Source: Candidatus Omnitrophota bacterium
GTDB lineage: Bacteria > Omnitrophota > Gorgyraeia > Gygaellales > Profunditerraquicolaceae
Direction: 5' to 3'
Length of the DNA: 64,000 nucleotides
Assembly: GCA_028716965.1 (NCBI GenBank)
Contig: JAQUOV010000003.1
Coordinates: 5,302 to 69,301 of the forward strand
Shown here: positions 1 through 64,000 of the stretch, in pieces
Position numbering within the stretch: the first letter of the stretch is position 1
Layout of the letters: every line of letters begins with the position of its first letter
Position numbers and translations under genes: made by a program
The notes under the pieces: generated by a model
The model's input: the letters and a program-made list of their open reading frames with translations, nothing else
The model's database searches: none
What the model was told of the DNA's origin: nothing

Positions 1-653
1 ATATTCACGCAGACCCCGCAGACAAACTGCTCAACCTGGCGCTGCGCTTGAAAGCTTTTAAGTTTCTCAAAACATCTGGCGTAGTCAAAATCCGCGGCAG
101 CCTCACCGATTGCTCCAGCGGGGCATATTTTAACACAAAGCCTGCAGTTACCGCAACCATTTTTCACCGGCTTATCTATCTTTAAAGGCATATTGGTCAA
201 CACAGAAACCAGGCGGAATTGGCTGCCGAATCTTTCATTAACCAGAAGGTTGTTCCTGCCGATCCAGCCCAGGCCGGCAAGTGCTCCCAGCCTTCTATGA
301 GAGAGATGTGCAGTATTTTTCTCCCAGTCGATAATCTGGGTGGCTGGGATGGCTAAAGCAGAATAACCTTTTTTCTGAATTATATTGCACAACTTCAAAG
401 CCACCTGATCTAAAAACGAATTTACGATCTTGTAGTGGTGGAAATACAGCCTGGTGGGAAGCGCCTCTATTTCAGAAAGCACCGCTGCAGAAAGAATGCT
501 CCCCAGGCAGACAGCCTTGTCTAAATTCTGTAAAGTTTTGGGGGAAATCTTAAATTCATCTTTTATCCCGTTTATATCGGCAACTCCAAAAAGATCTACA
601 CCTTCCTTCAGGCAGAAATTCCTTAACAACGCGTAATCTCTATTTTTGCTCAT
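1..653 (-). CDS. queG: Epoxyqueuosine reductase QueG, N-terminal ~217 codons; the gene runs off the left window edge.
   Basis: Manual minus-strand translation from the ATG at 653..651 gives MSKNRDYALLRNFCLKEGVDLFGVADI..., and contains HRRLGALAGLGWIGRNNLLVNERFGSQFRLVSVLTNMPLKIDKPVKNGCGNCRLCVKICPAGAI. It has the AGLGWxGK block and the CxxCxxCxxxCP 4Fe-4S motif, collinear with E. coli QueG. There is no stop before position 1. It is absent from the ORF track because it has no in-window stop. It overlaps the mnmG 3' end by 14 nt. Confidence 0.6.
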   Translation of the reverse strand, partial: MSKNRDYALLRNFCLKEGVDLFGVADINGIKDEFKISPKTLQNLDKAVCLGSILSAAVLSEIEALPTRLYFHHYKIVNSFLDQVALKLCNIIQKKGYSALAIPATQIIDWEKNTAHLSHRRLGALAGLGWIGRNNLLVNERFGSQFRLVSVLTNMPLKIDKPVKNGCGNCRLCVKICPAGAIGEAAADFDYARCFEKLKSFQAQRQVEQFVCGVCVN

Positions 654-2502
654 TGGCTTTTTTTAAGTAAACCATTAGGAGTGATACTGCCGCCGGGGTC
701 ACCCCCGAAATCCGTGATGCCTGGCCCAGATTAAAAGGCTTGAAACTTACCAGCTTCTCCCTTATCTCCCGGGAGATACCGGATAAACGGCTGTAATCAA
801 AATCATGCGGCAGCCTGATCTTCTCCAAATGCTTAAACCTTTCCACATCCCTAAGCTGCCTCTGGATAAATCCTGAATATTTTACCTCTATTTCAACCTG
901 CTGCCACGCAGGTTCCGGTATGCCCGGTTTTAGTTTATGTATTTTCCTTAAATCTTTAACGCTTATTTGCGGCCGCTTTAATAAATCCTCCAGGCTAACT
1001 ACTCTCTTAAGCGCCGCAGAATTAAGCCGGGATAACTGAAGGTTAATCTTCCTGCCGGGCTTAATGTGAGTTTTCCTCAAAAAAGCTATACCCTCTTTTA
1101 TGCCATTCTGCTTATTCTCAACCTTACGATAAGCTGCCAAACTTAACAAACCCAGATCAAAACCCATCCTGGAAAGACGTAAATCCGCGTTGTCTTCACG
1201 CAGGATCAGGCGGTATTCCACCCGGGAAGTAAACATGCGATAAGGCTCAAGAGTGCCTTTAGTAGTCAAGTCATCTATGAGCACCCCTATATAACTACTT
1301 GCGCGGTCCAGGATAAACGGCCCTTTATTCTTTACACGCAAGGCGGCATTGATACCGGCGATTAGCCCCTGTGCCGCGGCCTCCTCGTACCCCGTAGTGC
1401 CGTTAATCTGCCCTGCCAGATAAAGATTCTTGATTAACTTCGTTTCCAGCGAAGAAAATACCTGTGTCGGCTCAACTACAGTATGTTCAATACCATAACC
1501 AAAACGGATTACTCTTGCCTTTTCCAATCCCGGTATAGAGGCCAGGAGCTTAAGCTGCGCATCTTCGGGCAGGCTGGTTGAGATCCCGTTTGGGTAAATC
1601 TCGCGCACCCCCAACCCTTCAGGCTCCAGAAATACCTGGTGCCTTTCCTTATCCTTGAATTTGACAATCTTATCTTCTATTGACGGGCAATACCTTACCC
1701 CGGTTGCCTTGATTTTGCCTGAATAAAGAGGAGAACGGTCTAAATTAGCACTAATTATTTCATGTGTCTTTTTATTAGTATAGGTTATATAGCAGGGTAT
1801 TTGTTTCTGTTTGAGCCTTGCCGTAGAAAACGAAAACGGCCGTGGATGCGCGTCGCCGGAGTGCCTGATGAGGCCAGAAAAGTCTATGGTGTTTTTATCC
1901 AGGCGCGGGCAGGTGCCGGTTTTAAAACGCAATAGACCGAATCCCAGTTCCCTTAAATTATCCGCCAGGCCTATGCTTGCGCGCTCGTTGATCCTGCCGC
2001 CGCTAAAATGCCTTAATCCTACATGAAGCAGGCCGTGCAAAAATGTCCCGGGGCAGATAACCACGCATTCAGCATAAATTGCTTCTTTATCCGTTAAGAC
2101 GCCTGAAACCTTACTATCCTTGACTATTAATTTCTTTACTTCCGCTTCTTTGACCGCAAGATTCCTCTGTCGTTTAAGCAGCCTTCGCATGTAGAGGCTG
2201 TATTTACGCATATCAATCTGCGCCCGCGATGACTGCACAGCCGCGCCTTTAGAAGCATTAAGGGTGCGCAATTGTATTGCGCAGGCATCCGCCGCCTTCC
2301 CCATTGCCCCGCCTAAAGCATCAATCTCTTTTACCAGCTGCCCTTTACCCACCCCGCCGATAGCCGGATTACAGCTCATCTTACCGATAGAGTTTATATC
2401 AATGGTAAGCATGATCGTCTTTGCGCCCAGGCGGGAGCTGGCCAGTCCTGCCTCGATACCGGCATGACCGGCCCCGATGACAATCACATCAAAATTGTTC
2501 AT
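640..2502 (-). CDS. mnmG: tRNA uridine 5-carboxymethylaminomethyl modification enzyme MnmG (GidA).
   Basis: The 620-aa ORF has an N-terminal FAD Rossmann motif (MNNFDVIVIGAGHAGIEA). It is collinear over its full length with the MnmG/GidA family. Confidence 0.9.
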   Translation of the reverse strand: MNNFDVIVIGAGHAGIEAGLASSRLGAKTIMLTIDINSIGKMSCNPAIGGVGKGQLVKEIDALGGAMGKAADACAIQLRTLNASKGAAVQSSRAQIDMRKYSLYMRRLLKRQRNLAVKEAEVKKLIVKDSKVSGVLTDKEAIYAECVVICPGTFLHGLLHVGLRHFSGGRINERASIGLADNLRELGFGLLRFKTGTCPRLDKNTIDFSGLIRHSGDAHPRPFSFSTARLKQKQIPCYITYTNKKTHEIISANLDRSPLYSGKIKATGVRYCPSIEDKIVKFKDKERHQVFLEPEGLGVREIYPNGISTSLPEDAQLKLLASIPGLEKARVIRFGYGIEHTVVEPTQVFSSLETKLIKNLYLAGQINGTTGYEEAAAQGLIAGINAALRVKNKGPFILDRASSYIGVLIDDLTTKGTLEPYRMFTSRVEYRLILREDNADLRLSRMGFDLGLLSLAAYRKVENKQNGIKEGIAFLRKTHIKPGRKINLQLSRLNSAALKRVVSLEDLLKRPQISVKDLRKIHKLKPGIPEPAWQQVEIEVKYSGFIQRQLRDVERFKHLEKIRLPHDFDYSRLSGISREIREKLVSFKPFNLGQASRISGVTPAAVSLLMVYLKKANEQK

Positions 2503-2526
2503 GGAGATGTTTTTGGAGAAGTTAAA

Positions 2527-4821
2527 TTAACACTTAGAATAACCGCAGGCATGGCATTTTACGCAGCCTTCCTCATGGCGAAGCGCCCCTCCGCAATCCG
2601 GGCATACGCCTACAATATTGCCCTTGTCGTCAAGGTCCGAACCTAGCAACTGGTCATCATGCGAATGTTTCATGGGGATGGTTATTGCTTCGGAGGCAAC
2701 AGAAGCTGCCTGCACATTCACCAGACGCCTTTCTACTACGCGGGCAATAGCATCAGCGCAGGAGAATATCCTCTGTCCCTTTTCCCAGGAAGGAGAAGGG
2801 CAGCGTATATTACGCAACTGCTCGATAATGGATTTAACTTCAATACCTGCGCGGAAAGCTAAAGAAACTAAACGGCCGGTTGCCTCAAGCTGGCTGGCTG
2901 CGCAACCGCCTGCCTTGCCCATCTGGGTAAACAACTCAAACGGCTTACCGTCTTCATCCACGTTAATAGTCACATAAAGATTGCCGCATCCCGTAGCCAC
3001 TTTTGTTGTAGTGCCGATAATAACCTCGGGGCGCGGCCGGGGGGCAATCTCCTTCTTAAGCTCCTGCTCCGCTTTAACATCCTGTTTCTCCTTGGGCTTA
3101 CCGATATTTAATACCTGTTCTTCTCGGCTCCTATCGCGGTAAATGGTAATGCCTTTACAGTTTAAATCAAACGCGAGCAGGTAAGACTTGCGCACCTCGT
3201 CAATGGTGGCCTCATGAGGAAAATTAATCGTCTTGCTTGTGGCGTTATGCACGTATTTCTGGAAGGCTGCCTGCATGCGCACGTGCCACTCCGGAGATAT
3301 ATCATGCGAAGTAACAAAAACCCTGCGCACATCCTCTGGGATCTCTTTGATATCCTTAATTGAGGAGCTCTCGGCAACCTTCTCCATAAGCTGACGGCTG
3401 TAGAACCCTCTTTCACGTGCAACCTGCTCGAATAACGGCTCTACCTCGATCAGCTTATCATTATCCATGACGTTACGGTAATACGATAGCGCGAATAAAG
3501 GTTCGATCCCCGAAGAGCAAGGGCCGGCGATAATGCTGATGGTGCCGGTAGGAGCGATTGTGGTAAGCGTAGCATTACGCATGCGCATCTGAGGGTCTTT
3601 TTTATCATAGATACTGCCTTTAAAAGCCGGGAACACCCCTTTGGTCTTACCTAACTCCAAAGATTTCTTATTCGACACATCCAGGATGAATGACATCACT
3701 TTCTCTGCCAGGGCCACGGCTTGCTCGCTATTATAAGGAATCTTCAGGCGGATTAGTAAGCTTGCCCAGCCCATCACCCCTAATCCTATTTTGCGGGTAG
3801 CCTTGGTAGCCTTCTCGATCTCCGCAAGCGAGAATTTATTCACATCAATCAGATTATCCAGGAAATGCACCGCCAGGCAGGTTACCTCTTTGAGCCTGTC
3901 CCAGTCAATCTCGCAAATCTTCCCGGACCTCTTACACATCTGGTCCAGGTTTATCGAACCTAAATCACAAGATTCATACGGTAAAAGAGGCTGTTCGCCG
4001 CAGGGGTTAGTGCTCTCAATCTTCCCTAATCTGGGAGTGGGATTATATTGATTGATCCTATCGATAAAGATTATCCCGGGTTCGCCGTTTTTATGCGCCT
4101 GTTTTACGATTAAGTCAAAAACCTCTCTGGCGTTAATCCGCTGCACGGATTTATTAGTATGCGGGTCAATCAAATCATAATCTTCGCCACGGGATAACTT
4201 CTGCATAAACTCATCGGTGACGGCCACGGATATATTGAAATTGGTGATATGGTTATTATTTTCCTTGCAGGTAATGAACTCCATAATATCCGGGTGATCC
4301 ACGCGCAAAATACCCATATTTGCACCTCTGCGCGTACCTCCCTGTTTGACCGCCTCGGTAGCCGCATCATAAACGCGCATAAAAGAGATCGGCCCGCTGG
4401 CCACTCCGCCGGTAGTCTTGACCACGGCGTTTTTGGGGCGCAGGCGCGAAAAATTAAAACCGGTCCCCCCGCCGGATTTATGAATTAAGCTGGTAACCTT
4501 TAATGTCTCAAATATCGACTCCATAGAATCTTCAACCGGAAGGGTAAAACATGCGGAAAGCTGCCCCAGCTCTTTTCCGGCATTCATCAGGCAGGGAGAA
4601 TTCGGCAAAAACTCCAAACTGGTCATTATCTTGAAAAATGATTCCTGCAGTTTCTTTACATCCTGGTCTGTTGCGCCGTATTGCTTATCCGCAACAGCAA
4701 TAGCACCGGCAACGCGAATAAACATTTGTTCCGGGGTTTCAATAAGCCTGCCCTCCTGATCTTTACGCAGGTACCTGCGCTCCAAAACCTTAATCGCGTT
4801 GGGAGATAATTTCAATTCCAT
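2527..4821 (-). CDS. nrdJ: Adenosylcobalamin-dependent (class II) ribonucleoside-diphosphate reductase.
   Basis: The 764-aa ORF has the active-site block TNPCGEQPLLPYESCDLGSINL and a C-terminal Cys-rich zinc ribbon (CPDCGG...CVKCHACGYSKC). Its length and motifs match class II RNR. Confidence 0.8.
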   Translation of the reverse strand: MELKLSPNAIKVLERRYLRKDQEGRLIETPEQMFIRVAGAIAVADKQYGATDQDVKKLQESFFKIMTSLEFLPNSPCLMNAGKELGQLSACFTLPVEDSMESIFETLKVTSLIHKSGGGTGFNFSRLRPKNAVVKTTGGVASGPISFMRVYDAATEAVKQGGTRRGANMGILRVDHPDIMEFITCKENNNHITNFNISVAVTDEFMQKLSRGEDYDLIDPHTNKSVQRINAREVFDLIVKQAHKNGEPGIIFIDRINQYNPTPRLGKIESTNPCGEQPLLPYESCDLGSINLDQMCKRSGKICEIDWDRLKEVTCLAVHFLDNLIDVNKFSLAEIEKATKATRKIGLGVMGWASLLIRLKIPYNSEQAVALAEKVMSFILDVSNKKSLELGKTKGVFPAFKGSIYDKKDPQMRMRNATLTTIAPTGTISIIAGPCSSGIEPLFALSYYRNVMDNDKLIEVEPLFEQVARERGFYSRQLMEKVAESSSIKDIKEIPEDVRRVFVTSHDISPEWHVRMQAAFQKYVHNATSKTINFPHEATIDEVRKSYLLAFDLNCKGITIYRDRSREEQVLNIGKPKEKQDVKAEQELKKEIAPRPRPEVIIGTTTKVATGCGNLYVTINVDEDGKPFELFTQMGKAGGCAASQLEATGRLVSLAFRAGIEVKSIIEQLRNIRCPSPSWEKGQRIFSCADAIARVVERRLVNVQAASVASEAITIPMKHSHDDQLLGSDLDDKGNIVGVCPDCGGALRHEEGCVKCHACGYSKC

Positions 4822-4871
4822 ATTTTCACCTCAAGTTTACAAAACAAATATTATCCAAAATATTCTCCTGT

Positions 4872-4900
4872 GCCAAAAGCGAGTATAACAAAGGGGACAC
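4872..4900 (-). promoter_or_regulatory. sigma70-type promoter for nrdJ: -35 TTGACA at 4895..4900, a 17-nt spacer, and -10 TATACT at 4872..4877 (minus strand).
   Basis: The minus-strand sequence reads cttaTTGACAagtggtgtcccctttgtTATACTcgc. A GAGGTGA Shine-Dalgarno lies 5 nt before the nrdJ ATG. The 5' UTR is about 50 nt. Confidence 0.5.
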
Positions 4901-4989
4901 CACTTGTCAATAAGAAATTACTACATATGGGATAATTACATCTTCTAGTATACAATAGCTTGTAGTGGTAAGGTTTGCCCGCCTTGCGC

Positions 4990-6015
4990 TTATTCTCCCG
5001 CAAAAGGCTTGCAGGATTCCCGGATTACCAGTTCCGCCGGTAGTAGGATCTTTTTTGCGGTGTTCTTTTTCAAAGCAATCAGACGGTTCAATTCTTTAAC
5101 GCTTTCTTCGGCCATGCGAATTAAAGGCTGTCGCACAGTAGTAAGCCCAACCGGTCCATAAAGGCCTGAAGGATTATCATCAAAACCCACGATCGATAAA
5201 TCACGCGGTATATCCTTTCCCAGCTCGCGGGCAACCGCCATCACCTCAAGTGCCATGGAATCAGAGGCAACAAAGACCGCACTCGCCGCATCATCCGCTT
5301 TAATTAAATTCTCAGCCGCCGTGCGGGCCTGGCCGCGCGAATAATCAGTGTAAAAAATATAATCGTCCCTTACTTTAATATTACTTTTTTCCAATGCCCA
5401 CTTATAGCCTTCTAATCTTTTTGCCGCTGCCTGGGTGGTTATATCGCCGGTAATGTGGGCTATCTTCTTGTGTCCTAACTGAATTAAGTAATTGACCGCA
5501 TTCTGCGCGCCCCCGGCATTATCTATAGCAATACAGGAGACATCCAGGTCATCCACATAATAATTAATAACCACACTGGGTATCCCTTTGGCAAGGCTGT
5601 CTTCCAATTGTGAACGGTTACCGATAATATCGGAGAAGATTATCCCGCCTACTCCACGTAAGGATAAAGGAGTGCGTGCGTCAGTCAGGTGCAAAAGCAA
5701 ATCCAGTTTTAAGGCCTCACACATCGTGCCTACGCCGCGGATAAGTTCCAAGGCGTAAAATGAATAGAATACTCCTTCATAACGGGGAATGACCAGGGCC
5801 ACCACATTACTTTTGCCGGTTGCCAGGCGCTGCGCGAAAATAGAAGGCTGGAATTTCAATTCTTTAACCGCGTTCATCACCTTGACACGGTTGGATTCTT
5901 TTACGGTTTTAGCCTTATTGATTACACGGGAAACAGTAGTTATGGATACGCCGCTGGCGCGGGCAACATCTTCAATAGAGATATTCCTGGGGGAAGATTT
6001 CCTGGTGCGAGTCAT
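4990..6015 (-). CDS. LacI-family transcriptional regulator.
   Basis: The N-terminal HTH reads ISIEDVARASGVSITTVSRVIN. The rest is periplasmic-binding-protein-like sugar-binding core. Confidence 0.85.
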   Translation of the reverse strand: MTRTRKSSPRNISIEDVARASGVSITTVSRVINKAKTVKESNRVKVMNAVKELKFQPSIFAQRLATGKSNVVALVIPRYEGVFYSFYALELIRGVGTMCEALKLDLLLHLTDARTPLSLRGVGGIIFSDIIGNRSQLEDSLAKGIPSVVINYYVDDLDVSCIAIDNAGGAQNAVNYLIQLGHKKIAHITGDITTQAAAKRLEGYKWALEKSNIKVRDDYIFYTDYSRGQARTAAENLIKADDAASAVFVASDSMALEVMAVARELGKDIPRDLSIVGFDDNPSGLYGPVGLTTVRQPLIRMAEESVKELNRLIALKKNTAKKILLPAELVIRESCKPFAGE

Positions 6016-6089
6016 TATATTTAAATGATTTCTTTATTTAACTTAACAAAAAACTCATTGGACAAAAAGCAAGAGGAAAAAATAACGGC

Positions 6090-7253
6090 TTATTTAATGG
6101 TATCCCCTGTCTTAAACGGAGTGCTCATTTTCTTTATATCGCAGGCGGAAACATTACTCTTTACCTGGATCACTTCAAGAGAGCCTATCGGCTTGCCGTC
6201 ACGGTAAACACTGAAACTATCCCCGGATTTTACCTCGGTAGAAGAACCCCGGTCGATAACCACGAAATTATTATCAAGATTTACCGCCAATATCTTTGCG
6301 GGTGACATAGATAGGGTCGCATCTTTTTTCTCATCGGGAGAAAATGAACGTACTACTATCGCCGGCAGTTCAACAGACTCGCTGGACTTCTTATCTAAGA
6401 AATCTATAGGCTTGACATTCCTTATTGCATCCAGGTCCTCTTTAAGGGAATTAATCTGGGATACCCTGTCCTCCAGCATCGTCTCCATCGTGCCTAATCG
6501 CTTTTCTATATCGGACTTCCCTTCCTGAAGCTCCTCTATCTTTTTATCCAAAGCTGCCTTGTGGCTGCTTAAACTCTTCAATCTACGGCTGAGGATCGCA
6601 TTCTCCGACTTGATCGCTTTAAAGCTTTCCTGGATCGCCACTTTATCATTCCTCTCCCGTACTAACTCCTGGGACATACTGTCTAAAAGCTTGCGGTTAT
6701 AATCAAGCTGCCTTAAAAGATCATGTTTTTCATTACGCAGGCTGCTGATATCTATCTCCAAAGAGCCCTTTTCTCTCTGCAATGATTCATTACTGTCTTT
6801 TAGCACTTTTAATTCATCCCGGATATTGGATAACTGCAGCTCAAGGTCGGTTTTAGCCTTAAGGATCTGCCCCCAATAGGCATCCGTATTCAGAGGGGCT
6901 GTTTCCTGTCTTTCCGCTACAGGTGCTGCGCGCTCCTCTTTACGCTGACTCTTTAACTTCTCAACCAGTTCATCCTTCATACGGGTAACTATCTCAAGCC
7001 TGCTTTTTAAATCATCCAGATCGCGAGTAGTCTTGTCCTTTTCGTCTTGGAGGGAAACGATCTTCACCTGGCTTGCCTTCAGATCACTCTCAATCTTGTC
7101 CACCTTGCTGATGAGGGTAGCGTTCTCGCTCTTTAAGTCATTGCGTTCACGCATAAGCATTTGCTGAGAGCTGGTTGCCTGCATAAAAAGAAAAAGGCAT
7201 ACTACGGAGAAACCTATCAGGCCGATGATAATTAATTTTGTCTTCTGATCCAT
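6090..7253 (-). CDS. Membrane-anchored coiled-coil protein of unknown function, with an N-terminal TM helix, a long heptad-like central region and a small C-terminal beta-rich domain.
   Basis: The TM segment is LIIIGLIGFSVVCLFLF, followed by roughly 250 aa rich in E/K/L/R heptads. No catalytic motifs were found. Confidence 0.55.
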   Translation of the reverse strand: MDQKTKLIIIGLIGFSVVCLFLFMQATSSQQMLMRERNDLKSENATLISKVDKIESDLKASQVKIVSLQDEKDKTTRDLDDLKSRLEIVTRMKDELVEKLKSQRKEERAAPVAERQETAPLNTDAYWGQILKAKTDLELQLSNIRDELKVLKDSNESLQREKGSLEIDISSLRNEKHDLLRQLDYNRKLLDSMSQELVRERNDKVAIQESFKAIKSENAILSRRLKSLSSHKAALDKKIEELQEGKSDIEKRLGTMETMLEDRVSQINSLKEDLDAIRNVKPIDFLDKKSSESVELPAIVVRSFSPDEKKDATLSMSPAKILAVNLDNNFVVIDRGSSTEVKSGDSFSVYRDGKPIGSLEVIQVKSNVSACDIKKMSTPFKTGDTIK

Positions 7254-7308
7254 AATCCCCCCTGTTATGGCTTTGCTTCGGGGAAGGCAAACTCATTAGC
7301 CTTCCGGC

Positions 7309-8541
7309 TTATAATTGGGCGAATACCCTCTCTAAAACAAAACTTGCCGCGCCCATGGCTACGGCATTCTCCCTTAATTGAGAATAAACTATCTTTAAAT
7401 CGCTGGTTGATTCATGGAAGGCCCAATCCATAACCGTGCTCCTGACCCTATTTAAAAAACTTTCCCCCGCTTCTTCCAGGCCGCCGCCGATAACCACCAC
7501 CTGCGGGTTAAGCAGGTTTACCAAATATGCAATCTTAATTCCCAATCTTTTTGCCGCATTATCCAGAACCAAAGAAGCAACTTCATTTCTTAGGCGGACG
7601 GCAATGAATACGTTCTTTAAATCCACGCTCTCCATGCTGCAAGAGGCAGCCCGAAAAAACTCATTCGCCTTTTCTTTATCCTTAAGCAAGATTGCCTTAA
7701 GTTCATCAATAATTCCCAGGTCCATCTCCCAACGCTTTATAAAACAAGGGGCACCGCTTGCGCAGTTGAAAAGATCCTGCTCCTTATAGTTATACACGGA
7801 TACCTCTCCGGCATAACCCTGGGAGCCGCGGTAAACCTCGCCGTTAATCATTATCCCGCATCCTACCCCGGAGAACATATAAAGCACATTCTTGCACTCC
7901 TGGCCTAAGACCAGCCAGTGCTCTCCGGAACAGGCGCTGGTAGAATCATTTTCAATCAAGGTCGGCAGGTTAAACTCTTTTTCCATTAAATCCTTTAACG
8001 GAATATCCACGGAGGTATAGGTATAATAATGGTCCATTTTCTGCGGCCAATGCACCGAGCCGTTCTTTTTATTGATCAAACCGGCGATACCTATACCAAT
8101 GCCTTTTATATTCTCGGTGTACCCCTTGGAGCGCCTCAGGATCTCACGCACAATTTCTAATAGGCATTCGGAAACCTCTCCTACCGATGCCTGGGTCCTC
8201 GGGACTTGGGTCTTAGTGATGATGTTGCCCTTTAAATCCACCAGCAGGCCGACCATATTCATCAGGTTAAGCCCCACGCCGATAGCAAATCCCGCAGATG
8301 GATTTAAATCCAACAGTACCGGGCGCCTGCCTCCTTCGGATACATCAAGCTCTTTTTCATAAACCAGGCTGCGTTTGATAAAATCGTCTATATAGCTGGA
8401 GATAGTTACAACATTTATCCCCATCTCCTGAGAGATATCCGGACGGCTTATCGGCCCATGCCTTCTGAGAATATCAAATATTTCAATATTACGCTTTTCT
8501 TTTTCGCTGAAAATTTCTTTCTGTAAATCTAATACGTGCAT
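7309..8541 (-). CDS. ROK-family (NagC/Mlc/XylR-like) transcriptional regulator.
   Basis: It has an N-terminal winged HTH (IFDILRRHGPISRPDISQEMGINVVTISSYI) and a ROK sugar-kinase-like fold with glycine-rich segments (AIGVGLN, GIGIGIAGLIN). Confidence 0.8.
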   Translation of the reverse strand: MHVLDLQKEIFSEKEKRNIEIFDILRRHGPISRPDISQEMGINVVTISSYIDDFIKRSLVYEKELDVSEGGRRPVLLDLNPSAGFAIGVGLNLMNMVGLLVDLKGNIITKTQVPRTQASVGEVSECLLEIVREILRRSKGYTENIKGIGIGIAGLINKKNGSVHWPQKMDHYYTYTSVDIPLKDLMEKEFNLPTLIENDSTSACSGEHWLVLGQECKNVLYMFSGVGCGIMINGEVYRGSQGYAGEVSVYNYKEQDLFNCASGAPCFIKRWEMDLGIIDELKAILLKDKEKANEFFRAASCSMESVDLKNVFIAVRLRNEVASLVLDNAAKRLGIKIAYLVNLLNPQVVVIGGGLEEAGESFLNRVRSTVMDWAFHESTSDLKIVYSQLRENAVAMGAASFVLERVFAQL

Positions 8542-8593
8542 AAAATGAAAATACCTCTTTTCCTGGTAGATTAAGAGAAAAATATTTACTTTA

Positions 8594-8622
8594 TTTATAC
8601 TACTAAAGAGAGCTTAAGTCAA
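8594..8622 (-). promoter_or_regulatory. sigma70-type promoter for the ROK regulator: -35 TTGACT at 8617..8622, a 17-nt spacer, and -10 TATAAA at 8594..8599.
   Basis: The minus-strand sequence reads aaatacTTGACTtaagctctctttagtagTATAAAtaaag. An AAGAGG Shine-Dalgarno lies about 12 nt before the ATG. Confidence 0.45.
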
Positions 8623-8676
8623 GTATTTTTAAGAAGTAATGAAAAGATTGCCCGGAAGGATATAAATTACAGGAGA

Positions 8677-10284
8677 TTAATAAACATCTATCATGATAAA
8701 TGAATGGTCCAGGATCCCGGCAGAGGTTATTATAATTAAATTTATTTCTTTTGTCCCGGGATCAGGATAAGCACCCTGGAAACCGGCACTATCTATGCCG
8801 GGATTTCCGCTCCCTAAATTTCCTGACCATAGATACTGCAGTTCTACCTGATTACAGCCGCTTGCCGGCATTGCGGCAAAAGAGGAGACCGTAGCCTCCT
8901 GCCCTTTTCCCAGGATATAACCGGAAGATTTTAATTCCGACCTGTCCGCCCCTAAAGAAGCATCCCCTTTATTAAACGACAGATCCAGGAACTTCTTTAA
9001 ATTATAGTTCAATGACTTATTCTCGGCTATCTCATCAAGTCTCTCTTGGGCCTTCCTTACCGTCGTCGGTTGCTTATCCCCTGCGCTATCAATCAACGCC
9101 TCGTAATAACTTTTAGCTTTATTTAAATTTCCCTCCCATTGCGCCAATAAGCCCAATTGATAAAAACTGGAGATTACTTGGGGGCTGACTGTTGATTTGG
9201 TAATAAGTTTCTCAAAATAGGCCCTTGCTTCTTTGATGTCCGCCAATACATATGCGTTAATCATAGCGACTTTGTATACAGCCTCATCAAAATGCCTGGT
9301 ATCCGGATAAAGCTGGACTAACTGTGAATAAAGCGCTGCGGCCTTTTTGTAATCTTTCATTTTCTCTAAATTACAAGCGCGCAGGTAGATTGTGTCCTGA
9401 TCAAAAACATTTTTCTGCCCCCATCCCTCTATTTTCTCGTAAATCTTCTCTGCATAAGCCATATCATAAGGGCCGCTGGCCTTATACGCAAACATTTCGG
9501 CAATCTGGAATAACTCCGGGATAAGCTTATCGGGGGTAAGAGATTTGGAGATCTTTTCTATATAAATATCATAGACTGCTTCGGCCAGATCTAAATTGTT
9601 TTCCTTATAGAAGCCCTCTGCCGTTTCCTTTAGCTGGGCATCCGATATTTTTCCTGAAACCAGCTTTTCCACATAAAGCTTATAAAGCTGCCGTGCCTTT
9701 GATTTTTCCCCATTTAGCGAAAGATTATCTGCAACCTCTTTTACCAGTGCGGCATCCTGGGTTTGTCCGGCATAAGCGTTTACATCATCCATCAACTCGG
9801 TCAAGGACTGAGCGGTAAAGGCGTCCTGCTGGCCGCAATGAAACTGCCAGAGTAAAAGCCTGGCCCTCGGCCTTAAGCAATCGCTGTTTTGGGTTTGAAC
9901 AATAACCTTTTGCGCATTTTCCGTTATCTGGTCGCGGTAAGTATTGCCTTCGGCAAAATACTCATCCCAGGATTGTTTTTCTTCCAGGTATTTAAGCTGC
10001 AGATAGCGGGTAAGCGCTTTATAATAATTAAAGCATGGCTGCCTGATAAGTTTATCTTGCCCTTTTAGGTTTTCCAGGAATCCGATAAACTCGGCATAGC
10101 GGTTATCTTTAAGATACTCTTCTTTTGACTCTTCAAGGCCGGCGCAGCAAGTAACATTTGATGCGGCGCTTGAAACAACCGGCTGGCAAAAAGCGGTTGA
10201 GCAAAAAAATAAACCTAAGATAAATGCCGTAAACCTTAAGACCGCTAACATAGGGTTAACCTCCTTAAAAGACTTTCCTGTCAC
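8677..10284 (-). CDS. Secreted or lipoprotein TPR-like repeat protein.
   Basis: The N-terminal signal peptide (MLAVLRFTAFILGLFFCSTAFC) is followed by helical-repeat-rich sequence, for example AYKLYVEKL and ALIDSAGDK. Confidence 0.55.
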   Translation of the reverse strand: MTGKSFKEVNPMLAVLRFTAFILGLFFCSTAFCQPVVSSAASNVTCCAGLEESKEEYLKDNRYAEFIGFLENLKGQDKLIRQPCFNYYKALTRYLQLKYLEEKQSWDEYFAEGNTYRDQITENAQKVIVQTQNSDCLRPRARLLLWQFHCGQQDAFTAQSLTELMDDVNAYAGQTQDAALVKEVADNLSLNGEKSKARQLYKLYVEKLVSGKISDAQLKETAEGFYKENNLDLAEAVYDIYIEKISKSLTPDKLIPELFQIAEMFAYKASGPYDMAYAEKIYEKIEGWGQKNVFDQDTIYLRACNLEKMKDYKKAAALYSQLVQLYPDTRHFDEAVYKVAMINAYVLADIKEARAYFEKLITKSTVSPQVISSFYQLGLLAQWEGNLNKAKSYYEALIDSAGDKQPTTVRKAQERLDEIAENKSLNYNLKKFLDLSFNKGDASLGADRSELKSSGYILGKGQEATVSSFAAMPASGCNQVELQYLWSGNLGSGNPGIDSAGFQGAYPDPGTKEINLIIITSAGILDHSFIMIDVY

Positions 10285-11590
10285 GTGCTTTCTTCAAAAC
10301 CGGGTTTTTCCAGAATTCCCTGATTACGTAATAGGCCTTGCGCGGTATGCGCTTATTCAATCCGTTCTCAAGCTCCGGGCTTAAAGCAACTATCCCAAAC
10401 CACTCCTCGTTCATATTCTTATTGCCTTCGGCGCGGATATCAAAATAATAACTGCCGTTGGACCAGCCGCTTTCGGTATTATGCACCTTCCAGTCTTGCG
10501 GGTTATCGGGATTATACTTCCACCATTCATCCGTCCATTCAAAAAGCGTACCGCCTATGCAATTTCCCGCACCCTTCTTGCTGTTGGCCAGGTTTTCATA
10601 TATCTGGTTCCACTGCGATTGCAGGAAAAATGCCTGCATATTCTGGTCCTCTTTTTTCAAATAAGCGTCGTAACAATCCGCGCCGAATTCAGCCAATAGC
10701 ACCGGCTTATCAAATGTCATCCTGATGGATTTAAAAAGATTCCCAAAAGTCTTGCCACGATAAATTATACAAGCGATAAAATCTACATCCGGGCAGAATT
10801 TATTGGCATACTCCAGCCCTACCAACTCGCCATTGCCCAGGCCTACCGGGTGCGCAGGGTCAGCTTTATGCACTTCATCAGCTAAATCATTAATGAATGA
10901 ATAATAAATACTGGCGCGCATAACCTTCTGTTTCTGAGGATCGGGCTCCTTATCAATCTCTTCGTTTGACCAGGGATTGACATGCCCCAGGCAGGAATAA
11001 TTATTTTCATTGCCCAATATCCATCCCAGTATCCCCGGTTCATCCTTGTAAAGGTTCACCATCTCCAGTACCTGACTTTTCACTTTATCCTGGAATGCCT
11101 TGTCCCCATAAAAAGGACAGGGATATTCCCAGAACCCCAGCCAATCCCCCATAAGCGTACGGATGCCGTACAGCTTATATAAATCCCCTATTACCTGCTT
11201 TACCTTCTCGGGATCGTTATTCGACTCATAAATACGGATGGTATTAATACCCATCTCTTTCATCAATTTTCCGTCAACTATCCACGGTTTATTAGGATCT
11301 GCCCACCAGTCATATTCATGGTTAAACCCTATAGGGATAGGATTATAGCAGACACCCTTAACAATATATGGCGAGCCGTTAACTATAAGGCGATAGTGCT
11401 GATTCTTAAGTTTCTGAATATAAACCCCCTGCTTAAGCTGACAGGCGGATAAAATAAACAAAAACAAAAGGCTGCAGGCTACAAGCAAAAAATGCCTGTA
11501 ACCTGCAGCTCTAAAACTGTTGCTGTTGCTTTTATTCAAACTTGATCTCATCCAAATAGAAAGTAAACCCTTCAGGATTGTTATCCACAT
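10265..11590 (-). CDS. Clan GH-A (beta/alpha)8 glycoside hydrolase, a GH5/GH72-like glucanase, probably a lipoprotein.
   Basis: Motifs include YIVKGVCYNP, GINTIRIYE, a catalytic ILGNENNY (NEP-type acid/base) and AEFGADCYDA. The likely true start is the internal MRSSL... with signal peptide plus LSAC lipobox. It is paralogous to the C-terminal domain of the 12729..15032 protein. Confidence 0.6.
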   Translation of the reverse strand: MWITILKGLLSIWMRSSLNKSNSNSFRAAGYRHFLLVACSLLFLFILSACQLKQGVYIQKLKNQHYRLIVNGSPYIVKGVCYNPIPIGFNHEYDWWADPNKPWIVDGKLMKEMGINTIRIYESNNDPEKVKQVIGDLYKLYGIRTLMGDWLGFWEYPCPFYGDKAFQDKVKSQVLEMVNLYKDEPGILGWILGNENNYSCLGHVNPWSNEEIDKEPDPQKQKVMRASIYYSFINDLADEVHKADPAHPVGLGNGELVGLEYANKFCPDVDFIACIIYRGKTFGNLFKSIRMTFDKPVLLAEFGADCYDAYLKKEDQNMQAFFLQSQWNQIYENLANSKKGAGNCIGGTLFEWTDEWWKYNPDNPQDWKVHNTESGWSNGSYYFDIRAEGNKNMNEEWFGIVALSPELENGLNKRIPRKAYYVIREFWKNPVLKKARDRKVF

Positions 11591-12689
11591 TGGCTGACCA
11601 GCAAAAACCGCCGATAATATATGACATGTCTTTGCCTTTTAAGTCAATAGTATATTGTGTCCACTCCTTGTTCAGGATAACCGGGCCGATATTGGCGCTG
11701 TCTGAATCCGAAAACTCTCCCATGATGCCGCCAACTTTAAACTCTTCGATGCGCTCGCCGCCTTTTGCGCCTCTTGCCCAGAAGGTAAGCTTTATAGCTT
11801 TAGAAAGATCAAATCCGGCATCAATACCGCCCCAGTTGTTTGCCGGATTCTGCCAGAAGATACCTGCCCAGCGTGCACCTTGAGTTGCCTTACCGCTATA
11901 CATTATTTTAATGCAGGTATCTCCTAAATAAGCATCTTCTTTTGAAGAACCATCGTATTTTATATCGCCGTAATCACCCATCCAGCCGGAAGGGATAAAA
12001 TGGTTGGCAATGGATGAACGGTCAGCATAAACATAGAACGGCATAGCCTGCTGCTTCTTGGTTTCGGGCTTTAAAGCAGAATCGGCTTCAAATCTTACAT
12101 CATCAATATAAAATGTGGCTCCTTCAGGATTTAAATCTGCGGTAGTAGTCCACCCAAAAGCGCCGTTAAGATACGAAATATCCTTACCCACCAGGTTAAC
12201 CGTATATTGCTTCCAGCTATCGGTTAATTCAATAGGCCCCATCTCAACTTCCGCAGAATCAGGATATGTCCCTTTAATCCCGCCAACCATTATCTTCTGG
12301 ATTATCTCGCCGCCTTTTGCGCCTCTTGCCCAGAAGGTAAGCTTGGTCATGCCGGTTAAATCAAACCCTCCTTTTTTGTTCCCCCAGTTGTTCGCAGGAT
12401 TCTGCCAATAAACTCCGGCCCAACCCTGGTTTTGCGATTTCTTGGCGCTGTAAATAAATTGAATGCTGGTTGCCCCGTTATGCGGATTATCCGCAGCCTG
12501 GTCATTCATTTTTATATCGCCGTAATCACCCATCCAGCCGGAAGGAATATAATGGTTATCCCTGGCATTTTTATCCAGGTAAACCACAAACTCCTTAGCT
12601 GTATTAGCCGCCTTATCTTCAGCCATAGCTATTGCCGGAAACATAAGGCCCAAAGCTAATAATACCACTAATAACTTTCTCATACCCAC
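11532..12689 (-). CDS. Secreted protein made of two tandem-duplicated ~180-aa beta-sandwich (putative carbohydrate-binding) modules.
   Basis: The signal peptide is MGMRKLLVVLLALGLMFPAIAMA. Repeat 1 (about aa 34-201) and repeat 2 (about aa 218-385) both carry H(Y/F)IPSGWMGDYGDIK, W(Q)NPANNWG, KLTFWARGAKGGE and FY(I/L)D(D/E)(V/I)(R/K)FE. Confidence 0.6.
   Translation of the reverse strand: MGMRKLLVVLLALGLMFPAIAMAEDKAANTAKEFVVYLDKNARDNHYIPSGWMGDYGDIKMNDQAADNPHNGATSIQFIYSAKKSQNQGWAGVYWQNPANNWGNKKGGFDLTGMTKLTFWARGAKGGEIIQKIMVGGIKGTYPDSAEVEMGPIELTDSWKQYTVNLVGKDISYLNGAFGWTTTADLNPEGATFYIDDVRFEADSALKPETKKQQAMPFYVYADRSSIANHFIPSGWMGDYGDIKYDGSSKEDAYLGDTCIKIMYSGKATQGARWAGIFWQNPANNWGGIDAGFDLSKAIKLTFWARGAKGGERIEEFKVGGIMGEFSDSDSANIGPVILNKEWTQYTIDLKGKDMSYIIGGFCWSANVDNNPEGFTFYLDEIKFE
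11535..12590 (-). repeat. Intragenic tandem duplication with a period of 552 nt (184 codons), including an identical 39-nt core at 11754..11792 and 12306..12344.
   Basis: The string ctcgccgccttttgcgcctcttgcccagaaggtaagctt occurs at both positions. Translations of the two units align end to end. Confidence 0.8.
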
Positions 12690-12728
12690 CTCCCCTTTTG
12701 CTTCTGTCCTTGTAAATAAATTAAACTC

Positions 12729-15032
12729 TTATTGCCACTTCCTCTGATACATATAATAAACTTTACGCAATTGCCTTAAAAACGGGCTTAATTTCCCGTC
12801 ACCCTGTCCGGACATCCCCAGCCACTCCTCGTGCATATATCCGTCAGGGAAAGGCCCGGCCCATAAACCCTTGGTGTCGTGGATCGCCGGTTCATAAGCC
12901 TTCCACCATTCATCCAGATACTCAAAAACCACCCCACCCAAAGCATTGCCTGAGCCGCCGCTGAAAGCCATATTGCCCTGGATATCATCCCAGGAACCTA
13001 AATGGTATTGCGCCTGCAGCTCTTCGGATTCGTCGGGGTTCTTGCCCTCTGCGTAAGCCGGACAGCCAAATTCAGTAATAAAAGCCGGCTTGTCCGCTTC
13101 TTCCTTAACCTGCCTCCAGAATGCGCCAAATCCGTAATCCCCCCGGTAAGCATTTGTGCCAAACATATCTATATCCGGGGCGTTTCTGCCGAACTTATCC
13201 AGGAATAAAATATCCCCGCTGCATATGGCAACCGGATGCTCCGGATCAATTGATTTGATAATTTTAGCAACCTCATTGGCAAATTTAAAGAAAGCCTCGG
13301 GCTGCTCATTTGCATTACAGGCATAACCGTAAACATTTTCATTCCCCAACAGCCAAAATAAAATATACGGCTCATCCTTAAATTCATTGACCATCTTTTT
13401 TACCGATTCAATCATATTCTTCTTATGCGCTTCATTATTGTAATCCGTTCCGGGATTCCAGCTGGCTCCGGAGCCGATAGCGTATTTGCCGAGGAAATCC
13501 CCCATCATCACCCGGATACCGTAAGTATTATAAAGATCGCGCAGGAGTTGCTTGTTCACCTTAAGCGGATGATGGTAGAGCCGGATAGTGTTTACCCCCA
13601 TATCCTGCATCAACTTAAAATCTCCTATAGCCGGTTCATCGGCGTCCTGCAGGTTATTTTTGTTTTTATCAATAAAGGCATCATACGGGCCGTCAATCTT
13701 GCCGTTCTTATTGAAATCTTCTTCCATCCAGTTACCCAATGTCCCCTCATCAGGAGACTGTCCTACTTTAGTCGGGGCATAAGTAATCCCCTTGATTATA
13801 TAAGGCTTATCATCAACCAATAACTGCCAGTCATCATTATCATACTGCACCAAGCGCACCTTGCCCTTGCCAACTTTCTTTTTAATCTTTAAAGAATCAG
13901 CCGTAGGTTTAATCTTAGCCGCCTCCTGTGCAAGGTCAACCTTAACGAACTTCCCCGGCTTAGTTATGGCCAGATCATTAGAAATATCATTGTCAAAACC
14001 GTTGATAATGTCGATTTGGGCGCCTTCCAGTTTATAACCCAGCTGGGGGTTGCGCTTCAAAAGAAAATTTATCTTGGCAATAGCTGCCTGCCCCACATAC
14101 CAGGGGGTATGCCAATAGGTCCACCCGTAACTTCCCGGAAAATGCACCACAATGGAATAGTAACATTTAAGCGCCTGGGTAATCAACCCTGAACGTTCAA
14201 GGATTAAGCCGGTACAGAACAACCTTACTCCCTGCGGCTCGCTTGAGGTCGCCCATTTCAAGAATGCCGCCTCTAAATCCGGAGAATAAACAAAATCCCA
14301 AAGGTCGCCTTCCAAACGCTTTTCTTTTACTGCCTTCTTTAGTTCTGGGTCCTTCCTTATGGCGCCGGAATTAGGATAAACACCCTCCCCTACCGCAGCC
14401 ATCAAACCAGGCTGGTCAACGATCAAATACTTGTAATCTTTGGTCCCGATATCCTTAAACTCTCCGTATTTTGCGTAATCCACAAAACTTTCTGTGCCGG
14501 GGTCATACAAAACCACTTTTGTAGGCAGCTGGCTTACCTTCTTTTTCTGTTCTACTTCGATAGAGCCGGTCTCAATCTTCTTTATGCTCTGCTCGGATGC
14601 CAGTTTTATTGACCAAAACCAGCCACGCGGGTCCCACGCCTGGCCATAAGAATATTTATCGACAATCAATTTGAATATCTTCTTGGCTTCATCAAGCTTC
14701 TCCTGGCGCATCAGGCTTTCCGCCTGAATGAAATAACAGGTAGCCACATCATTTAAAGCCTGCACCGCCTCAATTTCTTTCTTGTTCTTAGGCAGGGCGT
14801 TTAAAGAAGCTTGCTCCTTATCCGCCTGCTGCCTGTATAAATCAATGCACTCCTGCGTATATTTAAATGTAAGATCAATGTCCCGCTTGCCGTGGACAAT
14901 CCAGGCTTTAGTAGTAAGCTCTCCCGAAGACGGCTTAGCGATAGGCGCTGGTTCAGCAGCCAAGGCGCTTACATACTGGCACGCTATTACCATGAAAATC
15001 CGCAACCCTAAACTCAAAATCCTAATACTCAT
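12729..15032 (-). CDS. Secreted two-domain protein with an N-terminal TPR-like/helical region and a C-terminal clan GH-A glycoside hydrolase domain, paralogous to 10265..11590.
   Basis: The C-terminal half repeats the same motifs as the paralogue: YIIKGITYAP, GVNTIRLYHH, LLGNENVYG and ITEFGCPAYA. A signal-like N-terminus is present. Confidence 0.6.
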   Translation of the reverse strand: MSIRILSLGLRIFMVIACQYVSALAAEPAPIAKPSSGELTTKAWIVHGKRDIDLTFKYTQECIDLYRQQADKEQASLNALPKNKKEIEAVQALNDVATCYFIQAESLMRQEKLDEAKKIFKLIVDKYSYGQAWDPRGWFWSIKLASEQSIKKIETGSIEVEQKKKVSQLPTKVVLYDPGTESFVDYAKYGEFKDIGTKDYKYLIVDQPGLMAAVGEGVYPNSGAIRKDPELKKAVKEKRLEGDLWDFVYSPDLEAAFLKWATSSEPQGVRLFCTGLILERSGLITQALKCYYSIVVHFPGSYGWTYWHTPWYVGQAAIAKINFLLKRNPQLGYKLEGAQIDIINGFDNDISNDLAITKPGKFVKVDLAQEAAKIKPTADSLKIKKKVGKGKVRLVQYDNDDWQLLVDDKPYIIKGITYAPTKVGQSPDEGTLGNWMEEDFNKNGKIDGPYDAFIDKNKNNLQDADEPAIGDFKLMQDMGVNTIRLYHHPLKVNKQLLRDLYNTYGIRVMMGDFLGKYAIGSGASWNPGTDYNNEAHKKNMIESVKKMVNEFKDEPYILFWLLGNENVYGYACNANEQPEAFFKFANEVAKIIKSIDPEHPVAICSGDILFLDKFGRNAPDIDMFGTNAYRGDYGFGAFWRQVKEEADKPAFITEFGCPAYAEGKNPDESEELQAQYHLGSWDDIQGNMAFSGGSGNALGGVVFEYLDEWWKAYEPAIHDTKGLWAGPFPDGYMHEEWLGMSGQGDGKLSPFLRQLRKVYYMYQRKWQ

Positions 15033-15033
15033 C

Positions 15034-15882
15034 TTATCCTACTATCGCTCCCTGGGTAACGCCTTTGACAATATACTTCTGCATCAACAAATACACTATA
15101 ATAATAGGTAAGGCGGTAATGGTTAAACCTGCCATTAATAACGGATAATTGGTGACAAACTCCCCCTGGAAGGTCTGCAGCGCAACCTGAAGCGGCATAA
15201 ACTGCCGATTATCAAAAATAATCAGGGCTAAAATATATTCGTTCCATACGGTTAAAGCATTAAAAACAATAACTACTGCCAATACCGGTTTAGCCAAAGG
15301 CAAGGCAACATGCCACCAGATCCCCAGCTTTGAGCAACCGTCAATACGCGCGGCATCCTCCAGCTCTTTAGGCATCTTGTCAAAAAAAGTTTTAAGCAGA
15401 AAAATACTCGTGGAAAGACCGACATTAATCATGCACAGTATATAGCCAATGGGGGTATTTCTTAAATGCAGCTTGTTTAATAAAACATAGAGGGCGACGA
15501 AACTTCCCGGGATAGGGATCATCATCGCCGCCATAAACATAATAAATAAACACTTGCTTCCAAAAAAACGCAGGCGGCTGAAAGCATAAGCAGCCATGGA
15601 AGAGATAATTACTATGCCGAATACCACCGAAACAGTATAAATGATGCTGTTCAGGAAGTTCCGGCCAAACCCGCCTTCCTGCCAGGCCCGTAGATAATTT
15701 TCCAGACGGAACTGATGCGGAATCAGGGAGATATCCTTAAAGATCATATCCTGTGTCTTCAAGCTGGATACGATCATCCAAAGCAGAGGATACAAGCAGG
15801 TTATTGCCACGCTGATCAGGAAAAGGTGGATCAACGTATTTACGACTACCTTTTTACTCTTATAATAAAGCGCGTTCTTCAT
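15034..15882 (-). CDS. Carbohydrate ABC transporter permease (MalG/UgpE-like).
   Basis: It has six predicted TM helices and an EAA-like loop (ELEDAARIDGCSKLGIWWHVALP). Confidence 0.85.
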   Translation of the reverse strand: MKNALYYKSKKVVVNTLIHLFLISVAITCLYPLLWMIVSSLKTQDMIFKDISLIPHQFRLENYLRAWQEGGFGRNFLNSIIYTVSVVFGIVIISSMAAYAFSRLRFFGSKCLFIMFMAAMMIPIPGSFVALYVLLNKLHLRNTPIGYILCMINVGLSTSIFLLKTFFDKMPKELEDAARIDGCSKLGIWWHVALPLAKPVLAVVIVFNALTVWNEYILALIIFDNRQFMPLQVALQTFQGEFVTNYPLLMAGLTITALPIIIVYLLMQKYIVKGVTQGAIVG

Positions 15883-15889
15883 CCTAAAG

Positions 15890-16768
15890 TCATTGGTTCC
15901 TCTTTGAAAACCGGTATTGGATAAATGAAATTATCACAAGCACCAGGCCGAAAGTAATCCCTTGCGCGCAGGCATACCCAAAACGCGATGAGCCGCGCAT
16001 GGAGGCCAGGATTCGTAAAACCGGCACTGAGGTATGCCCGGCAAACTCCCCTCCTACAAGGCTGACAATCAAAACGAATACCTGCATTGTACCCAACACC
16101 GTAAGGATAGCCACTAAAATCATTATCGGGATCATCAAAGGTATTGTTATCTTCCTGAATGACTGCCAGGAGCTTGCTCCGTCAACGCGCGCAGCTTCGT
16201 AAAGCTCGCGCGGGATAGTCTGCAGGCCGGCCAGGAAGATCAGGAATCCCCAGCCAAAACCTTTCCAACAATGCACCAAAGCAACGGTAGTAAGGGCCGT
16301 ATTCGGATCAGAAAGCCAATTATGTACTAAATTAGGCATACCAAATCCTGCAAGCATACGGTTAATGATATTGGCCCCGTCAATGTCGTTGATAATGAAG
16401 CGCCAGGCCATGCCTACGACTACCTCTGATAAAACCGGGGGAATAAAGAATATAACCCTGTAAAAATTCTTCATCTTAATTTCGCGGTCGCACGCCCAGG
16501 CAAGCATAAACGCCAGGATATTCTGGAAGGTAAGCGCGATAAGCGTAATATAGATGGCATTGCCCATTGACTGCCACCAGCTTCTATCCTGCAGGAAGAT
16601 CTCCTTAAAATTCTGCAAGCCCACAAATGTCTTGGTAAAAGAAATGCCGTCCCACTCAAAAAGCCCCAACTGGAAGACCCAGATAAAGGGGATAACGTAG
16701 AATATGGCAAAGATAGTTACTGCCGGCAATACAAAGGTATAATTTTCCAGCGATTCTTTTATTTTCAT
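15890..16768 (-). CDS. Carbohydrate ABC transporter permease (MalF/UgpA-like).
   Basis: It is polytopic and carries the EAA motif YEAARVDGASSWQSFRKITIPL. Confidence 0.85.
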   Translation of the reverse strand: MKIKESLENYTFVLPAVTIFAIFYVIPFIWVFQLGLFEWDGISFTKTFVGLQNFKEIFLQDRSWWQSMGNAIYITLIALTFQNILAFMLAWACDREIKMKNFYRVIFFIPPVLSEVVVGMAWRFIINDIDGANIINRMLAGFGMPNLVHNWLSDPNTALTTVALVHCWKGFGWGFLIFLAGLQTIPRELYEAARVDGASSWQSFRKITIPLMIPIMILVAILTVLGTMQVFVLIVSLVGGEFAGHTSVPVLRILASMRGSSRFGYACAQGITFGLVLVIISFIQYRFSKRNQ

Positions 16769-18069
16769 CTTGCTCTTTTCTTGGCTAATTCGCGCTCTTT
16801 GATCTTCTGTACATCATCAGCCACCTGCTCCGGCGTCTTCTCTCCGATGATAATCGACTGGATACCTCTGTCAAAAGCTTCAATTACCAAAGAGAATTCC
16901 GAAACCCCCCAGATATTCGGATGCGTGGCATAATCCATGCCGCGGGCAAACTGCGCTAAGATCTCCGGTATCTTGGATAAACTATTCTTGTTTGCGGGCA
17001 GGTTATTGGTCTCCTGCGCTAAATATGCCTGTTGGTCCTGGTCGGTAAGCCAGGCCAGGAACTTCACTGCTTCTTCTTTATTCTTTGAACGGGCATTAAC
17101 CATAAAAGATGAACCTGCCCCTCCCCAGATAGCCATAGGGTATCTGCTTGATGCTTCCGGAGGGAGCATTGCTCCATACTCCAAATCTGGATTCATCCCT
17201 TTGTAAACATTCACGCACCATGAACCGTTAAAAGCAAAAACAGCTTTTTCGTTTGCAAAAAGCTGTTCAGCGGATTTATTGATCATAGTAACTATGCCTT
17301 TAGCCAATACACCTGACTCCTGCATCTGTTGAAAAAGCGCAAATACCTTAATCCAATCCGGGTCAGTATAAGCAACCTCGCCCCTTATTGTAGCCAATAC
17401 CTTGTCCTTGCCCATTATATTAAAAGCGTAGTTATTCGCCAGGCAATCAATCATCCACACCTCGCCCCAGCCGGAAACCAGCCCCTGCAGCCCGGCAGAG
17501 CTTATTTTATTGCCTATATCCAGAAACTCCTGGAATGTTTTGGGCGGCCGGTTAGGATTTAAACCCAGCTCCTTAAAAAGTTTCTTATTATAGACCATCT
17601 GGATAGTCATAATATCTATGGGCACCCCAAATATCCCCGGGTTGATTCCATAGCTGTTGTCGGAAGAAAATTCATTCACTGCCAAGGCCTTGGGGAAAAA
17701 CTTATTTTCCCAAAGGCTGTTATTAGCTTCCATATAGGAAGTTATATCCAGAATATGCCCGGCTTTAATAAAGGCGGCAAAATCCCTCTTTTCTCCCAAG
17801 ATACCGAAGATATCCGGAAGATTTATTCCCTGCGCCGCGGCGCGGACCTTTTGCGAATAGGCATCTGATGGGGCATAAAGCTCAAAATTTACTCTTATGC
17901 CGGTTAAAGCTTCATATTTTTTGGCTAACTCCTGGAAGGCGGGGTCCCTGTCTGTCATCCAGTGCCAGACGGCAATGGTAGGCTTGGTATCAATCTTTTC
18001 TCCTGAACAACCTAAAACTGAGAATAAGGCAAAAATACACAAAGCTGCGCTTCTCATCAACATCCTCAT
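16765..18069 (-). CDS. Extracellular solute-binding lipoprotein of a sugar ABC transporter.
   Basis: It shows an SBP family 1 pattern. A lipobox (LGCSGEK) follows a hydrophobic leader. The likely true start is the third Met (18061..18063), because the GGAAGGAG Shine-Dalgarno at 18071..18078 abuts the first ATG. Confidence 0.8.
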   Translation of the reverse strand: MRMLMRSAALCIFALFSVLGCSGEKIDTKPTIAVWHWMTDRDPAFQELAKKYEALTGIRVNFELYAPSDAYSQKVRAAAQGINLPDIFGILGEKRDFAAFIKAGHILDITSYMEANNSLWENKFFPKALAVNEFSSDNSYGINPGIFGVPIDIMTIQMVYNKKLFKELGLNPNRPPKTFQEFLDIGNKISSAGLQGLVSGWGEVWMIDCLANNYAFNIMGKDKVLATIRGEVAYTDPDWIKVFALFQQMQESGVLAKGIVTMINKSAEQLFANEKAVFAFNGSWCVNVYKGMNPDLEYGAMLPPEASSRYPMAIWGGAGSSFMVNARSKNKEEAVKFLAWLTDQDQQAYLAQETNNLPANKNSLSKIPEILAQFARGMDYATHPNIWGVSEFSLVIEAFDRGIQSIIIGEKTPEQVADDVQKIKERELAKKRAR

Positions 18070-18126
18070 ACTCCTTCCATTGATCGCGGGGGATTTTCCC
18101 CTGGGGATAGGTTATAAAAAGACGTA

Positions 18127-18143
18127 ATGTTAAAATTTAACAT
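18127..18143. promoter_or_regulatory. Perfect 17-bp palindrome ATGTTAAA-a-TTTAACAT in the 113-nt gap upstream of the ABC operon; a candidate operator.
   Basis: It has 8-nt arms around a single central base, read directly from the sequence. It overlaps a candidate -10, and a TTGACC -35 lies at 18157..18162 on the minus strand. Confidence 0.4.
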
Positions 18144-18182
18144 ATTTTCTCCCCCCGGTCAAGGTTTTTTGTTTAAATCCGG

Positions 18183-18905
18183 TTAAGCCCTGAGCACACG
18201 GGCAATACCCATTAAATCCGCTTTCTCCAGATTTATTCCGCTGTGGTATTTGTTGTCCTCCTGTAATCCTGACCAGACCACCTCGCCTCTTAAATATAGC
18301 GGCTCCCCCTTATCCGGGATTCTTAGCCAGATCTCAAGAGGAGTCTTCGGCTCAAGTTTCTCGTCCGCTTCCAACCTCATACCTTTGGCGCTTAAATCCC
18401 GGGTCCGCGCCTGGCCTTCAGCCCCGGAATAAAGATTTAAAAAACTTAGCCCTAAACGTTTTTCAAACCTTTCGAATATCCTTCGGTCTTCAATCATATC
18501 CCCATCTCCCTTTGGTTGATTAATATCATTATCAATATCTTTCCACCATTGTTTATTAATTTGCTCCTGGAAATTACTACGCATGAATCTATATAACTTT
18601 TCTTTGCAAGGATCGCTGATTTTGGTAAAGTACAGGCCATAGGAGTGGTTTTCCCCAATCGCCTTATGCCAGACAACCCAAGCCTCCAGATTATCCAGGC
18701 TGCAATCCTCAGAGAGGACCAAACTTAACTTTACAGAGCTATCAACCTTGATTTTCTCAGACAGACAAACCCTTAAACCTCTAATAGTTATATCATAAAT
18801 AAGGCAATTAGTAAAGTCTTTCGCTGCATCAGCACCTTCAGCATCAAGCCTTATCTTTGCCTGCCAGTTAGCCCGCCACCTGATTGTCTGCCTATGGTCT
18901 TGCAT
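18183..18905 (-). CDS. Tandem PilZ-domain protein, a putative c-di-GMP receptor.
   Basis: Two RxxxR + D-x-(S/T)-x-x-G pairs are present: RQTIR ... DITIRG, and RRIFER ... DLSAKG. The start codon at 18903..18905 overlaps the giant ORF stop (18892..18894) by 14 nt. Confidence 0.55.
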   Translation of the reverse strand: MQDHRQTIRWRANWQAKIRLDAEGADAAKDFTNCLIYDITIRGLRVCLSEKIKVDSSVKLSLVLSEDCSLDNLEAWVVWHKAIGENHSYGLYFTKISDPCKEKLYRFMRSNFQEQINKQWWKDIDNDINQPKGDGDMIEDRRIFERFEKRLGLSFLNLYSGAEGQARTRDLSAKGMRLEADEKLEPKTPLEIWLRIPDKGEPLYLRGEVVWSGLQEDNKYHSGINLEKADLMGIARVLRA

Positions 18906-21900
18906 ATTTGTACCTCAAGAAATTTCTGATATAGCGGTCATCCAATATATCTAAAGAAAATATTCTTTTACTGCCAAGGTTGCCGCCCACACACGCCCCC
19001 ACTCCCAACAGGGACGTTTCTGAGGTCAATCGGGGGACGTTTCTTGAGCCAATCGGAGAAGTGTCCCCTTCAGCTGCCAGCGGCGAGGCGGATTTTTCAT
19101 TCGTTCTCGGATCGAAACAGGTAGTTAACTTTTCAAGTACTGCTTCCTTAATCTTCTCATTTAGCGAAACGTTATCAAGCGCTTCAAGTATTTCTGCCGC
19201 ATCTCTGGAATTTAAGACTACATGGTTTTCAACCAACGCTGTTAAAAAATCAATAGTCCTGTTGACTGATTGTCTTAAAGCCTTAGCCATATCCTCTTCA
19301 GTAGGATATTTCAGAAGCCTGTTCATATTCAATCCGGAAAGGGAATCAAGGAGGCCGCGGATAACGTCCTGTGCGATAACCGGCTTCTTTAAAACATAGA
19401 AAGGCGTTAAATCCGGAGTTAAGCGATACAGCACCTCCCATCCGGCTTCCTGATAATACCTGCTGGAAAACCTTGGTAAGTGCGCCTGCGTCACAATTAA
19501 ATACCCTCCCGGACGCACCATATGATAAATTTCATCGAGCGCTTTAGTTGCCGCCTCCCAACTCAATACATCCGCGCACAGCACTCCCTCCAACACAACC
19601 AAATCAAATAACCCCTCTTCTAGCTCATCGCTCAACCTTGCAGCATCGGCTTTAATAATACGGCCCTGAGTGATGCCGGCTATCCGGAAATTCTTCCTGG
19701 CAGCCTCAATCATATCCTGATTAATATCCGAGCCGAATACCTTGAGGTTTAACCCATTTTCCCTGGCCATATTATGGATATCCGTCAGCCGTAAACCCAA
19801 AGCGCAAGCCGGGTCTAGAACCTTTATCTCTCTCTTAACTGCAATTTCTTCGGAGAACAGTTCTTTAGCCCAATCGGCAATAAGGAATCCGAGAACACGG
19901 AACTGATAAGACTGAACAATCATATATCCTCTTGCGCCTCTATCCCAAAATGAATTATTGCGCGGCTCTATTGTGTAGGTGCCCCGTGACTCAATTTCAA
20001 TGCCCTTCGTCCGGCGCAAAAGCTCATAAATACCAAACTGGGGCTCAAAAAACTCTGCGTTAATCCTGATTCCCGCCATATCACTTAAGAAACTTCCCGG
20101 GATACCTTCTTCATCTTTATGAAGCACAACCTCCACAATCGCCTGGCCAACTTTTGGCCCTCTAACTCGTACGCTAATAACCGCGTCGGTACGCACCCTA
20201 AGCTGCCCCCGTCGCCCGCTCTTTATAGCCTCCAGAACAAACTCTTCCCATTCTGGACTTTCAGAAGTAAGGTCCTTATCATAATCAGCCGTTACTTCTT
20301 TAACAGCCATTAGCGGACGAATTGCCTTTAAGCGGGATGCCATCTTTTTTTGCTCAACGGCCACCCTTCGTTTTATCGCGCCTCTTCGCTCAGCAGAGAT
20401 AGAAACCACGCAGTCAAAAGCAAGCTGTCTTGTCTGGCCGATGTAATAATTAACATCCCTTTTGCTATTTGAGCCATTAAGCCCGAAACGAAGAGTAGTT
20501 TGCATGCCGTTATCCAGGGAAACAGGGACATAAGCCACGCCCTGAGGCAAAATCCTACCAACTCTGCCCGCTATTGGGACAAGCATGCTGTGATTAATAG
20601 ATACTCTGGAATCCTGCCCCGAAAGAAGCGGCGGACTGGGCAAAGCGCTTGCCATCTTAAGAGCTAATGCGATAAGATTAAGCTTTTCATATCTTATCAG
20701 CGTATCCTCGTTTTGCGGCGCGGGCGATTCTTCGGCGGTCCGCTGCAATAGCGTGTAAGAATCAACTGCGCCCAGTGGCAATTCATTTCCCTGCCGGGAA
20801 GCCAGACATTCTTCCAGACACGTCTTTAGCCACTCCCTAACCTTCTCTACTTCACCAAAATAAGCCGCCTTCTGTAAAATGTCCTCCACCGCGTTTAAGG
20901 GGAATTCTCCAAAAAAGTACCCGCAAAAAGAACCGGCTGTATTCCAAAATAAGAACCCGTTGCTTTCCTCCTCTTTCTTTGTCTGACAAAGAATCCACAG
21001 CAATTCCAGGATTTTGAAATAAACCGAGGTCTTTGTATCCTCAATTTCTCGTAGTTCAGGGTGTTGAATCCAGCTCATACAGGCGCTCTCCCCGGGCCTG
21101 CCCATAGTCGGCACATAAGAAACGCCGGCTTCGCCGATAATGCCTTTGGTTAATCCCCATGAATAATGCCCTCTGTGTTCGTCGGTGATAAAAAGTTTCT
21201 CAACCTCCGGCCGCAGCCTAAACGAAGCTTCTTCAACAAAGAAACTCCTTCCTTTATTGTAAATTTCCTGCATCCCGATATCCTTCAACAAAGTAGTTGC
21301 TTGTACTAGTAAGCCGTCGACTAAAACAGCCTTAAGAATTCCAGGCTGAGTGCTTGCCACGAGATTCCGCTCAAGCGGGGAAGCGCCCGTAGGAGGTAAC
21401 CTTGCCTGCGCCAGTGGCGAGGCAGCATGAACTTTATCTGCCCTTATCATAAAAGTAATAAACTCTACGAATTCTTTATCCCCTATAACCTGGTATTTAA
21501 TAGCCTGTCTTATTTTTTCGCTTGCGTTATTAAATAGTCTATACACTGTATCGAAATCATCATATTCTCTTAGCCATCTCTGTAAATCTAACATGAAATT
21601 ATATGTCCGTGTTTCGGCAATGCAAAAACCTGTTTGTCCTAGAAGATGTTTCAGACCCGACATTGAATAGAACTTAAAATCTGTCGGCTGTCTTATCCTG
21701 CTCATTTTATTAAAAAATTCATCTACCTCTTGGTCTTCATAAGATAAAACGTCTAACAGTATCAAGCTGGCTCCTATCTTTAATGCCCTGTTTACATTAC
21801 TAAGCGCTTTTTTTGCAAACTCAAAATGATGGAGAGAATAGCGCATAACAGCAAAATCAAAATATGATTCAAAATAGAGGCCAAGTTCGTAGGCGTTCAT

Positions 21901-24900
21901 TATTCTAAGCTTTATCCTATTATCTTCCCCAAGAAGTTCTCTGCCTTTACCAATAGCTGGCTCAGAAATATCCGTACATAATAATTCCTGGAATTCCATT
22001 TTTGGAAGAATTCTTTGCCAAACTAAACCCATTCCAGATCCTACATCAATACCATTGCCATTTAGAGATAATGTGGATATCCATTTTTCATGGGCCCTGA
22101 TTACTTCTGTATGAAAATTATGGGCGCCCTTCCGCAGGTAATGTCCTAAATCACGCCTGGTATGCATGTATCTGTCTATGCCATCCAACGGCGATGCGCT
22201 AAAAGAAGGTTCCGATGACAAAGAAGCATGCTCTATGGTCTTTACTAATTCCCTGAATGGCAGACGCAAACTAAAGCGTTTAATTCTTAAAAATTCCCAT
22301 GTTTCAACGGATAATTCCTTTACCCTTTCCGATGTACTAGTAATAAAAATGGGAGGTACGATTACGCCTGATCTCTGCCTGTATTCCAGTTTCTTGATTA
22401 AGGATATTCCGTCCATTACCGGCATTTCTAAATCCATAAAAATAACGTGTATTTTTTCATTATCAATTATCTCCAGCGCTTCTTTTCCGTTATAAGCACA
22501 AAATATTCTATATTTACCGGGATACAGGAACTCAAATACTGGTTCCATCCGATCTATAAAACATGCTATATCATTGACAAATAGTATAGACTTCTTTTCA
22601 GCCTGCGCCAGCGGCGAGGCGCAGTTAGAACGCAAAGGAGAACCGCTTATTGCTCCATTTATGGCTTGATGTTTACGATAGAGTATGAAGATTGACCACA
22701 ATATTAGATATGCGGCTTGCCACTCTCTTATCGTCTCTTTCAGGGTTCTCTTATTCGACTCTAATAATGGACGATAATTCTCTTCAAAATCTTTTATCCC
22801 CCTATAAAACCCTTGCGGAAGCCATCTGCCGAAAATATGGTAAATAGCAAATTGCCTGGAGTCATCATTGAGTAGTATCAACTGCTCCAAAGTAAAATCT
22901 TCCCCGGCTGTCGCAGGCCGCATATATTTATACTTAAGCGTCCTTCGTGCAAGCGCTATTTTCTGCTCATCGTTTAGATTTTCTATTTTCTTGCGCATCG
23001 AAGTCAACGGCTCATAATCAATGGTCAAGAATATCCGCATCGCCGCCTGCATTTGTCTCAGCCATTTTGGTTCATAATACAATTTCTTAAGAAGCTTCTG
23101 CATCCCCTCTCCCCTAAGCAAGATTTTAACTCGTTTACCGGAGGTCAAAGACCGGTTTGCCACTAACGGAGAGGCGGCCGGCAGTTTATCACTTACCTTG
23201 CCCTCTCCAGCTACTTTTAAAACAGATGTTCTTACCCTGTTGGAATAGTAGCGAAAATCTACGGACTCAAGCGTGAACAAACCTGCTGAATTATATAATC
23301 TCTCTGACGGATGCTCGTCAAAAGGATCCTGGATTATAATAATTCCATTTCCATTCAGGAATAAAGACATATTCCGCAGAGCTGCGATTTTATCCTGCTC
23401 GCTGATTGAATAAGTATCTGAACCATCACCAGCGTCTAACCGCCCAAACAAAAAGATGGCGATCACCAAATCGTATTTACTATTTGCGATTCGCGCGGGA
23501 AATGAGTTAATACCCAGAATATTTGCTTTATATATTTTTGTTTCTAAGTCGGCGGCTGAAATATCAATGGCCTCGGCTTCAATACCCCATGATTGCAAAT
23601 TCCTTAACAGTTTATCGTGATACGAACCAACTTCTAATGCATGAATTCCCGGCCTTGAGCCCAGCCATTTACTGATTGCCCGATATACCGGGATAAGCTT
23701 CATATTCCAGAATTCCGGAAATCTGCTAAATCTCTCTGCATTCAGCAATATTTCTCCATCAGAATTAAATCTTACCAATTGACGATTAGCATCAGCATTA
23801 TTCCTAAGGAGGTTCACATTTTTATCCAGCGGCGAGGCGCCATCTTTGCTTCGCTTGACCTCATCACCTAGAAACTTCTTCTTGATCAAAACAAGTTGTT
23901 CAGGTAACCACTTATCGAAACTGCTAGTCAAATAAACTCTTTTGTGTCCTATTAATGCTTTGTTATTTTCTACGCCTAACTGGTCAAAGATTACCATAAT
24001 GCTTTCCCTCACCATATTCAGAGTAACGCTATCTAAACCAAAAATGGTAACTTTTAATATTAGGCGCCCCTCATTAGTTAGAGGTGGTTGAAAAATCGAT
24101 AGCCTTAATAATTTACCAAAATTTGAACCCATATCATTGGTTAATTTGACTTTATCCTTCGGACGGTGTTTAAATGCAATGTTCATTGTAAAACTTTTAG
24201 GAAGGTAAAAGAAACGAACAATATCATCGACTCCTTTTGCAATAAAACGCGATGCCCCTGCGTGAATACCCAACGGATCCATTAATTTCACCTCGAAAGA
24301 ATCAGAATATTTTTGCGCCAGCGGCGAGGCGCATAATACAGGACGAACCTGAAAAGTAAACAACCGTTCCTCAATCAGACTGTATTTTATTTTCTTCGGC
24401 ATATCTTTAACTCTATCGCTCAAATCAGCCAGTTTTCCCGAACTAATTATCCTGCTGCGCAAAGCGCCGAATCCTTCATTAGAACAACTTAAGAATAAAC
24501 CGCGATCATTAATGAATTTTTCTGGATCACCCCAGTAATATTGCACAGAAAGATATCCTTTTAACCAGGAAATAGGAACCATCATCATATAATCAAGTTG
24601 CGAGTCAGTGTTTATTCTCCTGAGCTTTGCTTCTTGTAAAATGATTGCATTAATAACCCCGGCGTTTTCGCAAGAGTGATCTTTGAACGGGAATATATCG
24701 TTAACATGAATATTTATGGCTCTGTCAAATCCAGCGAATTGGATAGCCCTAAAGGCAGATGCGCTCTTTGCTTCTTTTACACCCTGTAATCTCAACAGTT
24801 CGATAAAACTGTTTACCAATGCTTGCTTTGGCATTACTTCGGTAATAATATCTATATCTTTTATATGAACCAGCTTCACAGCCCTATTGATATCGGCCAA

Positions 24901-27900
24901 ATAACGCGCACTACCTACTATCAATCCTTTTCCCCCTAATAGATATTCAAGATTATCAACTTTTAGCCAACTTTCTCCTTTTCTATTAAGAATCAGCGGC
25001 GAGCCGGCGGATTTTTTTTCAGCCGGCCTGCTTTTTCTTTCTATTTGCGCGAATGCGCACGCGCTGCTATCAAGATCATTGTGAACGGCAGTTAAGCTAA
25101 GCTTCCATTGCTTCAATACTACGCGTAATCCCCGCATTCTCAGCCACTCTCTGGGCATACGGATAACAGCTTTGCCTTTAGCATCAAGATATTTCCCAAT
25201 AATAGAAACGCTGCGGAGCATAATCCGGAATCCGCCTTCTTCTCCCCATTTATTACAAGCCCAGCCGAATGGAGGGTCTGCAAAGATTTTATTAAATACC
25301 TCTCTCCCCAGCTTCCTTTGGACCCCCCGCCGTTCGGTTACGTCTTGCTGAAAAATCCATATTCCGCACTTAACTTCCGGCCTAATAACTTCCGGATAAT
25401 ATCTAAACATGTGGAAAAATAACCTCTGGTTATCTGAAGCATGGAAAGCGGTGCCCGGATTAATATCTAGACCTACAACTTCTGAACCGTATAACGTAAA
25501 GAGCATGCTAACATAACCCCTGCCGACGCCTAACTCAAGGACTTTATCATTAGGCCCAACCCGCAACAGATTATTAACGATATAACTGATATTCTGGGCA
25601 GAGAGCAATTTTACATCATTCTCCATTTGGATGCCTCTATCTGTATTAAAGGCAGGCGCAGGCAGGTCTCTATATAACTCCGGGAAGGTTGGTATTGTTA
25701 ATCTCTTACCGGCGGACTCTGATAATATATAGCCTCCGGGAAGATTAATAAATAATTCTGGATGCAATGATTCATACGGAATGACATGCAATGCGGAATT
25801 ATGGCACGGCATAAGGTCTTCCTGAAAACGGATACCCGGGCGATATCTTATATAATATTCTCCTAAGGGGTTCGGACCCATGCCTGAACCAATCGCGGAC
25901 AACCTATTGCCGTTGAAGGATAGCCCTTCCTCCAAATTATCTCCCAATTGTTTATTTAATAGATTAAGGAGGTTCGTGTTGCCTTGAACCTGGTGAACAG
26001 TACCTGATGGAAAAAGGCATTTCAACTCGTATCCTGCAATAGTTATCTTTCCCGTATCTATAAAATTCTGCCCGCCCTGATTACTGACAAGTTCTCCCCT
26101 TAATGAGACCATAATGCCCTTCTGCCTAAGCTCTTCTCTAGTAAAACCGATGATCCTGTCAAGCCTGGACTTTAACTCTTCCAGCCCTCTCCCGCGCGCA
26201 TTAAACATAATTCTAAACATATTCCCGGAGATATATTCAGCTGTCCCGATAAAATCCTCGGAAATGCTTTTAAGCGTTTCATGAATATGCTTTCTATTAA
26301 AATAAGCGGCGGGGCTGCCTATGTGTATATCCGCTGATACATACGAATCTGCTAAGCGGCTGTTCAATATGCGATAAAGCAATGCCAGAAGCCTTGCATT
26401 GTCCTGCCGGGTTAGGCCTGAATTAAAGATAAATCTTATGCCTCGTAGATCTTCCTCTATGCAAGCAAGCCCTCCGTAACGGCTGAAGACGTTCCTTGTT
26501 TCTTCGTAAGCACGCCCAAGAATAAAATTAGCGAAGGCCGGCCCATACCGCTGATGCATATCGCTTAATCCGCCTATACAAATAATCCCCATTACTGCGT
26601 GTTCGTCACTGCAAAAAACAGCCGTTTGCCCTCTAAGGACACCTGCCGGCAGGATTCTTTCCGACAATAAATACGTATCCTGTTTAGAACCTCGCACAAT
26701 ACCTAAACCCTTTTCATTCATATAACCTGCGATTGCCTCAACTATGCAAGGATCTGACAAATCCAAGCTATCTGTACCTGCGGGGTTAGGAAACTTTTCG
26801 AATGCACGCTTTATCAATAACCACCTGCTATACTGACGCGAAAAATCTATAATCATAGGTTCAGTTTTATCTTTACTGCCAAGCGGCGAGGCAGTATTAT
26901 AACTTACTGCTTCTGACTTTTGCATATAGGCTTTTGAACAAGCTGAACTGCCGACAGCGACTGCTAACCCCTCCAGACGATCTCTGCTTATGAAAATCTT
27001 CATATGGCAAACCAATTCTTCCCATTGAACCTCTTCGCGCAGTATTTCTAAAACATCATGCCAATAAATAATTTTCTCAAGCATCATTTTTATAAACTGT
27101 CGCGCCTCATTATCTACTCTAACTTTGCCTCCAAAAAATTCCAAAAGGGCTTTTTCATCTTCATCCTGTACACAACCCTCCCTTGTGCGTAATTCTAGAT
27201 TCCGGAAGATCCATCTGATACTCCCGCGCTCATCTAATTTTTCTAACAGCAGATCAACCATCTTCTTGACTCTTAGCATTTCGGACAAATCTTTCATAGC
27301 TGCATTTAAATTAGCCGGTTGTTTTTCTATTCTAATTTTAAAATGTTCCCTTATATATGCAAGCGAATGCTCGGTCCACATTAAATCCACCTGGATAATA
27401 CCGGATTTTAACCCAAGGCCTAAAGACGGATACTGGATATTCAGAGGATCTTCACTGCAAAAACGCGATAGCTCTTTGCGATAGTTATTCCAGATTTCAT
27501 CAAATACCTGCATAAAAGTTTTATGCGAGTCTTTCTGCTCTGGTGGTTCAGGAGGTATCACGACAGGAGATTGTTCCTCCATTTCGCGTGAGAATATATT
27601 AAGATTTACATATAGAGCTCCCAATGATTCAAGGATTGCTTCTAAAATTAGCGCCTCTGAGCCGGAAAGCGCAGTATTATGGGTTTCTCGTAATACAGCT
27701 TGCAGCCTGCTACATTCTTCCAGCAAGCTTCTTGCTCTTGTGTAATCATCCCACTGCTGTAAACCTGCGCGGGACTGCTCATCCCGGATAGCCTTAATCA
27801 GATTCCCGGTTTTTTTAGTTGCTTTGATTTCCTGCGCCGCCAACGCCTCCCTGGCGTCATCTAAAATGGCAAAAAATGCATTTACACGGGACTGAAAACG

Positions 27901-30900
27901 CATGTAATTTATAAAACTATTCATCTGCTCCTTAACTGCTTTAAGCACGCTTAGATGAAACTCCAGATCCTTGGCAACCGCAGTTATATTCTTCACAGGC
28001 ACTGTTAATATCTCCAGCCTGGCTTTGGAAAGCGGCAACTGCAGTTTCCCCTGAGCGCTTTTTAATTTATCATCGGCTTTCTGCAAATCCATTAAATAAC
28101 TTTTGGTAGTAAATTTATCGACAAATAAAAACCTGAGCCACTCATTCCGTATTAAGCTATGGATTTCTAACACTGCGCTCATCAATGGATGCCTTTTTGT
28201 CCCGCAAGCTTTAAATACCACATCTTTTAACCGTGCGCATATCTGTTCTAGCAGGCTTGCAGTCAATTTTAATTTATTATTAATATCTCTGTTCTCTTTT
28301 TTGGCATCATTAAGAATTTGACCGCAACCAGAAGATACCGGTGGAGAGGAAGCAAAAAGGATATGACCAACCCCATCTTCACATGATCTGCGAACAAGTG
28401 GATAAAAACCAATGGGATGCAAAATCGGCGAGGCGATGGTATTATTTACGGGAAAAATAGAACAGGAGAGCTGAAAAAGCACGGCACCAGAAACAAAATC
28501 AACGAATTTCCTTGCATCCCTGGGAAAGAAATTCGGTTTATAATCATATACTGAAAAGATGCTCATTCCTATACTATGCGCCCGATACTTATTCTGAATA
28601 AGCATGCAAGAATGAGGAAAAACCAAACTATCTATGCAATCTAAATTCCTGCCATTAACGCAGATAGAAAAATCATCCGTGATGAAAACGATAAAATCTA
28701 CGGAGCTATCTTTAAGGAGCAAATGATCAAAAATTAAACGCATAAAATAAAATATATCTAAATTACCAGCGTCCGAGAGATTTATAAATCCTTGGGCGAC
28801 TGCAGTTTTTAACTGCGCATTAGGGGTTAAATAATGCATCTTTGTCTTAAAAATACTAAGCTCTTGACTAGCCTTTTCATTTATCGCTCCGGCAATATCA
28901 TAGCGGTGCCGCGCAAGCATGCCAACGCTGTCTATGCTTGAAATAACAATTGCCAGATTAGCGGGTTGAGAATTCATTCCAAAGCCGGCTCGGCAATAAT
29001 TCTTCTCGGCAGGGCTACTTGTGCCATTTGAAGTTGCAAATAGTCCATTCACTAAGCCTGTTCGCCTAAGCGGCGAGGAGCTGCGTTGATCAGTGCATTT
29101 TGGATTTGTAACTATTTTCTTACTTTGACGCCTCTTACGCTCATCTCTCCACAATAATAGCAAGCTAAGAATAGGAACCAATATAAAAAGTGGGATAACA
29201 ATATAAGAAAAAGGTGTTTTCTTAAGAAAAACGCATAATCTTTCAGTACCTTTAGAAAAATCATTTAACCAAGCCAATAAACAAATCCCATCAACCATGC
29301 CTAATATAGCTCCGAGAATTATGAACCAGGCTTTAATTGACCAAAACTGATCATTCTCAACGTCAGGTTCTTTGGCTTTATCCGCCAGCGGAGATGAGGA
29401 ATCAGGATTATTACTTTTATTGGTTATTGGTTTAATCTCTGACAAATACGGTTTAAATCCATTTATTTTCTCCAGCATATTATCCAAAAGCATGCGCATA
29501 TTTTGAAGCCCGACGCGTAAACTTGGATAGGCGTAAAGCGCATCCCGCATCCGCTCCACAGAAATGAGATAATTCTGGATCCTCTCTTCCAGCCTCCCTA
29601 TTTCAGCTGATACTTTTTCTTTGGGACGCGGCCACTCTGCCCAATACCCTTCATCAACCTTACGGAAATCGATCTCCAGGGATTCAAAGTTTTCAATAAT
29701 CTTTCGTATATCTATATTGATAAGGGAATGGAGTTCGGCGATATTGTCTTCAATCTCCCTGGTTGCTTCCAGAATTCCTGCTTTTTTTTCTCCGGCATCC
29801 AAAGATCCTGATATCTCCCTCAAAAATTCTGCGCCTTTCTTCAGCACGTCAGAAAAAGAAGGGAACCCCGTGATATCCGGTTTACAATCCTGGCGAAGTA
29901 AATCAAGTAACTGGCTGACACGCTTATCAATTATGAAACTATGCGGCAAGACAATTGAGGTAACAGAGGGTAAACCATTTTTCTGCGTGATACCAATAGG
30001 AATATCTCTTACCAAAATGCCATTTAATTCCCTGCTTGTCCGGTGGTGCTCCAGATATTGCTCTACCGGTATAATTTCTATGCCCTCGTTAACTGTGTTT
30101 ATTCTTTTTTCAGCTAAAGCAGTCAAAGGAAGAGGATCAAGCCCAAGAGCAATAATAAAAAGTGGAACCTTCTGATATTTACGGTAACAATCCAGGGACA
30201 GGCGAGAGATCTCCTTTAATTCCAGCGAAATCTCCTCTAAAGAAGCTGTGCCCGCATCGCTGCCGAGGATAATGTTGATGCTTAGCGACAATCCTAAACC
30301 AAGGATTCTCTTAATAAGATCTTGTGTTACCTTGATATATTGATCTCCGGACTGTGTCTTACCCAAGTGTTCTGCCTGAGAAGGAACAAATGTTTCCACG
30401 CCCACTGTCACTATCTTTATTCCGGCTCCTGCCATTAGCTTCAGCAGCTCTTCATCCGCAGGAGAAACAACCCTAAATTGGCAAATAAACGATACTCTTT
30501 CATTTAGTGCCAGTCTTTTTATTTCATCACATAGTTTTTCTATCCATTCCCTATCCTGGATAAAGACATCATCGGCAAAATCTATCTTTCTTACCCCATG
30601 CTCAATAGCCTGCTGGCAGATTTGCGCTACCCTTTCAGGGCTAATCCTGCGTCCGCCGCTATATGGAATCTGTATTGCGCAAAAGCCGCATTTCCCCGGG
30701 CAACCACGCTGGGCATATAGAGAAACAGACTTAAATCCCGCTTTTTTAAAAATATCCCAAGGGTAATTTATAAGGCTGTCCAATTCTCCTGAAAGCGGCC
30801 GGCAATGAAAATATCGCTGAAGCCTTTCCCCGGCGTCCATGCCCCCTGCTCCCTGTTTTCTGATCAAAACCTCTCCACTTTCCTTCTTCAGGAAGATCCC

Positions 30901-33900
30901 TTCAATAGGAATGGCGATTTGCAGTTCTTCTTCGCCTTCAACTAATTTCCGCACAAAAATAGTGTTGATTATATTATCTGCCTGCGTTTCTGTAATAGGG
31001 CTTTTATAAAGATTCCCTCCTAACATTACTTTCAGGTAATCATATTGAGGATTAATAAGCTGATAAATGTTTTTAAAAGGAACAACCATTCCTTCCGGGG
31101 AATCCTTTCTGCGTAAATGTCTTAAAACCAAAGGCAAGGTTATCTCTGTTTCCCCTTCCAGGATTATGTCTACCGCAGGATGATTTATCAACTTCTCGGA
31201 ATATGGCCGAAGCCCCTGCCCCCCCAACATGACCACGGCGCAAGGATCAGTGGATTTGACTTCTATAGCAACCTGTAAAATAAAAGGTAAGGTATAATAA
31301 AGAGTGGATAGGCCGATAACGTCATATTTTTCTTTCTGAACCGCCTTTAATAACTTATCCTTATGGACAATCAGCTCGACTTCAAATCCCGTTTCTTTTG
31401 CTAACTGCAAAAGCGGCAACAAACCAGGAGAATCCTGGCTGGGAGTAAAATCATACGGCAGGTAAAATAAGAATTTTCGTAGCAAAGGATCGGAATGATT
31501 GATGCAAGAGGAGCTCCCCTGACAATATCTTTTAGCCAGCTGAGCGCAAAGATTTTGATATACGCTACCCGTTATACGGCTGGCTAATGCTGCACGCACA
31601 TGCCTTACCTGGGGATAATACATTAGTTCATTTAAATCAAATGAAGATAATGCCTTAAAAAAATTATCCATACGCTCATAATCCGTACTTGCCTGTATTT
31701 TTTGCAACAAAGCCTTAAAATATCTTTTACGCGGCTTACTCATCTTTTCAAGAATAAGCCAGCTTCTAAAATTATCGGCGATTATTTCAGGGTCGTATTG
31801 CTGAATCTCTTCAAGAATACCTCTGTAAACTTGGATCAATTCATCTATAGCCTGCCAGTATTTGCCTGCCAACTCTAAACCTCTGGCATCCAGGAACTTC
31901 TTAAGAACAGGCTTAATATCTTCTATTCGGTTGAGCTTGCTCTGTACGTAGAAATAAGACCGCGGAGAAAGCATGGCTGAGATCCAATCAGCAATGTTTA
32001 AAGCTAGAGTTTGTTCATATAAAACCGGATTACCGTAAAGCTGGAGGGGATTATGATGAGCTAAGATCATCTCAATTTCATCGTTACTTAAAGATATGCC
32101 CCATTCATCGCAAAGCACTATGCTGCCAAAAGGATGTTTTGCTTTTATCTTTTCGTAGTCATCTTCTGACAAATCAGAAGGATAATTAACCAGCGGCAAC
32201 AGCATGAATTTACCTAAATCATGCAGCAGGCCGCACCTCCTCATAGATTCAACAACTTCATCATTAAACCCCAGCAGCCGGGAAAGGATTGCGGCAAGTT
32301 CCGAAACCTGGTAAACGTGGGCAATATTTTCTTGGGAGCCGAAAGGAGGAGCCCGGGCAATAATAATTTCTTTTATCCGGGCAAGGGCTAATGAACCGGA
32401 AACCCGATTATTGATAAAACTGGCGCTTGATTCAACTGAACCAAATATAATATTAGAAACCGTTTGTCTATCTATAAGCCTGGGCTTGCCGGATAACTTA
32501 AAGCTAATTGAATTCGAGGCGGCATTGCCTAACGGTACCAGCGGAGAAGCGCCTTTCTTTTTGGTAATTTTCGAGTCCATGAATTTCCGTATAGGCGGAA
32601 CCTGCCTGTTTTCGGCTATTTCTTCAAACAAATCGAGAGCGCGCTGAAACATAATATCCGTCATTTTCTCTAAAACCAAAAATGCCCTGGATAATTCAAG
32701 TAGATAAATTTCCACTCTCTCCGCATAATTATTCCATTCCTCACGTATTTCTTCATAATCACCTGAAGAAAGCTCGATATAACCCAACAGCTTTTTATCT
32801 ATTTCATGCGGGAAAAGCCATTCATCTTCCCATCGAAAAGCATTGGGATACATCCAATCCTTTCTAGTTGTATCTGTTTTAATAAATAAAATAACCGGCA
32901 AATATCCTAAATCTCTTTCACTGGCGTTAAAAGGGTCGTCCATTTGTTTTATCCCATAGCAAACCCTGGTCTTTATATCCTGCCTTAACACCTCCATAAA
33001 TTTCTCTGCACTAATGTTCCTTACATCTTCATTTAATAACGCTACGTTTCCATAGAAATATCTTGATTCCATTACCGAAAGGAAAGTCTGGTAAGACAGA
33101 CCATGCAGGCCTATGTCAGGCAGTAATCTGATTAACCGTTGCGCCCTATTCGGGTCTTTCCAAGCATCCAGCGCAGAGGAGGCGCGATTTCTGCCATCCT
33201 TGCTGTGAAGAGCTAGCGATGGCCTGATAAGCTCTTTAACTACTTTTAGGCACACAGCATCATCATCCAGTAATCCCGGTAACTCTTGTATATAAACAGT
33301 TAAAACCATCTCCTTTGAAGCGCCCAAAGCATTTAGTTCTCTAACCATAAACAAGCGAAGGGATTCTTTGTCAAAAAATTTTCTTAGGCCGTCCAAATAA
33401 AGGGCGATAATCCCTTCTTTCGACAGCAATCCTTTTAGGTTCTGTAAAGCCAGCGTTAAAATCCTGAAATCCCGGCTACGGGCCCTATACAACCACCAGC
33501 TTTTTGGGAATAATTTATACCAGATAATAAAATACAGGCAGGCGCAGAAACAACTAATTCCAGCCAGGTCAAAAATGGCTAAGAATACAGGTGATGAGCT
33601 TCCATGGGTTGAGCCGGTAACTACATAAAGATTTCGTCGAGCAAAAAGCGAGTTATTATTAAGCTTCTCCCACTCATAAAGGCTGCTCACCCGATCCTCA
33701 ACTTCCTGGCTACAGTATTTTCTAAAACTTATTTTCTTTACATCAGAAAAAATCTCATTTTTTATCAAAAACTTCGTTACAGCGTCATCAAAAATAGAAC
33801 TCTCCTCAAATATAGACAAAATCTTGCTTAGGATCTCCTTTACCTGTTCCAGGTATTCTTCGGATAATGGCAGTGAGTAAAGATAAAGCGGCGGTTCATT

Positions 33901-36900
33901 AATCAAATATTTATTGAATTTAATTGAAAGATAAAGCGTTAGCTGGTAAATAAAGTTCGGCGAGCTGTATTGCCTGTTTATTCGCTTCAAAATTTCGCAT
34001 ATATTCGAAAGATAGTAAGCTAACGGCTGGGCCTCTAAATCTCCCCATATGCTTAAGGGGATAAAATTAAAGAAAGAACATAAATTATTATGCAACAACC
34101 ATATGAATTGGCTATCCTGCGTTAACCTTTCCTCCAAATCTGTGTCAGAGTAGTCCCTTAATTCTTTAATAAACTTGATAGTGGCATGCCTCTTTAAATT
34201 CAATCTTCTGTCTGTCCTGATATCTATTATTTGGGCATTATTTTGAACCTGAATCGGTGAAGAGCCTTTCTTCCGGATAACTGGATCCGCCACCAGCGGA
34301 GAGGCGATTATCTTATTATTGGTCTCGGATAACAACCCTGATAGCCATTTAAGATCCAGAACTTTCATCGGCCCGGTAAGGGGGAAACTAAATTCTTCGC
34401 TGGGTAGCTTTTTAAACTCAAGAACCATCATTATCAACCTGATTGTCTTTTGCAACCTTTCCAGGGCAGCTCCTATATCTTCGTCATTAAACTCAATCTT
34501 GCTTTTTGAATACAGAAGCAAATTCCCGAGTTGCGCCAATATATCTATCTCTTTGAAAATATCCCCTAAGGCTCCTGCGCGAGTAAAAGTAGTAAAAATA
34601 AGCTTTATCTTACTTATTTTGCTGTTTACGGCTGTTTCAACGCAAGCCTGGATCTCCATGGCTAACTGCAGTAACATGCCATTCAAATTATCAGGGATGC
34701 TGCCTTGGCCTATTCTATCTAATATTTCTCTACAAATGTTTATCCAGCCCTCCATAATATCTCTTCTCACAGGCACATCGGCAGGTCCCCTGATACCGTC
34801 GCATTCAAACGGTGAAGAGGCAGGCTGATCAATACGTTCAAGCTCTTGCAGCCTCTGTTCATACTTCCCGGATTGACTATAGATCCCTGTTTCAATGATA
34901 AATGTATTTACTGCAGCGGGCAGCAGTTCGCCGACAGATTGCCCATTCCCAATCATTTCTTTAATATCAGTGGATGATATTTCGGCTTCATAGCGCGGCA
35001 ACCTGAATGGATAGGAACGCATTCTTCTGTTGAATTTGATATTTCTCTGATATTCAGGAGTTTTATCAATCATTTCCCCTCTCCTGTCCATTACTAAGAA
35101 ACAGTTTTCCTTAAAAAGCTGGGTGAGTTCTTTGTTAGAATGCTCATTTAATGTTGCCTGCATAGAATCTTTTCCAACAATAAAATAGGTTTTTATTTTT
35201 TGCCCGTAAACTTCCCGATAATATCTTCTTACCCCTTCTCCAATCTGCGAATACAAACCCCTATTAGCAATGAAGATCTTATCCGGCACCAATAACCCAT
35301 TATTCTGCGCGTTGTCAAAAGCAGTTTGAAGAGTCAAAATTCTATCCTCCGGAGACATCCCATTCATTTGTTTTCTTATGTGCTTTGTCCCTATTATGAC
35401 AATAACCTCATCTAAATATTTATTTTTGGACAACTCAAGTATCCTGGCTTGTTTTATTAATTTAAAATGGGCCAGATGAAACGGATTTGCGGTGAAAGCG
35501 CATATTCCTATTCTAAGAGACCTATTTTGTTTTTCTTCGGTAGGTTTGTATTCTTTGACTGGGATTACTGCGGGTTCATTGAGAGCGTTAACCTGGCTGA
35601 CCTTTTTACGTACATCTTGCCAGGCAAGCACACAATTCTCTGCCTCCCATTTATTCTCTGATAATATTATCTTAATAAACTCATCCCAATCCTGGTTATC
35701 CAAAGCTTTGGCTGACTTAATCATATCTTCAAAGAATTTAAACCCTGCAGCATCATCTTTAATCCTTTCCATCGTGTTCCAACGCAGGAGCCAAAGGAAC
35801 TGATGCGTAAATCTTACGCGCAGCATTTCAGGAATTGCCCTGATTTCCTGTTCACTTAACGGATAGCCGAAATTCTCCGCGGCTTTTTGATAATCAAGCA
35901 CCCATTCGATAAGCTCTTGCATATTAAATTCCTGGCCGTCTTTATTCAAATCAAAGAAAAGACTGCGCACTATATCGTAAATCCTCGCTTCTTCCCTGGC
36001 TATCTCCCAGTCAAAAACCCTCCTTACGCGCTCCTTTAAGAAGCTTACATTATCAGGCCTAAAATCACCGTGTATCACTGCCCTTGGCAGTCTTTCATAT
36101 AGCCCGGCCATTACCTCTTTAATAATCCCGATCTGTTCTTTAAAATAAGGGTAATTATCCAAGAACAATTTTTCTGCCCCGTCCAATTCCTCACGGACTT
36201 TCCCGGATAATTCCTGAAACGCGGTATCTAACTTCTTTTCGCGGGCATCCACCCCTTCAAAAGTAACAATCGGGTCAGTAATCCTTTCACCCTGTATTGC
36301 TTTAAAGCGCTTATCTATGGTAAAACAGTGCAGTTTCGCCAGGAATGCTGCCGCGCTCCTCATCATTTCAGGCGTTAATTCATCATTAGAGTAAATTCTT
36401 CCCTGTTCGTCATATTTATGAACGGTGAAAATATTGTCTTCTTCCCGGTAAAGGACGGTTTCTTCTTTTGTATACATAATTTCCGGTATCTCAATAAGCT
36501 CATCCTTGCTGAATAAACAATCAAAGCATTCATTTTCCCAAATACTTCCTTTTAAATCCCATACTGATTTCTTGATCACAACTCTACCGGCATTCTTCGT
36601 TTTCGCGATTGCCACCACTGTTGCCAAACCGCGGTACTCGATTATTTCTTCGTCAATAAGCTCTAACCCGTAAGCTCGGGCAATGTCCCTTATCTCCGCG
36701 AGGGTAATTTTTAACTGCGAGTCACGGCTAATGGCGAGCTCCCTTATCTTCTTTAATTCCGTAAGGCTATCCGGCAATTGCCGGTAAATATCAGTAGCCC
36801 TTAACCCCTGGCCTTTTTGTTTTTCCGCTAAATCACCCGCATAACCATGTAAATACGCCCCTAAAACAGCAGCTTCAAAAGGAAGCAAGCCCTGGCCAAG

Positions 36901-39900
36901 CAAGCCCGCGATTATTCCTGTGAGCACGTCGCCTGTTCCGGCAGTAGCCATATAACGATTTCCTGTTGTATTGCGATACACTACACCTCGCGGATGAGCG
37001 ATAACTGTCTGGTCCAGTTCATGCCCCTTCAAAACTACGATAACCCCATACGCGCTGGCAAATGTCCGGGCTACTTCAGCCCGATTTGCCATAATATATG
37101 CCTCATTCTTACCGGTTAACCGGCTCATTTCTCCTATATGAGGCGTAATAATTATCCTCCCCCCTGCTTTTCTTAATAGTGAAGGCTTATCCTTTAAAGC
37201 AGTAAGCGCCCCGGCGTCCAAAACAATAGGAATTTTCGTATCTCTTATTAAGGTATAGACCATTTCTTTTGTTCCTTCTGTTTCTGATTCAAGGCCCGGG
37301 CCGACAGCTAAAGCATTAATTTTAAATTTCCGTATAAAATCAAGGATCTGCGCGGGTTTTTGTCCCGACAAAGTAATTACTTCATCGAATTTATTTGCAT
37401 TAAATTCCTGCCTTAAATGTTCGGGAATTGCCGCGCGCACTAAACCCGCTCCGCTTCTCACCGCGGCTTTGGTGGTAAGTTGCATTGCGCCGATATATTC
37501 ATCAGAACCGCCTACCACTAACAACCTGCCTCTTGTGCCTTTATACGCATCAGGCCTTACTTCCGGCACAAGAAACGCCGCATCTTCTTTGTGTAACCTC
37601 TTTACGTCTTTATTCAGTACCGCCTCAACAAATAAGACTATGTTCGGAAATTCTACGTTTTCTGTGATGATTTTTATATCTTTGTCCCAACGGTTAATCT
37701 GCCGAGCCGGAGTAAAGTTATCAACTATAGCCGTAAATCCTAATTCAGAAAGCACATCCACATATTCTTCAATGCTGAAATACTGCCAGCCTTCTTCTCT
37801 TTCAATATCCCAACGCGGCCCGCCCACATATAAATATTCGCAGGCAAAAAGCGGAAAATCCTCTTTTTTTATTCTCACTCTATAGCCATTTTTTGAGAGT
37901 TTTTCATAATAAATTTCCTTGGGCAGGAATTCCCGCGCAAACCCGTAGAATCTGTCTCTTGTATCCTTATTCTTAAACTGAATCACTACATATTCATTTA
38001 ATTCATCCCGCGAAACAGCTGCCCCGTCATAAAGATAAAGGTGGCCATACGGCTTCATCATCAGCTTTATATTACCCAACGCCCTGGCAACATATTTCTT
38101 GCCCAGTTCAGGCACAATCCTTTCATGTATATCTCCAGAAGGCCTGCCGTAATAAGAGTAAACTTCATGCAGCACATTGATGACCAGCACAAAATCAAAT
38201 TCACCGGTTAAATCGCTTAAATCTCCATCAATAATATCCCTGGTTATATAGCAGATATCGCCGACTACCTGTTTTGCCTCATCAATAATATCCGGGTTAA
38301 GGTCAAGCGCTACATACTCAATGTTCGGCTCGTTGGGAAATATCTCTTTAAGCAAGGCTATTTCTATTGCCTGGCCGCAGCCGATTGATAAAATCCTCAC
38401 CTTCTCACCCCGGCTTAACTTTATCCTGATAGCTTTTATGAGGCTTTCCATAATCTTTCCCTTGCCGTCTAAAACCATAAAAGATGACTTCATGCCATCC
38501 AAATAATCTTCCAGTGTCATGCCGCTGCAAACCGGCCTGCCTCCTTTAAATTCAGCAAACCTGCGGTAAATCTTGTTTTCTTTAATATAGGCGCCTATTT
38601 TGTCCGGCACATAATCGTCAAAAGGATTACCACCTTTAACACATACCCTAACCCTTGCTGAAGAAATATGCTGATAGTATTCATTAACAGGCAAACGATA
38701 TAAGCTGCCTGTATATTCTCTCAGATCCGGTTTCACTGCTAATAGATTATCAAGATCCATCCCTTCCTGATCAGCCACTACAAAGGTATAATTATCAAAT
38801 AATTCTTTTATAATATCTTTCCTGCCTTTATGCTCCCACTCAAGCATAGTGTTAAATGAGAGCATCCCGGTAATAAAATGTATATCCGCGCGAGGATATA
38901 ATCTCTTGATTTTTCTGCCGATATCAAAGTATAAAGTATTTTCGCTAAGTATTATTTCATAATCCTGCCTGTCATTTGCCCATAGTTTCAGCATCTCTTC
39001 CCGTTCATATAAGCTTGTCCCAAGCACTCTTGTTCCCCTGGGGTTGCCGGTAACCGCTAAAATAATTTTATCCAAATCATGCTCTTGTTTTGCTTTTTCC
39101 ATTACTTCAACCATGGATTTAGTCAAGGGGTTAAAAGTACTGGCAAAGACTCCTAATTTAAACCTGCTATTATTTGCCAGCGGCGAAGCGGCGATGGCGG
39201 AATGCCTGGAAATCATAAACATAGTATAGACATCTAACGCCTTAATTAGTTCTTGTATGGGGAAAGAGCTGTTAAAAGCCCCAAGGTCGGGATTCTTTTT
39301 GTCTTCCATCCATCCGTACGATCTATAACCCGGGAATGAAAACTCTACGGATGGATCAAAAATTCCCTGCGGCAGTTTCTTCTGGTTCAGCATGTGCACG
39401 TAATGTTTATCCATAAAAACAGCCATTTGTTTAGCCAACATGCCCCAATTCACTAATGCCGAGATATCCGCGTCATTTCTTAGAGTAAATACCTCATAGG
39501 CATGGCCGAATATTTTCTTTATCCTTATCGAGAGCTCCTTAATATAGCCGTTCCCTAGATTTAATTTATGCCGGCTCTTCATTCGCTTGCCTTCGTTTAA
39601 CACCCAGGCCAACAGATAGTTCCCCATAAAGTGGGCAAGCAAGATTTTCCTGCGCTGCGGGACAGGAAACCTTCGCAGGTTATTACGCAGGTAAGCCGAA
39701 TGCCTGTTCTCTAAATCAACCAATTCATCAAGGGTAAGCATTTCGGCAAAGTCTGCCGGCCCAGAAATCCTCATGTTGATAAAATTAACCCCTTTCTCCC
39801 AGGCATGCATTCTACCTGTACCCCTTCTTCTCTCTAGGGGCCGGATGATCTCCGTCATCCAAAGGAACACCCCTTCATCAAGCCTTGCCCCCTCCAAACA

Positions 39901-42900
39901 ATGAAACAAATCAGCTATGTCAGGGTGAATATACCCATACCTGGCAAGCAAAAACAAATCGTGGATATTCCTTAATGACGCCTCGCCTATTGCTTCATCA
40001 TCCGCTTCATGAAGATAGATGAAATAATCAGGAGTTTCAGTGGTATACAGCATTACGGTATAGAGGTTATCCTGAGTATCAACCGAAAATTCATTTCCAG
40101 GCTGTTCATATTCCATGATGGATTCCCTTATGTATTGCGGTAGGTCTTCCATGTCGATCCTGAATGCCCGTTTCCCGTCTAAAGGAAGCGCCCGCGGGTA
40201 ATCTCTCTTTAAAGGAACACCCTTTCCTTTTAAAATGTTTAAATGGTCAAAAAATTCACTTTCAAAGATAAGGCTTCCCGGATCTTCTCTTATCTCCTGC
40301 CATTGGCGCTTTATCCTTTTAAGAAACTTTAGGGCAATAAATTTATTCTCCCTTGTCTTTACCGCTGTTGTCCTCCCCATATTCCTAAATAAAACACTGC
40401 CTTTTAATTTCTCCAGGAGCGCTGCGCTATTACCCAATAAAGGCGGCTCCTGGGATTTAAACCGTGGACCAGGTACGCTCAACGTGCCTAGTGTCACCGG
40501 AGGAGAATCCAAAATGCACCTTTCCGCGATCCGGCTGAATGTATTAGGACTGTCGCCGTTGATGGTAAAAGCGATGCGGAATAATATAAAGGCTTTTTTT
40601 ACAAATGGATGTATCTTTAATCCTGTCCTGGATAAAACCGATAAAAATGATCCCAACCTGGCGGCCGGATAGGCATAATTGTCTTCTGATGAGCGCGCAA
40701 TCTCTTGGGTAAGTTTCTCCTGTAATCTGTTATTTATATAATTCACCGTCTCATGCAATCCCGCCTTATTTTTTATCTTTTCAGCCAAGATCTCAAAGAA
40801 AAAGCTCCTATATTGCGTGTCTCTAAAGAAAATGAATAACTGTATTAAATCATTGGAAAGATAGGTAAGGAGGCAGGATGCCTTCAAATCTGCTTCGTCT
40901 TTTAATAGGAACATAAGATTTAAAAGATAAGAATAGATGTTGTCGGGCTTAAAGCCATATTTATCCGCGCAAAATTCTACTAGCAGCTCCGGAATATTCT
41001 TGATCCTTGCAATCAAACCTCTTCTCAACAGGGATTCTATCTTCTGAATATTAAGTTGCCGCACTGACCAATCGCAATTACAAGAATTTTTAATAAACTC
41101 TTCCGGAGAGAATGAGATTTCTCTTTCAGATGCGAATCTTTCTTCAGCCCTTTCTTCAGCCCGGTATTTTAAAATAAGCTTGCTCGCTATTTTTTCTTTC
41201 GGGATTATTCCTGATTGGAATAAATAATTTGCTACGGCTGATTTACGCGCCCAGGAATGCCCCCCTGCGCGCTGGGAATCTCCTGCATCGGGGATTAAAC
41301 GGTTCAGGTTTATTTCCCTTTTTAATCTTTGCCTTTCTTCCTCTCTGATCAATCCGGCATCGTTGAGATATTTTATTGCTTCAGCGTTCCTGACCCAAAT
41401 ATAAGAATCTGCCTCGTTTAATCCGGTAATTAAATCAGATAAGGGAATTCTTGCATACATTTCTTCTCTTTTTATCAATCCGGCCTCAACAAGGTAATTT
41501 ATTGCCTCGGCGTGCTTTGTACGCTCATCAGGATTCCCGGAGTTTAAACCTGCGCTTAATTCTTCCAGGGGGATCCTCCCTTCCAGCTCTTCTTCCCGGA
41601 TCGTCCCTGCGGTAAGCAAAGAATTTACCGCCTTGGCGGTTAGGAAGCGGATATGAGGCTCTTTGTCGCTTAATCCGGAAATAAAAATATCCAAAGCTGT
41701 ATAATAAAGATACGCCTGTTGCAGGGTGGCTTCGTTCAGGAATATGTCTTTAACCCAATCCCTGAGTGCTGCGGATTCTCCCAGCGCAGAGGCGGCACCG
41801 TAACTCTTGGTTCCTAACCCTTGGCTCGTAAGCAGCCTGTTCTGTGTCAAAAACTGGGCTTTTTCATTAGGATGTTTTCTTATCCCAACTGCCTGCCAAG
41901 GTTGGACAACGATACCTTTCCCGCAGCTGTACAGAACAAAAGAAATAAAAGGAGGCTCAACTTTATTTTTTATATACTTTCTATAAGATGGCATACCCGT
42001 ACTGGGTCTACTGAAGGTCGCCCTGATGCAATGCCGGAATTCTCTTAATAAGCCGGCTTCCAATTCTGCGACTCTATATAAAATATACCGTTTAGCCGCC
42101 TTGACAATTTCTTCTTCTATTCGCGCAGGAGGAATACTGTCTAGAAATAGGTTTCTTCTTGCATGCTCAACCCATCTTTCAAAACCGGCAGTCTTCTCCA
42201 GGTGCGGATAGATTCTTTCTTCTACAATACACAACTGCTCTTCCAGCTCTTGCTCATACTGTTTATAATAAAATGAAATAGCGACTATGTTAAACAAATC
42301 ACGATATCGTTTTTCCTGCACCATTGCCCTTAAGCTACGAGTATATTTTTGCGTTCTTACGCGCGGAGTTCCATTTACCCTTTCTGTTGTTGCGTCGGGG
42401 ACTACCAGGTTTATTTTTATCCCCGGAGGGTATATATCCTTAATTTCTAAAGATAAGTTATGAAGATTGCCAAAAGTAGCCTCTTCTGCCAAATCTGCTT
42501 CTGAAACCGGTAAATTCGGGTTCTTTACCCCTCCCCACCCTAAAAGAAGTTCTATCGGTAAATTATCAGCGGCTATTGCCCTTATTCTTTCTATGATTTC
42601 TTCCCGGGACATCTCCGGATGTTTAGGACCCGTCCTATACCTTCTAGAAGTAAATATCGTATATATTTGTTCGCATGTTTTTTCTAATGCGGACACTATA
42701 GGTGATCCACCGGGAATCTGCGTAGAGGCACCAGAACCACAAACATAGGGCAGTTGAATTCCTCTGCAATATACTTTAAATATTGAGACAGGAAACTTCA
42801 CTTGACTTGACCAATAAATTCCCCACGGGATAATCCCGAATATCTTTTTTGGCTGCCACTCTATAAACTGAAACCTAACCCACTGTTTGAGCTCCAGCTC

Positions 42901-45900
42901 TACTATCCCATTATCTATCTCTTCCACTGAAGAAAATTGTATTAAAAAGGTTCCACTATCATACCGAAAACCTTTGTGCCCATCTCCGACAACCTCCCGC
43001 GCTTCTTTTATTGGAATACCTTCATTTATCTTTAACACCGTAACGTTATCAGCCGGTATATTTCTTCTATTAAGCTCATTGCGTAATATTCCAGCCAATC
43101 GGGCTAAGTCTTCCTGCGTGTTGGAAATTCTTGGAATGTAGGAAGAAACATCCACTTCTGATTTCATAGGAGGCAAGATTCTACGATAAAGATTCGCCAA
43201 TAACCCTAACGGCGAGGCGCAGGAAAATTGAGCAAAGTGCTGTTTTGTAGATTCCCATCGGCTCACGAATTCTTCAGGTAATATTGCCAATACTTTCCGC
43301 AAATATTTATTTTCCTGTAAAATATTTAAAAATGCGCTGGTTCCCGATAATACCGCTTCTTCAGTCAAACCCAACTCTCTGCCTAAATGACGTACTCTAT
43401 TTTCCGATTCTTTTGGCTCTAATATAATATAAGTTGCCGCCTCGTCAACTGCCCTTAAGAAATATGCCTGCTCTTCGATTGCTTTGCGCAGCGTCAAATT
43501 ATTAGTTAAATCCAAAAATGCCCTAATCTGCATTTCCTGTTCCGGTGTCATAGGATAATCAGTGCTACGAACCAGGAATATAATACGATTAATATCTATT
43601 TCCAGCTTCTCCAATAATCTACGGATTTCCCCACTCTTGGATAAATATTCTATGGTATTAGCGACTACCGGCTTAGAACCCTGCTTCCTCCCCGGATGAA
43701 GGTCATGTAATAATCCGGCTGCTCCCATTTCCAGGATACACTCAACAGGATACCCCTCATATTTAGAAATAAGAACAGACAGATAAGATGCTTCTAAGCT
43801 ATGGCTAAAGGTATGATAACTGTGGATAAGCCAGGTGTCTTTATCATATTCAGCTTTCACAAATGAAAATAACTCATCCAGATAACTCTGGGCTTTGCCT
43901 GACAGATTAAGGATTTCTTTTATGTTTACCCACAAATCGCTTTGTAGCGGCGAAGCGACAGTTCGCTTACTTTCCCTTGCTTCTAAACGGTTAAGGTTAA
44001 TCAACAGGTTTTCAATTTCTGCCTGCTGGCTGATATAAACTGCTCGGGCCTGCGGGTTAAGAATATTTACCTGCCCATAAGGCACCATATTCGGCAGATG
44101 CTTGCGGTAAACTGACTCGTGAATATACGGAATAAAAGGCATCCGTATTTCAGGCATTTCTTTAATCTGGCAAAACTGCTCCAAGAACCAAAACCAGTTA
44201 AAATAAAATTCGCGTATATCGTCCTCTAATTCATGCAGGCGGCGCGCTGCCCAATATGTAAAAATACCTTCTTTCCAGCTAACCATAATTAAAGGAACTA
44301 ATAGGTCTTCCGGTAGGTGCATAACAGGTAAATTCTTGCAGCGCTTAATAACCTCATCCCGCAGCCCCTTGAATAACTCAATAAGATTCTTTATCCTTCC
44401 CTCATTTTCAAATTTTACCAATACAATACCGGTAAATGCGAGCATTTGAAATTTGGCATAGTTTCCCAAATCATATATCTGGGGAATAGCTTCCCTGACT
44501 AAATAGTTGCCTAATTTCTCATGATTAAATCTGGCAAAGAATTTTTTGATCAGCTTAGAATGGTCAACTAAAAATATCCCTGATAGTTGTGCTTTAACCT
44601 GTGGATAAGACGCCCAGGCACTCATTAAAGTTATATCCCCTTTACCCCCCATAATCGGCCCAAGATATATCCTGTCCGCATTTAAGATAACAAGAGAACC
44701 GGAATCAATGGCTGAAGCAAAAACTGCCTTGTAAGCATTAAGCAATTGCAATTCAAATGTTTTAAGCGGACGTTGCAGCTTTCCCGTGAGACCAAAGGGC
44801 AAATTCTGCAAAAGGGTATTTTCATCTTCATTGTCGGCTAACAAACCTATAATTCTTAAGTCTTTTACCATTTTCCCGTTGAAACTGCGGAATTCTTCCT
44901 GATCGCTCATAAAACTTACCTGCGAATCGCCGGATAGCCTTTCCATTAAAACTGTGGCAGGATCATCAAGGTTAACCTGTTCAAACAGTTTCAACATGCT
45001 CAAGCCGTTACCTTTACCATAGCCATGCATAAAAACAACAGGGACATCCTTACGCCATAGAACCTGTTTTGTCTCCTGTAATAAATCTTTCAACAGATTC
45101 ACGCGCCCAAGGGGGTTGCCTGCCATTACAAGAATAATATCGGCGGCTGGCTCGCCATTGTTCATTTGAGCATCGCATGCTTCCTGCATCCTGTGATATT
45201 CCTCATTGCACATCTTTTGCCTGAAATCGATTCTTTTGTCAGACTGCGCCGAAGAAAACAATCTCAATCTCCTTTGCAGCATTCCCGCTTCTATTAATTT
45301 TGACTTATAGCGGAAACTGGTAAAATCCCATTCGAGGAATATCCAATGCATTACCATCGGAGAAATAGATAAAATAATCCTCCACCAGTCGCTTAACAAC
45401 CTGATATTGCCTAATTTGGGGACAAAGAGTTCATACAATAACACCGCGGACAATATGCTAAAAATCCTGGAAATCGTACTGCGGTACGGCCATCCTTTTC
45501 TCCAGCCTAAACGTGATTTCTTGGTTCCAGAAAGATAAAAATCGATATATTTCTGAAGGGATAAACGGATATCTTCGGGATTCGGGTATAATCCCGGGAT
45601 AAGCCGATTACCTAATTCCATAATAGAGCCCGTTAATTTCTTTAATTCTCTTTTATTTACAAACGCATTGAGGCTTATACCAAAAATCGATCTCATTACC
45701 GGCATTAATCCCAGAATTTCAAAAATGCTCCACGGCACAAGTATATAGCTAGGCACACCTTCAATATTGCCCATTCTATGCATAGCCCAGCTGTAGCTAA
45801 GGCTATACCCCCTTACAACTCGCAATACATCGATTTTTACCTGTAATCCCCTGCGGGTAGATTCGGGAACGGAGAAATTTTTTAAGTAAGCCTTTATTTT

Positions 45901-48900
45901 ATATACAGCCTTTAAGGCAATTTCATCCAAACGCCTAAATGCCGCCTCCCTTTCCTCCTTTACCGCATCTGTCATTTGCGTAGAGAATACATTCGCAGCA
46001 ATCAAACCATTTATCAGGGTAAGCATTTCCGAAATGCTTCTTTCATGGAGATTGGTGATATCGCTGATATGTTCTTCGTAATAATCATTTACGAGCTTAA
46101 ACGCCATATTTTCCTCTATAATATGTTGTGTTTGCAGCCTGAACATTTCTCTAATCCTGCGGCCTGTCTGCCAACGCGTATAGACGCAGGTTGCATAAGC
46201 AATAAGGATAACAATACCGAGCTTTATCTTTAACGGGATAACCCCGAAGGATTCAGCCAATACCCCGATAGCGCTATAATCTTCTACTAAATCGCTGGCT
46301 GCCCAGCTAACTAAAGGTATAAACAATAGAGAGGAAATTCCCGCTATGAAAATAATACTCCAATTCCGCCATCTGCTTTCCAGTATCCTTTCGGCTAAAC
46401 TAAGTGGCGAGGCGGCAGGGCTGTTAGGCGGGAATCTTTGCCACCTTTCCCAATACCGTAAAGGATAATAGATATTCTTCCTGATATAATCATATGGTGG
46501 CTTGCGGCGTAAGATATGCTTTTCAATGGATGACAAAAGATGCGGAGCCAATATCTGCTTAACCCTTGCTAAGTTATATTTATCGGCTCTAGCTACTTGT
46601 TCGAAAATAAAGGTATTCAAGCGGCCCATTGCGCCTTTATTTGTTCCTAATATCACTGACGTCTCAAAATCTATAACATACGCCTTTGGTGCCGAAGGAT
46701 CACCGGCCATAATATTTCTCCATTTGTGAAGAGAACCATGCGCCACTCCTTCTTTATGCAATTGCCCTACAACCCGCTCCAGATTTTCCACAAATTCAGA
46801 AAAATAACCTGAATTGCCTGCCGGATCATCCCTCGTTTCCTGAAAAACATCGGCCAGCGTTCTGGCTTCAATAAATTCAATGTCAAATACCCTGTTATTA
46901 AGCACCCTGAGTAGGCCAGGAATCCCCTCTAAGCCGCTTAATCTATTTAAAACAGCCACTTCTTTTTTGGCTAATAAAACAAAAAATGCGTATTTTCTAA
47001 TAAATTTCTCTCCATCCGCTTCATATAATTCTACCTTCGCCTTGAAATCTTCACAAATCAATCTAACTGACTGCGTATTCACCGGAGAGACGGGCTCAAG
47101 ATAAGCAGGACTGGAGGCCTTACGCTCCATGCCAAAACCCGCCACATAAGCACCCAACGGCGAGGAGGATAGGTAATCTAACGAAGAAATAACTGCAATT
47201 AGAGGCTCATTGGTCAACGAAGTATATTTGACAATCTTGGCCATATCTTCATCCCCCGAATAAGTGGCTGTTTTTCTTACCGTGGGATAGCCGGCTTTTG
47301 CCGTTAGCTTAACAAATTGTCCCGGTGAACGCCTGGTGATTAAAACAATTTTCTTACCCGGAACTTCGCCGGAATCATAGGAATATACATTCATTTCCAT
47401 CCCCTGACAACACAGTGAATCTGCAAGATTGCTGTAGAATTCCATAAGCCATATCTCGGAATAAGGAACAAACACGGTGTTTATGATAACTCCGCCATCC
47501 TGAAGCTGATTAACCAAATTACACCATGCTTTTAAAGGATCATTCAGGTATCTTAAAACAAAAAAAGCCGTTATCAAATCCATTTGTCCGGGAAGTTTTA
47601 TGCTTGTGATATCTCCCGGTATGAAATTAAACGGCTTATACTCTGAAAGATAAAGTCGCACTTCCTCCATAGGATATACTTCTTTTATTTCCTTAATTTC
47701 TCTCTCGCTTAAGTTATTACCATTCCAATTTATAACGTCAGCTCCGTAACAAACCAAATTATCCCCGAAAGAACTCTTGGCTCCGATCAAAGCCCTGCCT
47801 ATGCCGCATCCGGCATCCAGCCATCTGACAAAGCGCCTTGAAGTTTCCCTGTTTAAATATTCATTTAAACAAAAATCAGCGCCTGCCTCTTTTAATATTA
47901 AATCGTAAGTTTCTAAATCCCTGGATTTTCTTGTGCGCTGGTGGATTAGGCCCTGTTCAAATATGAGGGCTCCTTCCGGGGTCGATGCTGCAAAGAATTC
48001 CAGCAAAATTCTGATGGTAAGAAATAGTTGTAACGGGGAATAAAGGATGGATTGATCAAGATAGAGAGTTTTCTGGAACGCGCCAAAGAATAGATCAAAC
48101 GGCCCTGCCCTAATTCCTCCGGCATCAGCTAAGAATTCATTTAATTTAAACACCAATTCATGTCTGCCTGTTTCATTTAATGATGATTTCAGCGGCAGAT
48201 ATATGTCACGTTTCAATATCACCTTTTCTGAGCCGGTTAAAGGCCGTAACAATGCCGCGTGCGTTTCTATTTCGTAGCTAATTTCTTTCTCTGTCAGGGG
48301 CCATCTTGTTTTTGAACGCGCCGGGGCAAAAGGAGAACAAGTCAAAGCTGAACTAGCGCTTCTTGGTTTCTTTTCTCTCAAATTCCCGGTACCATTGTTA
48401 GAAAAGTCTTTATCGGTAACTTTATACAGGAAAATGAATGACGGGATGCTGGCTAATGCGGCTACCAATACTATGCCTTGCAAAGAAAAATTCGCGCTCA
48501 CCAGGATAAACGACAGGATGGTGCCAAAGATCCCCGCCGCTGCATCTATTGTCTTGCCTAAACCAAAAGCAGCTCCGGCTTCTCCTTCCGATAGCGAAGC
48601 CATATACGCCTTCTGCGTTGTAGAGCGCATGCCCAGACCGGTTTGGTTGATTATTTTTGAAATGACGATCATCAGGAAAATTCCCGGGAAAAAGGCAAAA
48701 ATGAATGTCGCCACCGAATAAAAAAAGTATCCTGTACATATGAATGCTTTTTTGGAAGCGAAACGCCCTGAAACATATCCGAAGATTAACTGTGAACAGG
48801 AACCGATAAGGATAGTTATGGCGGTAAAAATACCCATCTTCATTGCCGCCGCGCTGAAATTATGCATAATAAAAGGTATGACTGGAGAGACGATCTCCTG

Positions 48901-51900
48901 TGAAAAACTCAAGAAAAATGAGGCCATCCCAAGCCGGCAGATATTATAAATTGAATCGGGGTTGAACCTGCCATTGGGACAAGCATTATTTTTCAGCCAT
49001 AACCATGGCGCTCTCCAAAAATCAAAAGGGGAACGGTCTTTCCCGAGCCCCTCTTTCCTTATCGCGCTGGAGGATACATAAATACCCGGGGTCGCCGCAA
49101 ACCTATCAATAATCTCCTGGTATGCCTCTATTGCCAGGAACCTTCCGTTGCTGCCGTTATCAAAAACCTCCCCCCTCTTGTTCTCTTCTTTAAGATATAG
49201 CTCGAGGTGCTTAGGCTTAATGCGCATTTCTTTATCAATGAGGCTTATTCCCCTGGCTGTAATCAGCAGTTGCCGTTTTAACAGGTAACTTGCCCGGTCG
49301 ATTACATCGCGGAAACTCCCCTGGACATGCTCAAGTTCAAGATCAGTACGATCGCTAAGATGCGGCATAGCCGGTACAAATGTGTTTAAGGTAGAAAAGA
49401 TGCCTTTACGCTGTGATTTCCTGTCCAGTTTGTATAAAGTGGAAAGGTTATGAATTCTATCGCAAAGCTTAATAAAAAGCGCGATCGCAGCTTCATAGTC
49501 CCCTGTACGCGCGGCCTTAACAATCCGCAGCAGATATTCTGCTTCGCTTTCGCCCGGTTTTTTAGATAAAAGCACAACTATCCTGTAAAGCTCGGGGAAT
49601 TCTCTGCGAATCTTCCGCTTAACGGCAACGTAGTCTTCTCCGGCATCTTCAAGCGCGTCATGCAAAAAAGCCACTATTATCATGCTTATTAACCCGTCTG
49701 GGCTAACAATTACATTAAACCCGAAACGTGATAACACATTTCTGGCGTACAAAAGTATCTCGCTTGCTATCTCAGCCACCCCGACGGGATGCCAAATATA
49801 AGGAGTTGTTCTATCTCTGCGCGCCAAGCTCAAGTGTTTTTCCGCCACAATTTCCAGGGCTTTCTTAAGGCTATCCCTGTCCCCGGGCCGCAAGTTAATG
49901 CCTCTATCCCTAAGCAGCGATAAAAACCTGTTTAAAACCTTATCTACAAGGCTGCCGCGGAATAAATCAATAGTTCCGCAATCTTCCTGCCCGACCTTCT
50001 TCTTGAGTTTCTTCTCAAACCGTTCAAGATTAAGGCTATCGGGAATCTCTAATTCAAAGATAAAATTAACCTTATTCCTTGTCCCGGAGATGCGGGGAGT
50101 GAGAAATTGTGATATGTTAATCCTGTTATCTTTAAAAAATACGGCGATTTCGCGTAAATTTCCCGGCCGGTTCGGCAGAGTAAATTCCAGCACATATGTC
50201 TTGTATTTGCATTCCTTAAGTTCATCCTCATATTTTTTGTCGCGATAATCCTTTACTTTCCGTAGCTCAAACAGGATTTCATTCAAAAGTTGTTTTTTGG
50301 GAAATTCAAGGCCCAATGTTAATATACGTCCGGCACTGCTTTTCTTCATTGCCATAAAGGTACCATTAGCTTTATCTCCGATCTTGATTAAAATATCAGC
50401 AAGAAGGCCCGGGCGTTCATTATTAAACTTGATTTCAACATCCCGTCCCCATTTCTGCGCGGATTTTTTCCCAAACCGCCACTTTCCCTGAATATGCCTT
50501 GCCTGCACATATGGCACTTCAACAAAAGTCACGGGAGAAGCTGCCTTTATCCGTTCTTTCGGCGGCTTCGGATTGCTTATGCTGATAACAACGCCAAAAT
50601 GCTCTAATACGTAATATAACTGCAAAGCCCCGAATACTTGTTCTAATTTACTCCTGATATCCGTATTCGGCTTCTGCGCCTCAATAAACAGCTTGAATTC
50701 AGCCAGCGTAAGCTCAATGGTAAAACCCTCTTCGCTATATTCATATCGCTGGCGGAGCTTTCGCCCTTCAATGGAAATAATATTACAATCCCGCCTATTG
50801 GCAAATGCAACCAGCTTTTTTATAAGGTTCGGCTTGCCATCCTTTGATTTATCATGTTCGCCGTGGATAGCCACATTGTTAACTACCCTCAGGAATTCAT
50901 CATCCCGGTTTAAAATTCCCTTTTTTCTATGCGCCTCAATTAGCATTCCAAAAAGTTGCAATGCGATCTGGCCGACAAGATCCCTGAGCCGAAGGGTATA
51001 TTTAAATTCATAAAGCACTCCGCATTTACCGTCATCGCTGCACCTCCAGCCGTCGCATTCTATTTTTTTCTTTGTTTTTGGAAAAGCGTAGATTGTATTT
51101 ACCGCGTTTAAACCAAGTACCGGAAGGGATAAATCCAATGCCCTTACCGTATCCAGGAACTCAAAAGTGAACTTATAAACTCCGGAGACCTCCCCTAAAA
51201 TGCCTTTTACCGCGCAGGCATATGTATCATAGTAATTCTTAAGTGCTTTGCTCGATCTGTTGGATTCGCCGGGCTTTGCATTTCCTATTTCAAACATCCG
51301 CAATAATGTTTTCTTTACGGCATCGAATAACGCGCAGCGCCTCCTGATATCTTTATGGTGTATTTCCCAGATGCCTTCTGAAAGCAATTGGTCCAGCTTT
51401 CTCAATAATACGCCCATATCCGCCCTATCTTTAGCAAGCGGCTTCTGCCACCGCGGGATAACCGCCAGGCCTCCGAGCAATCTCTTTAACGCGTCGTCAT
51501 CCTTGGTGACGGCAATAAGGCCGAGAATCAGGCTGAAAATTCTTCCTTCTGAAATATTCAGGACGGTAAAACGAGGGATTAGGTCCTGCTCTATATAATC
51601 CTGCAATTCATTACTGATAACAGGATCTCCAAGCTCTATATTGTAAACAAGAGAAAACATCTTGGAGAGATCCGGTATCGCTTCCTCTAACTGCCGCATC
51701 CTGCCCGCAGCCGGATAATTGTATTTCTCTAAAGAAGATATGATACTGCTGCGTTCAGCCTGCGCCGACTTCAAAACAAAGATTACGTCACCCTGATGCG
51801 TCTGCAAAGATTGATTCATTGATTTATGTATAAAATGCCTTATGACAAAGGAGATAAAACCCGGATTGTTTATCTCCTCCAATGGGAGCACGATGCACAT

Positions 51901-54900
51901 TCTCTCCCTGCTTAGTTTTTCTGTTAATACAAAGATATCTTTATCCGCAGTAAAGACGACCCCAAACTCAAATTGAGAGCCAGTCGGTAAAAGGTCACCC
52001 ATCGCCTTCCTTTTTCTTAAAACATCCAAAGCCTTCTCTAATGTATCCTTGACCTGCGCCGCATCAAAACTACCTGGCTGCTCAATAATAATATCCCCGC
52101 CTTTAACATATCCGCTTACGGGAAAAATGCGGCTATCCAGGGTGCCTATTGCAGAAGAAGAAATCTTGATTAAATCCAAAAACCAATCATTCCTCACATA
52201 AATTTTAATTTTTCTTTCAAGCAAAAGTCCTGAATAATCAACCACAACGTCTGCCTTAGCAAGCTGAGCATTTATTAAAGGACCTTCTTCCATCTCCGAC
52301 CTAGCAAATACCTTAAGATTTTGAGTAAAGTTATAACCTTTATTGACGCGATCACGACCATCCCTTTTGTCTAAACACAACAAAGGCAAATCATCCACTC
52401 CGATTTTGATTATCATTAATTCTTCTATTTCTTCCCAAAGCCATGCGTAAATACCTTCCAGAACAAATGCGTAATAATCTTCACCATAATATGGTCCATC
52501 ATGATCCTTCTGCTGGGTCAGTTGAATAATACGCTGCAAATATACCGGAGTGCTCCCGTCCAATAAATCTAAGATTATGCTCCGCATCAATAGATGATCC
52601 ATCATATCGGCACCCTTAAGGCCTTTTTTCCTCCTTTCCTCCCGCAGAAAGAAATAATTATCGGTCTGTAATCCTAAAAACGGAAAATGGATTGTTCTTC
52701 TCAACATTCTTATCAACATCCTGAATAATTCGCTCTTTCCCGATGCCCCAAAGCCGGATATGCCGATCAGTCTCCTTCTATCCCCGGATTCAATTCTATA
52801 GCCGTAGACCTTTAACAGGATTGCACAAATATCAAGGATAATATCGCGAAGTTCGCCATAGAATAACTCAAGACGTGTTATACCTTTCTTAAGCTGCTGC
52901 ATCTTGCACTCAAGATCCAAAGGAACAGTAATCTCTCTCAGCAAAGTAAATTTTCCTGAATTCCAGTTACGCTCATAATGAGGTACCCAAATCGGCTTAT
53001 TCGTTTCTTCGTCAATAATTAGACTGAAATATTTGTTTACCAAGCCATTCGGCAGGCCTCTCTTCAATGCTGCTGAGATCTTCTCAGTCATAATCCTAAA
53101 AATATCGGTCTCCTGCGCTTCTTTGGAAGTTAAAAGATAGTAGTAAGTTCTCCGAATACTATTTATATCAGTTTTAGCACCGAACCGCGATTTAAGCACC
53201 CTCTCTAAGCTTAGTTTATTGTCCTCAAGGCCGCGATACTCTTGTTCCACTTCGGAAATATGGGATACCAACTTCAGCGAAGAAGAGGCAGTTGGAGAAA
53301 ACATACGGATATCTATGCCGAATTTATTTTTCATTTCATTAAATACGCTTTCCAGGATCTTATGGTTATAGCCCGTATACTTAAAGTATTTTTTCCCTTT
53401 AGGTGTAACTAATTCTTCTTTTCTCTGGGAAAAGTAGCCTAAACTCTTAAACGCCGAAGGCCAGTCTACATCGTAGGCGATAATGGTTGAAATACCATAA
53501 TCCAAAACCTGCTTAATTCCGATATAGCGCAAAGTTTCTTCCAAGCCCTTGCGCTGATATGAATCTTGTATATCCAAACTCAAAATCTCCTCCTCCGCCA
53601 TGACGGCAATCTTCTCATCGGGATAAATCCTGAAAATGCTTGTCCCAATCCTCCGCTCGCTAAAATCATCGTAGAGCACATCAAGAAAATGGGATACCGA
53701 TACGCGTGGCTCAATATCTAAAATATACTGCCGGACTATAAATATTGCTTTGGGACTAATTACAACAGCAAGGGCAGGACACTGCCTCAACGAAACCCAT
53801 TTCTTATTGCTTTTAGGATCTATAAGCGCAACGGCATCACCGGTAATTTTTACTTCCTGACTGATCCTCTCGAAGATTGTCTCAAAAGAAACATCTTTAA
53901 GAAGCGGCGCATAAATACTTGAAGATGCCATAAGCCCGTCAATAATCTCCTGGCGGACTTGCGCCATAGGAGAAGAGCCTTTAGATGTTGAGAGTAGTTT
54001 TCCGTTAATAAAGAAGTTACTGGCATTAGGCTCAGGCAGGACTATGAGAGGGAATTCGCTGCGCGCCCCTCCTCCTTCCCAGCCTCCATTCTCCGATTTC
54101 TGCGGCCAGAGAAAACTTAGAATATGCCTTCCCGGCTTTAGGCCAAAAAACGGGACAAAATATTTCTCCGCGGCCTTTCCCTGTAAGGCCGGGATAAAAT
54201 GTTCGTACCCGCTTTCTTTATCTTGCAAATAAACGATAAAAGGATTGTCGTTTTCTATTAGAAGGAGCTGATCATCCAGCAGTAGTGTCTCTTTATACCT
54301 GCTTTCTTCCCAATTCCATTCCACCAGACGCTCTCCCAAACGCATAAAAATATTGCGCGGAGTTTTTCCCGGCTCTCGCAGGCTCTCAGCAATCAGCCCG
54401 CGTTCAGGTTCTTTGACGGAAGGAAGAATATGTTTACGCATCCACTCTTCAGGGCTCTGCTCAACCGATTCAAACCGGTAAATACCGATTTGTCCGGGAG
54501 CCAATTCCGTTTTGAATATCGGCGTATTCAGGACAAGCTGCTTTCCAGTGATGAGTTCTTTAAAAACGAATCTATTGCCTGGATGAAGCCCAAACTTCCA
54601 GAAAGGCAGCGGAAATTCAACTGTCTTAGGTATGTTGCTGAAATTAACTACGATTAAAAGATTATTTCCTTCGTGCGCCTTGGCAACGCATAGCAGGCGC
54701 TCGTCATTGGTAAAAATACGGGTTGCTTCGGAATAATTTACCGCGGAATTGTTCTCCCTCACCCACACACACATCTTTATTAAATCCGAAAAGTCAAATC
54801 GACCTGCCTCCTCCGTTCCCCAGATTATCGCCTGGTCGCTTTCTCTTTTCCACTTTGCCGGTTCTATCGTCCCCAGATCGTCAAGACTGAATATTTCGGT

Positions 54901-57900
54901 CTCTAAGAGGGGAATAAGGAGTGCTAAAGCCAAAAGCCCGGGCCCTCCTATACGTATCGCTTCCCTCTCGTTCTGTTCTCCGGTCAAGTACTGCAATAAT
55001 CCGAGCATCTGCCTGAAGAACCGCTGGTGGTCGTGGTTGCCAACTACAGTTTCTATGGCTTTACGGGAATTCTCTATTAGGTCATCACAATATCTATCCA
55101 GAGTTTTGAAACTTTCCTCAATATGGATAAACGAATACTGGATAAATCCCAGCCAATCAAAATTTATATCGCCTCCCATCTGCTCTATAAGGGCTAAAAG
55201 GTTATTCTCGCGGAAATGTTCGGCAAGCGCCCCTGCCAACAGACAATGATTGTTATTTTCGGGTAACCTGCCATAATCAATATTCTTATCCCCGCAGCCG
55301 CACTTATGCAAAGCATCTATCCACCAGCCGCTGATACCGGGGCATAGTTTCGTCCAGTACTTATACGGTTCTATGCGAGGATCAGTCTTGCCTTCTGCTA
55401 CGAGCCGGGCAATAAAATTCTCATCCCATAAAGCCAAATCTGCCCACTCCTGGTAATCGATCCTGTCGGGGCTACGCACTATGCTCCCCGGGCTCTGTAT
55501 TTTTCCATCTATAACCACAAAGTAATCCGGGTTAAACTTCGCCTCCGTTCCCTCTTCTGAGGGATAAAAAGGCATAGTAGGTAAAATACGTATACCGTCT
55601 TTCTTAAGAGAATTCTCCATTTTATTTAAATTTTCTACTCCTACAAACTGTTCATAGAAAATAAACTCTTCCAATTCCGGATAACTCAAGGGCTCCCTGC
55701 CGAAATACCGTGTTTCTTTATAATTTATTTTATCTACACCGTAACCTTCCCATAGAGATATTCTTTCTTTAGTTAAGCAGGCGTATTGCCGTATTTTCTC
55801 AAATTCACAAAACCTCCTGAACGCCTCCTTCCTATCGCTTTCGGCAAATTGTTTAAAATGTTCAAACTTATCAACTGGGAATTCTCCTGCATCTTGAACC
55901 TTGTTCCAGTCTATTACTCCCGGGTGCAACGCATAGAAAGAAAGAGGCGCGAATGGGCTTGACCAAGGTGTCGGAAAAAATGGAGAGAGGATGAAGACAT
56001 TTTTGCCGGTTTTCCTGTTGAGCTGACGGATAAAATCCTCTATCTCCGCGAAGGTAGGAACCAGCCTATTTTTTATAGTGTAACCGGACGAATATCCGGA
56101 TGTAATGACATCCGGAAGGAAAACATAATACGGATGGTAAGTTTCCCGCTTGAGCCAATCAGGGACTGAATGAATGTGTATAGTAGCAATGGAATCCAGT
56201 TCTTTAGCCCAAGAACTCTGGTTCCTGAGCCAGGCATAAGCTTTGAAATTAAAAAACCCGCTCAAACGCTGGGGGGTGAGTTTTACTTGCGCGACAAAAA
56301 CCTGTCTACCTTGCTTATCTCTTTCCTGATAAACATTATCTGCTGGTGCAGTAACATCATACCAGGAGTCTTTATAAGGATTATCCATGTTTGTGCGCAG
56401 CGCAATCGCCAGGTCCTGCGGCCTCAAGCCATATCCGCTGTTTACCTTAACAATGATTTTAACCTCAAGGCTTTCTCCCAGTAAGAGCGGAATATAGCTT
56501 CCGGCAGACGGTTCCATATCCAATTCCAATGCCTCCAGAGGCACATCTTTACGCAATTCCTCTAATTCTTGAGGAAGCACCGCTGAAGACGCTCTCCCTT
56601 GTTCGCAATTCTTCCTCCCAAATAAATTACTGCCTCCGGATCTTTCTTCGGTATAGCTAAGCGCCCGCATCACTGCTCCTAAAAGATCCGTTGCGATGGG
56701 ACTGGAGGTAACCGGAGATTGCAGAGCCACGACGGTCAACGTTTTTAACGGTTGATCTTCCTGCAAAGGGGTCCGAGAAATTTCATACGGCAGCCCCTGG
56801 CTGTCTTTACTAATGCCTATTTTCACAAATCCTGGATAGTGCCGATATTCTTTCTGTCGTTTGGGATAAAGAGCCTCAAACAAGATACGGGGACGGGAGC
56901 CTTTTGGCAGGTCTATTACACGCATGCTCATTCCGTCTGCCTTGCTTTTCAAATACATAACGAATATGCGCCCTTTTAAAGAATTTCTTATGCGGTTAAA
57001 ATTCTCTTGCAGATTTGCAGTGAGAGGAATTTCATCCGCATAGAAAACCTGTTTATCGCCTTTCGATCGCTCATAAGGAAACTTATATAACAGATACGCC
57101 CAGTACGGAATTACCCCCAGCTCTTCCTCTCTCGGCTGCCTGCCGCTGACATACTTTTCATATTCGGCCGGCTCAATAACCACTATTTCAAACGGCAAGG
57201 GCTTTTTACCTTCCCTAAATGCTATCGCAAAGCTTAAACGAGTCGCTTCATATCCTTTTTTGGATTTGACCTGCGGCTTAGTTCTATACCGTATACCTTC
57301 ACTTTTAAGGTATTTGACAATTATTTCTTTTATTAAGTACCTATCTTTGGTGATAACACGCACCCCCATGATGTCAACAACCTTTCTTCGCCCTTCTTCG
57401 CGCAGCAGGCCCTTGCGTAAAATACTGACCGCGTCTTTTACTCTGCTTTCGATTTTTTCAACGGTAACCCCGGATTGCTCAAATTGAACCTGCAGTTGAA
57501 AAGAAAATCTCCGTAATTCATTCTTCATTTCTTTGCGGGAAAGCCCGTATTTTACTTCAAGATTTCTTTTAATCTTTCTATAGAGGGCCGTGTGTACGAT
57601 CTTAAAAGAGATACTCCTCATTTTTTCAAATAATATGTATTCGTTAAGGCGTGCCGACAAAGGTACAAGAACTTCTTCAATTTTCCTATAAGTATAACTC
57701 TTTTTCCATTTGGTCGCTTTTGTCAATGCCTGAGTTTCATCCCCAAAATCAAGCACCAGATTATCCGCATCTCCGCAGGACTGGATAACGGCATTCTGGT
57801 AATTCTGTACGGTATTGCTTCCTTCAATTTCAGAAATAATGCCTCCCACAAATGGCCACCCCATTGAAACCTTTTCCAGGATTTCAACCGAGGCTTTTAT

Positions 57901-60900
57901 CGCTTTCGCATCATATTCCCGCAGGTATTCAAGTTTTTCCCATTGCCTCTTAGCAAAGAATCCTTTGCGCTGCTCTTTTGTTAATTTATGACAGAGGGCT
58001 GCCAAAATTATTTTTACCGGCATCCTCCATATCGCTAAGGTCAAGGCTACCTTCAGGGCATGTTCAAAATATGTGTCCTTGGAAAGGAATGCTTTACCGC
58101 CGTACTCTTTTTTGACTGCCCAGGCCCCCGCCGTAACAGCCCTTGCCTGCGCAGGGCTATAGTTTACCCATACTTCTTTCTTCAGCCGTCTAAAAATACG
58201 CTCTTCCTTCGGAGTAAAAGAACCCGTGGAAAGGACAACTGGAGAACTACTTCTAATTCCCCTCTTTCGTTCCTGCTTAAACGAATCTATTATTTGCCGT
58301 AATTCCGAGGCGTCTGCCTCGCAAGCGCATTCAGGCAACACGAATTTACGCCACAGCTTACCCTCCGATTCAGCCAATAATTCTCTATAATGACTGACGG
58401 ATAGAATACGCTGGCGCACCCATGAGGCCGCTATTTCTTTAACCCCTTCTTCGGAGACCCCTTCATAGACGCGCTCTACATGATAATAGTACCCTCTTCT
58501 CACAAATTCCGTTGAACAGCTGACAAATCTAGGACAAGAAAAATCAATTGATTTGACCTCTTCTAGGCCTAAATTTAAATATTCATAGATAACACACTTC
58601 CCAGCTTGCGCTATTGCAGATGCAATAATCTTTTCAATTTCATCAGGGTTATTAGTTCCTTCCGCTATCTTCATTAAGAATTCTTTCAATATATGCGTAG
58701 AATAGCCTGCTTCAATTGCAAATAATAGATAATTTATGTACCTTTCTTTTGCCGCTATTTCGCCTTCTTCAAAACCGCTCCTTAACTTATTTGACTGCGG
58801 AATACCAGATACACGCTCTATGGTAGCAGCAAGGCCAGGGAATAAGAAAACAATAACCCCCGCTATTACTGCCAGTAAAACGTATCCTGGCGTAATATTA
58901 CAAATTTCAGAAATCGAACAAAGGTAATCAATAGACAGGATTCCGATACACCCCAAAACTAGATATCTGAGGGTATCAGAGGAAACCGGGCTGGCAGAAT
59001 GCTGCCTTCGCGGAAGCTCGCTTCTTTCAAGCCCTTCCATGACCATATCCGATATTTCTTCTGCAAAGATATCTGGATTACCGGCAATATGCTGCTCAAA
59101 AGAACGGGTGGATAAGATACTCATCCCTGTCCTATGCGCAACAAATCTCTTTAAGTTAGGATTGCCGACAAGGCACTCCCCGTATGGAACCAGCCAGCTT
59201 ATAACAGGAACGGGCCTCTGTTTCCCCGCTTGGCTATCTTCAACTGCCAAAGCCAGATCCGTGACAACAAATACGAAATTATTTTCCGATATTACCCCGG
59301 GCATGAGCCGGAAAATTACGGAGGGGAAATAATTGAACTTTATGTAACGTAATTGCGAAAGCACATTAAGGTATTCTTCCTCGGGGTCGAGAACTTCATC
59401 CGGATCCTGCGATGTTCTGCTTAACGGCTGATAAACTATTTCCGGAGTATAGGTTATATCAAACTTTGTTCTCGCCTTGCGATGTATGGCGCCGCATACT
59501 CTTTGCCTGTTTTCCCATAGAAGCGTTGTATCGTCTTTCGTGATAACCGCTATTGCCACCTTAAGGAATTCCTGACCTGATTCCATGGAATTGGGTAGAG
59601 CAGGACTGGATCCCCCCCTAGAGATCTCCTCCAACGCGTTGCGAATAATCTCAAACCCCCTGGCGACCTCCTTGGGGCCGATGTCTTTGCTTTCCAATAA
59701 ATCATCAATTGCAGCGATACCGAACCGTTTAAGAAATAACAGCTTGGGAAACAACCGCTTCTTAAAAATATATCCGTCGTCATAGTCGATATTACCTGCC
59801 AGGATTATCGCTTCCTGCAGCGCATTCTTATCGGCATCAGTGCAAAAATCATCGCATTCAAGCGCAACTCCATCTACAATATCCTGCAAGAATAGCAATA
59901 CCGTCTCAAGAGAAGTAAATGTGGTTATATCCGGATTATCTATGCCTGCGCCGACTATACCGATTATCTTTCCTTGGTATAATACCGGCCCGCCGCTTGT
60001 GCCGCATTCTGACCCGGTATCCAAACTCATACGCTGTTCAAAATGACCAAAGAGTATCTTTTCACCTGCCGATGCTATGCGCCCCTGATATAATCTCAAT
60101 GAATTTTTTCCGATTGGATATCCAAGGATAACTGCATGTTTTCCGCAAATAGCCTCTTTAGATACCAATGCCGCGTCTGCCAAAGATATAGTCCGTGTAT
60201 ATTCTTTCGCTATCCCCTGCTTTTTAATTCTTAATAAGGCTAAATCAACTGAAGAAGAGCGAAAAGTATCTGCTACGACCTCCGCCTGTACCTGTATCCC
60301 GTTCCGAAGCCTTACTGTGACATCGGGGTTATATTCCCTGCGTGTGAATGAAAATGGATTGGTTACGTGGGAAGCGGAAAGTATATAATAATGCTCCTCG
60401 CTTGCATGAAAGACCACCCCTGTCCCTTCTCCGATATCTGATATATCCCGTATCCCCAACTGCCTAAGCAGGAACCCCTGATCATCTTCTTCAATGCCGC
60501 CCCAGCCTATTCGGATCCTTACAACTCCATTTTGCATCCCCTTGATAAAAAACTTGGGGCCTAAATAATAAGCAGCCGTTATATTTGCCGGGCTGCCAGC
60601 GCTCCGTTTAGGATTTCTGGATATATCCCCTATCACCTCAATACTCATAGTGCCGGCAAGGGCTTTGCCCGGATTCAAAATTACGGGTGTTGCTTCTAAT
60701 ATTCTTTTCTCCGTGTATAGGTTAAACGCATCGGTAGCTGATGTCTGCGGCTCAATACAGATAGTATCCTTATCTGCGGGAGCATAAAATACAATATGCT
60801 TAAATACGGAGCTTTGGGTTACTTTGATGAGGATACCTTCGGCAGGATTATAGAGCAAAGATGTATCGTGGGACAAATCGGTAAAGGCATCATCGTAATT

Positions 60901-63900
60901 CAGTCCATTTAAATAGCGAAGATGCCCGAAATAAAAATCCCCTTCTGAGTAAACCGGAGGGCCGGTGGGCATCTGGTTGACGGATGGCCAGAGCTTTCTG
61001 ACCGGCAGCATAACCTGCCAATTTTGCCTTTGCGGCGTATTAAACCAGGGATGAAATGCCCAACTCATTAACAGAGGCTTGCTGTCAAAGCTTTTGACGT
61101 AAATAATAACGTCCAGTTTATTAGCTTTTAGCCGATAAGTTACTCTGGCTATGAATGCCCCAAAAAAATCCCTGATTGCCTTATGCGCCTGTTCTCTTGT
61201 GTCAAGAGAACAGCTGATAAACACTCCGCGGGCGTCTTTTCCCCATTGCCTGACTTCCCAGATGCGTTTACGAATAAGCCCATGGTAAATATGTTTGCCG
61301 CCGCGGATGTCATAAGTAGCTCCCTCATCTTCCAGACCGGACAAATCTACTATCCTGTCTTGTAAATCAATAAATTTGCTATCTCTAATCCTGTTCGCGA
61401 ATGGTCCCAGTATAGGGTTTCCTCCTGGATAAAAAAGTATCTCTCTGCCATCAACCATATAAGATATAGCCATTGCTCCTAGTCCAGGGACAATATCAAA
61501 TGAAGAGCCATAGGTTAAATCGGATGAACGGAAAATCCTCATGTTCATATGATTTTTGCGCTCCCACTCAATAAAAGTTTCCAAGCCCAAATTTGGCTCA
61601 TCCAATGGAGAAGAAACAGGTTCCTTATCAGCCCAAACCTGAAGCAATGTTCTGATTTTATTTATTCCGCGCGTAAATCCGTTCTGTTTTAGACTGTTCA
61701 TCTTTCTGACCGTCTTGCCTAATTCCAACAAAAGCAGCAGCAAATCCCTGGTTTTATCGCTATTACTATGCTTCAATACCATCTGACGTATAAAAGGGTT
61801 TTCTTCCATCTCCACTATCTTGCTTTTTTCACTAAGCATGCCATAAAGTTGATTTAATCCTTCCAGGTTAACTTTTTTTCCGTTAAAGATTACTGCCTCA
61901 AGAAGACTGGTTAATAAGTTCCGCATTAATCCTTCGATCGCTTGAATATCATTTTCAGAAGGCATTAGGCCGAGAAAATCTTGTTCGCCTATCCTGCTGC
62001 GGCTTAGTATCTTAAGCCTTGTTTCAACTATCCCCATTAAATCAACAATTCCCTCCCCGCGCTTAAGATAATCTTCCTTTAATAACCGGTATAAGTCAAA
62101 TACTTCATCTCTTTTAGATCTTCCCAATTTTATAATTAAGGAACGAAGAATTCCTTCCAGATCATTAATCCGGGAGGATAATAATCCTTCATTAATCCTT
62201 TGTTTTAGATTTCTCCATTCTATACGAAGCATTCTCTTGCGCAAATTTTCAATACTAGTCAAACATTCTATTTTTTTTGCAAAAACCCTTAACTCATTCT
62301 CAAGATTAACAAGATTGTCGCCTCCGGCAGGATGCGCCTGGCCTTTCATGATAAGCAGGCATCCCAACGGTGAAGCGGATGAATTTAAAGAGAAAAGGGT
62401 ATTAACGAGAATAAAATCCGCGGGGAGGTAAATATAAATAGGAAGCTTGCCTCCTTTTAGGCCTGAGGCGTACTCTTTTAATTCTGAGAGTCTGGAGACT
62501 ATATTTTGCACTAAATCCTGCGGCCCGTTTACCAATATTCCTGGTGTCAAGCCTATAAAATCAATTTCCGGCCTGTCTCCTATCGAAATTGCCTGATGAG
62601 CCCTTAGCTTAAAATATCCAAATGCATAGTTATGCATTAGCGGTGAGGGTTTGCCTATTTTTATATCCTGCTGGGTCAAAACCAGGCTAAATAGCTTATG
62701 AATATCCAACGCCCGTAATACATTCAGAGTAATCATCCTGCTATTGTTGCTTTCCATAATAAGGATAAATTCCCTTGATAGCTCTGCAAGTAAAGTTTTC
62801 AGCTCTTTATCAGGGCTAAAGTATTCTTTTGGGCGCAATTTCTTGCCCAACTCTTCAAAATAAGCATTTACATCCAAGCCAAAGAAACGCAACATCCCGG
62901 ACATGCTGTTTTTCTCAGTTTTTACTCTTTTTAAATCCTGCAATGTTACATCTCTTCTCCCTTGCCTGCGCAACTGCTCCAAGGCGAACTGGTAACATAT
63001 ATTCTTATTTGCATCGCTAAATTCCTTGTTCTTTATTAATGTGCCGCCCAGGTCGATGATCAACAGCCTGAAATCTACCGGAACAATATTAGCGCCGGCG
63101 GGCAATATTAGCGCGGAAGAACAAATTTTTCTTTTACCTATCGTGCCCTCCAAAACAATATGCCATCCTGAACCTTCTTTCTGCTCTGCGCTGAAATATT
63201 TTTTGAACCAGTTTTGGACTTTTACATTTGTCGTAAGGCTGAATATTTTCCACCCAAAATATCTTCCCTCAAGAAAAACCACGGTATTCTCGGTAATCTT
63301 AGACATAAACCCCTGATTCCGTAAGGCTATCTCTGCAATTGAACCGCTGCGCCCCAGCGTTCTTTTGCAGGAATTAACCCTCTCCTTATATAAATCTGTA
63401 TTTATATGGATAATAAACTCAAACTCTTCATTCTCTGCGTCACCCCGCAGAATCTTACGCAGATGCCATCTTATGCGCCAGGCCGCGTCAATAAGCATTA
63501 TATAGTCAACTTGATTACAACTCTGACTATGCACTTCCAGGGCAACAGCTAACAAAGTCTTCGGCGAAAATATCGATTTCCATCTTAAGGTTCTTTTCAA
63601 CTCTTTGCGCACATAGCGCAAGTCTCCGGAGATATCGGTAACAGGGACCGCTTTATCGTTATTCAGTTCTTTGAATGCCTCAAGTATTTCCTTGCTCCAA
63701 ATCCCGGACAGTTTTTCCACTGAAGTTCTAGTTATAGAAGATACCTGGCGACTTGCCAGCGCAGAAGAGCTGAATTTTATCAAAGAAAGGGCCTCCTGGA
63801 AAGAAACCAGGTAGATGTTGCCGCTTGAAGGAGATTGGGAAGGCAAATATCCATCTATAACGAAGATATCTCCTTCTACCCCCTCCCTTATAACCTCTCC

Positions 63901-64000: not shown

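Follow-up and report, generated by a model that had tools for sequence, protein, structure and literature searches.

The window analysed here is a 64-kb stretch of DNA from a Candidatus Omnitrophota metagenome-assembled genome (MAG). Its features, in window coordinates, are as follows.

18892..63948, minus strand: giant ORF of at least 15,018 aa, read from the ORF list, its translation and Pfam matches as a multi-enzyme Omnitrophota giant gene
31972..32325, minus strand: HD-superfamily phosphohydrolase domain in the giant ORF, residues ~10542-10659 (PF01966, E 4e-6)
25018..26814, minus strand: conserved module of ~600 aa in the giant ORF, in which a linker connects the RYGG domain to a class I SAM methyltransferase (VLELGVGRG ... 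DPPFGW)
26137..26625, minus strand: the RYGG domain of that module, an orphan family with a predicted ferredoxin-like alpha/beta fold (motifs RYGG, SGL and RGR)
22318..22587, minus strand: receiver (REC) domain in the giant ORF, residues ~13788-13877 (PF00072, E 1.8e-12)
18892..18916, minus strand: gene junction, by direct reading, with GAGG at 18916..18913, the PilZ ATG at 18905..18903 and the giant-ORF TAG at 18894..18892
18183..18905, minus strand: tandem-PilZ gene, 240 aa (PF07238, E 3e-20, two stretches)
16765..18069, minus strand: sugar-type solute-binding protein (Pfam)
15890..16768, minus strand: ABC permease (Pfam)
15034..15882, minus strand: ABC permease (Pfam)
12729..15032, minus strand: GH2-like hydrolase (Pfam)

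Since the giant ORF runs without a stop codon up to the window edge, it is longer than 15,018 aa. Its Pfam matches include HAD, aldose epimerase, trypsin-like peptidase, GH77, PRK, MFS_1, several methyltransferases, Carb_kinase, APH, cytidylyltransferase, HD, B12-binding, radical SAM and REC, and its product would be a mosaic of dozens of enzyme modules without mutual relation. The combination of a giant multi-domain ORF (with methyltransferases, radical SAM, peptidase, glycoside hydrolase and REC), pilZ directly downstream, and then genes for a binding-protein-dependent transporter and a glycosyl hydrolase, all in an Omnitrophota genome, is shared with the giant-gene loci of this phylum, which carry 'Archaeovorin'-type or multi-enzyme giants (West-Roberts et al., 2023, bioRxiv 10.1101/2023.11.21.568195; also bioRxiv 10.64898/2026.06.07.730766). 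The stretch is thus most simply read as the 3′ end of such a locus; the N-terminal features of the giants (C39/S8 peptidase, SecA-like domains) and the T2SS-like locus that West-Roberts et al. described as conserved upstream of giant genes lie outside this window. The same authors reported pilZ downstream of Omnitrophota giant genes, raised the c-di-GMP idea, noted GGDEF domains in many giant proteins and suggested an interaction between PilZ and GGDEF. Both the pairing of giant gene and pilZ and the c-di-GMP idea are therefore already published.

The PilZ protein scored 72.9 bits against PF07238 (cut-off 22.5), bearing out the family assignment of the initial annotation, and is 100% identical to the NCBI entry 'MAG: PilZ domain-containing protein [Candidatus Omnitrophica bacterium]'. 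That annotation had also described two PilZ domains with intact motifs. This holds for RxxxR in both domains and for the C-terminal DxSxxG, as the C-terminal domain (R142xxxR146, D170-L-S-A-K-G175) is fully canonical, but the N-terminal domain (R5xxxR9, D38-I-T-I-R-G43) has Thr for Ser. Among 117 homologues, R142, R146 and G175 in the C-terminal domain and R5, R9 and G43 in the N-terminal domain are invariant (117/117 each), while D170 is kept in 112 and S172 in 114. Because the Ser position of the N-terminal motif varies among these homologues (N, S or T), the c-di-GMP binding predicted for this domain is uncertain. Canonical PilZ receptors of the two-domain YcgR type (PF07238) likewise have two PilZ-type domains; their RxxxR and D/N-x-S-x-x-G motifs recur in the C-terminal domain and, as RxxxR ... 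D-I-x-x-x-G, in the N-terminal one, and JGI names some homologues of the window protein 'YcgR'. However, the N-terminal half matches PilZ itself and no separate YcgR N-terminal family, and the genomic partner is a giant gene instead of flagellar or cellulose genes. No related solved structure was detectable by sequence, and a search for contigs encoding this PilZ sequence or protein P0014 found no record. Going by its motifs, the protein is a probable c-di-GMP receptor, which most likely binds c-di-GMP and would relay the signal by protein-protein contact.

The start of the PilZ gene overlaps the end of the giant ORF by 14 nt, as initially annotated, with GAGG 7 nt upstream of the ATG. The layout of the junction fits the co-transcription that had been proposed and makes coupled translation possible. 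No terminator-like site occurs on the minus strand across 17800..19400, and promoter and terminator scans around the junction remained at chance level. The PilZ gene would thus be on the giant gene's transcript, with its own Shine-Dalgarno sequence and a start 14 nt before the giant stop. With a common transcript and such a start, the PilZ and giant proteins would be made together, and the ribosomes at the junction would probably be coupled or re-initiating. Not every locus has the overlap, as the gap between giant gene and PilZ is 44 nt in the relative L004 and 20-190 nt in many GTDB loci (tblastn coordinates); strict translational coupling is therefore no conserved requirement.

The pairing itself recurs throughout the phylum. 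Of 51 GTDB species-level loci with at least 3 kb of upstream sequence, 46 have a very long ORF that ends no more than 3 kb before PilZ: in 31 loci an ORF of at least 900 aa, most of them running off the locus, ends within 200 nt, and in a further 15 such an ORF ends within 3 kb. Gene calls were available for six contigs (L001-L005 and an ENA contig; five of them at least 118 kb), where the gene directly before PilZ encodes 1,858 (truncated by the contig), 6,713, 25,381, 26,400, 40,116 and 47,719 aa. In all six, PilZ is followed by genes for a solute-binding protein and two permeases, the first of which lies 113-160 nt from PilZ in the window and its relatives, and a GH2-like gene comes next where contig and Pfam records reach (the L002 contig ends inside the gene at this position, and the L004 gene there has no Pfam match on record). 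The expectation that a PilZ gene lies downstream of giant genes in relatives is thus confirmed, and the lack of synteny that would have spoken against it was not seen.

PilZ is conserved, with 37-79% identity across the phylum and 77% to L001, whereas the C-terminal thousands of residues of the giant protein cannot be aligned even with the closest relative. BLASTP and phmmer comparison of its last 3,400 aa with the L001-L005 C-termini yielded nothing beyond ~50 terminal residues (36% identity), only three short modules are common to it and 33 giant C-termini, and a scan of genome contigs with the last 718 aa found no relative. Since PilZ is conserved and the giant protein hypervariable, the HD, 'GGDEF-like' and REC domains of this giant protein are less likely to be the target of PilZ than some conserved component of the locus. 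We infer that PilZ probably acts on such a component; candidates are the machinery for export or secretion, some conserved portion of the giant protein, and the adjacent sugar importer.

The initial annotation had instead seen a c-di-GMP module in which degenerate GGDEF and HD-GYP sensors, a REC domain and the PilZ partner control the activity or localisation of the mega-protein. The HD domain offers this proposal some support. It scored 27.5 bits against PF01966 (cut-off 22, Pfam), and its best PDB matches, the sole ones by sequence, are HD-GYP phosphodiesterases (4mcw, E 9.9e-5, and 5z7c, a 3′3′-cGAMP phosphodiesterase). The L005 giant gene has a genuine HD_5 domain ~200 aa from its end (83.5 bits by the same tool); the window domain also aligns to this one, sharing E, H, HD, HH and D with it, and the tail of the window domain, IADWISAMLSPRSY, resembles the xxDxxDAxxxxRxY tail of the HD-GYP family. 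Thus the HD fold, the HHNPLQLYGNP motif and the nearest solved relatives agree with the HD-GYP-like domain that had been described, but the HD-GYP model itself (HD_5, PF13487) gave no match, and the matches obtained were to the generic HD and HDOD models only. Where HD-GYP phosphodiesterases have HHExxDGxGYP, the window domain has HHNxxQLxGNP, keeping only HH, the last Gly and Pro, and HHNPLQLYG aligns with HHEKLDGTG of 5z7c. Membership in HD-GYP is therefore suggested by nearest-neighbour similarity only.

A degenerate c-di-GMP sensor is nonetheless a poor description of this domain. The residues that we take, from published HD-GYP structures, to be the metal-ligand set (E, H, HD, H, HH, D) are kept at all aligned positions relative to 4mcw, 5z7c and the L005 HD_5 domain, the mid-domain His being one residue off in the 4mcw alignment. 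These intact ligands count against the module, and, judged by its residues, the domain resembles a phosphohydrolase that may be active more than it does a degenerate sensor. It would be an HD-GYP-related phosphohydrolase with intact metal ligands and an altered GYP loop.

The 'GGDEF-like' stretch fared worse. The GGLAC letters on which the proposed fold (26359..26781) was based are present, but the region matched no Pfam family, PF00990 included, at E ≤ 10, nothing relevant in NCBIfam, and no GGDEF chain in the PDB at E ≤ 10 by either single-sequence or family-profile search. At the GG(D/E)EF site, homologues read GGLAH, GGIGY and GGTAE; the DEF motif is absent from every member of the RYGG family, and so is the I-site, since the RxxD position is occupied by ETRN in the window and by EIQD in homologues. 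What speaks for a GGDEF relationship is that RYGG, together with the distance between it and an upstream YG, recalls RxGGDEF and that the secondary-structure order of the domain (b-a-a-b-b-a-b) fits a palm domain. Searches for homologous proteins came up empty for the GGLAC segment as well as for alignment A1. AF2 gave a pLDDT of 41 for the GGLAC region as a single sequence and 74 for the RYGG domain from a 4-sequence alignment; Foldseek against the PDB gave only low-TM matches (~0.2), and a GGDEF/class III cyclase fold was not the best structural match.

The domain has a different and consistent partner, as it is joined to a methyltransferase in all homologues, which again argues against the module. 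The full-length homologues P0121, P0122 and P0123 match at E 1e-107, 9e-81 and 2e-43; Pfam gave weak methyltransferase and UPF0020 matches, with weak UPF0020 for homologue P0122, and the family profile matches RNA methyltransferases in the PDB, including aTrm11 5e71. The order of domains, alpha/beta at the N-terminus and then a Rossmann methyltransferase with DPPFGW, is also that of RNA methyltransferases of the UPF0020, RlmL and Trm11 type, which have a ferredoxin-like/THUMP N-terminus and (D/N)PP(F/Y). As modelled, the 'GGDEF-like' stretch is thus a ferredoxin-like domain at the N-terminus of a methyltransferase module of the DPPFGW type; very divergent GGDEF/palm ancestry may underlie it. 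THUMP/NFLD identity was considered for the RYGG domain and rejected: as no THUMP model or structure matched, the likeness is kept as an architectural analogy only.

The receiver domain that had been annotated at 22234..22590 is well founded. It scored 47.8 bits against PF00072 (cut-off 30.2) and matches 62 PDB response regulators at E ≤ 1e-3 (best E 2.5e-10), with its phospho-acceptor Asp (IFMDLEMP) aligned to theirs and ND as the acidic pair. The C-terminal Lys region is divergent, and the match to the 111-position model ends at position 87. By its sequence, this would be an ordinary receiver.

These domains do not form the c-di-GMP signalling cluster that had been proposed. About 1,900 residues separate the HD from the RYGG domain and ~1,400 the RYGG domain from REC, with unrelated enzyme domains between, and all three were missing from the C-terminal ~3 kaa of 33 other PilZ-linked giant genes. 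In RpfG, REC is adjacent to the HD-GYP domain, whereas here it is 3,100 aa away. When the giant ORF was compared with itself, the GGLAC, HD and REC segments had no paralogue in it, except for one short HD-motif match near aa 6,700. Pfam detected no GGDEF domain in the visible 15,018 aa, and no diguanylate cyclase was seen within the 64-kb window. The HD domain, the 'GGDEF-like' stretch and REC would then be three modules independent of each other.

The model that we favour, and consider reasonably probable, is that the window holds the 3′ end of a giant gene whose co-made tandem-PilZ protein acts on a conserved target, with three independent modules inside the giant protein. That the putative PilZ receptor links c-di-GMP to the giant protein is plausible. 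We consider it unlikely that PilZ controls the neighbouring genes for the carbohydrate ABC importer and the glycoside hydrolase and not the giant protein, adjacency to the giant gene reflecting shared operon expression only. The invariant order of PilZ, solute-binding protein and permeases, with the GH2-like gene beyond, fits this alternative, as does the conservation of the transporter genes, which resembles that of PilZ and not that of the giant gene. Against it, the cluster encodes no ATPase subunit detectable with Pfam, the usual regulatory target, and PilZ overlaps or abuts the giant gene while standing apart from the solute-binding-protein gene. We know of no precedent for PilZ control of this transporter class.

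Similarly improbable is that PilZ acts on type II secretion or type IV pilus-like machinery and gates export of the giant protein, in the manner of PilZ-PilB and MshE-type ATPase control. The founding PilZ protein is required for type IV pilus assembly, and one relative has an MshEN/T2SSE ATPase gene ~10 kb downstream of PilZ; the conserved upstream T2SS-like locus (West-Roberts et al., 2023) points the same way. However, the link is indirect, and this window contains no secretion genes over the 18 kb that follow PilZ. Somewhat more doubtful is a bolder version, in which PilZ is a dedicated, phylum-wide partner of giant proteins whose synthesis is tied by the stop/start overlap to finished translation of a 45-140-kb ORF, licensing c-di-GMP-dependent export or activation, and in which, separately, the RYGG domain is an extremely diverged palm/GGDEF ligand sensor of the methyltransferase. 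A c-di-GMP module of degenerate sensors, REC and PilZ is very unlikely on the evidence above, even with GGDEF domains in many other giant proteins (West-Roberts et al., 2023).

The giant genes of Omnitrophota specify the largest proteins predicted so far. What our analysis adds is a quantification of the pairing of giant gene and PilZ over species-level genomes and a corrected annotation of one internal module, which appears to be no GGDEF protein but a methyltransferase whose N-terminal domain is ferredoxin-like. It also adds the contrast between a conserved PilZ and a hypervariable giant protein, which argues against recognition of lineage-specific internal domains by PilZ. The conserved gene at the giant-gene 3′ end for a predicted c-di-GMP receptor, already described, is one of the few handles on how these proteins may be regulated.

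The giant ORF runs uninterrupted on the minus strand from 63948 down to 18892 (ORF list and translation), encoding 15,018 aa. Since its frame is open at the window edge, the giant gene is longer than this. The product of the tandem-PilZ gene directly downstream is 100% identical to the NCBI entry 'MAG: PilZ domain-containing protein [Candidatus Omnitrophica bacterium]', located on a 222-kb contig. Thus, the window contains an Omnitrophota giant-gene locus. Pfam searches revealed that unrelated enzyme domains tile the giant ORF.

Principal features, followed by Pfam domains of the giant ORF (all minus strand)
18892..63948, minus strand: giant ORF
18183..18905, minus strand: tandem-PilZ gene, 240 aa
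HAD, aldose epimerase, trypsin-like peptidase and GH77
PRK; an MFS_1 membrane segment
SAM methyltransferases, at least five
DIT1_PvcA, NAD(P)HX dehydratase, APH and cytidylyltransferase
HD; B12-binding plus radical SAM; a receiver domain

The embedded MFS_1 transporter segment (region ~48900..57450, minus strand) is a clear match. The same region contains weak matches to RelA_SpoT, ACT and HD_4 (giant-ORF aa ~2168-2255, 4585-4650, 4700-4857 and 5007-5192), all of them domains of the (p)ppGpp type, though dispersed and in an unusual order. As a crude hydropathy scan detected no membrane helix past about aa 11,600, the last 3,400 residues of the giant protein probably lie on one side of the membrane. 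Because SAM enzymes and a receiver domain (REC) are present, this side is presumably the cytoplasm.

The initial annotation proposed that this locus is a c-di-GMP cluster, in which a translationally coupled PilZ gene accompanies degenerate GGDEF, HD-GYP-like and receiver domains inside the giant ORF. The PilZ start overlaps the giant-ORF stop by 14 nt, as described: the PilZ ATG (18905..18903) lies within the giant ORF, which ends with TAG at 18894..18892. GAGG is present 7 nt upstream of the ATG, and we found no terminator-like site around the junction on the minus strand. PF07238 matched the 240-aa product in two stretches (E 3e-20), establishing that the PilZ domains are real. Counting over 117 full-length homologues, we observed directly that the binding motifs are conserved. 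The C-terminal domain is canonical (R142, R146 and G175 in 117/117, D170 in 112/117, S172 in 114/117). The motifs of the N-terminal domain, also called intact, are nearly so (R5, R9 and G43 in 117/117, D38 in 109/117), with a variable Ser position that is N in 54 homologues, S in 42 and T in 17; the window protein has T.

Synteny between PilZ and giant genes was likewise observed directly. We compared six contigs on which genes had been called; five are at least 118 kb long, and all carry PilZ homologues at 45-77% identity. In these contigs, the gene directly before PilZ encodes 1,858 (contig-truncated), 6,713, 47,719, 40,116, 25,381 and 26,400 aa, with junctions that overlap by 14, 14, 8, 4 and 4 nt or, once, leave a gap of 44 nt. 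In the window, PilZ is followed by genes for a sugar-type solute-binding protein, two ABC permeases and a GH2-like hydrolase, with TPR proteins, ROK, LacI, ribonucleotide reductase and MnmG also downstream. The solute-binding protein and two permeases follow PilZ in all six contigs, and the GH2-like gene is next in four. Scanning GTDB (one genome per species) with a PilZ alignment yielded 135 relatives, of which we kept 80, almost all from Omnitrophota MAGs or TPA MAGs labelled 'uncultured Planctomycetales'. Upstream DNA of 3 kb or more was available at 51 loci. At 31 of these, an ORF no shorter than 900 aa ends at most 200 nt from PilZ (nearly all run off the fetched DNA), and 15 more have one within 3 kb. 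The other five mostly contain ORFs still running off the locus start. The check proposed in the initial annotation, synteny of PilZ in relatives, therefore comes out clearly in its favour.

At one GTDB locus (L038:10001-11044), an extra single-domain pilZ gene of 118 aa lies in the gap that separates the giant gene from tandem-pilZ. A similar extended match of ~1,040 nt in about 20 of the 80 loci suggests that this two-gene arrangement is common. An ENA contig (ERZ1426844) carries a gene for an MshEN/T2SSE secretion ATPase ~10.5 kb downstream of its pilZ. MshEN domains bind c-di-GMP, and this gene suggests that giant-gene loci may have a second c-di-GMP input.

We examined the proposed GGDEF domain. 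The letters GGLAC are present, and the region matched no Pfam family at E <= 10, nothing relevant in NCBIfam, no PDB sequence and nothing in a 5.8-billion-protein index. Searching 1.84 billion representatives exhaustively with phmmer, we recovered three true homologues (P0121, P0122 and P0123, of 593, 683 and 2,571 aa), which share RYGG, I-x-F-x-x-SGL and RGR with the window. None of this family has a DEF motif, ETRN or EIQD stands where an I-site would have RxxD, and a four-sequence profile retrieved no GGDEF chain from PDB at E <= 10. A GGDEF domain is thus supported by none of these methods. Homology instead spans about 600 residues (aa ~12378-12976; E 1e-107 to 2e-43), and takes in a class I SAM methyltransferase that bears the motifs VLELGVGRG and DPPFGW. 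Pfam methyltransferase and UPF0020 matches are weak, as are those of the profile to its closest solved relatives, RNA methyltransferases. AlphaFold2 gave a usable model of the GGDEF-like region with the four-sequence alignment (pLDDT 74.4 overall, >80 in the core) and a poor one from the single sequence (pLDDT 41). The conserved module (25018..26814, minus strand) comprises a ferredoxin-like 'RYGG' domain lacking Pfam annotation, a linker and the DPPFGW-type methyltransferase.

The receiver domain is real, matching PF00072 (E 1.8e-12) and 62 PDB response regulators at E <= 1e-3, with the Asp of IFMDLEMP aligned to their acceptor Asp. The HD domain is also real (27.5 bits to the generic HD model, cut-off 22; HDOD weak), although the HD-GYP model HD_5 did not match in Pfam. 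Its only PDB sequence matches were 4mcw (E 9.9e-5), the Persephonella HD-GYP phosphodiesterase, and 5z7c, named as a 3'3'-cGAMP-specific phosphodiesterase, in which HHEKLDGTG aligns with HHNPLQLYG. A bona fide HD_5 domain (E 1.8e-23) occurs in a different giant gene, that of L005; when the HD domain is aligned to it, the positions E, H, HD, HH and D correspond, with IADWISAMLSPRSY matching VVDVFDALTQKRSY. The domain is therefore HD-GYP-related, with an apparently intact metal site and an altered GYP loop. It is at least as probable that it is a potentially active phosphohydrolase as that it is a 'degenerate sensor'. A second short match (~43700..43830, minus strand; aa ~6710-6750), with 34% identity to the HD segment over 41 aa, hints at another diverged HD domain.

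The internal domains do not behave as a cluster. HD (aa ~10,540), RYGG (~12,440) and REC (~13,790) are about 1,900 and 1,400 residues apart, with B12/radical-SAM and other modules between them. We compared 33 other PilZ-linked giant genes over their final ~3,000 aa and found no counterpart of any of the three and no GG[DE]EF motif; the full HHExxDGxGYP signature occurs only in L005, and an isolated GxGYP in L050. By this comparison, the three are independent, lineage-specific modules rather than a conserved signalling unit.

Against the corresponding parts of the giant genes in L001-L005, the last 3,400 aa gave a single BLASTP or phmmer match: in L001, the PilZ of which is 77% identical, some 50 terminal residues align with 36% identity. 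Only three short modules are shared with the 33 giant C-termini. The conservation of PilZ beside a hypervariable giant protein argues that PilZ recognises something conserved, not particular internal domains. Its target could be the secretion machinery, the importer, or a region of the giant protein that is conserved and lies beyond the window.

Comparison of the window with L001, L003-L005 and 29 GTDB loci shows that giant proteins are hypervariable mosaics, with C-terminal ~3 kaa unalignable despite 77% PilZ identity. Modules common to lineages are isolated and ~190-600 aa long (e.g., aa 10258-10446, shared with L065 and L073). Embedded at other giant 3' ends are a DnaJ domain (L003:3-10001), a GerE/LuxR HTH with sigma-70 region 4 (L004:1-9954), and HTH_3 with numerous TPRs (L005:3-10001), where a true HD-GYP (HD_5) domain also lies about 200 aa short of the C-terminus.

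West-Roberts et al. (bioRxiv 10.1101/2023.11.21.568195, Fig. 7C) have already published the giant gene-PilZ association and the c-di-GMP hypothesis; beyond PilZ they place solute-binding proteins, transporters and glycosyl hydrolases. A study of complete Omnitrophota genomes (bioRxiv 10.64898/2026.06.07.730766) describes a 'multi-enzyme metabolic' giant class with the same flanks, leaving PilZ unmentioned. Of the initial reading, PilZ as a conserved partner holds, while the internal cluster does not. Most likely, PilZ is an adaptor that would bind c-di-GMP, be co-expressed with the giant gene, possibly through translational coupling, and act on a component of the locus that is conserved.

Follow-up and report, generated by a model that had tools for sequence, protein, structure and literature searches.

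The Giant Gene and Its Modules

The window analysed here, a 64-kb stretch of Omnitrophota DNA, carries a giant ORF of 15,018 aa that is composed of about 30 gene-sized modules with enzyme domains unrelated to each other. These include methyltransferase, HAD, HD, receiver, radical SAM and kinase domains (Pfam/NCBIfam), the kinase-like ones being of the APH-like, Ser/Thr-kinase-like and SidJ-like types. No internal paralogy was found among the modules. TM helices are scattered along the protein, which also contains an MFS half-transporter. The closest relatives of the modules all come from Omnitrophota, and the surroundings of the gene are chromosomal, with ABC transporter, ROK and PilZ neighbours. 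The Pfam search of the giant ORF revealed no C39, S8, SecA or dockerin matches, and neither RTX repeat regions nor a C80 cysteine protease domain. The gene is a member of the already known Omnitrophota "multi-enzyme" class, and it is best read as polyprotein-like, i.e., as a string of roughly 30 autonomous modules, each the size of a gene. The main features are as follows:

18892-63948, minus: giant ORF (from the ORF list), tiled by Pfam and NCBIfam matches; start codon TTG preceded by AGGAG
34807-39177, minus: NAD module, aa 8258-9714 (NadD, methyltransferase, NAD(P)HX dehydratase, kinase, NadD)
59929-60432, minus: HtrA-like (trypsin-fold, S1) serine protease domain, aa 1173-1340 (Pfam Trypsin_2, 1.9e-12; NCBIfam HtrA, 7e-5)

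A Recurrent Peptide at Module Junctions

In the unbiased 4-mer scan of the giant ORF, ASPL was by far the most over-represented word (P ~1e-22), with 16 copies against 0.30 expected. The relaxed patterns [AS]SP[LIVM] and SP[LIVM] gave 28 versus 1.35 and 40 versus 11 expected occurrences, respectively, and [AGS]SP[LIVM] gave 31 sites for an expectation of about 2. When A and F were also allowed at the last position, 38 sites were obtained, at least one of them a chance match, as SSPF at aa 2663 sits within a GH77 domain. The roughly 35 copies counted in the first-pass annotation are thus about right, each of the coordinates given there lies within 1–3 nt of a site, and the excess over composition is specific to the giant ORF, with no copy among the 13 remaining window ORFs (5,911 aa in all). 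The sites are listed below from the C-terminal third of the protein towards its N-terminus, with mismatches to the 14-nt core discussed further on.

19078-19089, minus: ASPL, aa 14954; GCCTCGCCGCTG, 0 mismatches; final junction, stop 61 aa on
21373-21384, minus: ASPL, aa 14189; second member of a tandem pair
21412-21423, minus: ASPL, aa 14176; 1 mismatch; closes methyltransferase module 13922-14179
22186-22197, minus: ASPL, aa 13918; closes response-regulator module 13781-13921
22609-22620, minus: ASPL, aa 13777; 0 mismatches; within the 20-nt perfect repeat TGCGCCAGCGGCGAGGCGCA
22633-22644, minus: GSPL, aa 13769; tandem partner of 13777
23164-23175, minus: ASPL, aa 13592; next module homologous to L089 aa 1461-1662, also after an ASPL
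23827-23838, minus: ASPL, aa 13371; 0 mismatches
24319-24330, minus: ASPL, aa 13207; 0 mismatches; start of homology to L089 aa 8003-8120
24994-25005, minus: GSPL, aa 12982; 1 mismatch
26881-26892, minus: ASPL, aa 12353; 1 mismatch
28423-28434, minus: ASPI, aa 11839; motif scan
29068-29079, minus: SSPL, aa 11624; motif scan
29386-29397, minus: SSPL, aa 11518; closes HD/B12/radical-SAM module; two TM helices open the next
32539-32550, minus: ASPL, aa 10467; motif scan
33169-33180, minus: degenerate SSAL, aa 10257; Pro codon CCG changed to GCG
33586-33597, minus: SSPV, aa 10118; TM helix directly after
34252-34263, minus: SSPI, aa 9896; tandem partner of 9882
34294-34305, minus: ASPL, aa 9882; 1 mismatch
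34807-34818, minus: SSPF, aa 9711; C-terminal end of the NAD module, where homolog P0006 has AASPV
39178-39189, minus: ASPL, aa 8254; 1 mismatch; N-terminal boundary of the NAD module
41782-41793, minus: degenerate ASAL, aa 7386; scan of degenerate copies
42697-42708, minus: GSPI, aa 7081; motif scan
43207-43218, minus: ASPL, aa 6911; motif scan
43945-43956, minus: ASPL, aa 6665; closes module 5850-6668, whose L089 homolog ends in SSSSL
46402-46413, minus: ASPL, aa 5846; next module begins with two TM helices, 49% identity to L089 aa 4819-5611
47155-47166, minus: SSPL, aa 5595; variant SSPA 17 aa downstream (47104-47115)
50530-50541, minus: ASPV, aa 4470; motif scan
53965-53976, minus: SSPM, aa 3325; motif scan
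56695-56706, minus: SSPI, aa 2415; closes RelA/SpoT-like module 1905-2418
58237-58248, minus: SSPV, aa 1901; motif scan
58984-58995, minus: ASPV, aa 1652; two TM helices after
59599-59610, minus: variant SSPA, aa 1447; C-terminal flank of the protease module
60586-60597, minus: variant GSPA, aa 1118; closes aldose-epimerase module, N-terminal flank of the protease module
61603-61614, minus: SSPL, aa 779; N-terminal boundary of aldose-epimerase module 783-1121
62365-62376, minus: ASPL, aa 525; after the HAD module

The proposed placement at domain boundaries was borne out: none of 28 motif sites falls within the Pfam envelopes, which cover 22% of the protein (P ~9e-4), in comparison with 4 of 16 control xSP[LIVMFA] sites, and blocks of homology with other proteins begin at the motif. 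Domains start a few residues past the motif Leu, with position 3 of the NadD profile at +3 and the receiver domain 7 aa past the Leu of ASPL aa 13777. Four modules start with TM helices right after a motif site. The intervals between sites are gene-sized, with a mean of 481 aa and a median of 252 aa, so that the earlier figure of one copy every 400 aa is an approximation. Some multi-domain modules lack internal sites, hence the motif does not mark every domain boundary. The 12 residues preceding the sites form a hydrophilic stretch with a high content of S, T and P, the last motif position is only aliphatic (in the order L > V, I > M), and a small residue comes next. The frequent Lys or Arg before the motif noted previously amounts to a marginal enrichment (1.06 versus 0.79 in the six upstream residues, P ~0.05). 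Tandem double junctions also occur, e.g., at aa 13769/13777, 14176/14189 and 9882/9896. The best reading of these data is that [AGS]-[AS]-S-P-[LIVM] is a conserved junction signal located directly N-terminal to the modules, at almost every junction.

Conservation of the Junctions in Related Giant Genes

Framed by two motif sites, the NAD module (1,457 aa) has entire stand-alone proteins of 1,445–1,592 aa as counterparts in other Omnitrophota. It is also embedded in other Candidatus Omnitrophota giant ORFs, where it is flanked by [AS]S[PS][LIVM] (the pairs ASPI/SSPM and SSSSI/VSSPI, or AASPV). Three partial giant ORFs, L084, L085 and L089, all contig-limited fragments, were informative. The metagenomic L089 has four modules in common with the window gene (83, 49, 39 and 23% identity) in a different order; the similarity begins exactly at ASPL, the upstream sequence being unrelated, and the 83%-identical block starts exactly at ASPL aa 8254. 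The motif peptide is retained in L084 and L085 with codons other than those of the window gene, the Ser codon in L084 being AGC instead of TCG. The search in related giant genes called for by the first-pass annotation showed the motif at equivalent junctions of other Omnitrophota giant ORFs, encoded by different codons. These comparisons support the motif as a real inter-module signal that is under peptide-level selection, since both the drifted copies in the N-terminal third of the window gene and the L084 and L085 codons still preserve the peptide.

The Pro residue is less constrained. In the window and in the relatives, junction copies have it replaced (ASAL, ASSL, SSSL, ASFL), and the degenerate ASAL (GCG) and the variant ASSL (TCG) each lie a single step away from CCG, the codon for Pro. 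This bears on the suggestion that kinase-like domains of the same protein phosphorylate the motif Ser in a proline-directed manner, in line with which every canonical copy has the S-P dipeptide and APH-like, Ser/Thr-kinase-like and SidJ-like domains are present. Because relatives and degenerate copies replace Pro, the dipeptide is not required; moreover, proline-directed kinases belong to the eukaryotic CMGC group, and the placement at module boundaries would be left unexplained. We regard phosphorylation as extremely unlikely.

The motif could alternatively be an uncleaved structural linker, a rigid or kinked Ser-Pro-Leu hinge or docking element that spaces the modules in one chain, as its position at module boundaries in hydrophilic S/T/P-rich stretches would allow. 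The intact chain could be fixed in the membrane by its several TM segments, with the internal helices and the MFS half-transporter as anchors, and proteomics has detected giant Omnitrophota proteins, for which a role as a cell coat was proposed (PMC10066038). However, a generic linker needs no specific four-residue word, and such a word is kept across genomes despite the switch in Ser codon family. A hinge also leaves the aliphatic-only last position and the small next residue unexplained, and modules of this protein also occur on their own, as separate proteins that carry signal peptides. On balance, the linker appears rather unlikely.

Codon Choice and the Nucleotide Core

The junctions also share a nucleotide core, with the consensus C-GCC-TCG-CCG-CTG-G within the lineage. 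The first-pass annotation overstated the number of near-identical 14-nt copies as about 20: in the window, 4 are exact and 6 have at most 1 mismatch, while 14 copies (0.25 expected) have at most 2 and 28 (3.15 expected) at most 3, 23 of the latter being copies of the plus-strand core in frame in the giant ORF. The core copies share one orientation and one frame, are found only inside the giant ORF and form the top direct-repeat family of the gene. Comparison of the motif codons with background usage, as earlier proposed, disclosed a strong bias: the Ser codon TCG occurs in 11 of 16 ASPL copies against a background of 0.094 (9% of Ser codons; P ~1e-8), and 22 of 28 copies have C as the base just ahead of the motif (background 0.18). 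CCG and CTG are over-used as well, likewise in L084 and L089. Codon decay forms an N-to-C gradient along the ORF, and in the N-terminal third the core has drifted by 3–8 mismatches with the peptide class kept. The synonymous variants previously taken as a sign of peptide-level selection are real, but this reading is incomplete because codon choice at the motif itself is strongly non-random. The motif is conserved on two levels, the peptide across genomes and the codons also within a lineage.

The strong codon-level conservation, which a protease site does not need, could place the primary function at the DNA or translation level. At the DNA level, the core of about 14–16 nt might be a recombination or micro-homology site serving the in-frame insertion, exchange or deletion of gene-sized cassettes, with ASPL merely its tolerated translation. 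Such a role would account for codons so far from background, including the synonymous C just before the motif, for a single repeat family confined to one orientation, frame and ORF, and for the lineage-specific nucleotide consensus (window and L089 versus L084). The L089 homology breakpoints lie exactly at the core, the four shared modules being reordered, which lends indirect support to the earlier idea of module shuffling through the 14-mer, and the tandem double junctions could be deletion scars. Nevertheless, the peptide outlasts the core, both in the N-terminal third and in L084 and L085. The core is also short for homologous recombination, no inverted repeat or structured site was found at it, and no recombinase or integrase is visible in the window. 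A function primarily at the DNA level is unlikely.

At the translation level, a programmed pause may be envisaged, the rare Ser TCG followed by Pro CCG slowing the ribosome at module ends for co-translational folding or insertion. The over-use of TCG, CCG and CTG, shared with L084 and L089, agrees with this, and Pro is a slow substrate in peptidyl transfer. On the other hand, L084 has AGC, the common Ser codon, in this position, the degenerate N-terminal copies carry common codons, and a pause would explain neither why Ala/Ser and an aliphatic residue are needed nor why bases on either side of the four codons are conserved. We consider a pause very unlikely.

The Motif as a Putative Processing Site

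The protease domain lies within the module aa 1122-1450. Its His/Asp/Ser triad is intact (SASHV, VDLALL and GTSGGP in the alignment with P0001), and its structural model, although of low confidence (pLDDT 51), matches DegQ, DegS and HtrA structures. No PDZ domain was found with this protease, and none of the partial ORFs L084, L085 and L089 showed a protease domain (Pfam re-run on L089, precomputed Pfam lists for L084 and L085). Both junctions flanking the protease module are atypical, with SPA instead of SPL.

Ala-Ala-Pro-Leu/Val/Phe is the classic substrate core of chymotrypsin-fold and subtilisin-type serine proteases. HtrA-family enzymes prefer Leu or Val at P1, followed by Ala, Ile and Met, and a small residue at P1', with Pro tolerated at P2 (PMC4481513). 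The motif variants (L > V, I > M, a small residue after and Pro before) appear to fit these preferences, and a role as a processing site is plausible. The replaceable Pro in relatives weakens a strict protease-recognition model, and cleavage after the upstream Lys/Arg, whose enrichment is marginal, is an alternative scissile position.

We propose that the motif represents the P4–P1 part of a serine-protease recognition site and that the chain would be cut after Leu, Val or Ile, ahead of the small P1' residue, the candidate enzyme being the embedded HtrA-like protease (aa 1173-1340) or a similar one acting in trans. Every module freed by such a cut would have a nearly native N-terminus and, at its other end, a short tail terminating in ...SPL. 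The shared core would be best explained if the junctions were homologous DNA that travels with the modules and provides in-frame crossover points for exchange, duplication and deletion between giant genes, older junction copies decaying through synonymous substitutions and through single-step changes in the codon for Pro. We give this explanation as a whole, a polyprotein-like gene with a junction motif, a serine-protease cut and junction DNA moving with the modules, an even chance of being correct.

Comparison with Known Systems

Viral polyproteins of the picorna-, poty-, sobemo- and astrovirus type resemble this gene in that one ORF yields many mature proteins (here predicted), with an embedded trypsin-fold protease, a short conserved site at each junction, and protease-flanking junctions that are atypical (SPA instead of SPL in the window). 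They differ in that the window is part of a cellular bacterial chromosome with about 30 metabolic and regulatory modules instead of replication and capsid proteins, and that their protease is 3C-like, whereas here it is HtrA-like and processing is putative. MARTX toxins carry a cysteine protease domain that cleaves behind Leu residues between the effector domains, and their sets of modules vary from strain to strain as mosaics. Similarly, the giant ORF encodes a very large bacterial protein with interchangeable modules and Leu-containing junctions, but it has no RTX repeats or C80 domain, its modules include membrane proteins, and its motif is longer, with Pro at P2. Integron cassette arrays (attC/attI) share one-directional gene-sized units, a short recurring DNA core and a unit order that varies between relatives. 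In the window, by contrast, the units form one continuous ORF through in-frame fusion, the core of about 14 nt is devoid of imperfect inverted repeats or folded structure, and no integrase is visible.

Polyvalent proteins of phages and conjugative elements likewise combine many unrelated enzymatic domains and a predicted autoprocessing peptidase in one polypeptide, but their domains number 2–15, the peptidases are zincin-like or of other types, the setting is that of mobile elements, and no junction motif has been reported for them (Iyer et al. 2017, PMC5512222), while the context here is chromosomal. The nearest counterparts are the giant "multi-enzyme metabolic cluster" or Archaeovorin-type ORFs of Omnitrophota (West-Roberts et al. 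2023, bioRxiv 10.1101/2023.11.21.568195; Nielsen & Lui 2026, bioRxiv 10.64898/2026.06.07.730766; Seymour et al. 2023, PMC10066038), which are also single ORFs exceeding 10 kaa, with scattered TM helices and a large variety of unrelated Pfam families, and whose products have been suggested to undergo cleavage after translation. No junction motif is described in these papers, and the peptidases they put forward are of the C39 or S8 type, unlike the HtrA-like S1 domain of the window ORF; no description of the ASPL junction motif was found in the literature searched. Cleavage of Omnitrophota giant proteins was proposed with the cleavage points explicitly unknown (bioRxiv 10.1101/2023.11.21.568195). 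The ASPL junctions are the first concrete candidates for the cut or recombination points of these giant proteins.

Architecture and surroundings of the giant ORF

All ORFs of at least 200 aa in the window lie on the minus strand, and one of them extends over 15,018 aa, well beyond 10,000 aa, without being interrupted by a stop codon. Its start codon is TTG, directly preceded by AGGAG. The genes downstream encode a PilZ protein and then ABC-transporter, glycosidase, TPR and ROK proteins, neighbours that indicate an ordinary bacterial chromosome context. The PilZ-domain gene shares 14 nt (18892-18905) with the 3' end of the giant ORF, including its stop codon, which suggests translational coupling. 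The main features are as follows.

18892-63948, minus strand: giant ORF, about 30 modules
18183-18905, minus strand: PilZ-domain gene
34807-39177, minus strand: NAD module (aa 8258-9714)
59929-60432, minus strand: HtrA-like S1 domain (aa 1173-1340) of the protease module (aa 1122-1450)

More than 20 different families from Pfam and NCBIfam match the giant ORF and none is dominant. They comprise HAD, aldose 1-epimerase and trypsin/HtrA-like protease; RelA/SpoT, GH77, uridine-kinase-like, ACT and HD; half of an MFS transporter and several methyltransferases; Ser/Thr-kinase-like, PvcA-like and SidJ-like domains; two NadD, NAD(P)HX dehydratase and an APH-like kinase; and HD, B12-binding with radical SAM, and a response-regulator receiver. 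The NCBIfam matches to the SidJ-family glutamylase/pseudokinase (Legionella effector type) and to Ser/Thr-kinase-like proteins fall at about 39715-40398 (aa 7851-8078) and 46500-47000 (aa 5650-5816).

A "multi-enzyme metabolic cluster" class is among the giant Omnitrophota ORFs already described (bioRxiv 10.1101/2023.11.21.568195; bioRxiv 10.64898/2026.06.07.730766; PMC10066038). The C39, S8 peptidase, SecA-like and dockerin domains of the Archaeovorin and Dockerin types are absent from the Pfam matches of the giant ORF. It resembles the multi-enzyme metabolic class instead of those two types, and is a new member of a known gene class. Word-indexed homolog searches with the C-terminal 4,999 aa and with aa 11522-13375 recovered no relatives, likely because of the word-index limit for long or domain-free queries and because most modules are orphans. 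A scan of genome contigs with aa 13781-15018 returned generic response regulators only, no record matched the product of a neighbouring gene exactly, and AlphaFold without an alignment modelled aa 13596-14192 at pLDDT 33.

A recurrent peptide and its nucleotide core

On the plus strand the recurrent word is CCAGCGGCGAGGCG; its reverse complement, C-GCC-TCG-CCG-CTG-G, encodes Ala-Ser-Pro-Leu (ASPL) in the frame of the giant ORF. Of all words in the window this 14-mer recurs most often, and it forms the top direct-repeat family of the gene, with one perfect pair of 20 nt. ASPL likewise ranks top in an unbiased 4-mer scan of the giant ORF, where it occurs 16 times against 0.3 expected. The broader class [AS]SP[LIVM] counts 28 copies (1.35 expected) and [AGS]SP[LIVM] 31, the latter ending in Leu 22 times, Val and Ile four times each and Met once; the following residue is mostly A, V, G or D. 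The remaining 5,911 aa encoded by the window contain no copy. The tripeptides NPD and GNP are also enriched, without a shared context.

The first-pass annotation had described a linker peptide with about 20 near-identical nucleotide copies. A motif site was found for each coordinate that it listed and the core is indeed recurrent, but the number was overstated: 4 copies are exact, 6 have at most one mismatch, 14 at most two, and 23 in-frame copies at most three. The preference for Lys or Arg upstream of the motif proved marginal.

Codon usage at the motif indicates conservation at the nucleotide level. Among the 16 ASPL copies Ser is encoded by TCG in 11 (background 0.094), and, far from background usage, Pro by CCG in 14, Ala by GCC in 10 and Leu by CTG in 8. 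At the synonymous position just upstream, 22 of 28 copies have C (background 0.18). Degenerate copies lie one step from the Pro codon CCG, namely ASAL with GCG in the window (six copies, 1.0 expected) and ASSL with TCG in L089, a metagenomic partial giant ORF; this looks like a common junction ancestor followed by decay, not independent convergence on the peptide.

The match to the consensus changes along 18892-63948. The [AS]SP[LIVM] copies of the C-terminal third mostly carry 0-3 mismatches, while those of the N-terminal third (SSPV, ASPV, SSPI, SSPM) carry 3-8, yet retain the [AGS]SP[LIVMA] class. More recent addition or homogenisation of modules near the 3' end would be expected to leave such a gradient. 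Tandem junction pairs, 8-17 aa apart, occur at aa 5595/5612, 9882/9896, 13769/13777 and 14176/14189 (window 47104-47166, 34252-34305, 22609-22644 and 21373-21423); possible readings are redundancy of the sites, spacer peptides, or remnants of the deletion of an intervening module.

Several other explanations of the repeat were considered. A genome-wide uptake or Chi-like word was rejected, as the 18.9 kb outside the ORF contain no in-frame copies and only one match with three mismatches; four more such matches lie on the opposite strand within the giant ORF. An RNA structure was rejected too: the GC-corrected folding energy at the motif equals that at random positions, and no Rfam family was matched in the window. 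Internal translation starts at the junctions were also rejected, with no surplus of SD-like words or of Met past the sites. Spread through tandem duplication of modules was rejected on the lack of internal paralogy among them (E 1e-3 or better).

Position of the motif relative to modules

The placement of the motif at domain boundaries, also proposed in the first-pass annotation, was confirmed: Pfam envelopes, which account for 22% of the protein, contain none of the 28 sites (P ~9e-4), compared with 4 of 16 control xSP sites. The segments between sites are protein-sized, ranging from about 106 to 1,457 aa if a few short spacers within tandem pairs are disregarded. Domains begin a few residues past the Leu, as seen for NadD (profile position 3 at +3) and the receiver domain (+7), and the 12 residues upstream of the sites are hydrophilic, with a high content of Ser, Thr and Pro. 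Some domain boundaries lack the motif; the 1,457-aa segment aa 8258-9714 holds five domains and no internal copy.

Four modules open with TM helices just past a site, one or two being predicted in each.

~58825-58965, minus strand: module-initial TM helices
46192-46356, minus strand: module-initial TM helices
33523-33579, minus strand: module-initial TM helices
29152-29322, minus strand: module-initial TM helices
~48370-48930, minus strand: half MFS transporter, mid-ORF

The predicted helices and the MFS half would imply that the chain, or its products, insert into the membrane repeatedly.

The motif and the NAD module in other Omnitrophota

An exhaustive profile-free search with aa 8258-9457 recovered relatives of the entire five-domain segment, and all six named whole-module homologs belong to Candidatus Omnitrophota/Omnitrophica. 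In two genomes the module stands alone as a protein of about 1,450-1,590 aa that has a signal-like sequence at its N-terminus and lies among unrelated genes. The order NadD, methyltransferase, NAD(P)HX dehydratase, kinase, NadD is a conserved Omnitrophota multi-enzyme of that length.

NAD-module loci in the window and in two loci of relatives
Window: 34807-39177
L086: 9677-14338
L088: 38-4816

In the L086 copy the reading frame is interrupted by a stop about 95 aa in. On another Omnitrophota contig (L087, 1-11961) the module is divided among several abutting same-strand ORFs, and P0006, a relative of the module, begins in the middle of the dehydratase domain; frameshifts or assembly errors have probably disrupted a giant ORF there.

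NAD modules embedded in partial giant ORFs of other genomes are bracketed by the same kind of motif.

Motifs bracketing embedded NAD modules
OGX22801: start RSASPI, end VVSSPM
OQX87347: SSSSI and VSSPI
P0006 (NAD-module relative): end AASPV

The partial giant ORFs show motif enrichments of their own: L084 has 7 sites (0.5 expected), L085 has 5 SSP/ASP and 9 SSS[LIV] sites (0.4 expected), and L089 has 7 ASPL (0.14 expected) and 16 [AS]S[PSF]L sites (1.2 expected). L089 shows the codon pattern of the window and L084 the CCG-CTG-G portion of it. The peptide is retained across genomes despite a switch of the Ser codon, which is TCG in the window and L089 and AGC in L084. The junction motif is real and cross-genome, and it appears undescribed in the literature searchable here.

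L089 is a metagenome contig occupied by a single continuous ORF over 24.4 kb. It carries the NAD module, which is 83% identical to that of the window in amino acids and 84% in nucleotides, together with three other window modules at 49, 39 and 23% identity in a changed order. For each shared module the similarity starts exactly at ASPL, and the sequence upstream is unrelated.

The embedded protease and possible functions of the junctions

The protease domain has intact catalytic residues: His (SASHV), Asp (VDLALL) and Ser (GTSGGP). It matches Trypsin_2 in Pfam, and HtrA in NCBIfam weakly (E 7e-5, far below the family cut-off). With a low-confidence model built by AlphaFold without an alignment (pLDDT 51), almost all of the top 50 Foldseek hits (TM ~0.5) are of the HtrA family (DegP/DegQ/DegS/Deg1, HtrA1/2, HhoA). 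A PDB sequence search with the module gave no match, and the one or two C-terminal PDZ domains typical of HtrA were not matched within aa 1122-1450. The sole sequence relative of the domain in a search of 5.8 billion proteins, P0001 (35% identity), is a stand-alone protein of 258 aa; at L081-L083 it is surrounded by small genes of phage-like type (5'-3' exonuclease, dGTP diphosphohydrolase-like).

Serine proteases have a classic substrate core, Ala-Ala-Pro-Leu/Val/Phe. HtrA proteases prefer Leu or Val at P1, then Ala, Ile and Met, with a small residue at P1' and Pro accepted at P2 (PMC4481513). As an HtrA-like protease is embedded in the chain and the motif residues match both this specificity and the substrate core, the reading we favour is that the giant chain may be cut after the aliphatic residue of the motif, a putative cleavage site. 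Cutting there would free the modules with near-native N-termini. The protease module is bordered on either side by a junction that ends in Ala (GSPA at aa 1118, 60586-60597; SSPA at aa 1447, 59599-59610), and only five [AGS]SPA sites occur in the entire giant ORF. In a post hoc observation, the two junctions recall the atypical cis-cleaved sites flanking viral polyprotein proteases.

A second reading, ranked after the protease-site one, is that the junctions may act as in-frame crossover points travelling with the modules. It offers the best explanation for the combination of nucleotide-level identity, shuffled module order and breakpoints at the motif.

An improbable extension would unite both: the motif would serve as the core of a system dedicated to in-frame cassettes and, once translated, a cleavage site, making a "fuse-and-cleave" operon substitute with its own recombination grammar. 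Omnitrophota would then capture whole genes to build and remodel giant ORFs (up to ~147 kaa); a fixed junction of about 15 nt would replace the start region or signal peptide of the captured gene, with modules recombining there, and cleavage of the translated junction would free the captured enzymes again.

Significance and comparison with known systems

Few known genes are longer than the giant Omnitrophota ORFs. [quoted passage not shown] The words motif, linker and cleavage are absent from the 2026 survey (bioRxiv 10.64898/2026.06.07.730766). The motif makes it a testable question whether and where the chain is cut. Being statistically unambiguous, shared across genomes and delimiting gene-sized modules, it yields precise cut-site predictions and a rule to split giant ORFs for structure prediction and annotation. 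It also informs on the assembly of giant ORFs, since their modules change order and the breakpoints fall on the motif.

Integron arrays combine attC sites bearing imperfect inverted repeats with an adjacent intI integrase, whereas the sites in the giant ORF have no excess structure and no Rfam match; the 18.9 kb downstream of the ORF contain no integrase, and its upstream side extends beyond the window. MARTX toxins carry RTX glycine-rich repeats and a C80 cysteine protease domain, neither of which has a Pfam match in the giant ORF. Polyvalent proteins are borne by phages or conjugative elements and contain a zincin-like MPTase, in contrast to the chromosomal-type neighbours of the giant ORF and its lack of a metallopeptidase match. 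With protease-processed polyproteins it shares an embedded protease with an intact triad and a conserved short site at module junctions. Viral polyproteins, MARTX toxins, polyvalent proteins and integron arrays are best taken as mechanistic analogues only. If cleavage does take place, the giant ORF would be a cellular bacterial counterpart to viral polyprotein expression, applied to dozens of metabolic enzymes.

Follow-up and report, generated by a model that had tools for sequence, protein, structure and literature searches.

The window analysed here, a stretch of 64,000 nucleotides, contains a giant ORF on its minus strand that codes for at least 15,018 amino acids and runs past the window edge; no in-frame stop was found in positions 63949-64000, up to that edge. 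Pfam domains were detected in frame along the entire ORF, and its visible part includes methyltransferases, GH77, and a trypsin-like peptidase, while neither a NUDIX nor a glycosyl transferase domain was detected there by Pfam. The nearest genome match to the ORF was Omnitrophota MAG nzgw296. Immediately downstream lie pilZ, transporter, and hydrolase genes identified by Pfam. This pilZ/sugar-transporter synteny has been described for Omnitrophota giant genes (West-Roberts et al. 2023, bioRxiv 10.1101/2023.11.21.568195), and the same arrangement trails P0021, a distant, syntenic giant of 7,948 aa from L010. By its Omnitrophota origin and by the downstream synteny of pilZ, a solute-binding transporter, and a glycoside hydrolase, the ORF belongs with the multi-enzyme (“Archaeovorin-type”) giants. 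The features considered below are the following:

2527-4821, minus strand: nrdJ, adenosylcobalamin-dependent class II ribonucleotide reductase
12729-18905, minus strand: pilZ, solute-binding protein, two ABC permeases, and GH2-like hydrolase
18892-63948, minus strand: giant ORF, Omnitrophota multi-enzyme giant protein hosting the cassette
29068-29079, minus strand: next junction motif, a 12-mer, following the TM-hairpin cassette
29080-29385, minus strand: small TM-hairpin cassette (aa 11522-11623)
29386-29397, minus strand: junction motif SSPL (aa 11518-11521)
29398-31506, minus strand: complete B12-type radical SAM cassette, ~700 aa (giant-protein aa 10815-11517)
29437-30081, minus strand: C-terminal domain of the cassette (aa 11290-11504)
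30142-30735, minus strand: radical SAM core, partial TIM barrel (aa 11072-11269)
30679-30702, minus strand: CPGKCGFC motif (aa 11083-11090)
30802-31119, minus strand: family-specific insert of ~105 aa between Rossmann domain and core (aa 10944-11049)
31123-31479, minus strand: predicted N-terminal Rossmann-type cobalamin-binding domain (aa 10824-10942)
31507-32538, minus strand: HD-domain segment (aa 10471-10814)
32539-32550, minus strand: ASPL junction upstream of the HD segment (from the motif list)
33517-33585, minus strand: single hydrophobic helix (aa 10122-10144)

The original prediction had placed a cobalamin-binding radical SAM domain at 30079-31416, inside the giant ORF. A real domain was indeed found there, on the minus strand and encoding giant-protein aa 10845-11290, but the interval was drawn too short and missed the C-terminal third. 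The functional unit in fact covers aa 10815-11517. We consider it probable that the interval as first drawn takes in the leading two thirds of a full-length class B radical SAM enzyme, which forms one ~700-residue cassette in an Omnitrophota multi-enzyme giant gene. In the AF2 model of the cassette (pLDDT 89.2, pTM 0.87), the Rossmann domain is followed by the insert, the core, and a C-terminal domain made of a β-sheet and a long three-helix bundle. The insert, which carries a conserved SPIT...F.R pattern and is modeled as a small β-rich subdomain, is present in all close family members. The C-terminal domain recurs in the related giants of L001 and L011 and in P0021, and standalone relatives keep part of it.

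The Radical_SAM profile PF04055 matched aa 11080-11215 with 46.4-49.6 bits (Pfam cut-off 29.5), within a core also recognized by AF2 and Foldseek. CPGKCGFC is the only CxxxCxxC in the entire giant ORF, and its cysteines C11083, C11087, and C11090 are candidate [4Fe-4S] ligands. Exactly this motif is carried by the orthologous cassettes of L001 and L011, two related assemblies, and all 30 aligned family members keep the three cysteines, with no other conserved cysteine and no second cysteine cluster among them. The claim of a radical SAM domain, which had been staked on conservation of this triad, therefore survived. Ten more residues are invariant across the 30 members, and the window sequence retains all of them. 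In the AF2 model, six β/α units follow the Cys loop, and Foldseek matched the model to many radical SAM cores. Three marks of the radical SAM superfamily are thus present, namely a CxxxCxxC motif, a profile score above the gathering cut-off, and a partial (β/α)6 TIM barrel. A SAM-binding GGE motif had also been proposed as a check. A literal GGE is absent from the radical SAM core; the equivalent strand carries FADDVF (FxDDxF in the family), in which one Asp (module D312) is invariant and whose counterparts in the alignment are “FRD” in AprD4 and “ADEE” in OxsB. The GVE[ST] motif is conserved as GVET, with invariant G369 and E371 (module numbering), and aligns to GVES in AprD4 and OxsB.

The B12-binding profile PF02310 matched aa 10842-10940 with 39.8-44.6 bits (Pfam cut-off 32.1), so that both profiles of the proposed HMM search scored above their curated cut-offs. 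The Rossmann-like B12-binding region of the original prediction was also borne out by the AF2 model, in which module residues 10-128 form a Rossmann fold of alternating strands and helices, and by alignment to TokK. A remnant cobalamin motif, SxL...GG, is defined from MetH and class B enzymes. In the cassette, SxL is represented by LSTL at module residues 66-69, with S10881 (module S67) conserved in at least 90% of the 30-member alignment, and GG by G10909-G10910 (module G95 and G96), of which the first is invariant and the second at least 90% conserved in the same alignment. The DxHxxG motif is absent from the N-terminal Rossmann domain of the cassette. In a PDB profile search, the best alignments of this domain were to the TokK and CysS cobalamin domains; the one to TokK covered its residues 65-135, with S67 and GG placed on S72 and GG of TokK and Tyr71 in the position of Trp76, under the cobalt (TokK preprint). 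Three features of class B are thus found together: PF02310 before the core, SxL...GG without the His ligand motif, as for base-off/His-off binding, and similarity to cobalamin-bound structures. Pfam, NCBIfam, structure matches, and cysteine conservation agree on the predicted order of a Rossmann B12 domain followed by a CxxxCxxC core.

The best Foldseek matches in the PDB were OxsB (5UL4; E 3.7e-18), TokK (7KDY), TsrM (6WTF), MgmA (9CCB), CysS (9N1B), and AprD4 (6FD2), the first five with E values from 4e-18 to 7e-14. These five share with the cassette a three-part layout (Rossmann domain, CxxxCxxC barrel, and variable C-terminal domain), and the retention of SxL/GG without DxHxxG in the cassette is what base-off/His-off binding would lead one to expect. 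They differ from it in several respects: identity is only 11-15% with TM-scores of ~0.45, the cassette has the extra conserved ~105-aa insert and the C-terminal three-helix bundle, and it sits within a polypeptide of >15,000 aa, whereas the known enzymes are free-standing. All 19 NCBIfam matches were radical SAM families and 18 of them were B12-binding/class B types, the weakest match being MoaA. None of the curated class B subfamilies (ApyD, HpnJ, HpnR, PhpK, BchE, AprD4, BzaD, MgmA-type, and others) had its NCBIfam cut-off reached by the cassette. ApyD scored best, with 56.7 bits where 750 are required, and the other models stayed far under their own cut-offs. Since no curated class B family is near its cut-off, the reaction type cannot be transferred from any of them.

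An exhaustive HMMER search returned 35 cluster representatives at E<1e-30, namely one giant and standalone proteins of 550-870 aa with the full architecture. The cassette is thus homologous end to end to uncharacterised free-standing enzymes, most of them apparently archaeal. Identity to these is 30-36% over the Rossmann domain, the insert, the core, and part of the C-terminal domain, and the 13 invariant residues, including the cysteine triad, are held in common; the difference is that the relatives are free-standing genes and the cassette is embedded in a giant one. Several relatives have archaeal gene contexts or archaeal source names (Hydrothermarchaeota, Euryarchaeota), and some are bacterial (e.g., Nitrospirota MBI5182531.1, and WP_457555801.1). 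No curated NCBIfam cut-off was reached by any of eight standalone relatives, and no consistent gene neighbourhood was seen among the standalone relatives; other radical SAM genes, small ORFs, an M16 peptidase, and ABC-2 exporters occur in some neighbourhoods.

Among giants, the cassette is the best-conserved block. It is 72-79% identical to its counterpart in L001 and 76-78% identical to that in L011, with sharp block borders, and it is the only block that could be aligned between the window giant and P0021, in which Cx5Cx2C replaces CxxxCxxC. Its dN/dS is 0.17, and the cassette is therefore under purifying selection. It behaves as an autonomous module and not as a partner of neighbouring domains. 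Radical_SAM domains are known from published Omnitrophota giants, which share with the present one the phylum, the multi-enzyme giant class, and the downstream pilZ and solute-binding transporter synteny: one study ranks PF04055 among its 20 most frequent domains, and another counts it in 90 long proteins (bioRxiv 10.1101/2023.11.21.568195; 10.64898/2026.06.07.730766). One of the two glosses Radical_SAM as “SAM-dependent methyltransferase”. Both are Pfam censuses that make no mention of B12, of class B, of a conserved cassette, or of motifs for cleavage or junctions. What is new here is that the cassette is of class B, is under purifying selection, is the only region that can be aligned with P0021, and has borders that coincide with a junction motif.

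In the mechanism that we propose, C11083, C11087, and C11090 would hold a [4Fe-4S] cluster, at which SAM would be bound and reductively cleaved, yielding a 5'-deoxyadenosyl radical. Cobalamin would be held base-off/His-off by the N-terminal Rossmann domain and would most probably carry the methyl group with which an unactivated carbon is methylated; a rearrangement by radical chemistry is less likely. The substrate site may be formed by the family-specific insert together with the C-terminal sheet and three-helix bundle. Class B radical SAM enzymes also include non-methylases, and AprD4, a radical SAM diol dehydratase, works without cobalamin despite a similar N-terminal domain; for these reasons, we infer cobalamin binding and methylase chemistry rather than assert them.

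The example of AprD4 suggests an alternative in which the N-terminal Rossmann domain no longer binds cobalamin and the cassette carries out a cobalamin-independent radical reaction, e.g., a dehydration. AprD4 has a similar two-domain fold, appears among the Foldseek matches, and is the best sequence-level PDB match to the core (6fd2; E 1.6e-6, or 5e-11 with the family profile), the PDB profile search having aligned the core with both AprD4 and OxsB. We nevertheless regard this alternative as unlikely, given that PF02310 scores above its cut-off, that SxL and GG show little or no variation, that the N-domain finds its best alignments in the TokK and CysS cobalamin domains, and that cobalamin-bound enzymes fill the top five structural ranks; the AprD4 NCBIfam model reached 39 bits against a cut-off of 500. 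Loss of function altogether is harder still to credit. Published work describes the giant proteins of Omnitrophota as poorly conserved, with highly divergent domains, and the Cx5Cx2C of P0021 could be taken as a sign that this domain of a fast-evolving protein is a relic in decay or serves as a scaffold without catalysis. The low dN/dS, the retention of all family-invariant residues, and the standing of the cassette as the best-conserved block between giants, and the sole one common to P0021, make such decay the least probable of the alternatives.

The segment that precedes the cassette contains a Pfam HD domain (aa 10542-10659; PF01966 25-27 bits, cut-off 22), joined to the cassette via a degenerate junction, GSSSCIN. 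The oxetanocin pathway pairs an HD phosphohydrolase, OxsA, with a B12 radical SAM enzyme, OxsB, and the fused HD domain and cassette might likewise remodel a nucleotide. The HD domain lies only ~150 aa upstream in the window with the intervening junction degenerate, OxsB is the top structural match, and an HD gene adjoins one archaeal standalone relative. That gene is convergent, however, and therefore outside the operon of the relative. Moreover, no HD domain flanks the cassette in L001, L011, or P0021, the pairing being confined to the window, and identity to OxsB is ~14% with TM-scores similar to those of TokK and TsrM. A nucleotide-remodeling pair is thus very improbable, if slightly less so than a relic, and a cobalamin-dependent class B enzyme that functions independently of its neighbours remains our preferred reading.

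The proposed reaction depends on SAM, on a low-potential reductant, and on shielding from oxygen, and would therefore confine the cassette to the cytoplasmic side. A hydropathy scan located the hydrophobic helix at aa 10122-10144 right after an SSPV junction and before a K/R cluster, and this helix might anchor the HD and radical SAM segment in the membrane with an N-out/C-in orientation. On the other side of the cassette, the TM-hairpin cassette has predicted helices at ~11543-11561 and ~11581-11599, followed by RDERKRRQSKK and then by the junction at 29068-29079; in L001 the same hairpin cassette (53% identity) precedes the radical SAM cassette by ~1,400 aa. The flanking helices show a positive-inside pattern in this crude scan, and together with the K/R clusters they agree with a cytoplasmic location and would put the cassette beside the membrane. 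Published TMHMM-based work assigned most giant-protein domains to the extracellular side, an assignment that its own authors doubted.

As a domain, the B12 radical SAM cassette is real but rather ordinary; more surprising are the junction motifs at cassette borders. An ASPL motif, encoded by GCCTCGCCGCTG, is strongly enriched, and cassette borders coincide with it. The homology blocks shared with L001 and L011 both stop at the SSPL junction, which lies four residues past the last aligned cassette residue. These observations suggest, tentatively, that the giant gene may code for a punctuated polyprotein of autonomous cassettes, in which lineage-specific junctions serve both as cut sites and as microhomology for shuffling of cassettes between giant genes, and of which the B12 radical SAM unit is the most retained. 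The junction would be [S/A]-S-P-L here, with the near-fixed sequence GCCTCGCCGCTG, and G-S-S-[S/A]-[A/V/L] in the P0021 lineage. Cutting into separate enzymes, perhaps by the giant’s own trypsin-like domain, could release the cassette as a membrane-proximal cytoplasmic enzyme of ~700 aa, possibly modifying a peptide or the giant protein itself. If this is true, the junction motifs would supply the “cleavage points” that the literature lacks for giant proteins.

At least six class I methyltransferases had been counted in the same polypeptide and taken as a sign of extensive methyl-transfer chemistry. Five methyltransferase domains were recovered by Pfam, while the sixth was a G-x-G-x-G motif alone. 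The idea of extensive methyl transfer is weakened, as none of the five lies beside the cassette or is conserved beside it in related giants. The giant protein is a shuffled mosaic of unrelated enzymes, and a common polypeptide therefore says little about a common pathway. The B12 dependence claimed for the neighbouring nrdJ was confirmed, a point in favour of the class B reading: the gene, located ~25 kb away from the B12 radical SAM domain, matched NF006417 with 1210.9 bits (cut-off 961) and TIGR02504 with 740.6 bits (cut-off 399.95), and contains the Pfam domains Ribonuc_red_lgC and TSCPD.

The giant ORF occupies most of the window on the minus strand. No in-frame stop was found in 63949-64000, up to the window edge; the gene is therefore truncated by the window and longer than 15,018 codons, and the TTG start in the ORF list is an ORF-finder artefact.

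18892-63948, minus strand: giant ORF, 15,018 aa (ORF list)
29398-31506, minus strand: B12-type radical SAM cassette within the giant ORF

The encoded protein is a mosaic of enzyme domains unrelated to one another. Pfam matches include a HAD hydrolase, an aldose epimerase, a trypsin-like peptidase, a RelA/SpoT-like region, GH77, a PRK-type kinase, ACT plus HD_4, a half MFS transporter, a PvcA-like domain, cytidylyltransferases, an NAD(P)HX dehydratase, an APH kinase, HD, the B12 radical SAM cassette, and a receiver domain. Class I methyltransferase domains number five, where at least six had been predicted; since internal repeats are absent from the giant at E<1e-6, they are not recent duplicates.

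A search with PF02310 and PF04055 validated the original prediction of a B12-binding region followed by a CxxxCxxC radical SAM motif. The B12-binding domain (PF02310, aa 10842-10940) scored 39.8 or 44.6 bits, depending on whether a 5,000-aa or an 800-aa piece was scanned (cut-off 32.1), and Radical_SAM (PF04055, aa 11080-11215) scored 46.4 or 49.6 bits (cut-off 29.5). The CPGKCGFC sequence at aa 11083-11090 is the sole CxxxCxxC in the whole ORF. The observation is real and far beyond chance. Orthologous cassettes, at 72-79% identity, were found by a genome-collection scan on an Omnitrophota MAG contig (L001, isolate nzgw296) and by a metagenome scan on a contig of 79.7 kb (L011). Similarity of both to the window sets in sharply at aa ~10812-10815 and breaks off just as sharply at aa ~11505-11520, with no collinearity in the flanks beyond. 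These borders set the true unit at aa 10815-11517 (window 29398-31506). The range originally flagged, 30079-31416 (giant residues 10845-11290), thus lies inside the real unit but leaves out its C-terminal third.

A confident AlphaFold2 model of the cassette, with a 30-sequence family alignment as input, had a mean pLDDT of 89.2 and a pTM of 0.87. When this model was compared to the PDB with Foldseek, cobalamin-dependent radical SAM enzymes ranked first.

Domain layout of the cassette in the AlphaFold2 model (module residues)
10-128: Rossmann domain
~130-235: beta-rich insert
~258-455: six beta/alpha units after the Cys loop
476-690: beta-sheet, then three-helix bundle

Solved enzymes matched by the cassette model (PDB entry, Foldseek E)
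OxsB: 5UL4, 3.7e-18
TokK: 7KDY, 2e-15
TsrM: 6WTF, 1.3e-14
MgmA: 9CCB, 1.6e-14
CysS: 9N1B, 7.4e-14
AprD4: 6FD2, 4.6e-13

Word-indexed protein searches with the segment and with the family profile returned only distant generic B12 radical SAM proteins among the matches listed. The cassette family was found by an exhaustive HMMER search of 1.84 billion representatives, which yielded 35 proteins at E<1e-30. Among them is P0021, a distant giant protein of 7,948 aa (38% identity). All others are standalone, 550-870 aa long and 30-36% identical, and cover the Rossmann domain, the insert, the core, and part of the tail. All 19 NCBIfam matches of the cassette are radical SAM families, 18 of them of B12-binding or class B types; they include ApyD, HpnJ, HpnR, PhpK, BchE, AprD4, and BzaD, with MoaA the weakest. 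No curated subfamily came near its cut-off (top score 56.7 bits vs 750), and none of the eight standalone relatives scanned could be placed in one either. The specific subfamily of the cassette is uncharacterised, while the enzyme class itself is already known. As an enzyme, the cassette is one more uncharacterised subfamily within the very large class B radical SAM group, and in this respect the news is modest.

When the family profile was compared to PDB sequences, the N-domain aligned with the TokK cobalamin domain (residues 65-135), and the core with AprD4, OxsB, TsrM, and MgmA. As in TokK, the cassette retains the serine of the SxL motif (S67) and a GG pair (G95, G96), residues that vary little or not at all in the family, while TokK Trp76, the residue under the cobalt, is replaced by Tyr in the alignment. 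The cassette contains no DxHxxG. The presence of SxL and GG without DxHxxG is the pattern expected of base-off/His-off cobalamin binding of class B (review, TokK papers, established knowledge). A literal GGE motif was not found in the cassette; in the family alignment, FxDDxF with its invariant Asp is found on the corresponding strand, and GVE[ST] is invariant as well. The only cysteines conserved in the family are the three of the cluster motif, and an auxiliary Fe-S cluster or a SPASM domain is thus ruled out.

The cassette is unlikely to be a relic or a mere scaffold, because all family-invariant residues are kept in the window copy, the dN/dS value between the window and L011 cassettes is 0.17, and the cassette is the sole region of the window giant that can be aligned with P0021 (BLASTP, E<1e-4). 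The P0021 gene has the same genomic setting, with pilZ and a sugar transporter downstream, and its cluster motif is Cx5Cx2C (CPKKPRCGFC) instead of CxxxCxxC. The cassette is a true radical SAM enzyme module of the class B type. By homology, C11083, C11087, and C11090 would bind a [4Fe-4S] cluster with SAM at its unique iron, and the Rossmann domain would hold cobalamin in the base-off form. Radical methylation is the commonest class B reaction and would probably be the one performed by the cassette; a rearrangement appears less likely.

The predicted extensive methyl-transfer chemistry gains no support from linkage, since no methyltransferase is kept beside the cassette in the other giants. 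The HD domain just upstream is likewise not kept there, and a conserved HD partner of the OxsA/OxsB kind was rejected. Several standalone relatives are from archaea: one carries the Hydrothermarchaeota name ‘Ca. Pyrohabitans’ and one a Euryarchaeota name, and archaeal marker genes are present at two loci; others are bacterial, e.g., from Nitrospirota. Function could not be read from the neighbourhoods of standalone relatives, as these are inconsistent and contain tRNA/translation genes, iron transport genes, or radical SAM clusters. Other radical SAM genes adjoin three of eight standalone relatives, sometimes together with small ORFs, an M16 peptidase, or ABC-2 exporters. At two such loci (L006, 4148-12895, and L072, 2493-7626) the relatives are clustered with up to three further radical SAM genes, and the L006 cluster also contains small ORFs of 46-58 aa and an M16 peptidase; both look like RiPP-type loci. 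Clusters of this composition give at most a faint hint of peptide modification.

A hydropathy scan revealed a single hydrophobic helix at aa 10122-10144, located after a junction motif (see below) and before a K/R cluster, and a hydrophobic hairpin (11543-11561 and 11581-11599) after the cassette, followed by RDERKRRQSKK. By the positive-inside rule applied to this simple scan, aa 10145-11542 would face the cytoplasm beside the membrane. This agrees with the inferred class B chemistry, which requires the cytoplasm: the enzyme depends on SAM, cobalamin, a low-potential reductant, and an Fe-S cluster that is sensitive to oxygen, and cannot work extracellularly. Together with the kinases, nucleotidyltransferases, and methyltransferases in the chain, the cassette argues that large parts of the giants are cytoplasm-facing. 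It thus serves as a biochemical marker of cytoplasmic topology, which bears on the debate on whether Omnitrophota giants are extracellular predation coats.

Radical_SAM has been reported as one of the frequent Pfam domains in Omnitrophota giants (West-Roberts et al. 2023, 10.1101/2023.11.21.568195; 2026 preprint, 10.64898/2026.06.07.730766), so that its occurrence here is nothing new. Both papers are silent on B12 and class B, and one glosses Radical_SAM as a SAM-dependent methyltransferase. The interest of the cassette lies in its being autonomous and selectively retained, in its use as a topology marker, and in the junction-motif architecture that it exposed. Cassette order differs between the closely related giants of the window, L011, and L001. 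The TM hairpin placed after the module in the window (aa 11512-11627) is instead found in L001 ~1,400 aa upstream of the module, and window aa 60-293 resembles the cassette directly upstream of the L011 radical SAM cassette. The dS of the radical SAM cassette is 0.73 vs 1.2-1.4 for neighbouring shared blocks, which hints at a more recent exchange.

The sharp conserved borders of the cassette exposed a recurrent junction motif, [S/A]-S-P-[L/I/V/F]. It occurs 29 times in the giant vs 1.6 +/- 1.3 in shuffles (aa 525, 779, 1652, 1901, 2415, 2663, 4470, 5595, 5846, 6665, 6911, 8254, 9711, 9882, 9896, 10118, 10467, 11518, 11624, 11839, 12353, 13207, 13371, 13592, 13777, 13918, 14176, 14189, and 14954), and is absent from 13 neighbouring ORFs (5,911 aa). 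By a count made here, only one of the 29 sites falls inside a Pfam envelope, although the envelopes cover ~22% of the giant. Homology blocks shared by the window and L011 start or end at junction sites (window 8254, 10118, 10467, and 11518; L011 427, 2474, 3120, 3331, and 4027), and block ends shared with L001 also coincide with the motif. The motif brackets the radical SAM cassette in L001 and L011, and the 5' copy of the window cassette is degenerate (GSSSCIN).

At the DNA level the motif corresponds to a near-fixed 12-mer, GCCTCGCCGCTG, present in four exact copies.

19078-19089, minus strand: exact copy of the 12-mer
22609-22620, minus strand: exact copy of the 12-mer
23827-23838, minus strand: exact copy of the 12-mer
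24319-24330, minus strand: exact copy of the 12-mer

A further 17 matches are within two mismatches. A Chi-like or genome-wide repeat is ruled out as an explanation, because 19 of the 21 matches fall within the giant ORF on its coding strand, and the remaining 18.9 kb of the window has none. The 12-mer is also found in L001 (702, 9086, and 10007), within non-homologous cassettes. TCG, the rarest Ser codon of the gene, is used at 33 of 55 junction sites pooled from the window, L011, and L001 (p = 5e-19); CCG and CTG are enriched as well. In P0021 (L010, 107-23953) the junction differs, being G-S-S-[S/A]-[A/V/L/I] (10 occurrences vs 0.14 expected) with varying codons, and copies at residues 6375 and 7091 bracket its radical SAM cassette. 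A peptide punctuation that is specific to each lineage suggests that a site of recognition or cleavage is involved. The nucleotide pattern implies a constraint or homogenisation on top of the peptide motif, and the extra uniformity seen in the window lineage points to recombination, gene conversion, or a translational pause. The motif is a candidate mark of processing or recombination in the giant polyprotein, and the trypsin-like domain of the giant is a candidate in-cis processing protease. Cleavage points of Omnitrophota giants are stated to be unknown (West-Roberts et al. 2023, 10.1101/2023.11.21.568195), and no report of such junction motifs was found. The motifs provide concrete, testable candidates for points of processing or recombination and, if confirmed, would matter much more than the cassette alone.

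Downstream of the giant gene, Pfam matches identify pilZ, a solute-binding protein, two ABC permeases, and a GH2-like gene; this arrangement is the published synteny for Omnitrophota giant genes (West-Roberts et al. 2023, 10.1101/2023.11.21.568195). The neighbouring nrdJ had been predicted to be B12-dependent, and a class II NrdJ was indeed found. No Rfam family, cobalamin riboswitch included, and no tRNA was detected in the window. Two ORFs between a TPR protein and the GH2-like gene had no Pfam match at E<=1e-4.

2527-4821: NrdJ, class II, B12-dependent
10265-12689, minus strand: two ORFs of 441 and 385 aa
59956-60426, minus strand: Trypsin_2 (S1 family) peptidase domain, giant aa 1175-1331 (Pfam)
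48373-48930, minus strand: half MFS transporter with about six hydrophobic helices, giant aa 5007-5192 (Pfam, hydropathy)

By eye only, a similar trypsin-like region is apparently located just downstream of the radical SAM cassette in L001. The half MFS transporter is an odd element amid the soluble enzyme domains of the giant.

Follow-up and report, generated by a model that had tools for sequence, protein, structure and literature searches.

A conserved multi-enzyme cassette with an NAD(P)HX dehydratase and two NadD-like domains in a giant ORF of an Omnitrophota bacterium

A five-domain block within a giant ORF

The window (the whole stretch of 64,000 nucleotides analysed here) holds a giant ORF on the minus strand at 18892–63948. 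There is no stop codon upstream of it as far as the window edge, and it encodes at least 15,018 aa arranged as an enzyme-domain mosaic that also has about 14 TM-like segments. The domains include HAD, aldose epimerase, trypsin-like protease, GH77, uridine-kinase-like, HD, radical SAM and several methyltransferases. Neither a glycosyl transferase nor a NUDIX domain was found at E≤1e-3 in the portion of the ORF inside the window. Downstream of the giant ORF are genes for a sugar ABC transporter, a GH2-like protein and a ROK protein.

The block at 34879–39165 (minus strand) is in frame with the giant ORF and corresponds to its aa 8262–9690 (the first base of codon 8262 is 39165 and the last base of codon 9690 is 34879), giving a translation of 1,429 aa. 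It runs in the order NadD-like domain #1, class I SAM methyltransferase, YjeF_C NAD(P)HX dehydratase, APH-type kinase and NadD-like domain #2. A first-pass annotation had proposed these five domains in this order, and the domain matches, which are far beyond chance, bear it out.

Domains of the cassette

NadD-like domain #1 lies at 38563–39159 (minus strand; block aa 3–201). It matches the NadD equivalog model NF000840 end to end with 70.6 bits (E 1e-19; below the cut-off of 150) and TIGR00482 end to end with 59.8 bits (below the cut-off of 112.45), and its profile finds ten NadD matches among solved structures (E 2e-18 to 1e-10). The first-pass annotation had noted the loss of the HxGH motif in domain #1 (FNPLTKSM, with no His) and its retention in domain #2 (ANPFHLAH), and both observations hold. 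In domain #1 the residues T-K-S-M (39112–39123) stand in place of HxGH, and all 13 sequences that cover the region have FNPxTx(S/A/P)(M/I) and have lost both catalytic His residues. The GxD Asp is also missing and the SSxxxR-type motif is relaxed to (S/T/A)S(A/S)xxR. There is, however, an invariant Trp at the position (G+10) of E. coli NadD W117, ten residues past the GxD glycine, which we take to be the pyridine-stacking Trp; the spacing after the glycine agrees with the E. coli NadD sequence. Judging from these motifs, NadD-like domain #1 is a conserved pseudoenzyme.

NadD-like domain #2 (34879–35520, minus strand; block aa 1216–1429) also matches both models end to end, with 60.8 bits for TIGR00482 (E 2e-16; below the cut-off of 112.45) and 52.1 bits for NF000840 (below the cut-off of 150). 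HLAH is found at 35467–35478 and HxxH is present in 10 of 10 copies. TKH, GxD and ISSTxI(K/R) are retained as well (the last as (I/L)SS(T/S)xI(R/K) among the copies); no catalytic motif of the nucleotidyltransferase superfamily is missing. The pyridine-stacking Trp is absent, which suggests that the acceptor may not be NaMN or NMN. The two NadD-like domains, both of Rossmann type, are paralogous to each other (22.6% identity, E 8e-12). Against solved structures the best match of the domain #2 profile is NadD (7e-7), and both profiles find NadD first and then, more weakly, NMNAT and PPAT. The possibility that these domains are unrelated TagD-like cytidylyltransferases was examined; neither profile matched a TagD, CCT or ECT structure at E≤1. 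The assignment to NadD (PF01467/TIGR00482) thus stands as far as the nearest family is concerned, but both domains score at about half the equivalog cut-offs (60–70 versus 112–150 bits).

The dehydratase (36769–37596, minus strand; block aa 524–799) is of the ADP(ATP)-dependent YxkO type. It scores 182.8 bits against PF01256 (E 1e-53; cut-off 27) and 193.4 bits against TIGR00196, above the cut-off of 129.85. Of 48 positions with at least 85% conservation across 143 canonical Nnr sequences, 47 are kept, including GxGD, TPHxGE, LKG, N..GN and H..D. The sole changed column, DAD to DAG, is common to the experimentally solved YxkO of B. subtilis (Nnr/YjeF_C; PDB 3RPH, 1KYH), with which the domain shares the LDAGAL variant. 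Identity to canonical Nnr proteins is 38–49%, mostly about 45%. By sequence, this domain is a bona fide and complete Nnr rather than a sugar kinase, confirming the earlier YjeF_C call. No NAD(P)HX epimerase, NAD synthetase or NAD kinase was found in the cassette. Of prokaryotic dehydratases, 97% are fused to the YjeF_N epimerase (PMC5938422); here the dehydratase instead shares its chain with the methyltransferase, the APH kinase and both NadD-like domains, a fusion that is not mentioned in PMC5938422.

The methyltransferase (37597–38550, minus strand) was assigned by fold and motifs: it combines a Rossmann-like fold with a Gly-rich motif I and, after beta2, an acidic residue, and its SAM-binding motifs are kept. 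No other part of the cassette is as well conserved (SIGCGQ, NPDIIDEAKQ, RFKNKDT and REE(S/G)WQY). Approximately 195 of the 326 residues of the model superpose on known methyltransferases, the rest being family-specific extra sequence. The nearest structures are generic small-molecule or natural-product methyltransferases, and the matches include TylM1, DesVI and CalS10, which are NDP-aminosugar N-methyltransferases, and phosphoethanolamine methyltransferases.

The remaining domain, an APH or homoserine-kinase-II-like small-molecule kinase, lies at 35641–36678 (minus strand) with its APH match at block aa 907–1097, and scores 47.8 bits against PF01636 (E 2e-12; above the cut-off of 23.2). HGDFRPDN and DWE are kept, and 13 sequences share (I/V)IHGDxxxxN and D(W/L)(D/E); the beta3 Lys column holds K or R, with one E. 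The nearest folds are the sugar-1-kinase NahK, CotS/YtaA and antibiotic kinases, with ethanolamine kinase lower, on a model of low confidence (pLDDT 57). TM-scores of the structural matches are low for both the methyltransferase and the kinase (0.2–0.45). The block had been described as a contiguous run of NAD-handling folds, suggestive of a dedicated nucleotide-cofactor transaction. The dehydratase and the NadD-like folds agree with this description, but the methyltransferase and the kinase have no detectable NAD link.

Copies in other genomes and the junction motif

The cassette was found in 13 species genomes, all of them Omnitrophota-type MAGs. In about half of these it is a stand-alone gene of about 1,336–1,592 aa and in the others it lies inside otherwise unrelated giant ORFs. 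The stand-alone orthologues, which are separate genes, show 46–51% identity over 84–100% of the block. The embedded copies have host ORFs ranging from at least 4,163 to at least 6,983 aa and, beyond the cassette, these have no match to the giant ORF described here save for one weak segment in L008. The first-pass annotation had proposed a search for the five-domain order in other giant ORFs; the order does recur elsewhere, in homologues at 32–51% identity, and both the order and the short linkers are constant between lineages at 32–34% identity. The multi-domain architecture has seven entries among 1.84 billion representative proteins, and no sub-architecture ranked above the canonical Nnr matches in that set, a search in which a dehydratase-less form could be missed.

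NadD-like domain #2 is missing from the cassettes L006, L010, L016, P0004 and P0005/6, which means that the conserved core activity cannot be dinucleotide synthesis. From the domain content of the copies, the conserved core is the NadD-like pseudoenzyme, methyltransferase, Nnr and APH kinase, and NadD-like domain #2 is accessory. The stand-alone versions have a signal-peptide-like leader and end in IEQAI at the C-terminus. The leader consists of a positive N-terminus, a hydrophobic stretch and an AxA-like site, and is present in every stand-alone orthologue whose N-terminus is intact (P0001, P0002, P0004, and L004 once read through its internal stop).

There is a motif, AASPL, at 39178–39192 (minus strand; giant ORF aa 8253–8257) upstream of the block, with six residues (8258–8263) between it and the first residue of NadD-like domain #1 (aa 8264). 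A second copy, ASSPF, at 34807–34821 (minus strand; aa 9710–9714) closes the cassette, which from junction to junction spans approximately 34807–39192, or about 1,460 aa. The junction motif, [AGST][AGS]SP[LIVFM] with the core [AGS][AS]SP[LIVF], occurs 25 times in the giant ORF against 0.6 expected, and is enriched 20- to 100-fold across these giant ORFs. It is absent from the inside of the 1,457-aa cassette segment, whereas elsewhere in the giant ORF it separates single domains. The same bracket surrounds the cassette in L007/8/9/13/15/16, and cassette boundaries match among copies to about 10 aa and coincide with the motif. Taken together, the data show that the block is one autonomous multi-enzyme cassette, a single 'bead' in a possibly Archaeovorin-like giant protein; the earlier view of it as one unit is upheld by its conservation both on its own and within giant ORFs.

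Possible roles of the cassette

The reading that we tentatively favour, and which falls short of being probable, is that the cassette may be a maintenance module for pyridine nucleotides (NAD(P)(H)). The dehydratase would restore hydrated NAD(P)H using ADP or ATP, so that the reduced cofactor stays usable, and NadD-like domain #1 may be a non-catalytic domain for binding or handing over pyridine nucleotides. Where present, NadD-like domain #2 might adenylylate a mononucleotide that the APH-like kinase may supply from a nucleoside, and the methyltransferase would act on a small molecule. The cassette may work on the cytoplasmic face of its own cell, after export or within prey. NadR is an HxGH-type NMN adenylyltransferase and a ribosylnicotinamide kinase in one polypeptide, and carries out a two-step salvage from nucleoside to dinucleotide. 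The kinase and NadD-like domain #2 could follow the same kinase plus adenylyltransferase logic through different folds: the NadR kinase has a P-loop fold, whereas that of the cassette is APH-type. NadR also lacks Nnr, the methyltransferase and the pseudo-NadD, and the NadR model matches the cassette only at E 0.09. Several observations speak against the maintenance reading: both NadD-like domains score below the curated cut-offs, domain #2 has no stacking Trp and is missing from several copies, the kinase and the methyltransferase show no tie to pyridine nucleotides, and the cassette has neither an epimerase nor an NAD synthetase or NAD kinase. The signal-peptide-like leader of the stand-alone versions is also awkward, since the enzymes need ATP, ADP and SAM, unless they work in the cytoplasm of another cell.

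An alternative is that the domains are independent housekeeping or metabolite-repair enzymes, inherited together and kept as a shuffling unit between giant genes rather than for cooperation. The mosaic of unrelated enzymes in the giant ORF as a whole, which is also the published picture of Omnitrophota giants, is in keeping with this, as are the loss of NadD-like domain #2 and the fact that no common substrate is demonstrable for the kinase and the methyltransferase. We nevertheless think it unlikely, given the constancy of order and short linkers between lineages that are only 32–34% identical, the failure of any sub-architecture to rank above canonical Nnr among the 1.84e9 representatives (with the same reservation for a dehydratase-less form), and the exclusion of the junction motif from a segment of 1,457 aa when it separates single domains elsewhere. 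Additionally, it is hard to see why an independent enzyme would be conserved as a pseudo-NadD.

PF01467 also includes CCT, ECT, TagD and the HldE adenylyltransferase, and the kinase, nucleotidyltransferase and methyltransferase could instead form a pathway that supplies cell-surface chemistry with a nucleotide-activated sugar or alcohol, comparable to AmgK/MurU, HldE or the choline-kinase/CCT/PMT route, with the NAD likeness a family echo. The best match of the APH model to NahK, a sugar anomeric kinase, with ethanolamine kinase lower, the methyltransferase matches to TylM1, DesVI, CalS10 and phosphoethanolamine methyltransferases, and the lack of the stacking Trp in NadD-like domain #2 all point this way. 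The locus is also sugar-oriented, with GH77 and aldose epimerase inside the ORF and the sugar ABC transporter, GH2-like and ROK genes downstream. However, these structural matches are weak (TM-scores of 0.2–0.45, and pLDDT 57 for the APH model), both NadD-like profiles match NadD, NMNAT and PPAT with no TagD, CCT or ECT at E≤1, and the domain with the ribokinase fold belongs fully to Nnr rather than to the sugar kinases. The nucleotidyltransferase step is moreover dispensable while the dead copy is always kept, and we regard such a pathway as quite improbable. HldE/RfaE, in which a ribokinase-superfamily domain and a PF01467 adenylyltransferase share one chain, differs in that it has a PfkB sugar kinase where the cassette has Nnr; the transferase of the cassette is NadD-like, and neither NadD-like profile matched an HldE-type structure.

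It had also been suggested that the block might act as an effector, for which the signal-peptide-like leaders are indirect support. In this proposal the cassette would phosphorylate and/or methylate a bound dinucleotide, thereby modifying NAD or making an NAD-like molecule, and be exported to act on the cofactor pool of prey or host. Pseudo-NadD #1, with its pyridine-binding features preserved, could keep a dinucleotide in place for the adjoining methyltransferase and kinase, every stand-alone orthologue with an intact N-terminus has the leader, and Omnitrophota are reported to be predatory or parasitic. The cofactors that the enzymes need are, moreover, available only within a cytoplasm. Against this, the leader may serve as a membrane anchor, the locus shows no secretion or translocation apparatus tied to the cassette, no known NAD-modifying toxin fold (ART, TIR, SIR2 or RES) is present, PADLOC finds nothing, and the reasoning is inferential throughout. 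We consider this proposal very doubtful.

The cassette and the construction of giant proteins

Archaeovorin-type or 'multi-enzyme metabolic cluster' giants (bioRxiv 10.1101/2023.11.21.568195; 10.64898/2026.06.07.730766) are likewise huge and studded with enzymes, with TM helices and sugar-import genes downstream. Archaeovorin-type proteins contain glycosyl transferases, methyltransferases, glycoside hydrolases, peptidases and NUDIX domains, with sugar-import genes downstream (West-Roberts et al., 2023; 10.1101/2023.11.21.568195). The giant ORF described here, which is cut off by the window edge, has the methyltransferases, GH77, a trypsin-like peptidase, radical SAM and HAD domains and the downstream sugar ABC transporter and ROK genes, but no glycosyl transferase or NUDIX match at E≤1e-3 in the part inside the window. 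Neither main text (10.1101/2023.11.21.568195; 10.64898/2026.06.07.730766) mentions NAD enzymes, adenylyltransferases, portable cassettes or junction motifs, and the cleavage points of Omnitrophota giants are stated as unknown in the former. What is new, as far as the sequences go, is a discrete cassette that is both stand-alone and embedded, bracketed by junction motifs in giants. The literature checked makes no mention of an architecture that joins pseudo-NadD with the dehydratase, and among the 1.84 billion representative proteins it was seen only in Omnitrophota-type MAGs.

The presence of the same cassette as a separate gene in other Omnitrophota leads us to propose that giants are assembled from portable multi-enzyme units. 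A more speculative and, in our view, rather unlikely extension is that the cassette is an exported, self-sufficient NAD-handling machine whose packaging reveals how Omnitrophota giants are built and perhaps processed. Giants would then be strings of autonomous multi-enzyme units separated by the [AGS][AS]-S-P-[LIVF] junction, itself a candidate cleavage or hinge site, and the common leader and IEQAI-COOH tail of the individual proteins could be a previously undescribed sorting or docking system. The cassette would reach the cell surface or enter prey, and there repair, make or modify pyridine nucleotides.

A pseudo-NadD beside a bona fide dehydratase suggests that these ultra-small predatory or parasitic bacteria handle pyridine nucleotides in an unrecognised way. 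Among the giant ORFs and stand-alone genes examined, clear homology to this giant is confined to the cassette, which, at about 1,460 aa and with natural stand-alone versions, offers a tractable entry point for biochemistry. This class of giant proteins has been described as poorly conserved and functionally opaque. The edges of the cassette coincide with the motif that punctuates these giant ORFs.

The giant ORF around the cassette

The segment at window 34879-39165, singled out in the first-pass annotation as an NAD-related block, lies on the minus strand in exact frame with a single ORF (18892..63948, minus strand, listed as 15,018 aa), of which it forms residues 8262-9690 (1,429 aa). Translation of the 52 bases 5' of the listed TTG start at 63948 (window 63949-64000) shows no in-frame stop up to the window edge. 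The listed start is therefore not likely to be the real one, and the giant protein is probably longer than 15,018 aa and runs past the window.

Outside the cassette the giant ORF is a mosaic of HAD, aldose 1-epimerase, trypsin-like peptidase, GH77, PRK/uridine-kinase-like, HD, B12-binding plus radical SAM and response-regulator receiver domains and several methyltransferases. A hydropathy scan gives 14 TM-like segments, with none between aa 5919 and 10124. There are also a weak RelA/SpoT-synthetase-like match (aa 2168-2255), an ACT + HD_4 pair resembling alarmone hydrolases (aa 4585-4857), an MFS_1 transporter-like membrane domain (aa 5007-5193) and a DIT1/PvcA stretch resembling isonitrile synthases (aa 7149-7268). 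The end of the ORF overlaps a PilZ protein gene (window 18183-18905, minus strand) by 14 bases, and this is followed on the same strand (window 640-18905) by genes for a sugar ABC transporter (a binding protein and two permeases) and for GH2-like, TPR and ROK proteins. The Omnitrophota giants described as 'Archaeovorin' or 'multi-enzyme metabolic cluster' proteins sit upstream of polysaccharide-import genes (bioRxiv 10.1101/2023.11.21.568195; 10.64898/2026.06.07.730766), and the giant ORF with its downstream sugar-import genes is consistent with this class and context.

Domain assignments

The dehydratase, methyltransferase and kinase proposed from the sequence by the first-pass annotation were all recovered by profile searches. 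The NAD(P)H-hydrate dehydratase (Nnr) is the clearest of them, matching Pfam Carb_kinase/YjeF_C (PF01256) at 182.8 bits (E 1e-53, block residues 548-798) and exceeding the NCBIfam TIGR00196 cut-off (193.4 bits versus 129.85). Identity to canonical bifunctional Nnr proteins is 38-49% and mostly near 45%. Of 48 alignment columns with at least 85% conservation across 143 canonical sequences, the domain retains 47. The single systematic change is DAD to DAG. This is also found in Bacillus subtilis YxkO (LDAGAL), which the PDB lists as an ADP/ATP-dependent NAD(P)H-hydrate dehydratase, and identical residues in this validated enzyme rule out the change as a mark of altered function. There is no YjeF_N epimerase in the cassette; a dehydratase without an epimerase occurs in 168 of about 1,600 genomes surveyed (PMC5938422). 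Repair of hydrated NAD(P)H with ADP or ATP is the one well-supported predicted activity of the cassette.

CTP_transf_like (Pfam) matches two stretches of the block (E 5e-14), and the NCBIfam NadD equivalogs match both block ends, below their cut-offs, and rank first. The two NadD-like domains are paralogous, aligning at 22.6% identity (E 8e-12) with cross-hits, and differ in their motifs much as had been read by eye. In NadD-like #1 the HxGH position is N-P-x-T-x-(S/A/P)-(M/I) in all 13 sequences covering this part of the cassette, and these also lack the Asp of GxD. There is an invariant Trp ten residues past the glycine, the spacing of E. coli NadD W117, a residue with a role in stacking the pyridine ring. 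Ten NadD structures lead the matches of this domain's profile (E 2e-18 to 1e-10), ahead of NMNAT1-3 and then PPAT. We interpret NadD-like #1 as a conserved pseudoenzyme that may still bind pyridine nucleotide. In NadD-like #2, HxxH is retained in all 10 copies, as are TKH, MSxEDR, GxD, VMDRxG and (I/L)SS(T/S)xI(R/K), but the Trp is missing. NadD is again the top match of the profile (7e-7), with PPAT and NMNAT weaker, and the domain looks like an active nucleotidyltransferase nearest to NadD. The first-pass annotation had raised TagD-type cytidylyltransferases as the alternative identity of both domains. No TagD, CCT or ECT structure is matched at E<=1 by either profile, and with NadD ranking first in NCBIfam this class is ruled out.

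The kinase matches APH (PF01636; 47.8 bits, E 2e-12, block residues 907-1097) and has the conserved motifs (I/V)IHGDxxxxN and D(W/L)(D/E)xAR; the presumed beta3 lysine column holds K or R, with one E. By sequence, type II homoserine kinases are the nearest families (31-39 bits, far under their cut-offs), and against PDB sequences there is a marginal match to homoserine kinase 2PPQ (E 0.002). Foldseek matches (TM 0.2-0.36) are all APH-superfamily small-molecule kinases (NahK, YtaA/CotS, APH(9), amicoumacin kinase, YihE, macrolide kinases and ethanolamine kinase) and support the fold class only, because of the low quality of the AF2 model (pLDDT 57). The methyltransferase shows as a cluster of weak class I Pfam matches at block residues 241-382; no other part of the cassette is as well conserved. 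In its model, about 195 of 326 residues can be superposed on generic natural-product and small-molecule methyltransferases, the remainder being family-specific, and against PDB sequences the match is marginal (LCMT1 motif I, E 0.09). Both enzymes are apparently active, the kinase on a small molecule.

A portable cassette and the sequences that frame it

Among 5.8 billion clustered proteins searched there are four homologues of 1,336-1,592 aa, 46-51% identical over 84-100% of the block; the three with a source name are all labelled Candidatus Omnitrophica. On their contigs the cassette is a separate gene. One (P0003) lies amid ordinary housekeeping genes and another (P0001) is the fourth in a run of five large genes at locus L001. 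When the whole giant protein was compared with the stand-alone loci by tblastn, the match was confined to aa 8246/8258 to 9704/9706. The cassette is the sole shared part, ruling out the giant ORF as a fusion of the L001 cluster.

In an exhaustive HMMER pass with block residues 1-1200 against 1.84 billion representative proteins, just seven entries have the multi-domain architecture, and below them come ordinary Nnr proteins at about 190 bits. Two of the seven are embedded in longer proteins, P0006 (4,250 aa, cassette 1922-3099) and P0009 (cassette from residue 1419). With the methyltransferase alignment as query, a scan of one genome for each of 185,579 species picked out 13 loci; by record title, 11 are Omnitrophota/Omnitrophica, and the other two are 'uncultured Planctomycetales' and 'uncultured bacterium'. 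The cassette is a stand-alone gene (1,352-1,600 aa) at five of these loci and part of a longer ORF at seven, where the ORFs reach at least 1,955, 1,973, 2,842, 4,163, 4,412 and 6,983 aa (the last twice), these lengths being lower bounds as most of the ORFs are open at sequence ends; the thirteenth, L017, is cut by a contig end. Apart from one weak segment in L008, the cassette alone matches the window's giant ORF, with constant boundaries at giant aa 8250-8267 and 9704-9718. The five-domain order was also sought in other giant ORFs and is complete in L007, L008, L013 and L015; in L009 it reaches into NadD-like #2, where the contig ends. By sequence comparison, then, the block is a portable cassette, a gene of its own in some genomes and a bead within giant ORFs in others.

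NadD-like #2 is missing from L006, L010/P0004, L016 and P0005/P0006, so the constant core is the first NadD-like domain without catalytic His, the methyltransferase, Nnr and the kinase. In P0005, P0006 and L016 the cassette stops just past the kinase at 'KVSSPIQKE', the exact start of NadD-like #2 in the five-domain form. The pattern suggests that NadD-like #2 was gained, or lost, independently of the other domains.

In the giant ORF the cassette lies between AASPL upstream (giant aa 8253-8257) and ASSPF downstream (giant aa 9710-9714). Both belong to the motif [AGST][AGS]SP[LIVFM], which occurs 25 times in the giant ORF compared with 0.6 +/- 0.9 in shuffles (giant aa 524, 1651, 1900, 2414, 3324, 4469, 5594, 5845, 7080, 8253, 9710, 9895, 10117, 10466, 11517, 11623, 12352, 12981, 13370, 13591, 13768, 13917, 14175, 14188 and 14953). 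By coordinate comparison it lies outside every Pfam-detected domain. Towards the C-terminus it sets single domains apart, and the longest motif-free interval is the 1,457-aa cassette. The same bracket frames the cassette in L007, L008, L009, L013, L015, L016, P0007 and P0009, and four fragments of other giant ORFs show a 20- to 100-fold enrichment of the motif (observed versus expected: L007, 8 and 0.34; L008, 9 and 0.34; L015, 6 and 0.19; L016, 3 and 0.03). The codons of the motif vary, which rules out a DNA-level repeat as its origin and argues for selection at the protein level. The motif may mark a site of processing or serve as a hinge; West-Roberts et al. (bioRxiv 10.1101/2023.11.21.568195) say that it is not known where giant proteins are cleaved. 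Junctions in the most divergent lineage (P0005/P0006/L016, 32-34% identity) include SSS(L/I) besides SSP(I/V).

The stand-alone genes have a signal-peptide-like leader followed by (L/T)(S/A)P(Q/H/S/K) in place of the upstream bracket, and a C-terminal (I/V)(E/G)Q(A/S)I-stop in place of the downstream one. Leader and tail are common to all five tandem L001 genes (L001 1656-18447), and neighbours of the cassette in L011 (1897-4818) and L012 (1749-3464) have the leader with tails IERSI and IARAI. Together, leader and tail look like a pair of sorting or docking signals not described before. EQAI and LSPQ have no occurrences within the giant ORF, and the other proteins with this leader and tail in L001, L011 and L012 have no counterpart in the giant ORF fragments examined.

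Several further observations concern these ends. A near-identical leader (basic residues, a hydrophobic 'TALAL(I/V)WA' or 'LIQxF', then (L/T)(S/A)PQ) is found on unrelated large proteins in L001, L011 and L012, which end in (I/V)EQ(A/S)I-stop or its variants IERSI and IARAI. A Peptidase_C39 gene (L001 20955-21680) adjoins the five-gene cluster. A TM-like helix follows several motifs of the giant ORF by 5-40 residues (giant aa 10117-10142, 5845-5883, 11517-11561 and 1651-1708; for example GSSSPVFLAIFDLAGISCFCACLYFII), so that some units, like the stand-alone proteins, apparently start with a membrane anchor of their own. In L004 there is an in-frame stop (9962-9964) within NadD-like #1 of the P0003 orthologue, directly after FNPLTATMEQIM. 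The annotated gene therefore begins downstream, and a 95-aa 'gene' bears the leader; the N-terminus may have become a pseudogene, or the stop may reflect a sequencing error or recoding.

Possible role of the cassette

The most economical reading, which we favour tentatively, is that the cassette is a pyridine-nucleotide maintenance unit. Nnr would repair hydrated NAD(P)H, the kinase and then NadD-like #2 would provide an optional two-step salvage, and NadD-like #1 would be a binding or hand-over domain. This scheme gives a part to every domain but the methyltransferase. The salvage logic is like that of NadR, although the kinase fold in the cassette is different. It is unlikely that the cassette is instead a set of unrelated housekeeping enzymes co-inherited as a bundle; the domain order is fixed across lineages of only 32-34% identity. 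The kinase, nucleotidyltransferase and methyltransferase might form a route to an activated sugar or alcohol, and the matches of the kinase are to small-molecule kinases, but with NadD as the top match of the nucleotidyltransferase we regard this as rather improbable.

An exported effector that modifies NAD or makes an NAD-like product is similarly improbable. The leaders on the stand-alone proteins bear on this reading and on that of a maintenance unit, raising the question of where the cassette works, since the cofactors that all four chemistries need are cytoplasmic. PADLOC gave only noise for defence systems (E ~0.006-0.009), and a link to defence was dropped.

Each domain comes from a known superfamily and the host ORF probably from a known class of giant proteins. 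The main text of the two preprints on that class (bioRxiv 10.1101/2023.11.21.568195; 10.64898/2026.06.07.730766) has no mention of NAD enzymes or adenylyltransferases. Neither these papers nor PMC5938422 reports the five-domain architecture and its conserved pseudo-NadD, its restriction to Omnitrophota-type MAGs, its dual existence as stand-alone gene and giant-ORF bead, or the system of junction motif, leader and tail that frames it.

Follow-up and report, generated by a model that had tools for sequence, protein, structure and literature searches.

A divergent PvcA-like domain embedded in a giant multi-enzyme protein from Omnitrophota

Within the 64,000-nucleotide stretch of DNA analysed here (the window), a giant open reading frame (ORF) carries a segment that is, with near certainty on grounds of both homology and fold, a complete domain of the PvcA/IsnA (PF05141) superfamily, folded and present in a single copy. 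Our best overall explanation, which we favour with somewhat less than even confidence, is that this domain represents a divergent, uncharacterised clade of the superfamily, that it serves as a module within a giant multi-enzyme protein of Omnitrophota, and that it would be an active enzyme employing IsnA-type chemistry.

The canonical pathway converts tryptophan or tyrosine plus ribulose-5-phosphate to an isocyanopropanoic acid, which is then decarboxylated by an Fe/2OG enzyme (PMC11350588; PMC7949033). Most known PvcA/IsnA-type synthases come from Proteobacteria, Cyanobacteria, Actinobacteria and fungi, where their partners, encoded separately or in the same protein, are oxygen-dependent Fe/2OG enzymes or NRPS-like domains (PMC5974471).

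Identification and fold of the PvcA-like domain

The initial annotation, made from the sequence letters, had proposed a PvcA/Dit1-type domain inside a multi-enzyme of about 15,000 amino acids, and this proposal is borne out by Pfam, by profile searches against the PDB and by structural comparison. The PF05141 (DIT1_PvcA) search that it had suggested yields a significant match to the domain alone (34.3 bits, E 2.3e-8; gathering cut-off 26.4), and the score stays above the cut-off in every context examined (28.5 bits in a 5000-aa chunk and 32.4 bits in a 556-aa piece). The E values range from 1e-6 to 2e-8 across these contexts, and the match spans positions 31-138 of the 273-position profile. 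A family profile (A1) was built from the window's domain plus 41 relatives, and PF05141 matches 40 of these 42 members. This profile aligns at positions 26-281 with residues 7-283 of PIsnA (9DH4, 9DHM; E 2.7e-15) and also matches PvcA (E 3.6e-14). An AlphaFold2 model of the domain (pLDDT 94.1, pTM 0.92) lacks disordered insertions, and the top eight Foldseek matches to it all belong to PIsnA or PvcA (9DHM, 9DH4 and 3E59; E 5e-11 to 5e-10, TM 0.66-0.73, identity 15-18%). Cyclodipeptide synthases and the TyrRS/TrpRS group rank next, at E values of about 1e-3.

The limits of the domain were fixed from standalone homologues, which are 280-310 aa long, and an HMM of the clade scores 366 bits over aa 7089-7376 (Table 1). 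The interval initially annotated (41899-42666, corresponding to aa 7095-7350) lies inside the true domain but stops about 18 nt short of its N-terminal limit and about 72 nt short of its C-terminal one. The domain occurs only once in the 15,018-aa ORF. Gly/Ser/Pro-rich linkers lie on either side, and the flanks consist of HEAT-like repeats or have no Pfam match (E up to 1).

Relatives were recovered by an exhaustive phmmer search. A word-indexed protein search returned nothing with the single domain and only two proteins with the family profile, and a scan of GTDB with the single domain found no relative. The A1 collection was too diverse for deriving search patterns, and a 16-sequence alignment that includes the window's domain (A2) was used instead.

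Table 1. Coordinates of the giant ORF and of the features discussed, given as positions in the window.
Feature	Residues	Nucleotides	Strand	Remarks
Giant multi-enzyme ORF	15,018 aa	18892..63948	-	Listed start TTG
B12-binding and radical-SAM domains of the giant ORF	aa 10842-11215	30304..31425	-	
HEAT-like helical repeats	aa 7400-7560	41269..41751	-	Immediately C-terminal to the PvcA-like domain; weak Pfam HEAT match (E 0.025), visible by eye
PvcA/IsnA-fold (PF05141 superfamily) domain, complete	aa 7089-7374 (286 residues)	41827..42684	-	
KNPN motif	aa 7142-7145 (K7142, N7145)	42514..42525	-	
ADLAEE motif	E7155	42481..42498	-	Glu counterpart in DMAE of PvcA and PIsnA
DIYPPGIKINLVVPDATTERVNG		42370..42438	-	Y-x-P-G strand and clade motif D-x-R-x4-N
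QKYTRSL	Y7202	42331..42351	-	Tyr invariant in the clade, conserved as Y129 of PIsnA
CIRATF	R7309	42013..42030	-	Arg corresponds to that of IRLSIH in PvcA and PIsnA
QPWQA	aa 7349-7353	41890..41904	-	Clade version of the C-terminal PWHG of PvcA/PIsnA

Conserved motifs and their variation

PvcA of Pseudomonas aeruginosa (3E59) and PIsnA (9DH4 with L-Tyr, 9DHM with product, and 9DHN) have the same fold as the window's domain throughout its length, and share with it a collinear series of motifs: P-I-E, K-x-P-N, D-x-A-E, Y-x-P-G, the Asp of S-D-G, a Tyr, I-R-x-[ST] and P-W. The collinearity with the isonitrile synthase core that had first been noted holds. The KNPN motif and DIYPPGIKINLVVPD (aa 7171-7185, nt 42394-42438) were both placed in the ORF. 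The C-terminal end of the annotated interval cuts through QPWQA.

Residue roles were assigned from conservation alone. The Lys of KNPN (K7142) is invariant in 53 of 53 aligned relatives and is equivalent to K66 in the KSPN of PIsnA, and the Glu at E7155 is invariant in A1 and A2 and present in 98% of the 53 relatives. The smaller alignment has 21 invariant columns that outline a tightly conserved core. Fifteen columns combine conservation of 80% or more within the clade with identity to PIsnA, and the window's copy retains every one of them (P7131, I7132, K7142, N7145, E7155, L7162, Y7173, P7175, G7176, Y7202, A7285, I7308, R7309, P7350 and W7351). Of the 59 columns that reach 80% conservation, 46 are the same in this copy, the differences being mostly conservative.

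The clade also carries invariant residues of its own that are absent from PvcA and PIsnA, namely W7138-G-G, N7143, N7192, N7266, Y7288, E7295, K7344-G, Q7349 and Q7352. Canonical motifs are altered in the window's copy as well, such that S-D-G-[R/H]-V-F-G-D reads V-P-D-A-T-T-E-R and P-W-H-G reads Q-P-W-Q-A. Within the clade motif D-x-R-x4-N, the window's copy keeps D7185 and N7192 and replaces the Arg by T7187, a position that is Arg in 91% of the clade and in PvcA and His in PIsnA. In the KGN that precedes QPWQA, the Asn, which is retained by most of the clade, is replaced by I7346. Loss of this Arg and Asn is limited to the window's copy and its nearest relatives (the position of T7187 is Ile in the relative P0002). 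These two losses suggest altered substrate use or lower activity.

Relatives, taxa and genomic partners

On the evidence of its sequence, the domain is placed in a divergent, uncharacterised clade with signature motifs of its own (WGGxKNPN, D-x-R-x4-N and KGNxTQPWQA). Members occur mostly in Patescibacteria, DPANN archaea, Ratteibacteria and Omnitrophota, along with others. The NCBIfam equivalog model for PvcA (NF045653, TyIsonSynPvcA) gives the domain a score of 12.2 bits, where the cut-off is 600, and by this measure the domain is not a PvcA orthologue.

About 50 related loci were compared, among which 14 encode fusions to a radical-SAM domain, four lie in other giant ORFs and one has a TauD neighbour. 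The fusion proteins (about 600 aa, from Patescibacteria and others) belong to the same clade, are 36-40% identical to the window's copy and have a CxxxCxxC radical-SAM domain on the N-terminal side, immediately ahead of the PvcA-like domain; one example, MBI4708613.1, is annotated merely as 'radical SAM protein'. An HMM made from the 14 fusion proteins matches the giant ORF of another locus (L038) at E 1e-145. In contrast, the same HMM does not match the window's giant protein, in which no radical-SAM domain of the fusion type was found upstream of the PvcA-like domain. When the neighbourhoods at 18 genome loci were examined, only the fusion partner and an ATP-grasp gene were found to recur, and at many loci of the clade no biosynthetic-cluster context is seen, for example beside purF/purD. 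The exceptional TauD neighbour belongs to a clade member with 33% identity (P0008), which is encoded in an operon of overlapping ATP-grasp, PvcA-like and TauD genes. This arrangement is the hallmark pairing of an isonitrile synthase with an Fe/2OG enzyme. Because the radical-SAM fusion is the commonest association and TauD is found at only one of about 50 loci, the usual chemistry of the clade may differ.

The two closest relatives, P0001 and P0002, bear an N-terminal signal- or anchor-like helix, which would be odd for an enzyme that depends on ribulose-5-phosphate. The NCBI annotation pipeline names P0002 an 'L-tyrosine/L-tryptophan isonitrile synthase family protein'. The N-terminus of P0002 is at a contig end, and it was considered as a fragment of a giant protein. 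However, its helix starts about eight residues in, and it is probably a protein of about 570 aa.

The giant host protein

A single uninterrupted ORF on the minus strand spans 45 kb, and about 20 different Pfam families tile the encoded protein (Pfam scan in chunks, E up to 0.01). These include HAD, aldose epimerase, trypsin-like peptidase, GH77, PRK, HD, MFS_1, several methyltransferases, DIT1_PvcA, NAD(P)HX dehydratase, APH, cytidylyltransferase, B12-radical SAM and a response-regulator receiver. The B12-binding and radical-SAM domains lie about 3,500 aa downstream of the PvcA-like domain, and this radical-SAM domain is unrelated to the one fused with PvcA-like domains elsewhere.

Approximately 14 hydrophobic, transmembrane (TM)-like segments were counted from hydropathy (Kyte-Doolittle, 19 residues, threshold 1.8). 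The PvcA-like domain falls between the segments at aa 5901-5919 and aa 10124-10142, and modules between the same two segments are users of SAM, ATP, CTP and NAD(P)HX. This position and the nature of these modules point to a cytoplasmic location for the domain.

Giant proteins of Omnitrophota have been described as 'Archaeovorins' (bioRxiv 10.1101/2023.11.21.568195) and as 'multi-enzyme metabolic cluster' long proteins (bioRxiv 10.64898/2026.06.07.730766). Like them, the window's protein exceeds 10,000 aa and has many Pfam families with none dominant, the families in common being methyltransferases, HAD, radical SAM, receiver and sugar enzymes. HEAT-like repeats and multiple TM-like segments are further points of resemblance. 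At 15,018 aa, it is at the small end of this class. The MnmG encoded in the window matches the protein of a Candidatus Omnitrophica MAG at NCBI with 100% identity (next matches 85%), and among the 120 MnmG matches listed, all those that are named come from Omnitrophica/Omnitrophota except one labelled 'bacterium'. By its length, its many enzyme families and its residence in an Omnitrophota genome, the ORF fits the Omnitrophota giant multi-enzyme proteins. Neither PF05141 nor isonitriles are mentioned in the text of the two reports or in one supplement.

PvcA and PIsnA are enzymes of about 315-330 aa, unlike the embedded domain described here. A parallel in architecture is provided by fungal multidomain isocyanide synthases (ICSs), such as the ICS-dioxygenase fusion XanB and the ICS-NRPS-like CrmA (PMC5974471), in which the PF05141 domain is likewise one module in a larger protein. 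However, the fungal fusions pair the ICS with PF02668 or NRPS-like domains that act on its product, whereas in the window's protein HEAT-like repeats or regions without a Pfam match flank the domain, and nothing is known to connect its remaining modules (kinases, methyltransferases, hydrolases) with isonitrile chemistry.

Search for an Fe/2OG partner

An Fe/2OG partner is typical of pathways to vinyl isonitriles and is unnecessary for the isonitrile-forming step itself. The initial annotation had suggested looking for a PvcB-like enzyme of this type, but neither the ORF nor any of the window's 13 other genes encodes one. Pfam detected neither PF02668 nor another 2OG family in the ORF (chunks, E up to 0.01), no PvcB-like domain in the flanks of the PvcA-like domain (E up to 1) and no Fe/2OG oxygenase among the 13 other genes. 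A phmmer search for a PvcB-like partner, using the TauD protein of locus L006 as the query, likewise found nothing. The window's copy differs from PvcA and PIsnA both in having no adjacent Fe/2OG partner and in its additional clade-specific invariant residues.

Proposed function and alternative explanations

An isonitrile-forming mechanism is plausible for the window's domain, although our confidence in it is clearly less than even. The module would act as an enzyme on the cytoplasmic face, where the amine of an amino acid seated in a TyrRS-like pocket would condense with a carbonyl donor such as ribulose-5-phosphate. Cleavage of a C-C bond after this condensation would then produce the isonitrile, as in IsnA-type chemistry. 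Since neither an Fe/2OG oxygenase nor a fused radical-SAM domain is present here, the product would stop at a saturated isonitrile acid rather than proceed to a vinyl isonitrile. Given that the window has no PvcB-like partner, that the domain is not a PvcA orthologue and that its clade is associated with radical-SAM domains, both isonitrile formation and a role in specialized metabolism are functions that we infer.

It is also quite possible that the clade uses the same fold for another reaction, such as some other condensation of an amine with a carbonyl or a step tied to radical-SAM chemistry. Such a departure would accord with the invariant residues that PvcA and PIsnA lack, with the dominance of an N-terminal radical-SAM partner (seen at 14 loci and in the giant ORF of L038) rather than TauD, with a taxonomic range unlike the Proteobacteria, Cyanobacteria and Actinobacteria from which bacterial isocyanide synthases have chiefly been reported (PMC5974471), and with the absence of a biosynthetic-cluster context at many loci, including the purF/purD neighbours. 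However, every motif residue that is shared with the solved isonitrile synthases is kept, one clade member does have the classic TauD neighbour, and the radical-SAM domain could be an oxygen-independent stand-in for the Fe/2OG step. The replacements at T7187 and I7346, positions at which the other four giant-embedded copies retain both the Arg and the Asn, raise the further prospect that the module is degenerate or non-catalytic, its fold being kept for binding or scaffolding within the giant protein. The lack of a nearby partner enzyme, with flanks that are HEAT-like or without a Pfam match, is consistent with this idea. Nevertheless, we consider it unlikely, because 46 of 59 conserved columns are intact (including every residue shared with PIsnA), the AlphaFold2 model is confident and has no disordered insertions, and the 45-kb ORF is unbroken.

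Considerably less probable is a canonical Tyr/Trp isonitrile synthase that yields a vinyl isonitrile with the aid of a PvcB/IsnB-type dioxygenase whose gene lies in another part of the genome. The pipeline name of P0002, the matching fold and the shared motifs speak for such an enzyme, but the score against NF045653 (12.2 bits versus 600), the 15-18% identity to solved structures and the lack of any TauD within the 64-kb window argue against it. Finally, a chance resemblance, or a spurious Pfam match in a very long protein, might be suspected from a partial match (31-138 of 273) that clears the cut-off by only 2-8 bits and from a single-sequence search of the PDB that reached only E 0.15. This suspicion is refuted, to the point of being negligible, by the full-length match between the A1 profile and the PDB (E 2.7e-15), by the PF05141 matches of 40 of 42 family members and by Foldseek (E 5e-11, with PIsnA and PvcA filling the top eight places).

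Returning to the isonitrile-forming proposal, a broader scenario can be offered as speculation that we regard as rather improbable. The clade with the QPWQA motif might constitute an oxygen-independent pathway to isonitriles, or to a related reactive group, in anaerobic, small-genome or predatory prokaryotes (Patescibacteria, DPANN and Omnitrophota), with a fused radical-SAM domain replacing the Fe/2OG oxygenase. The Omnitrophota giant protein might then have acquired the synthase module so that an isonitrile, metal-binding or toxic, could be produced at the membrane when the bacterium interacts with host or prey cells.

Implications

The domain and its relatives reveal a separate, well-conserved branch of the PvcA/IsnA fold in uncultivated, mostly anaerobic lineages, which is usually fused with a radical-SAM domain and has entered giant multi-enzyme proteins on three or more separate occasions. 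Under either reading of its chemistry, the 286-residue domain is separable and can be assayed by itself. Should the branch make isonitriles, this rare chemistry would become broader in its taxonomic range as well as in its cofactor logic, and one module of an Omnitrophota giant protein would gain a biochemical role that can be tested. Otherwise, the branch would represent a new reaction on a known fold.

A PF05141-fold domain resides within the giant ORF

All 14 long ORFs in the window lie on the minus strand, and GC skew is negative over its entire length. The initial annotation proposed a PvcA/Dit1-type domain at 41899-42666, an interval that corresponds to aa 7095-7350 of the giant ORF, and the KNPN and DIYPPGIKINLVVPD motifs it quoted were both found. 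PF05141 (DIT1_PvcA) is matched significantly, as its gathering score of 26.4 bits is exceeded in all contexts tried (34.3 bits, E 2.3e-8, with the isolated domain as query, 32.4 with a 556-aa piece and 28.5 with a 5000-aa chunk). This alignment spans only positions 31-138 of the 273-position profile, and a PDB search with the single domain sequence reached PvcA at only E 0.15; by itself, this evidence would be modest.

When 1.84 billion cluster representatives were searched exhaustively with phmmer, 100 relatives were retrieved at E <=1e-3, including 13 at E <=1e-30. Many of them stand alone as proteins of 280-310 aa and cover query residues 30-315, which defines an autonomous unit of ~286 aa with limits that a clade HMM confirms. 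Thus, the proposed coordinates were nearly right, and the full unit extends beyond them at both ends. The clade HMM detected no second copy in the giant ORF, and GC content in the vicinity of the domain (0.41-0.42) does not differ from that elsewhere in the ORF.

A profile built from the domain and 41 relatives retrieved two solved IsnA-type isonitrile synthases from the PDB, namely PIsnA (9DH4, 9DHM; E 2.7e-15, chain residues 7-283) and PvcA (3E59; E 3.6e-14), and 40 of the 42 aligned sequences match PF05141 individually. When the AlphaFold2 model derived from this alignment (mean pLDDT 94.1, pTM 0.92) was compared with the PDB using Foldseek, the best eight matches were PIsnA and PvcA chains (E 5e-11 to 5e-10, TM 0.66-0.73, 15-18% identity), with cyclodipeptide synthases and Tyr/Trp-tRNA synthetases following only at E ~1e-3. 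Together with the PF05141 match, these results confirm the proposed assignment: the domain is a genuine PF05141-fold module, and a chance resemblance to this family is extremely improbable.

Features of the giant ORF, its neighbours and related loci (minus strand where indicated)
Feature	Location	Strand	Details
PilZ-domain gene	18183-18905	-	240 aa
Giant ORF	18892-63948	-	15,018 aa
PvcA-like domain	41827-42684	-	aa 7089-7374
KNPN motif		-	aa 7142-7145
DIYPPGIKINLVVPD motif		-	aa 7171-7185
NAD(P)H-hydrate dehydratase (Carb_kinase)	36772-37524	-	aa 8809-9059; E 4e-53
Module without Pfam match	44152-45699	-	aa 6083-6599; ~520 aa
MFS_1 transporter domain, half-size	48373-48930	-	aa 5007-5192; E 6e-15
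MnmG gene	640-2502	-	100% identical to a Candidatus Omnitrophica MAG protein in NCBI
Giant ORF	L038:2-11097		at least 3,698 aa visible
Giant ORF	L039:2-19528		at least 6,508 aa visible
Giant ORF	L042:2-18022		at least 6,006 aa visible
Giant ORF	L054:2-20837		at least 6,945 aa visible
P0008 operon	L006:5790-9844 (also L007, L008)		His-rich hypothetical protein, ATP-grasp, PvcA-like, TauD
Radical-SAM fusions	L013, L014, L016, L017, L018, L027, L028, L030, L034-L037, L050, L052		e.g. L014:9050-10864
Xre-type HTH genes	L004:7789-8004, L014:8826-9053, L050:870-1097, L037:15-215

Conserved residues of the clade

Close relatives form a clade marked by motifs of its own, namely R17, P-I, W-G-G-x-K-N-P-N, D-x-x-E-E, Y-x-P-G-L, [G]-D-x-R-V-x3-N, Y, S, A-x-x-N, A-A-x-x-Y-x-x-Y-R-x-x-E-E, I-R and K-G-N-x-T-Q-P-W-Q-A. 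The C-S-D-G-[R/H]-V-F-G-D and P-W-H-G motifs of PvcA and PIsnA differ from their counterparts in the window's copy, which reads V-P-D-A-T-T-E-R and Q-P-W-Q-A.

Among 53 aligned relatives, 59 columns are conserved at >=80%, and the window's copy matches 46 of these. It retains all 15 at which PIsnA has the same residue (P7131, I7132, K7142, N7145, E7155, L7162, Y7173, P7175, G7176, Y7202, A7285, I7308, R7309, P7350 and W7351). Two non-conservative replacements stand out: T7187 takes the place of the Arg of D-x-R, which 91% of the clade and PvcA have and for which PIsnA has His, and I7346 that of the Asn of K-G-N (Asn in 85% of the clade). The nearest relative from a Ratteibacteria MAG, P0002, carries Ile at the same Arg position, and four other giant-embedded copies retain both Arg and Asn.

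Genomic contexts and hosts of relatives

We examined ~50 loci, comprising the contexts of representative matches, 16 GTDB genomes and 32 metagenome contigs. One relative, P0008 (33% identical; 23 contigs), is encoded in an operon of overlapping genes that includes the pairing of isonitrile synthase and Fe/2OG enzyme regarded as a hallmark, and that resembles an uncharacterised cluster of isonitrile type belonging to this clade. Two other loci (L025 and L044) carry the ATP-grasp gene without TauD.

At 14 loci, an N-terminal radical-SAM domain (CxxxCxxC at ~residue 33) precedes the PvcA-like domain in fusions of ~600 aa that are annotated just as 'radical SAM protein' and that occur in Patescibacteria and unbinned metagenome contigs. 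Such fusions might do without oxygen what the IsnA and IsnB pair does; the literature searched contains no report linking radical SAM with PvcA and isonitrile. At several loci, a gene for an Xre-type HTH protein of 71-75 aa overlaps the start of the fusion gene. A PemK/MazF toxin domain is fused to another relative, P0007, and the P0002 gene adjoins MazE, YafQ and HEPN/MNT genes; toxin-antitoxin or defence-like genes abound in these contexts. Some standalone relatives have no biosynthetic context (e.g. adjoining purF/purD). The two closest relatives of the window's domain, P0001 (residues 1-50) and P0002 (residues 1-40), have at the N terminus a signal- or anchor-like hydrophobic helix after basic residues, a hint that they may be anchored in the membrane or lie outside the cytoplasm.

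Earlier reports of bacterial ICS proteins came chiefly from Proteobacteria, Cyanobacteria and Actinobacteria (PMC5974471). Named hosts of the present clade include Patescibacteria (Moran-, Portnoy- and Staskawiczbacteria), Woesearchaeota, Iainarchaeum, Ratteibacteria, Bdellovibrionota, Chitinophagaceae, Sericytochromatia and small-genome 'Gammaproteobacteria' MAGs. The domain is a PF05141-fold member of an uncharacterised clade, and what is new is its giant multi-enzyme setting and this set of taxa.

Architecture of the giant proteins

The next matches to MnmG after the identical protein are ~85% identical, and among the matches listed (at least 120), all those named are Omnitrophica/Omnitrophota, bar one labelled only 'bacterium'. 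Elsewhere around the giant ORF lie common bacterial genes (class II ribonucleotide reductase, LacI, ROK, TPR, GH2-like, sugar ABC transporter and PilZ). The PilZ protein is a putative c-di-GMP receptor, and its gene shares 14 nt with the 3' end of the giant ORF, an arrangement suggestive of co-transcription or coupled translation.

The giant ORF combines ~20 different Pfam families with ~14 hydrophobic segments, and HEAT-like repeats directly follow the PvcA-like domain. Its strongest Pfam match is NAD(P)H-hydrate dehydratase, a metabolite-repair enzyme, after which APH kinase and cytidylyltransferase modules occur. The half-size MFS_1 domain, with four TM-like segments, lies in mid protein. 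The ~520-aa module upstream of the PvcA-like domain shows weak similarity (21% identity, E 1e-14) to others preceding the domain in the L042 and L054 giant ORFs. This architecture fits the giant multi-enzyme proteins of Omnitrophota (bioRxiv 10.1101/2023.11.21.568195; bioRxiv 10.64898/2026.06.07.730766), and neither those two texts nor one supplement mentions PF05141 or isonitrile. Although NCBI has its MAG, neither of the two protein collections queried contains the giant protein itself, and protein databases may thus under-represent domains that lie within giant ORFs.

The domain also occurs, at 36-38% identity, in further giant ORFs on four metagenome contigs. Module order varies among them; the L038 ORF contains an entire radical-SAM and PvcA-like module (HMM E 1e-145), and the L042 ORF also has MutS_V and SecA-like ATPase modules. 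In a neighbour-joining tree, the window's copy clusters with P0001 and P0002 (37 of 50 bootstrap replicates), L039, L042 and L054 cluster together (50 of 50), and L038 falls within the radical-SAM-fusion group. These groupings imply that giant proteins acquired the PvcA-like module on at least three separate occasions.

Possible functions of the domain

Canonical IsnA/PvcA enzymes link the amino nitrogen of their substrate, Tyr or Trp, with a ribulose-5-phosphate carbon to give an isocyanopropanoic acid, which an Fe/2OG enzyme then decarboxylates to a vinyl isonitrile (PMC11350588; PMC7949033). The retained shared residues, the high-confidence fold and the clade member with a TauD neighbour suggest, on grounds of conservation and context, that IsnA-type chemistry is the likeliest function. 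On this tentative assignment, for which we would put the chances somewhat below even, the domain would catalyse amine-carbonyl condensation and cleavage of the IsnA/PvcA type. Its site of action would be cytoplasmic, given that modules using SAM, ATP, CTP and NAD(P)HX share with it the stretch from TM-like helix 5901-5919 to TM-like helix 10124-10142. The initial annotation had suggested a search for a PvcB-like Fe/2OG partner. Pfam detected neither a TauD/PvcB-type nor another 2OG-Fe(II) family in the whole giant ORF (E <=0.01), in 3,000 aa around the domain (E <=1) or in 13 neighbouring window genes, nor did TauD from the related operon find a counterpart as a phmmer query. Since the giant ORF and its neighbours show no such partner, the product would be a saturated isonitrile acid with no further step.

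The main rival, also a serious candidate, is that the clade performs a different reaction, as is suggested by its own invariant residues and by radical-SAM as the dominant partner. The T7187 and I7346 replacements point to a degenerate or binding-only module, which we consider doubtful. Still less probable is a canonical PvcA orthologue served by a distant PvcB; by the NCBIfam equivalog model, on which it reaches 12.2 bits where the cut-off is 600, the domain is not an orthologue of PvcA.

A single domain of this kind is not startling by itself. IsnA-type or otherwise, it opens a clade of interest to researchers of isonitrile biosynthesis and makes one module of a giant Omnitrophota protein accessible to testing.
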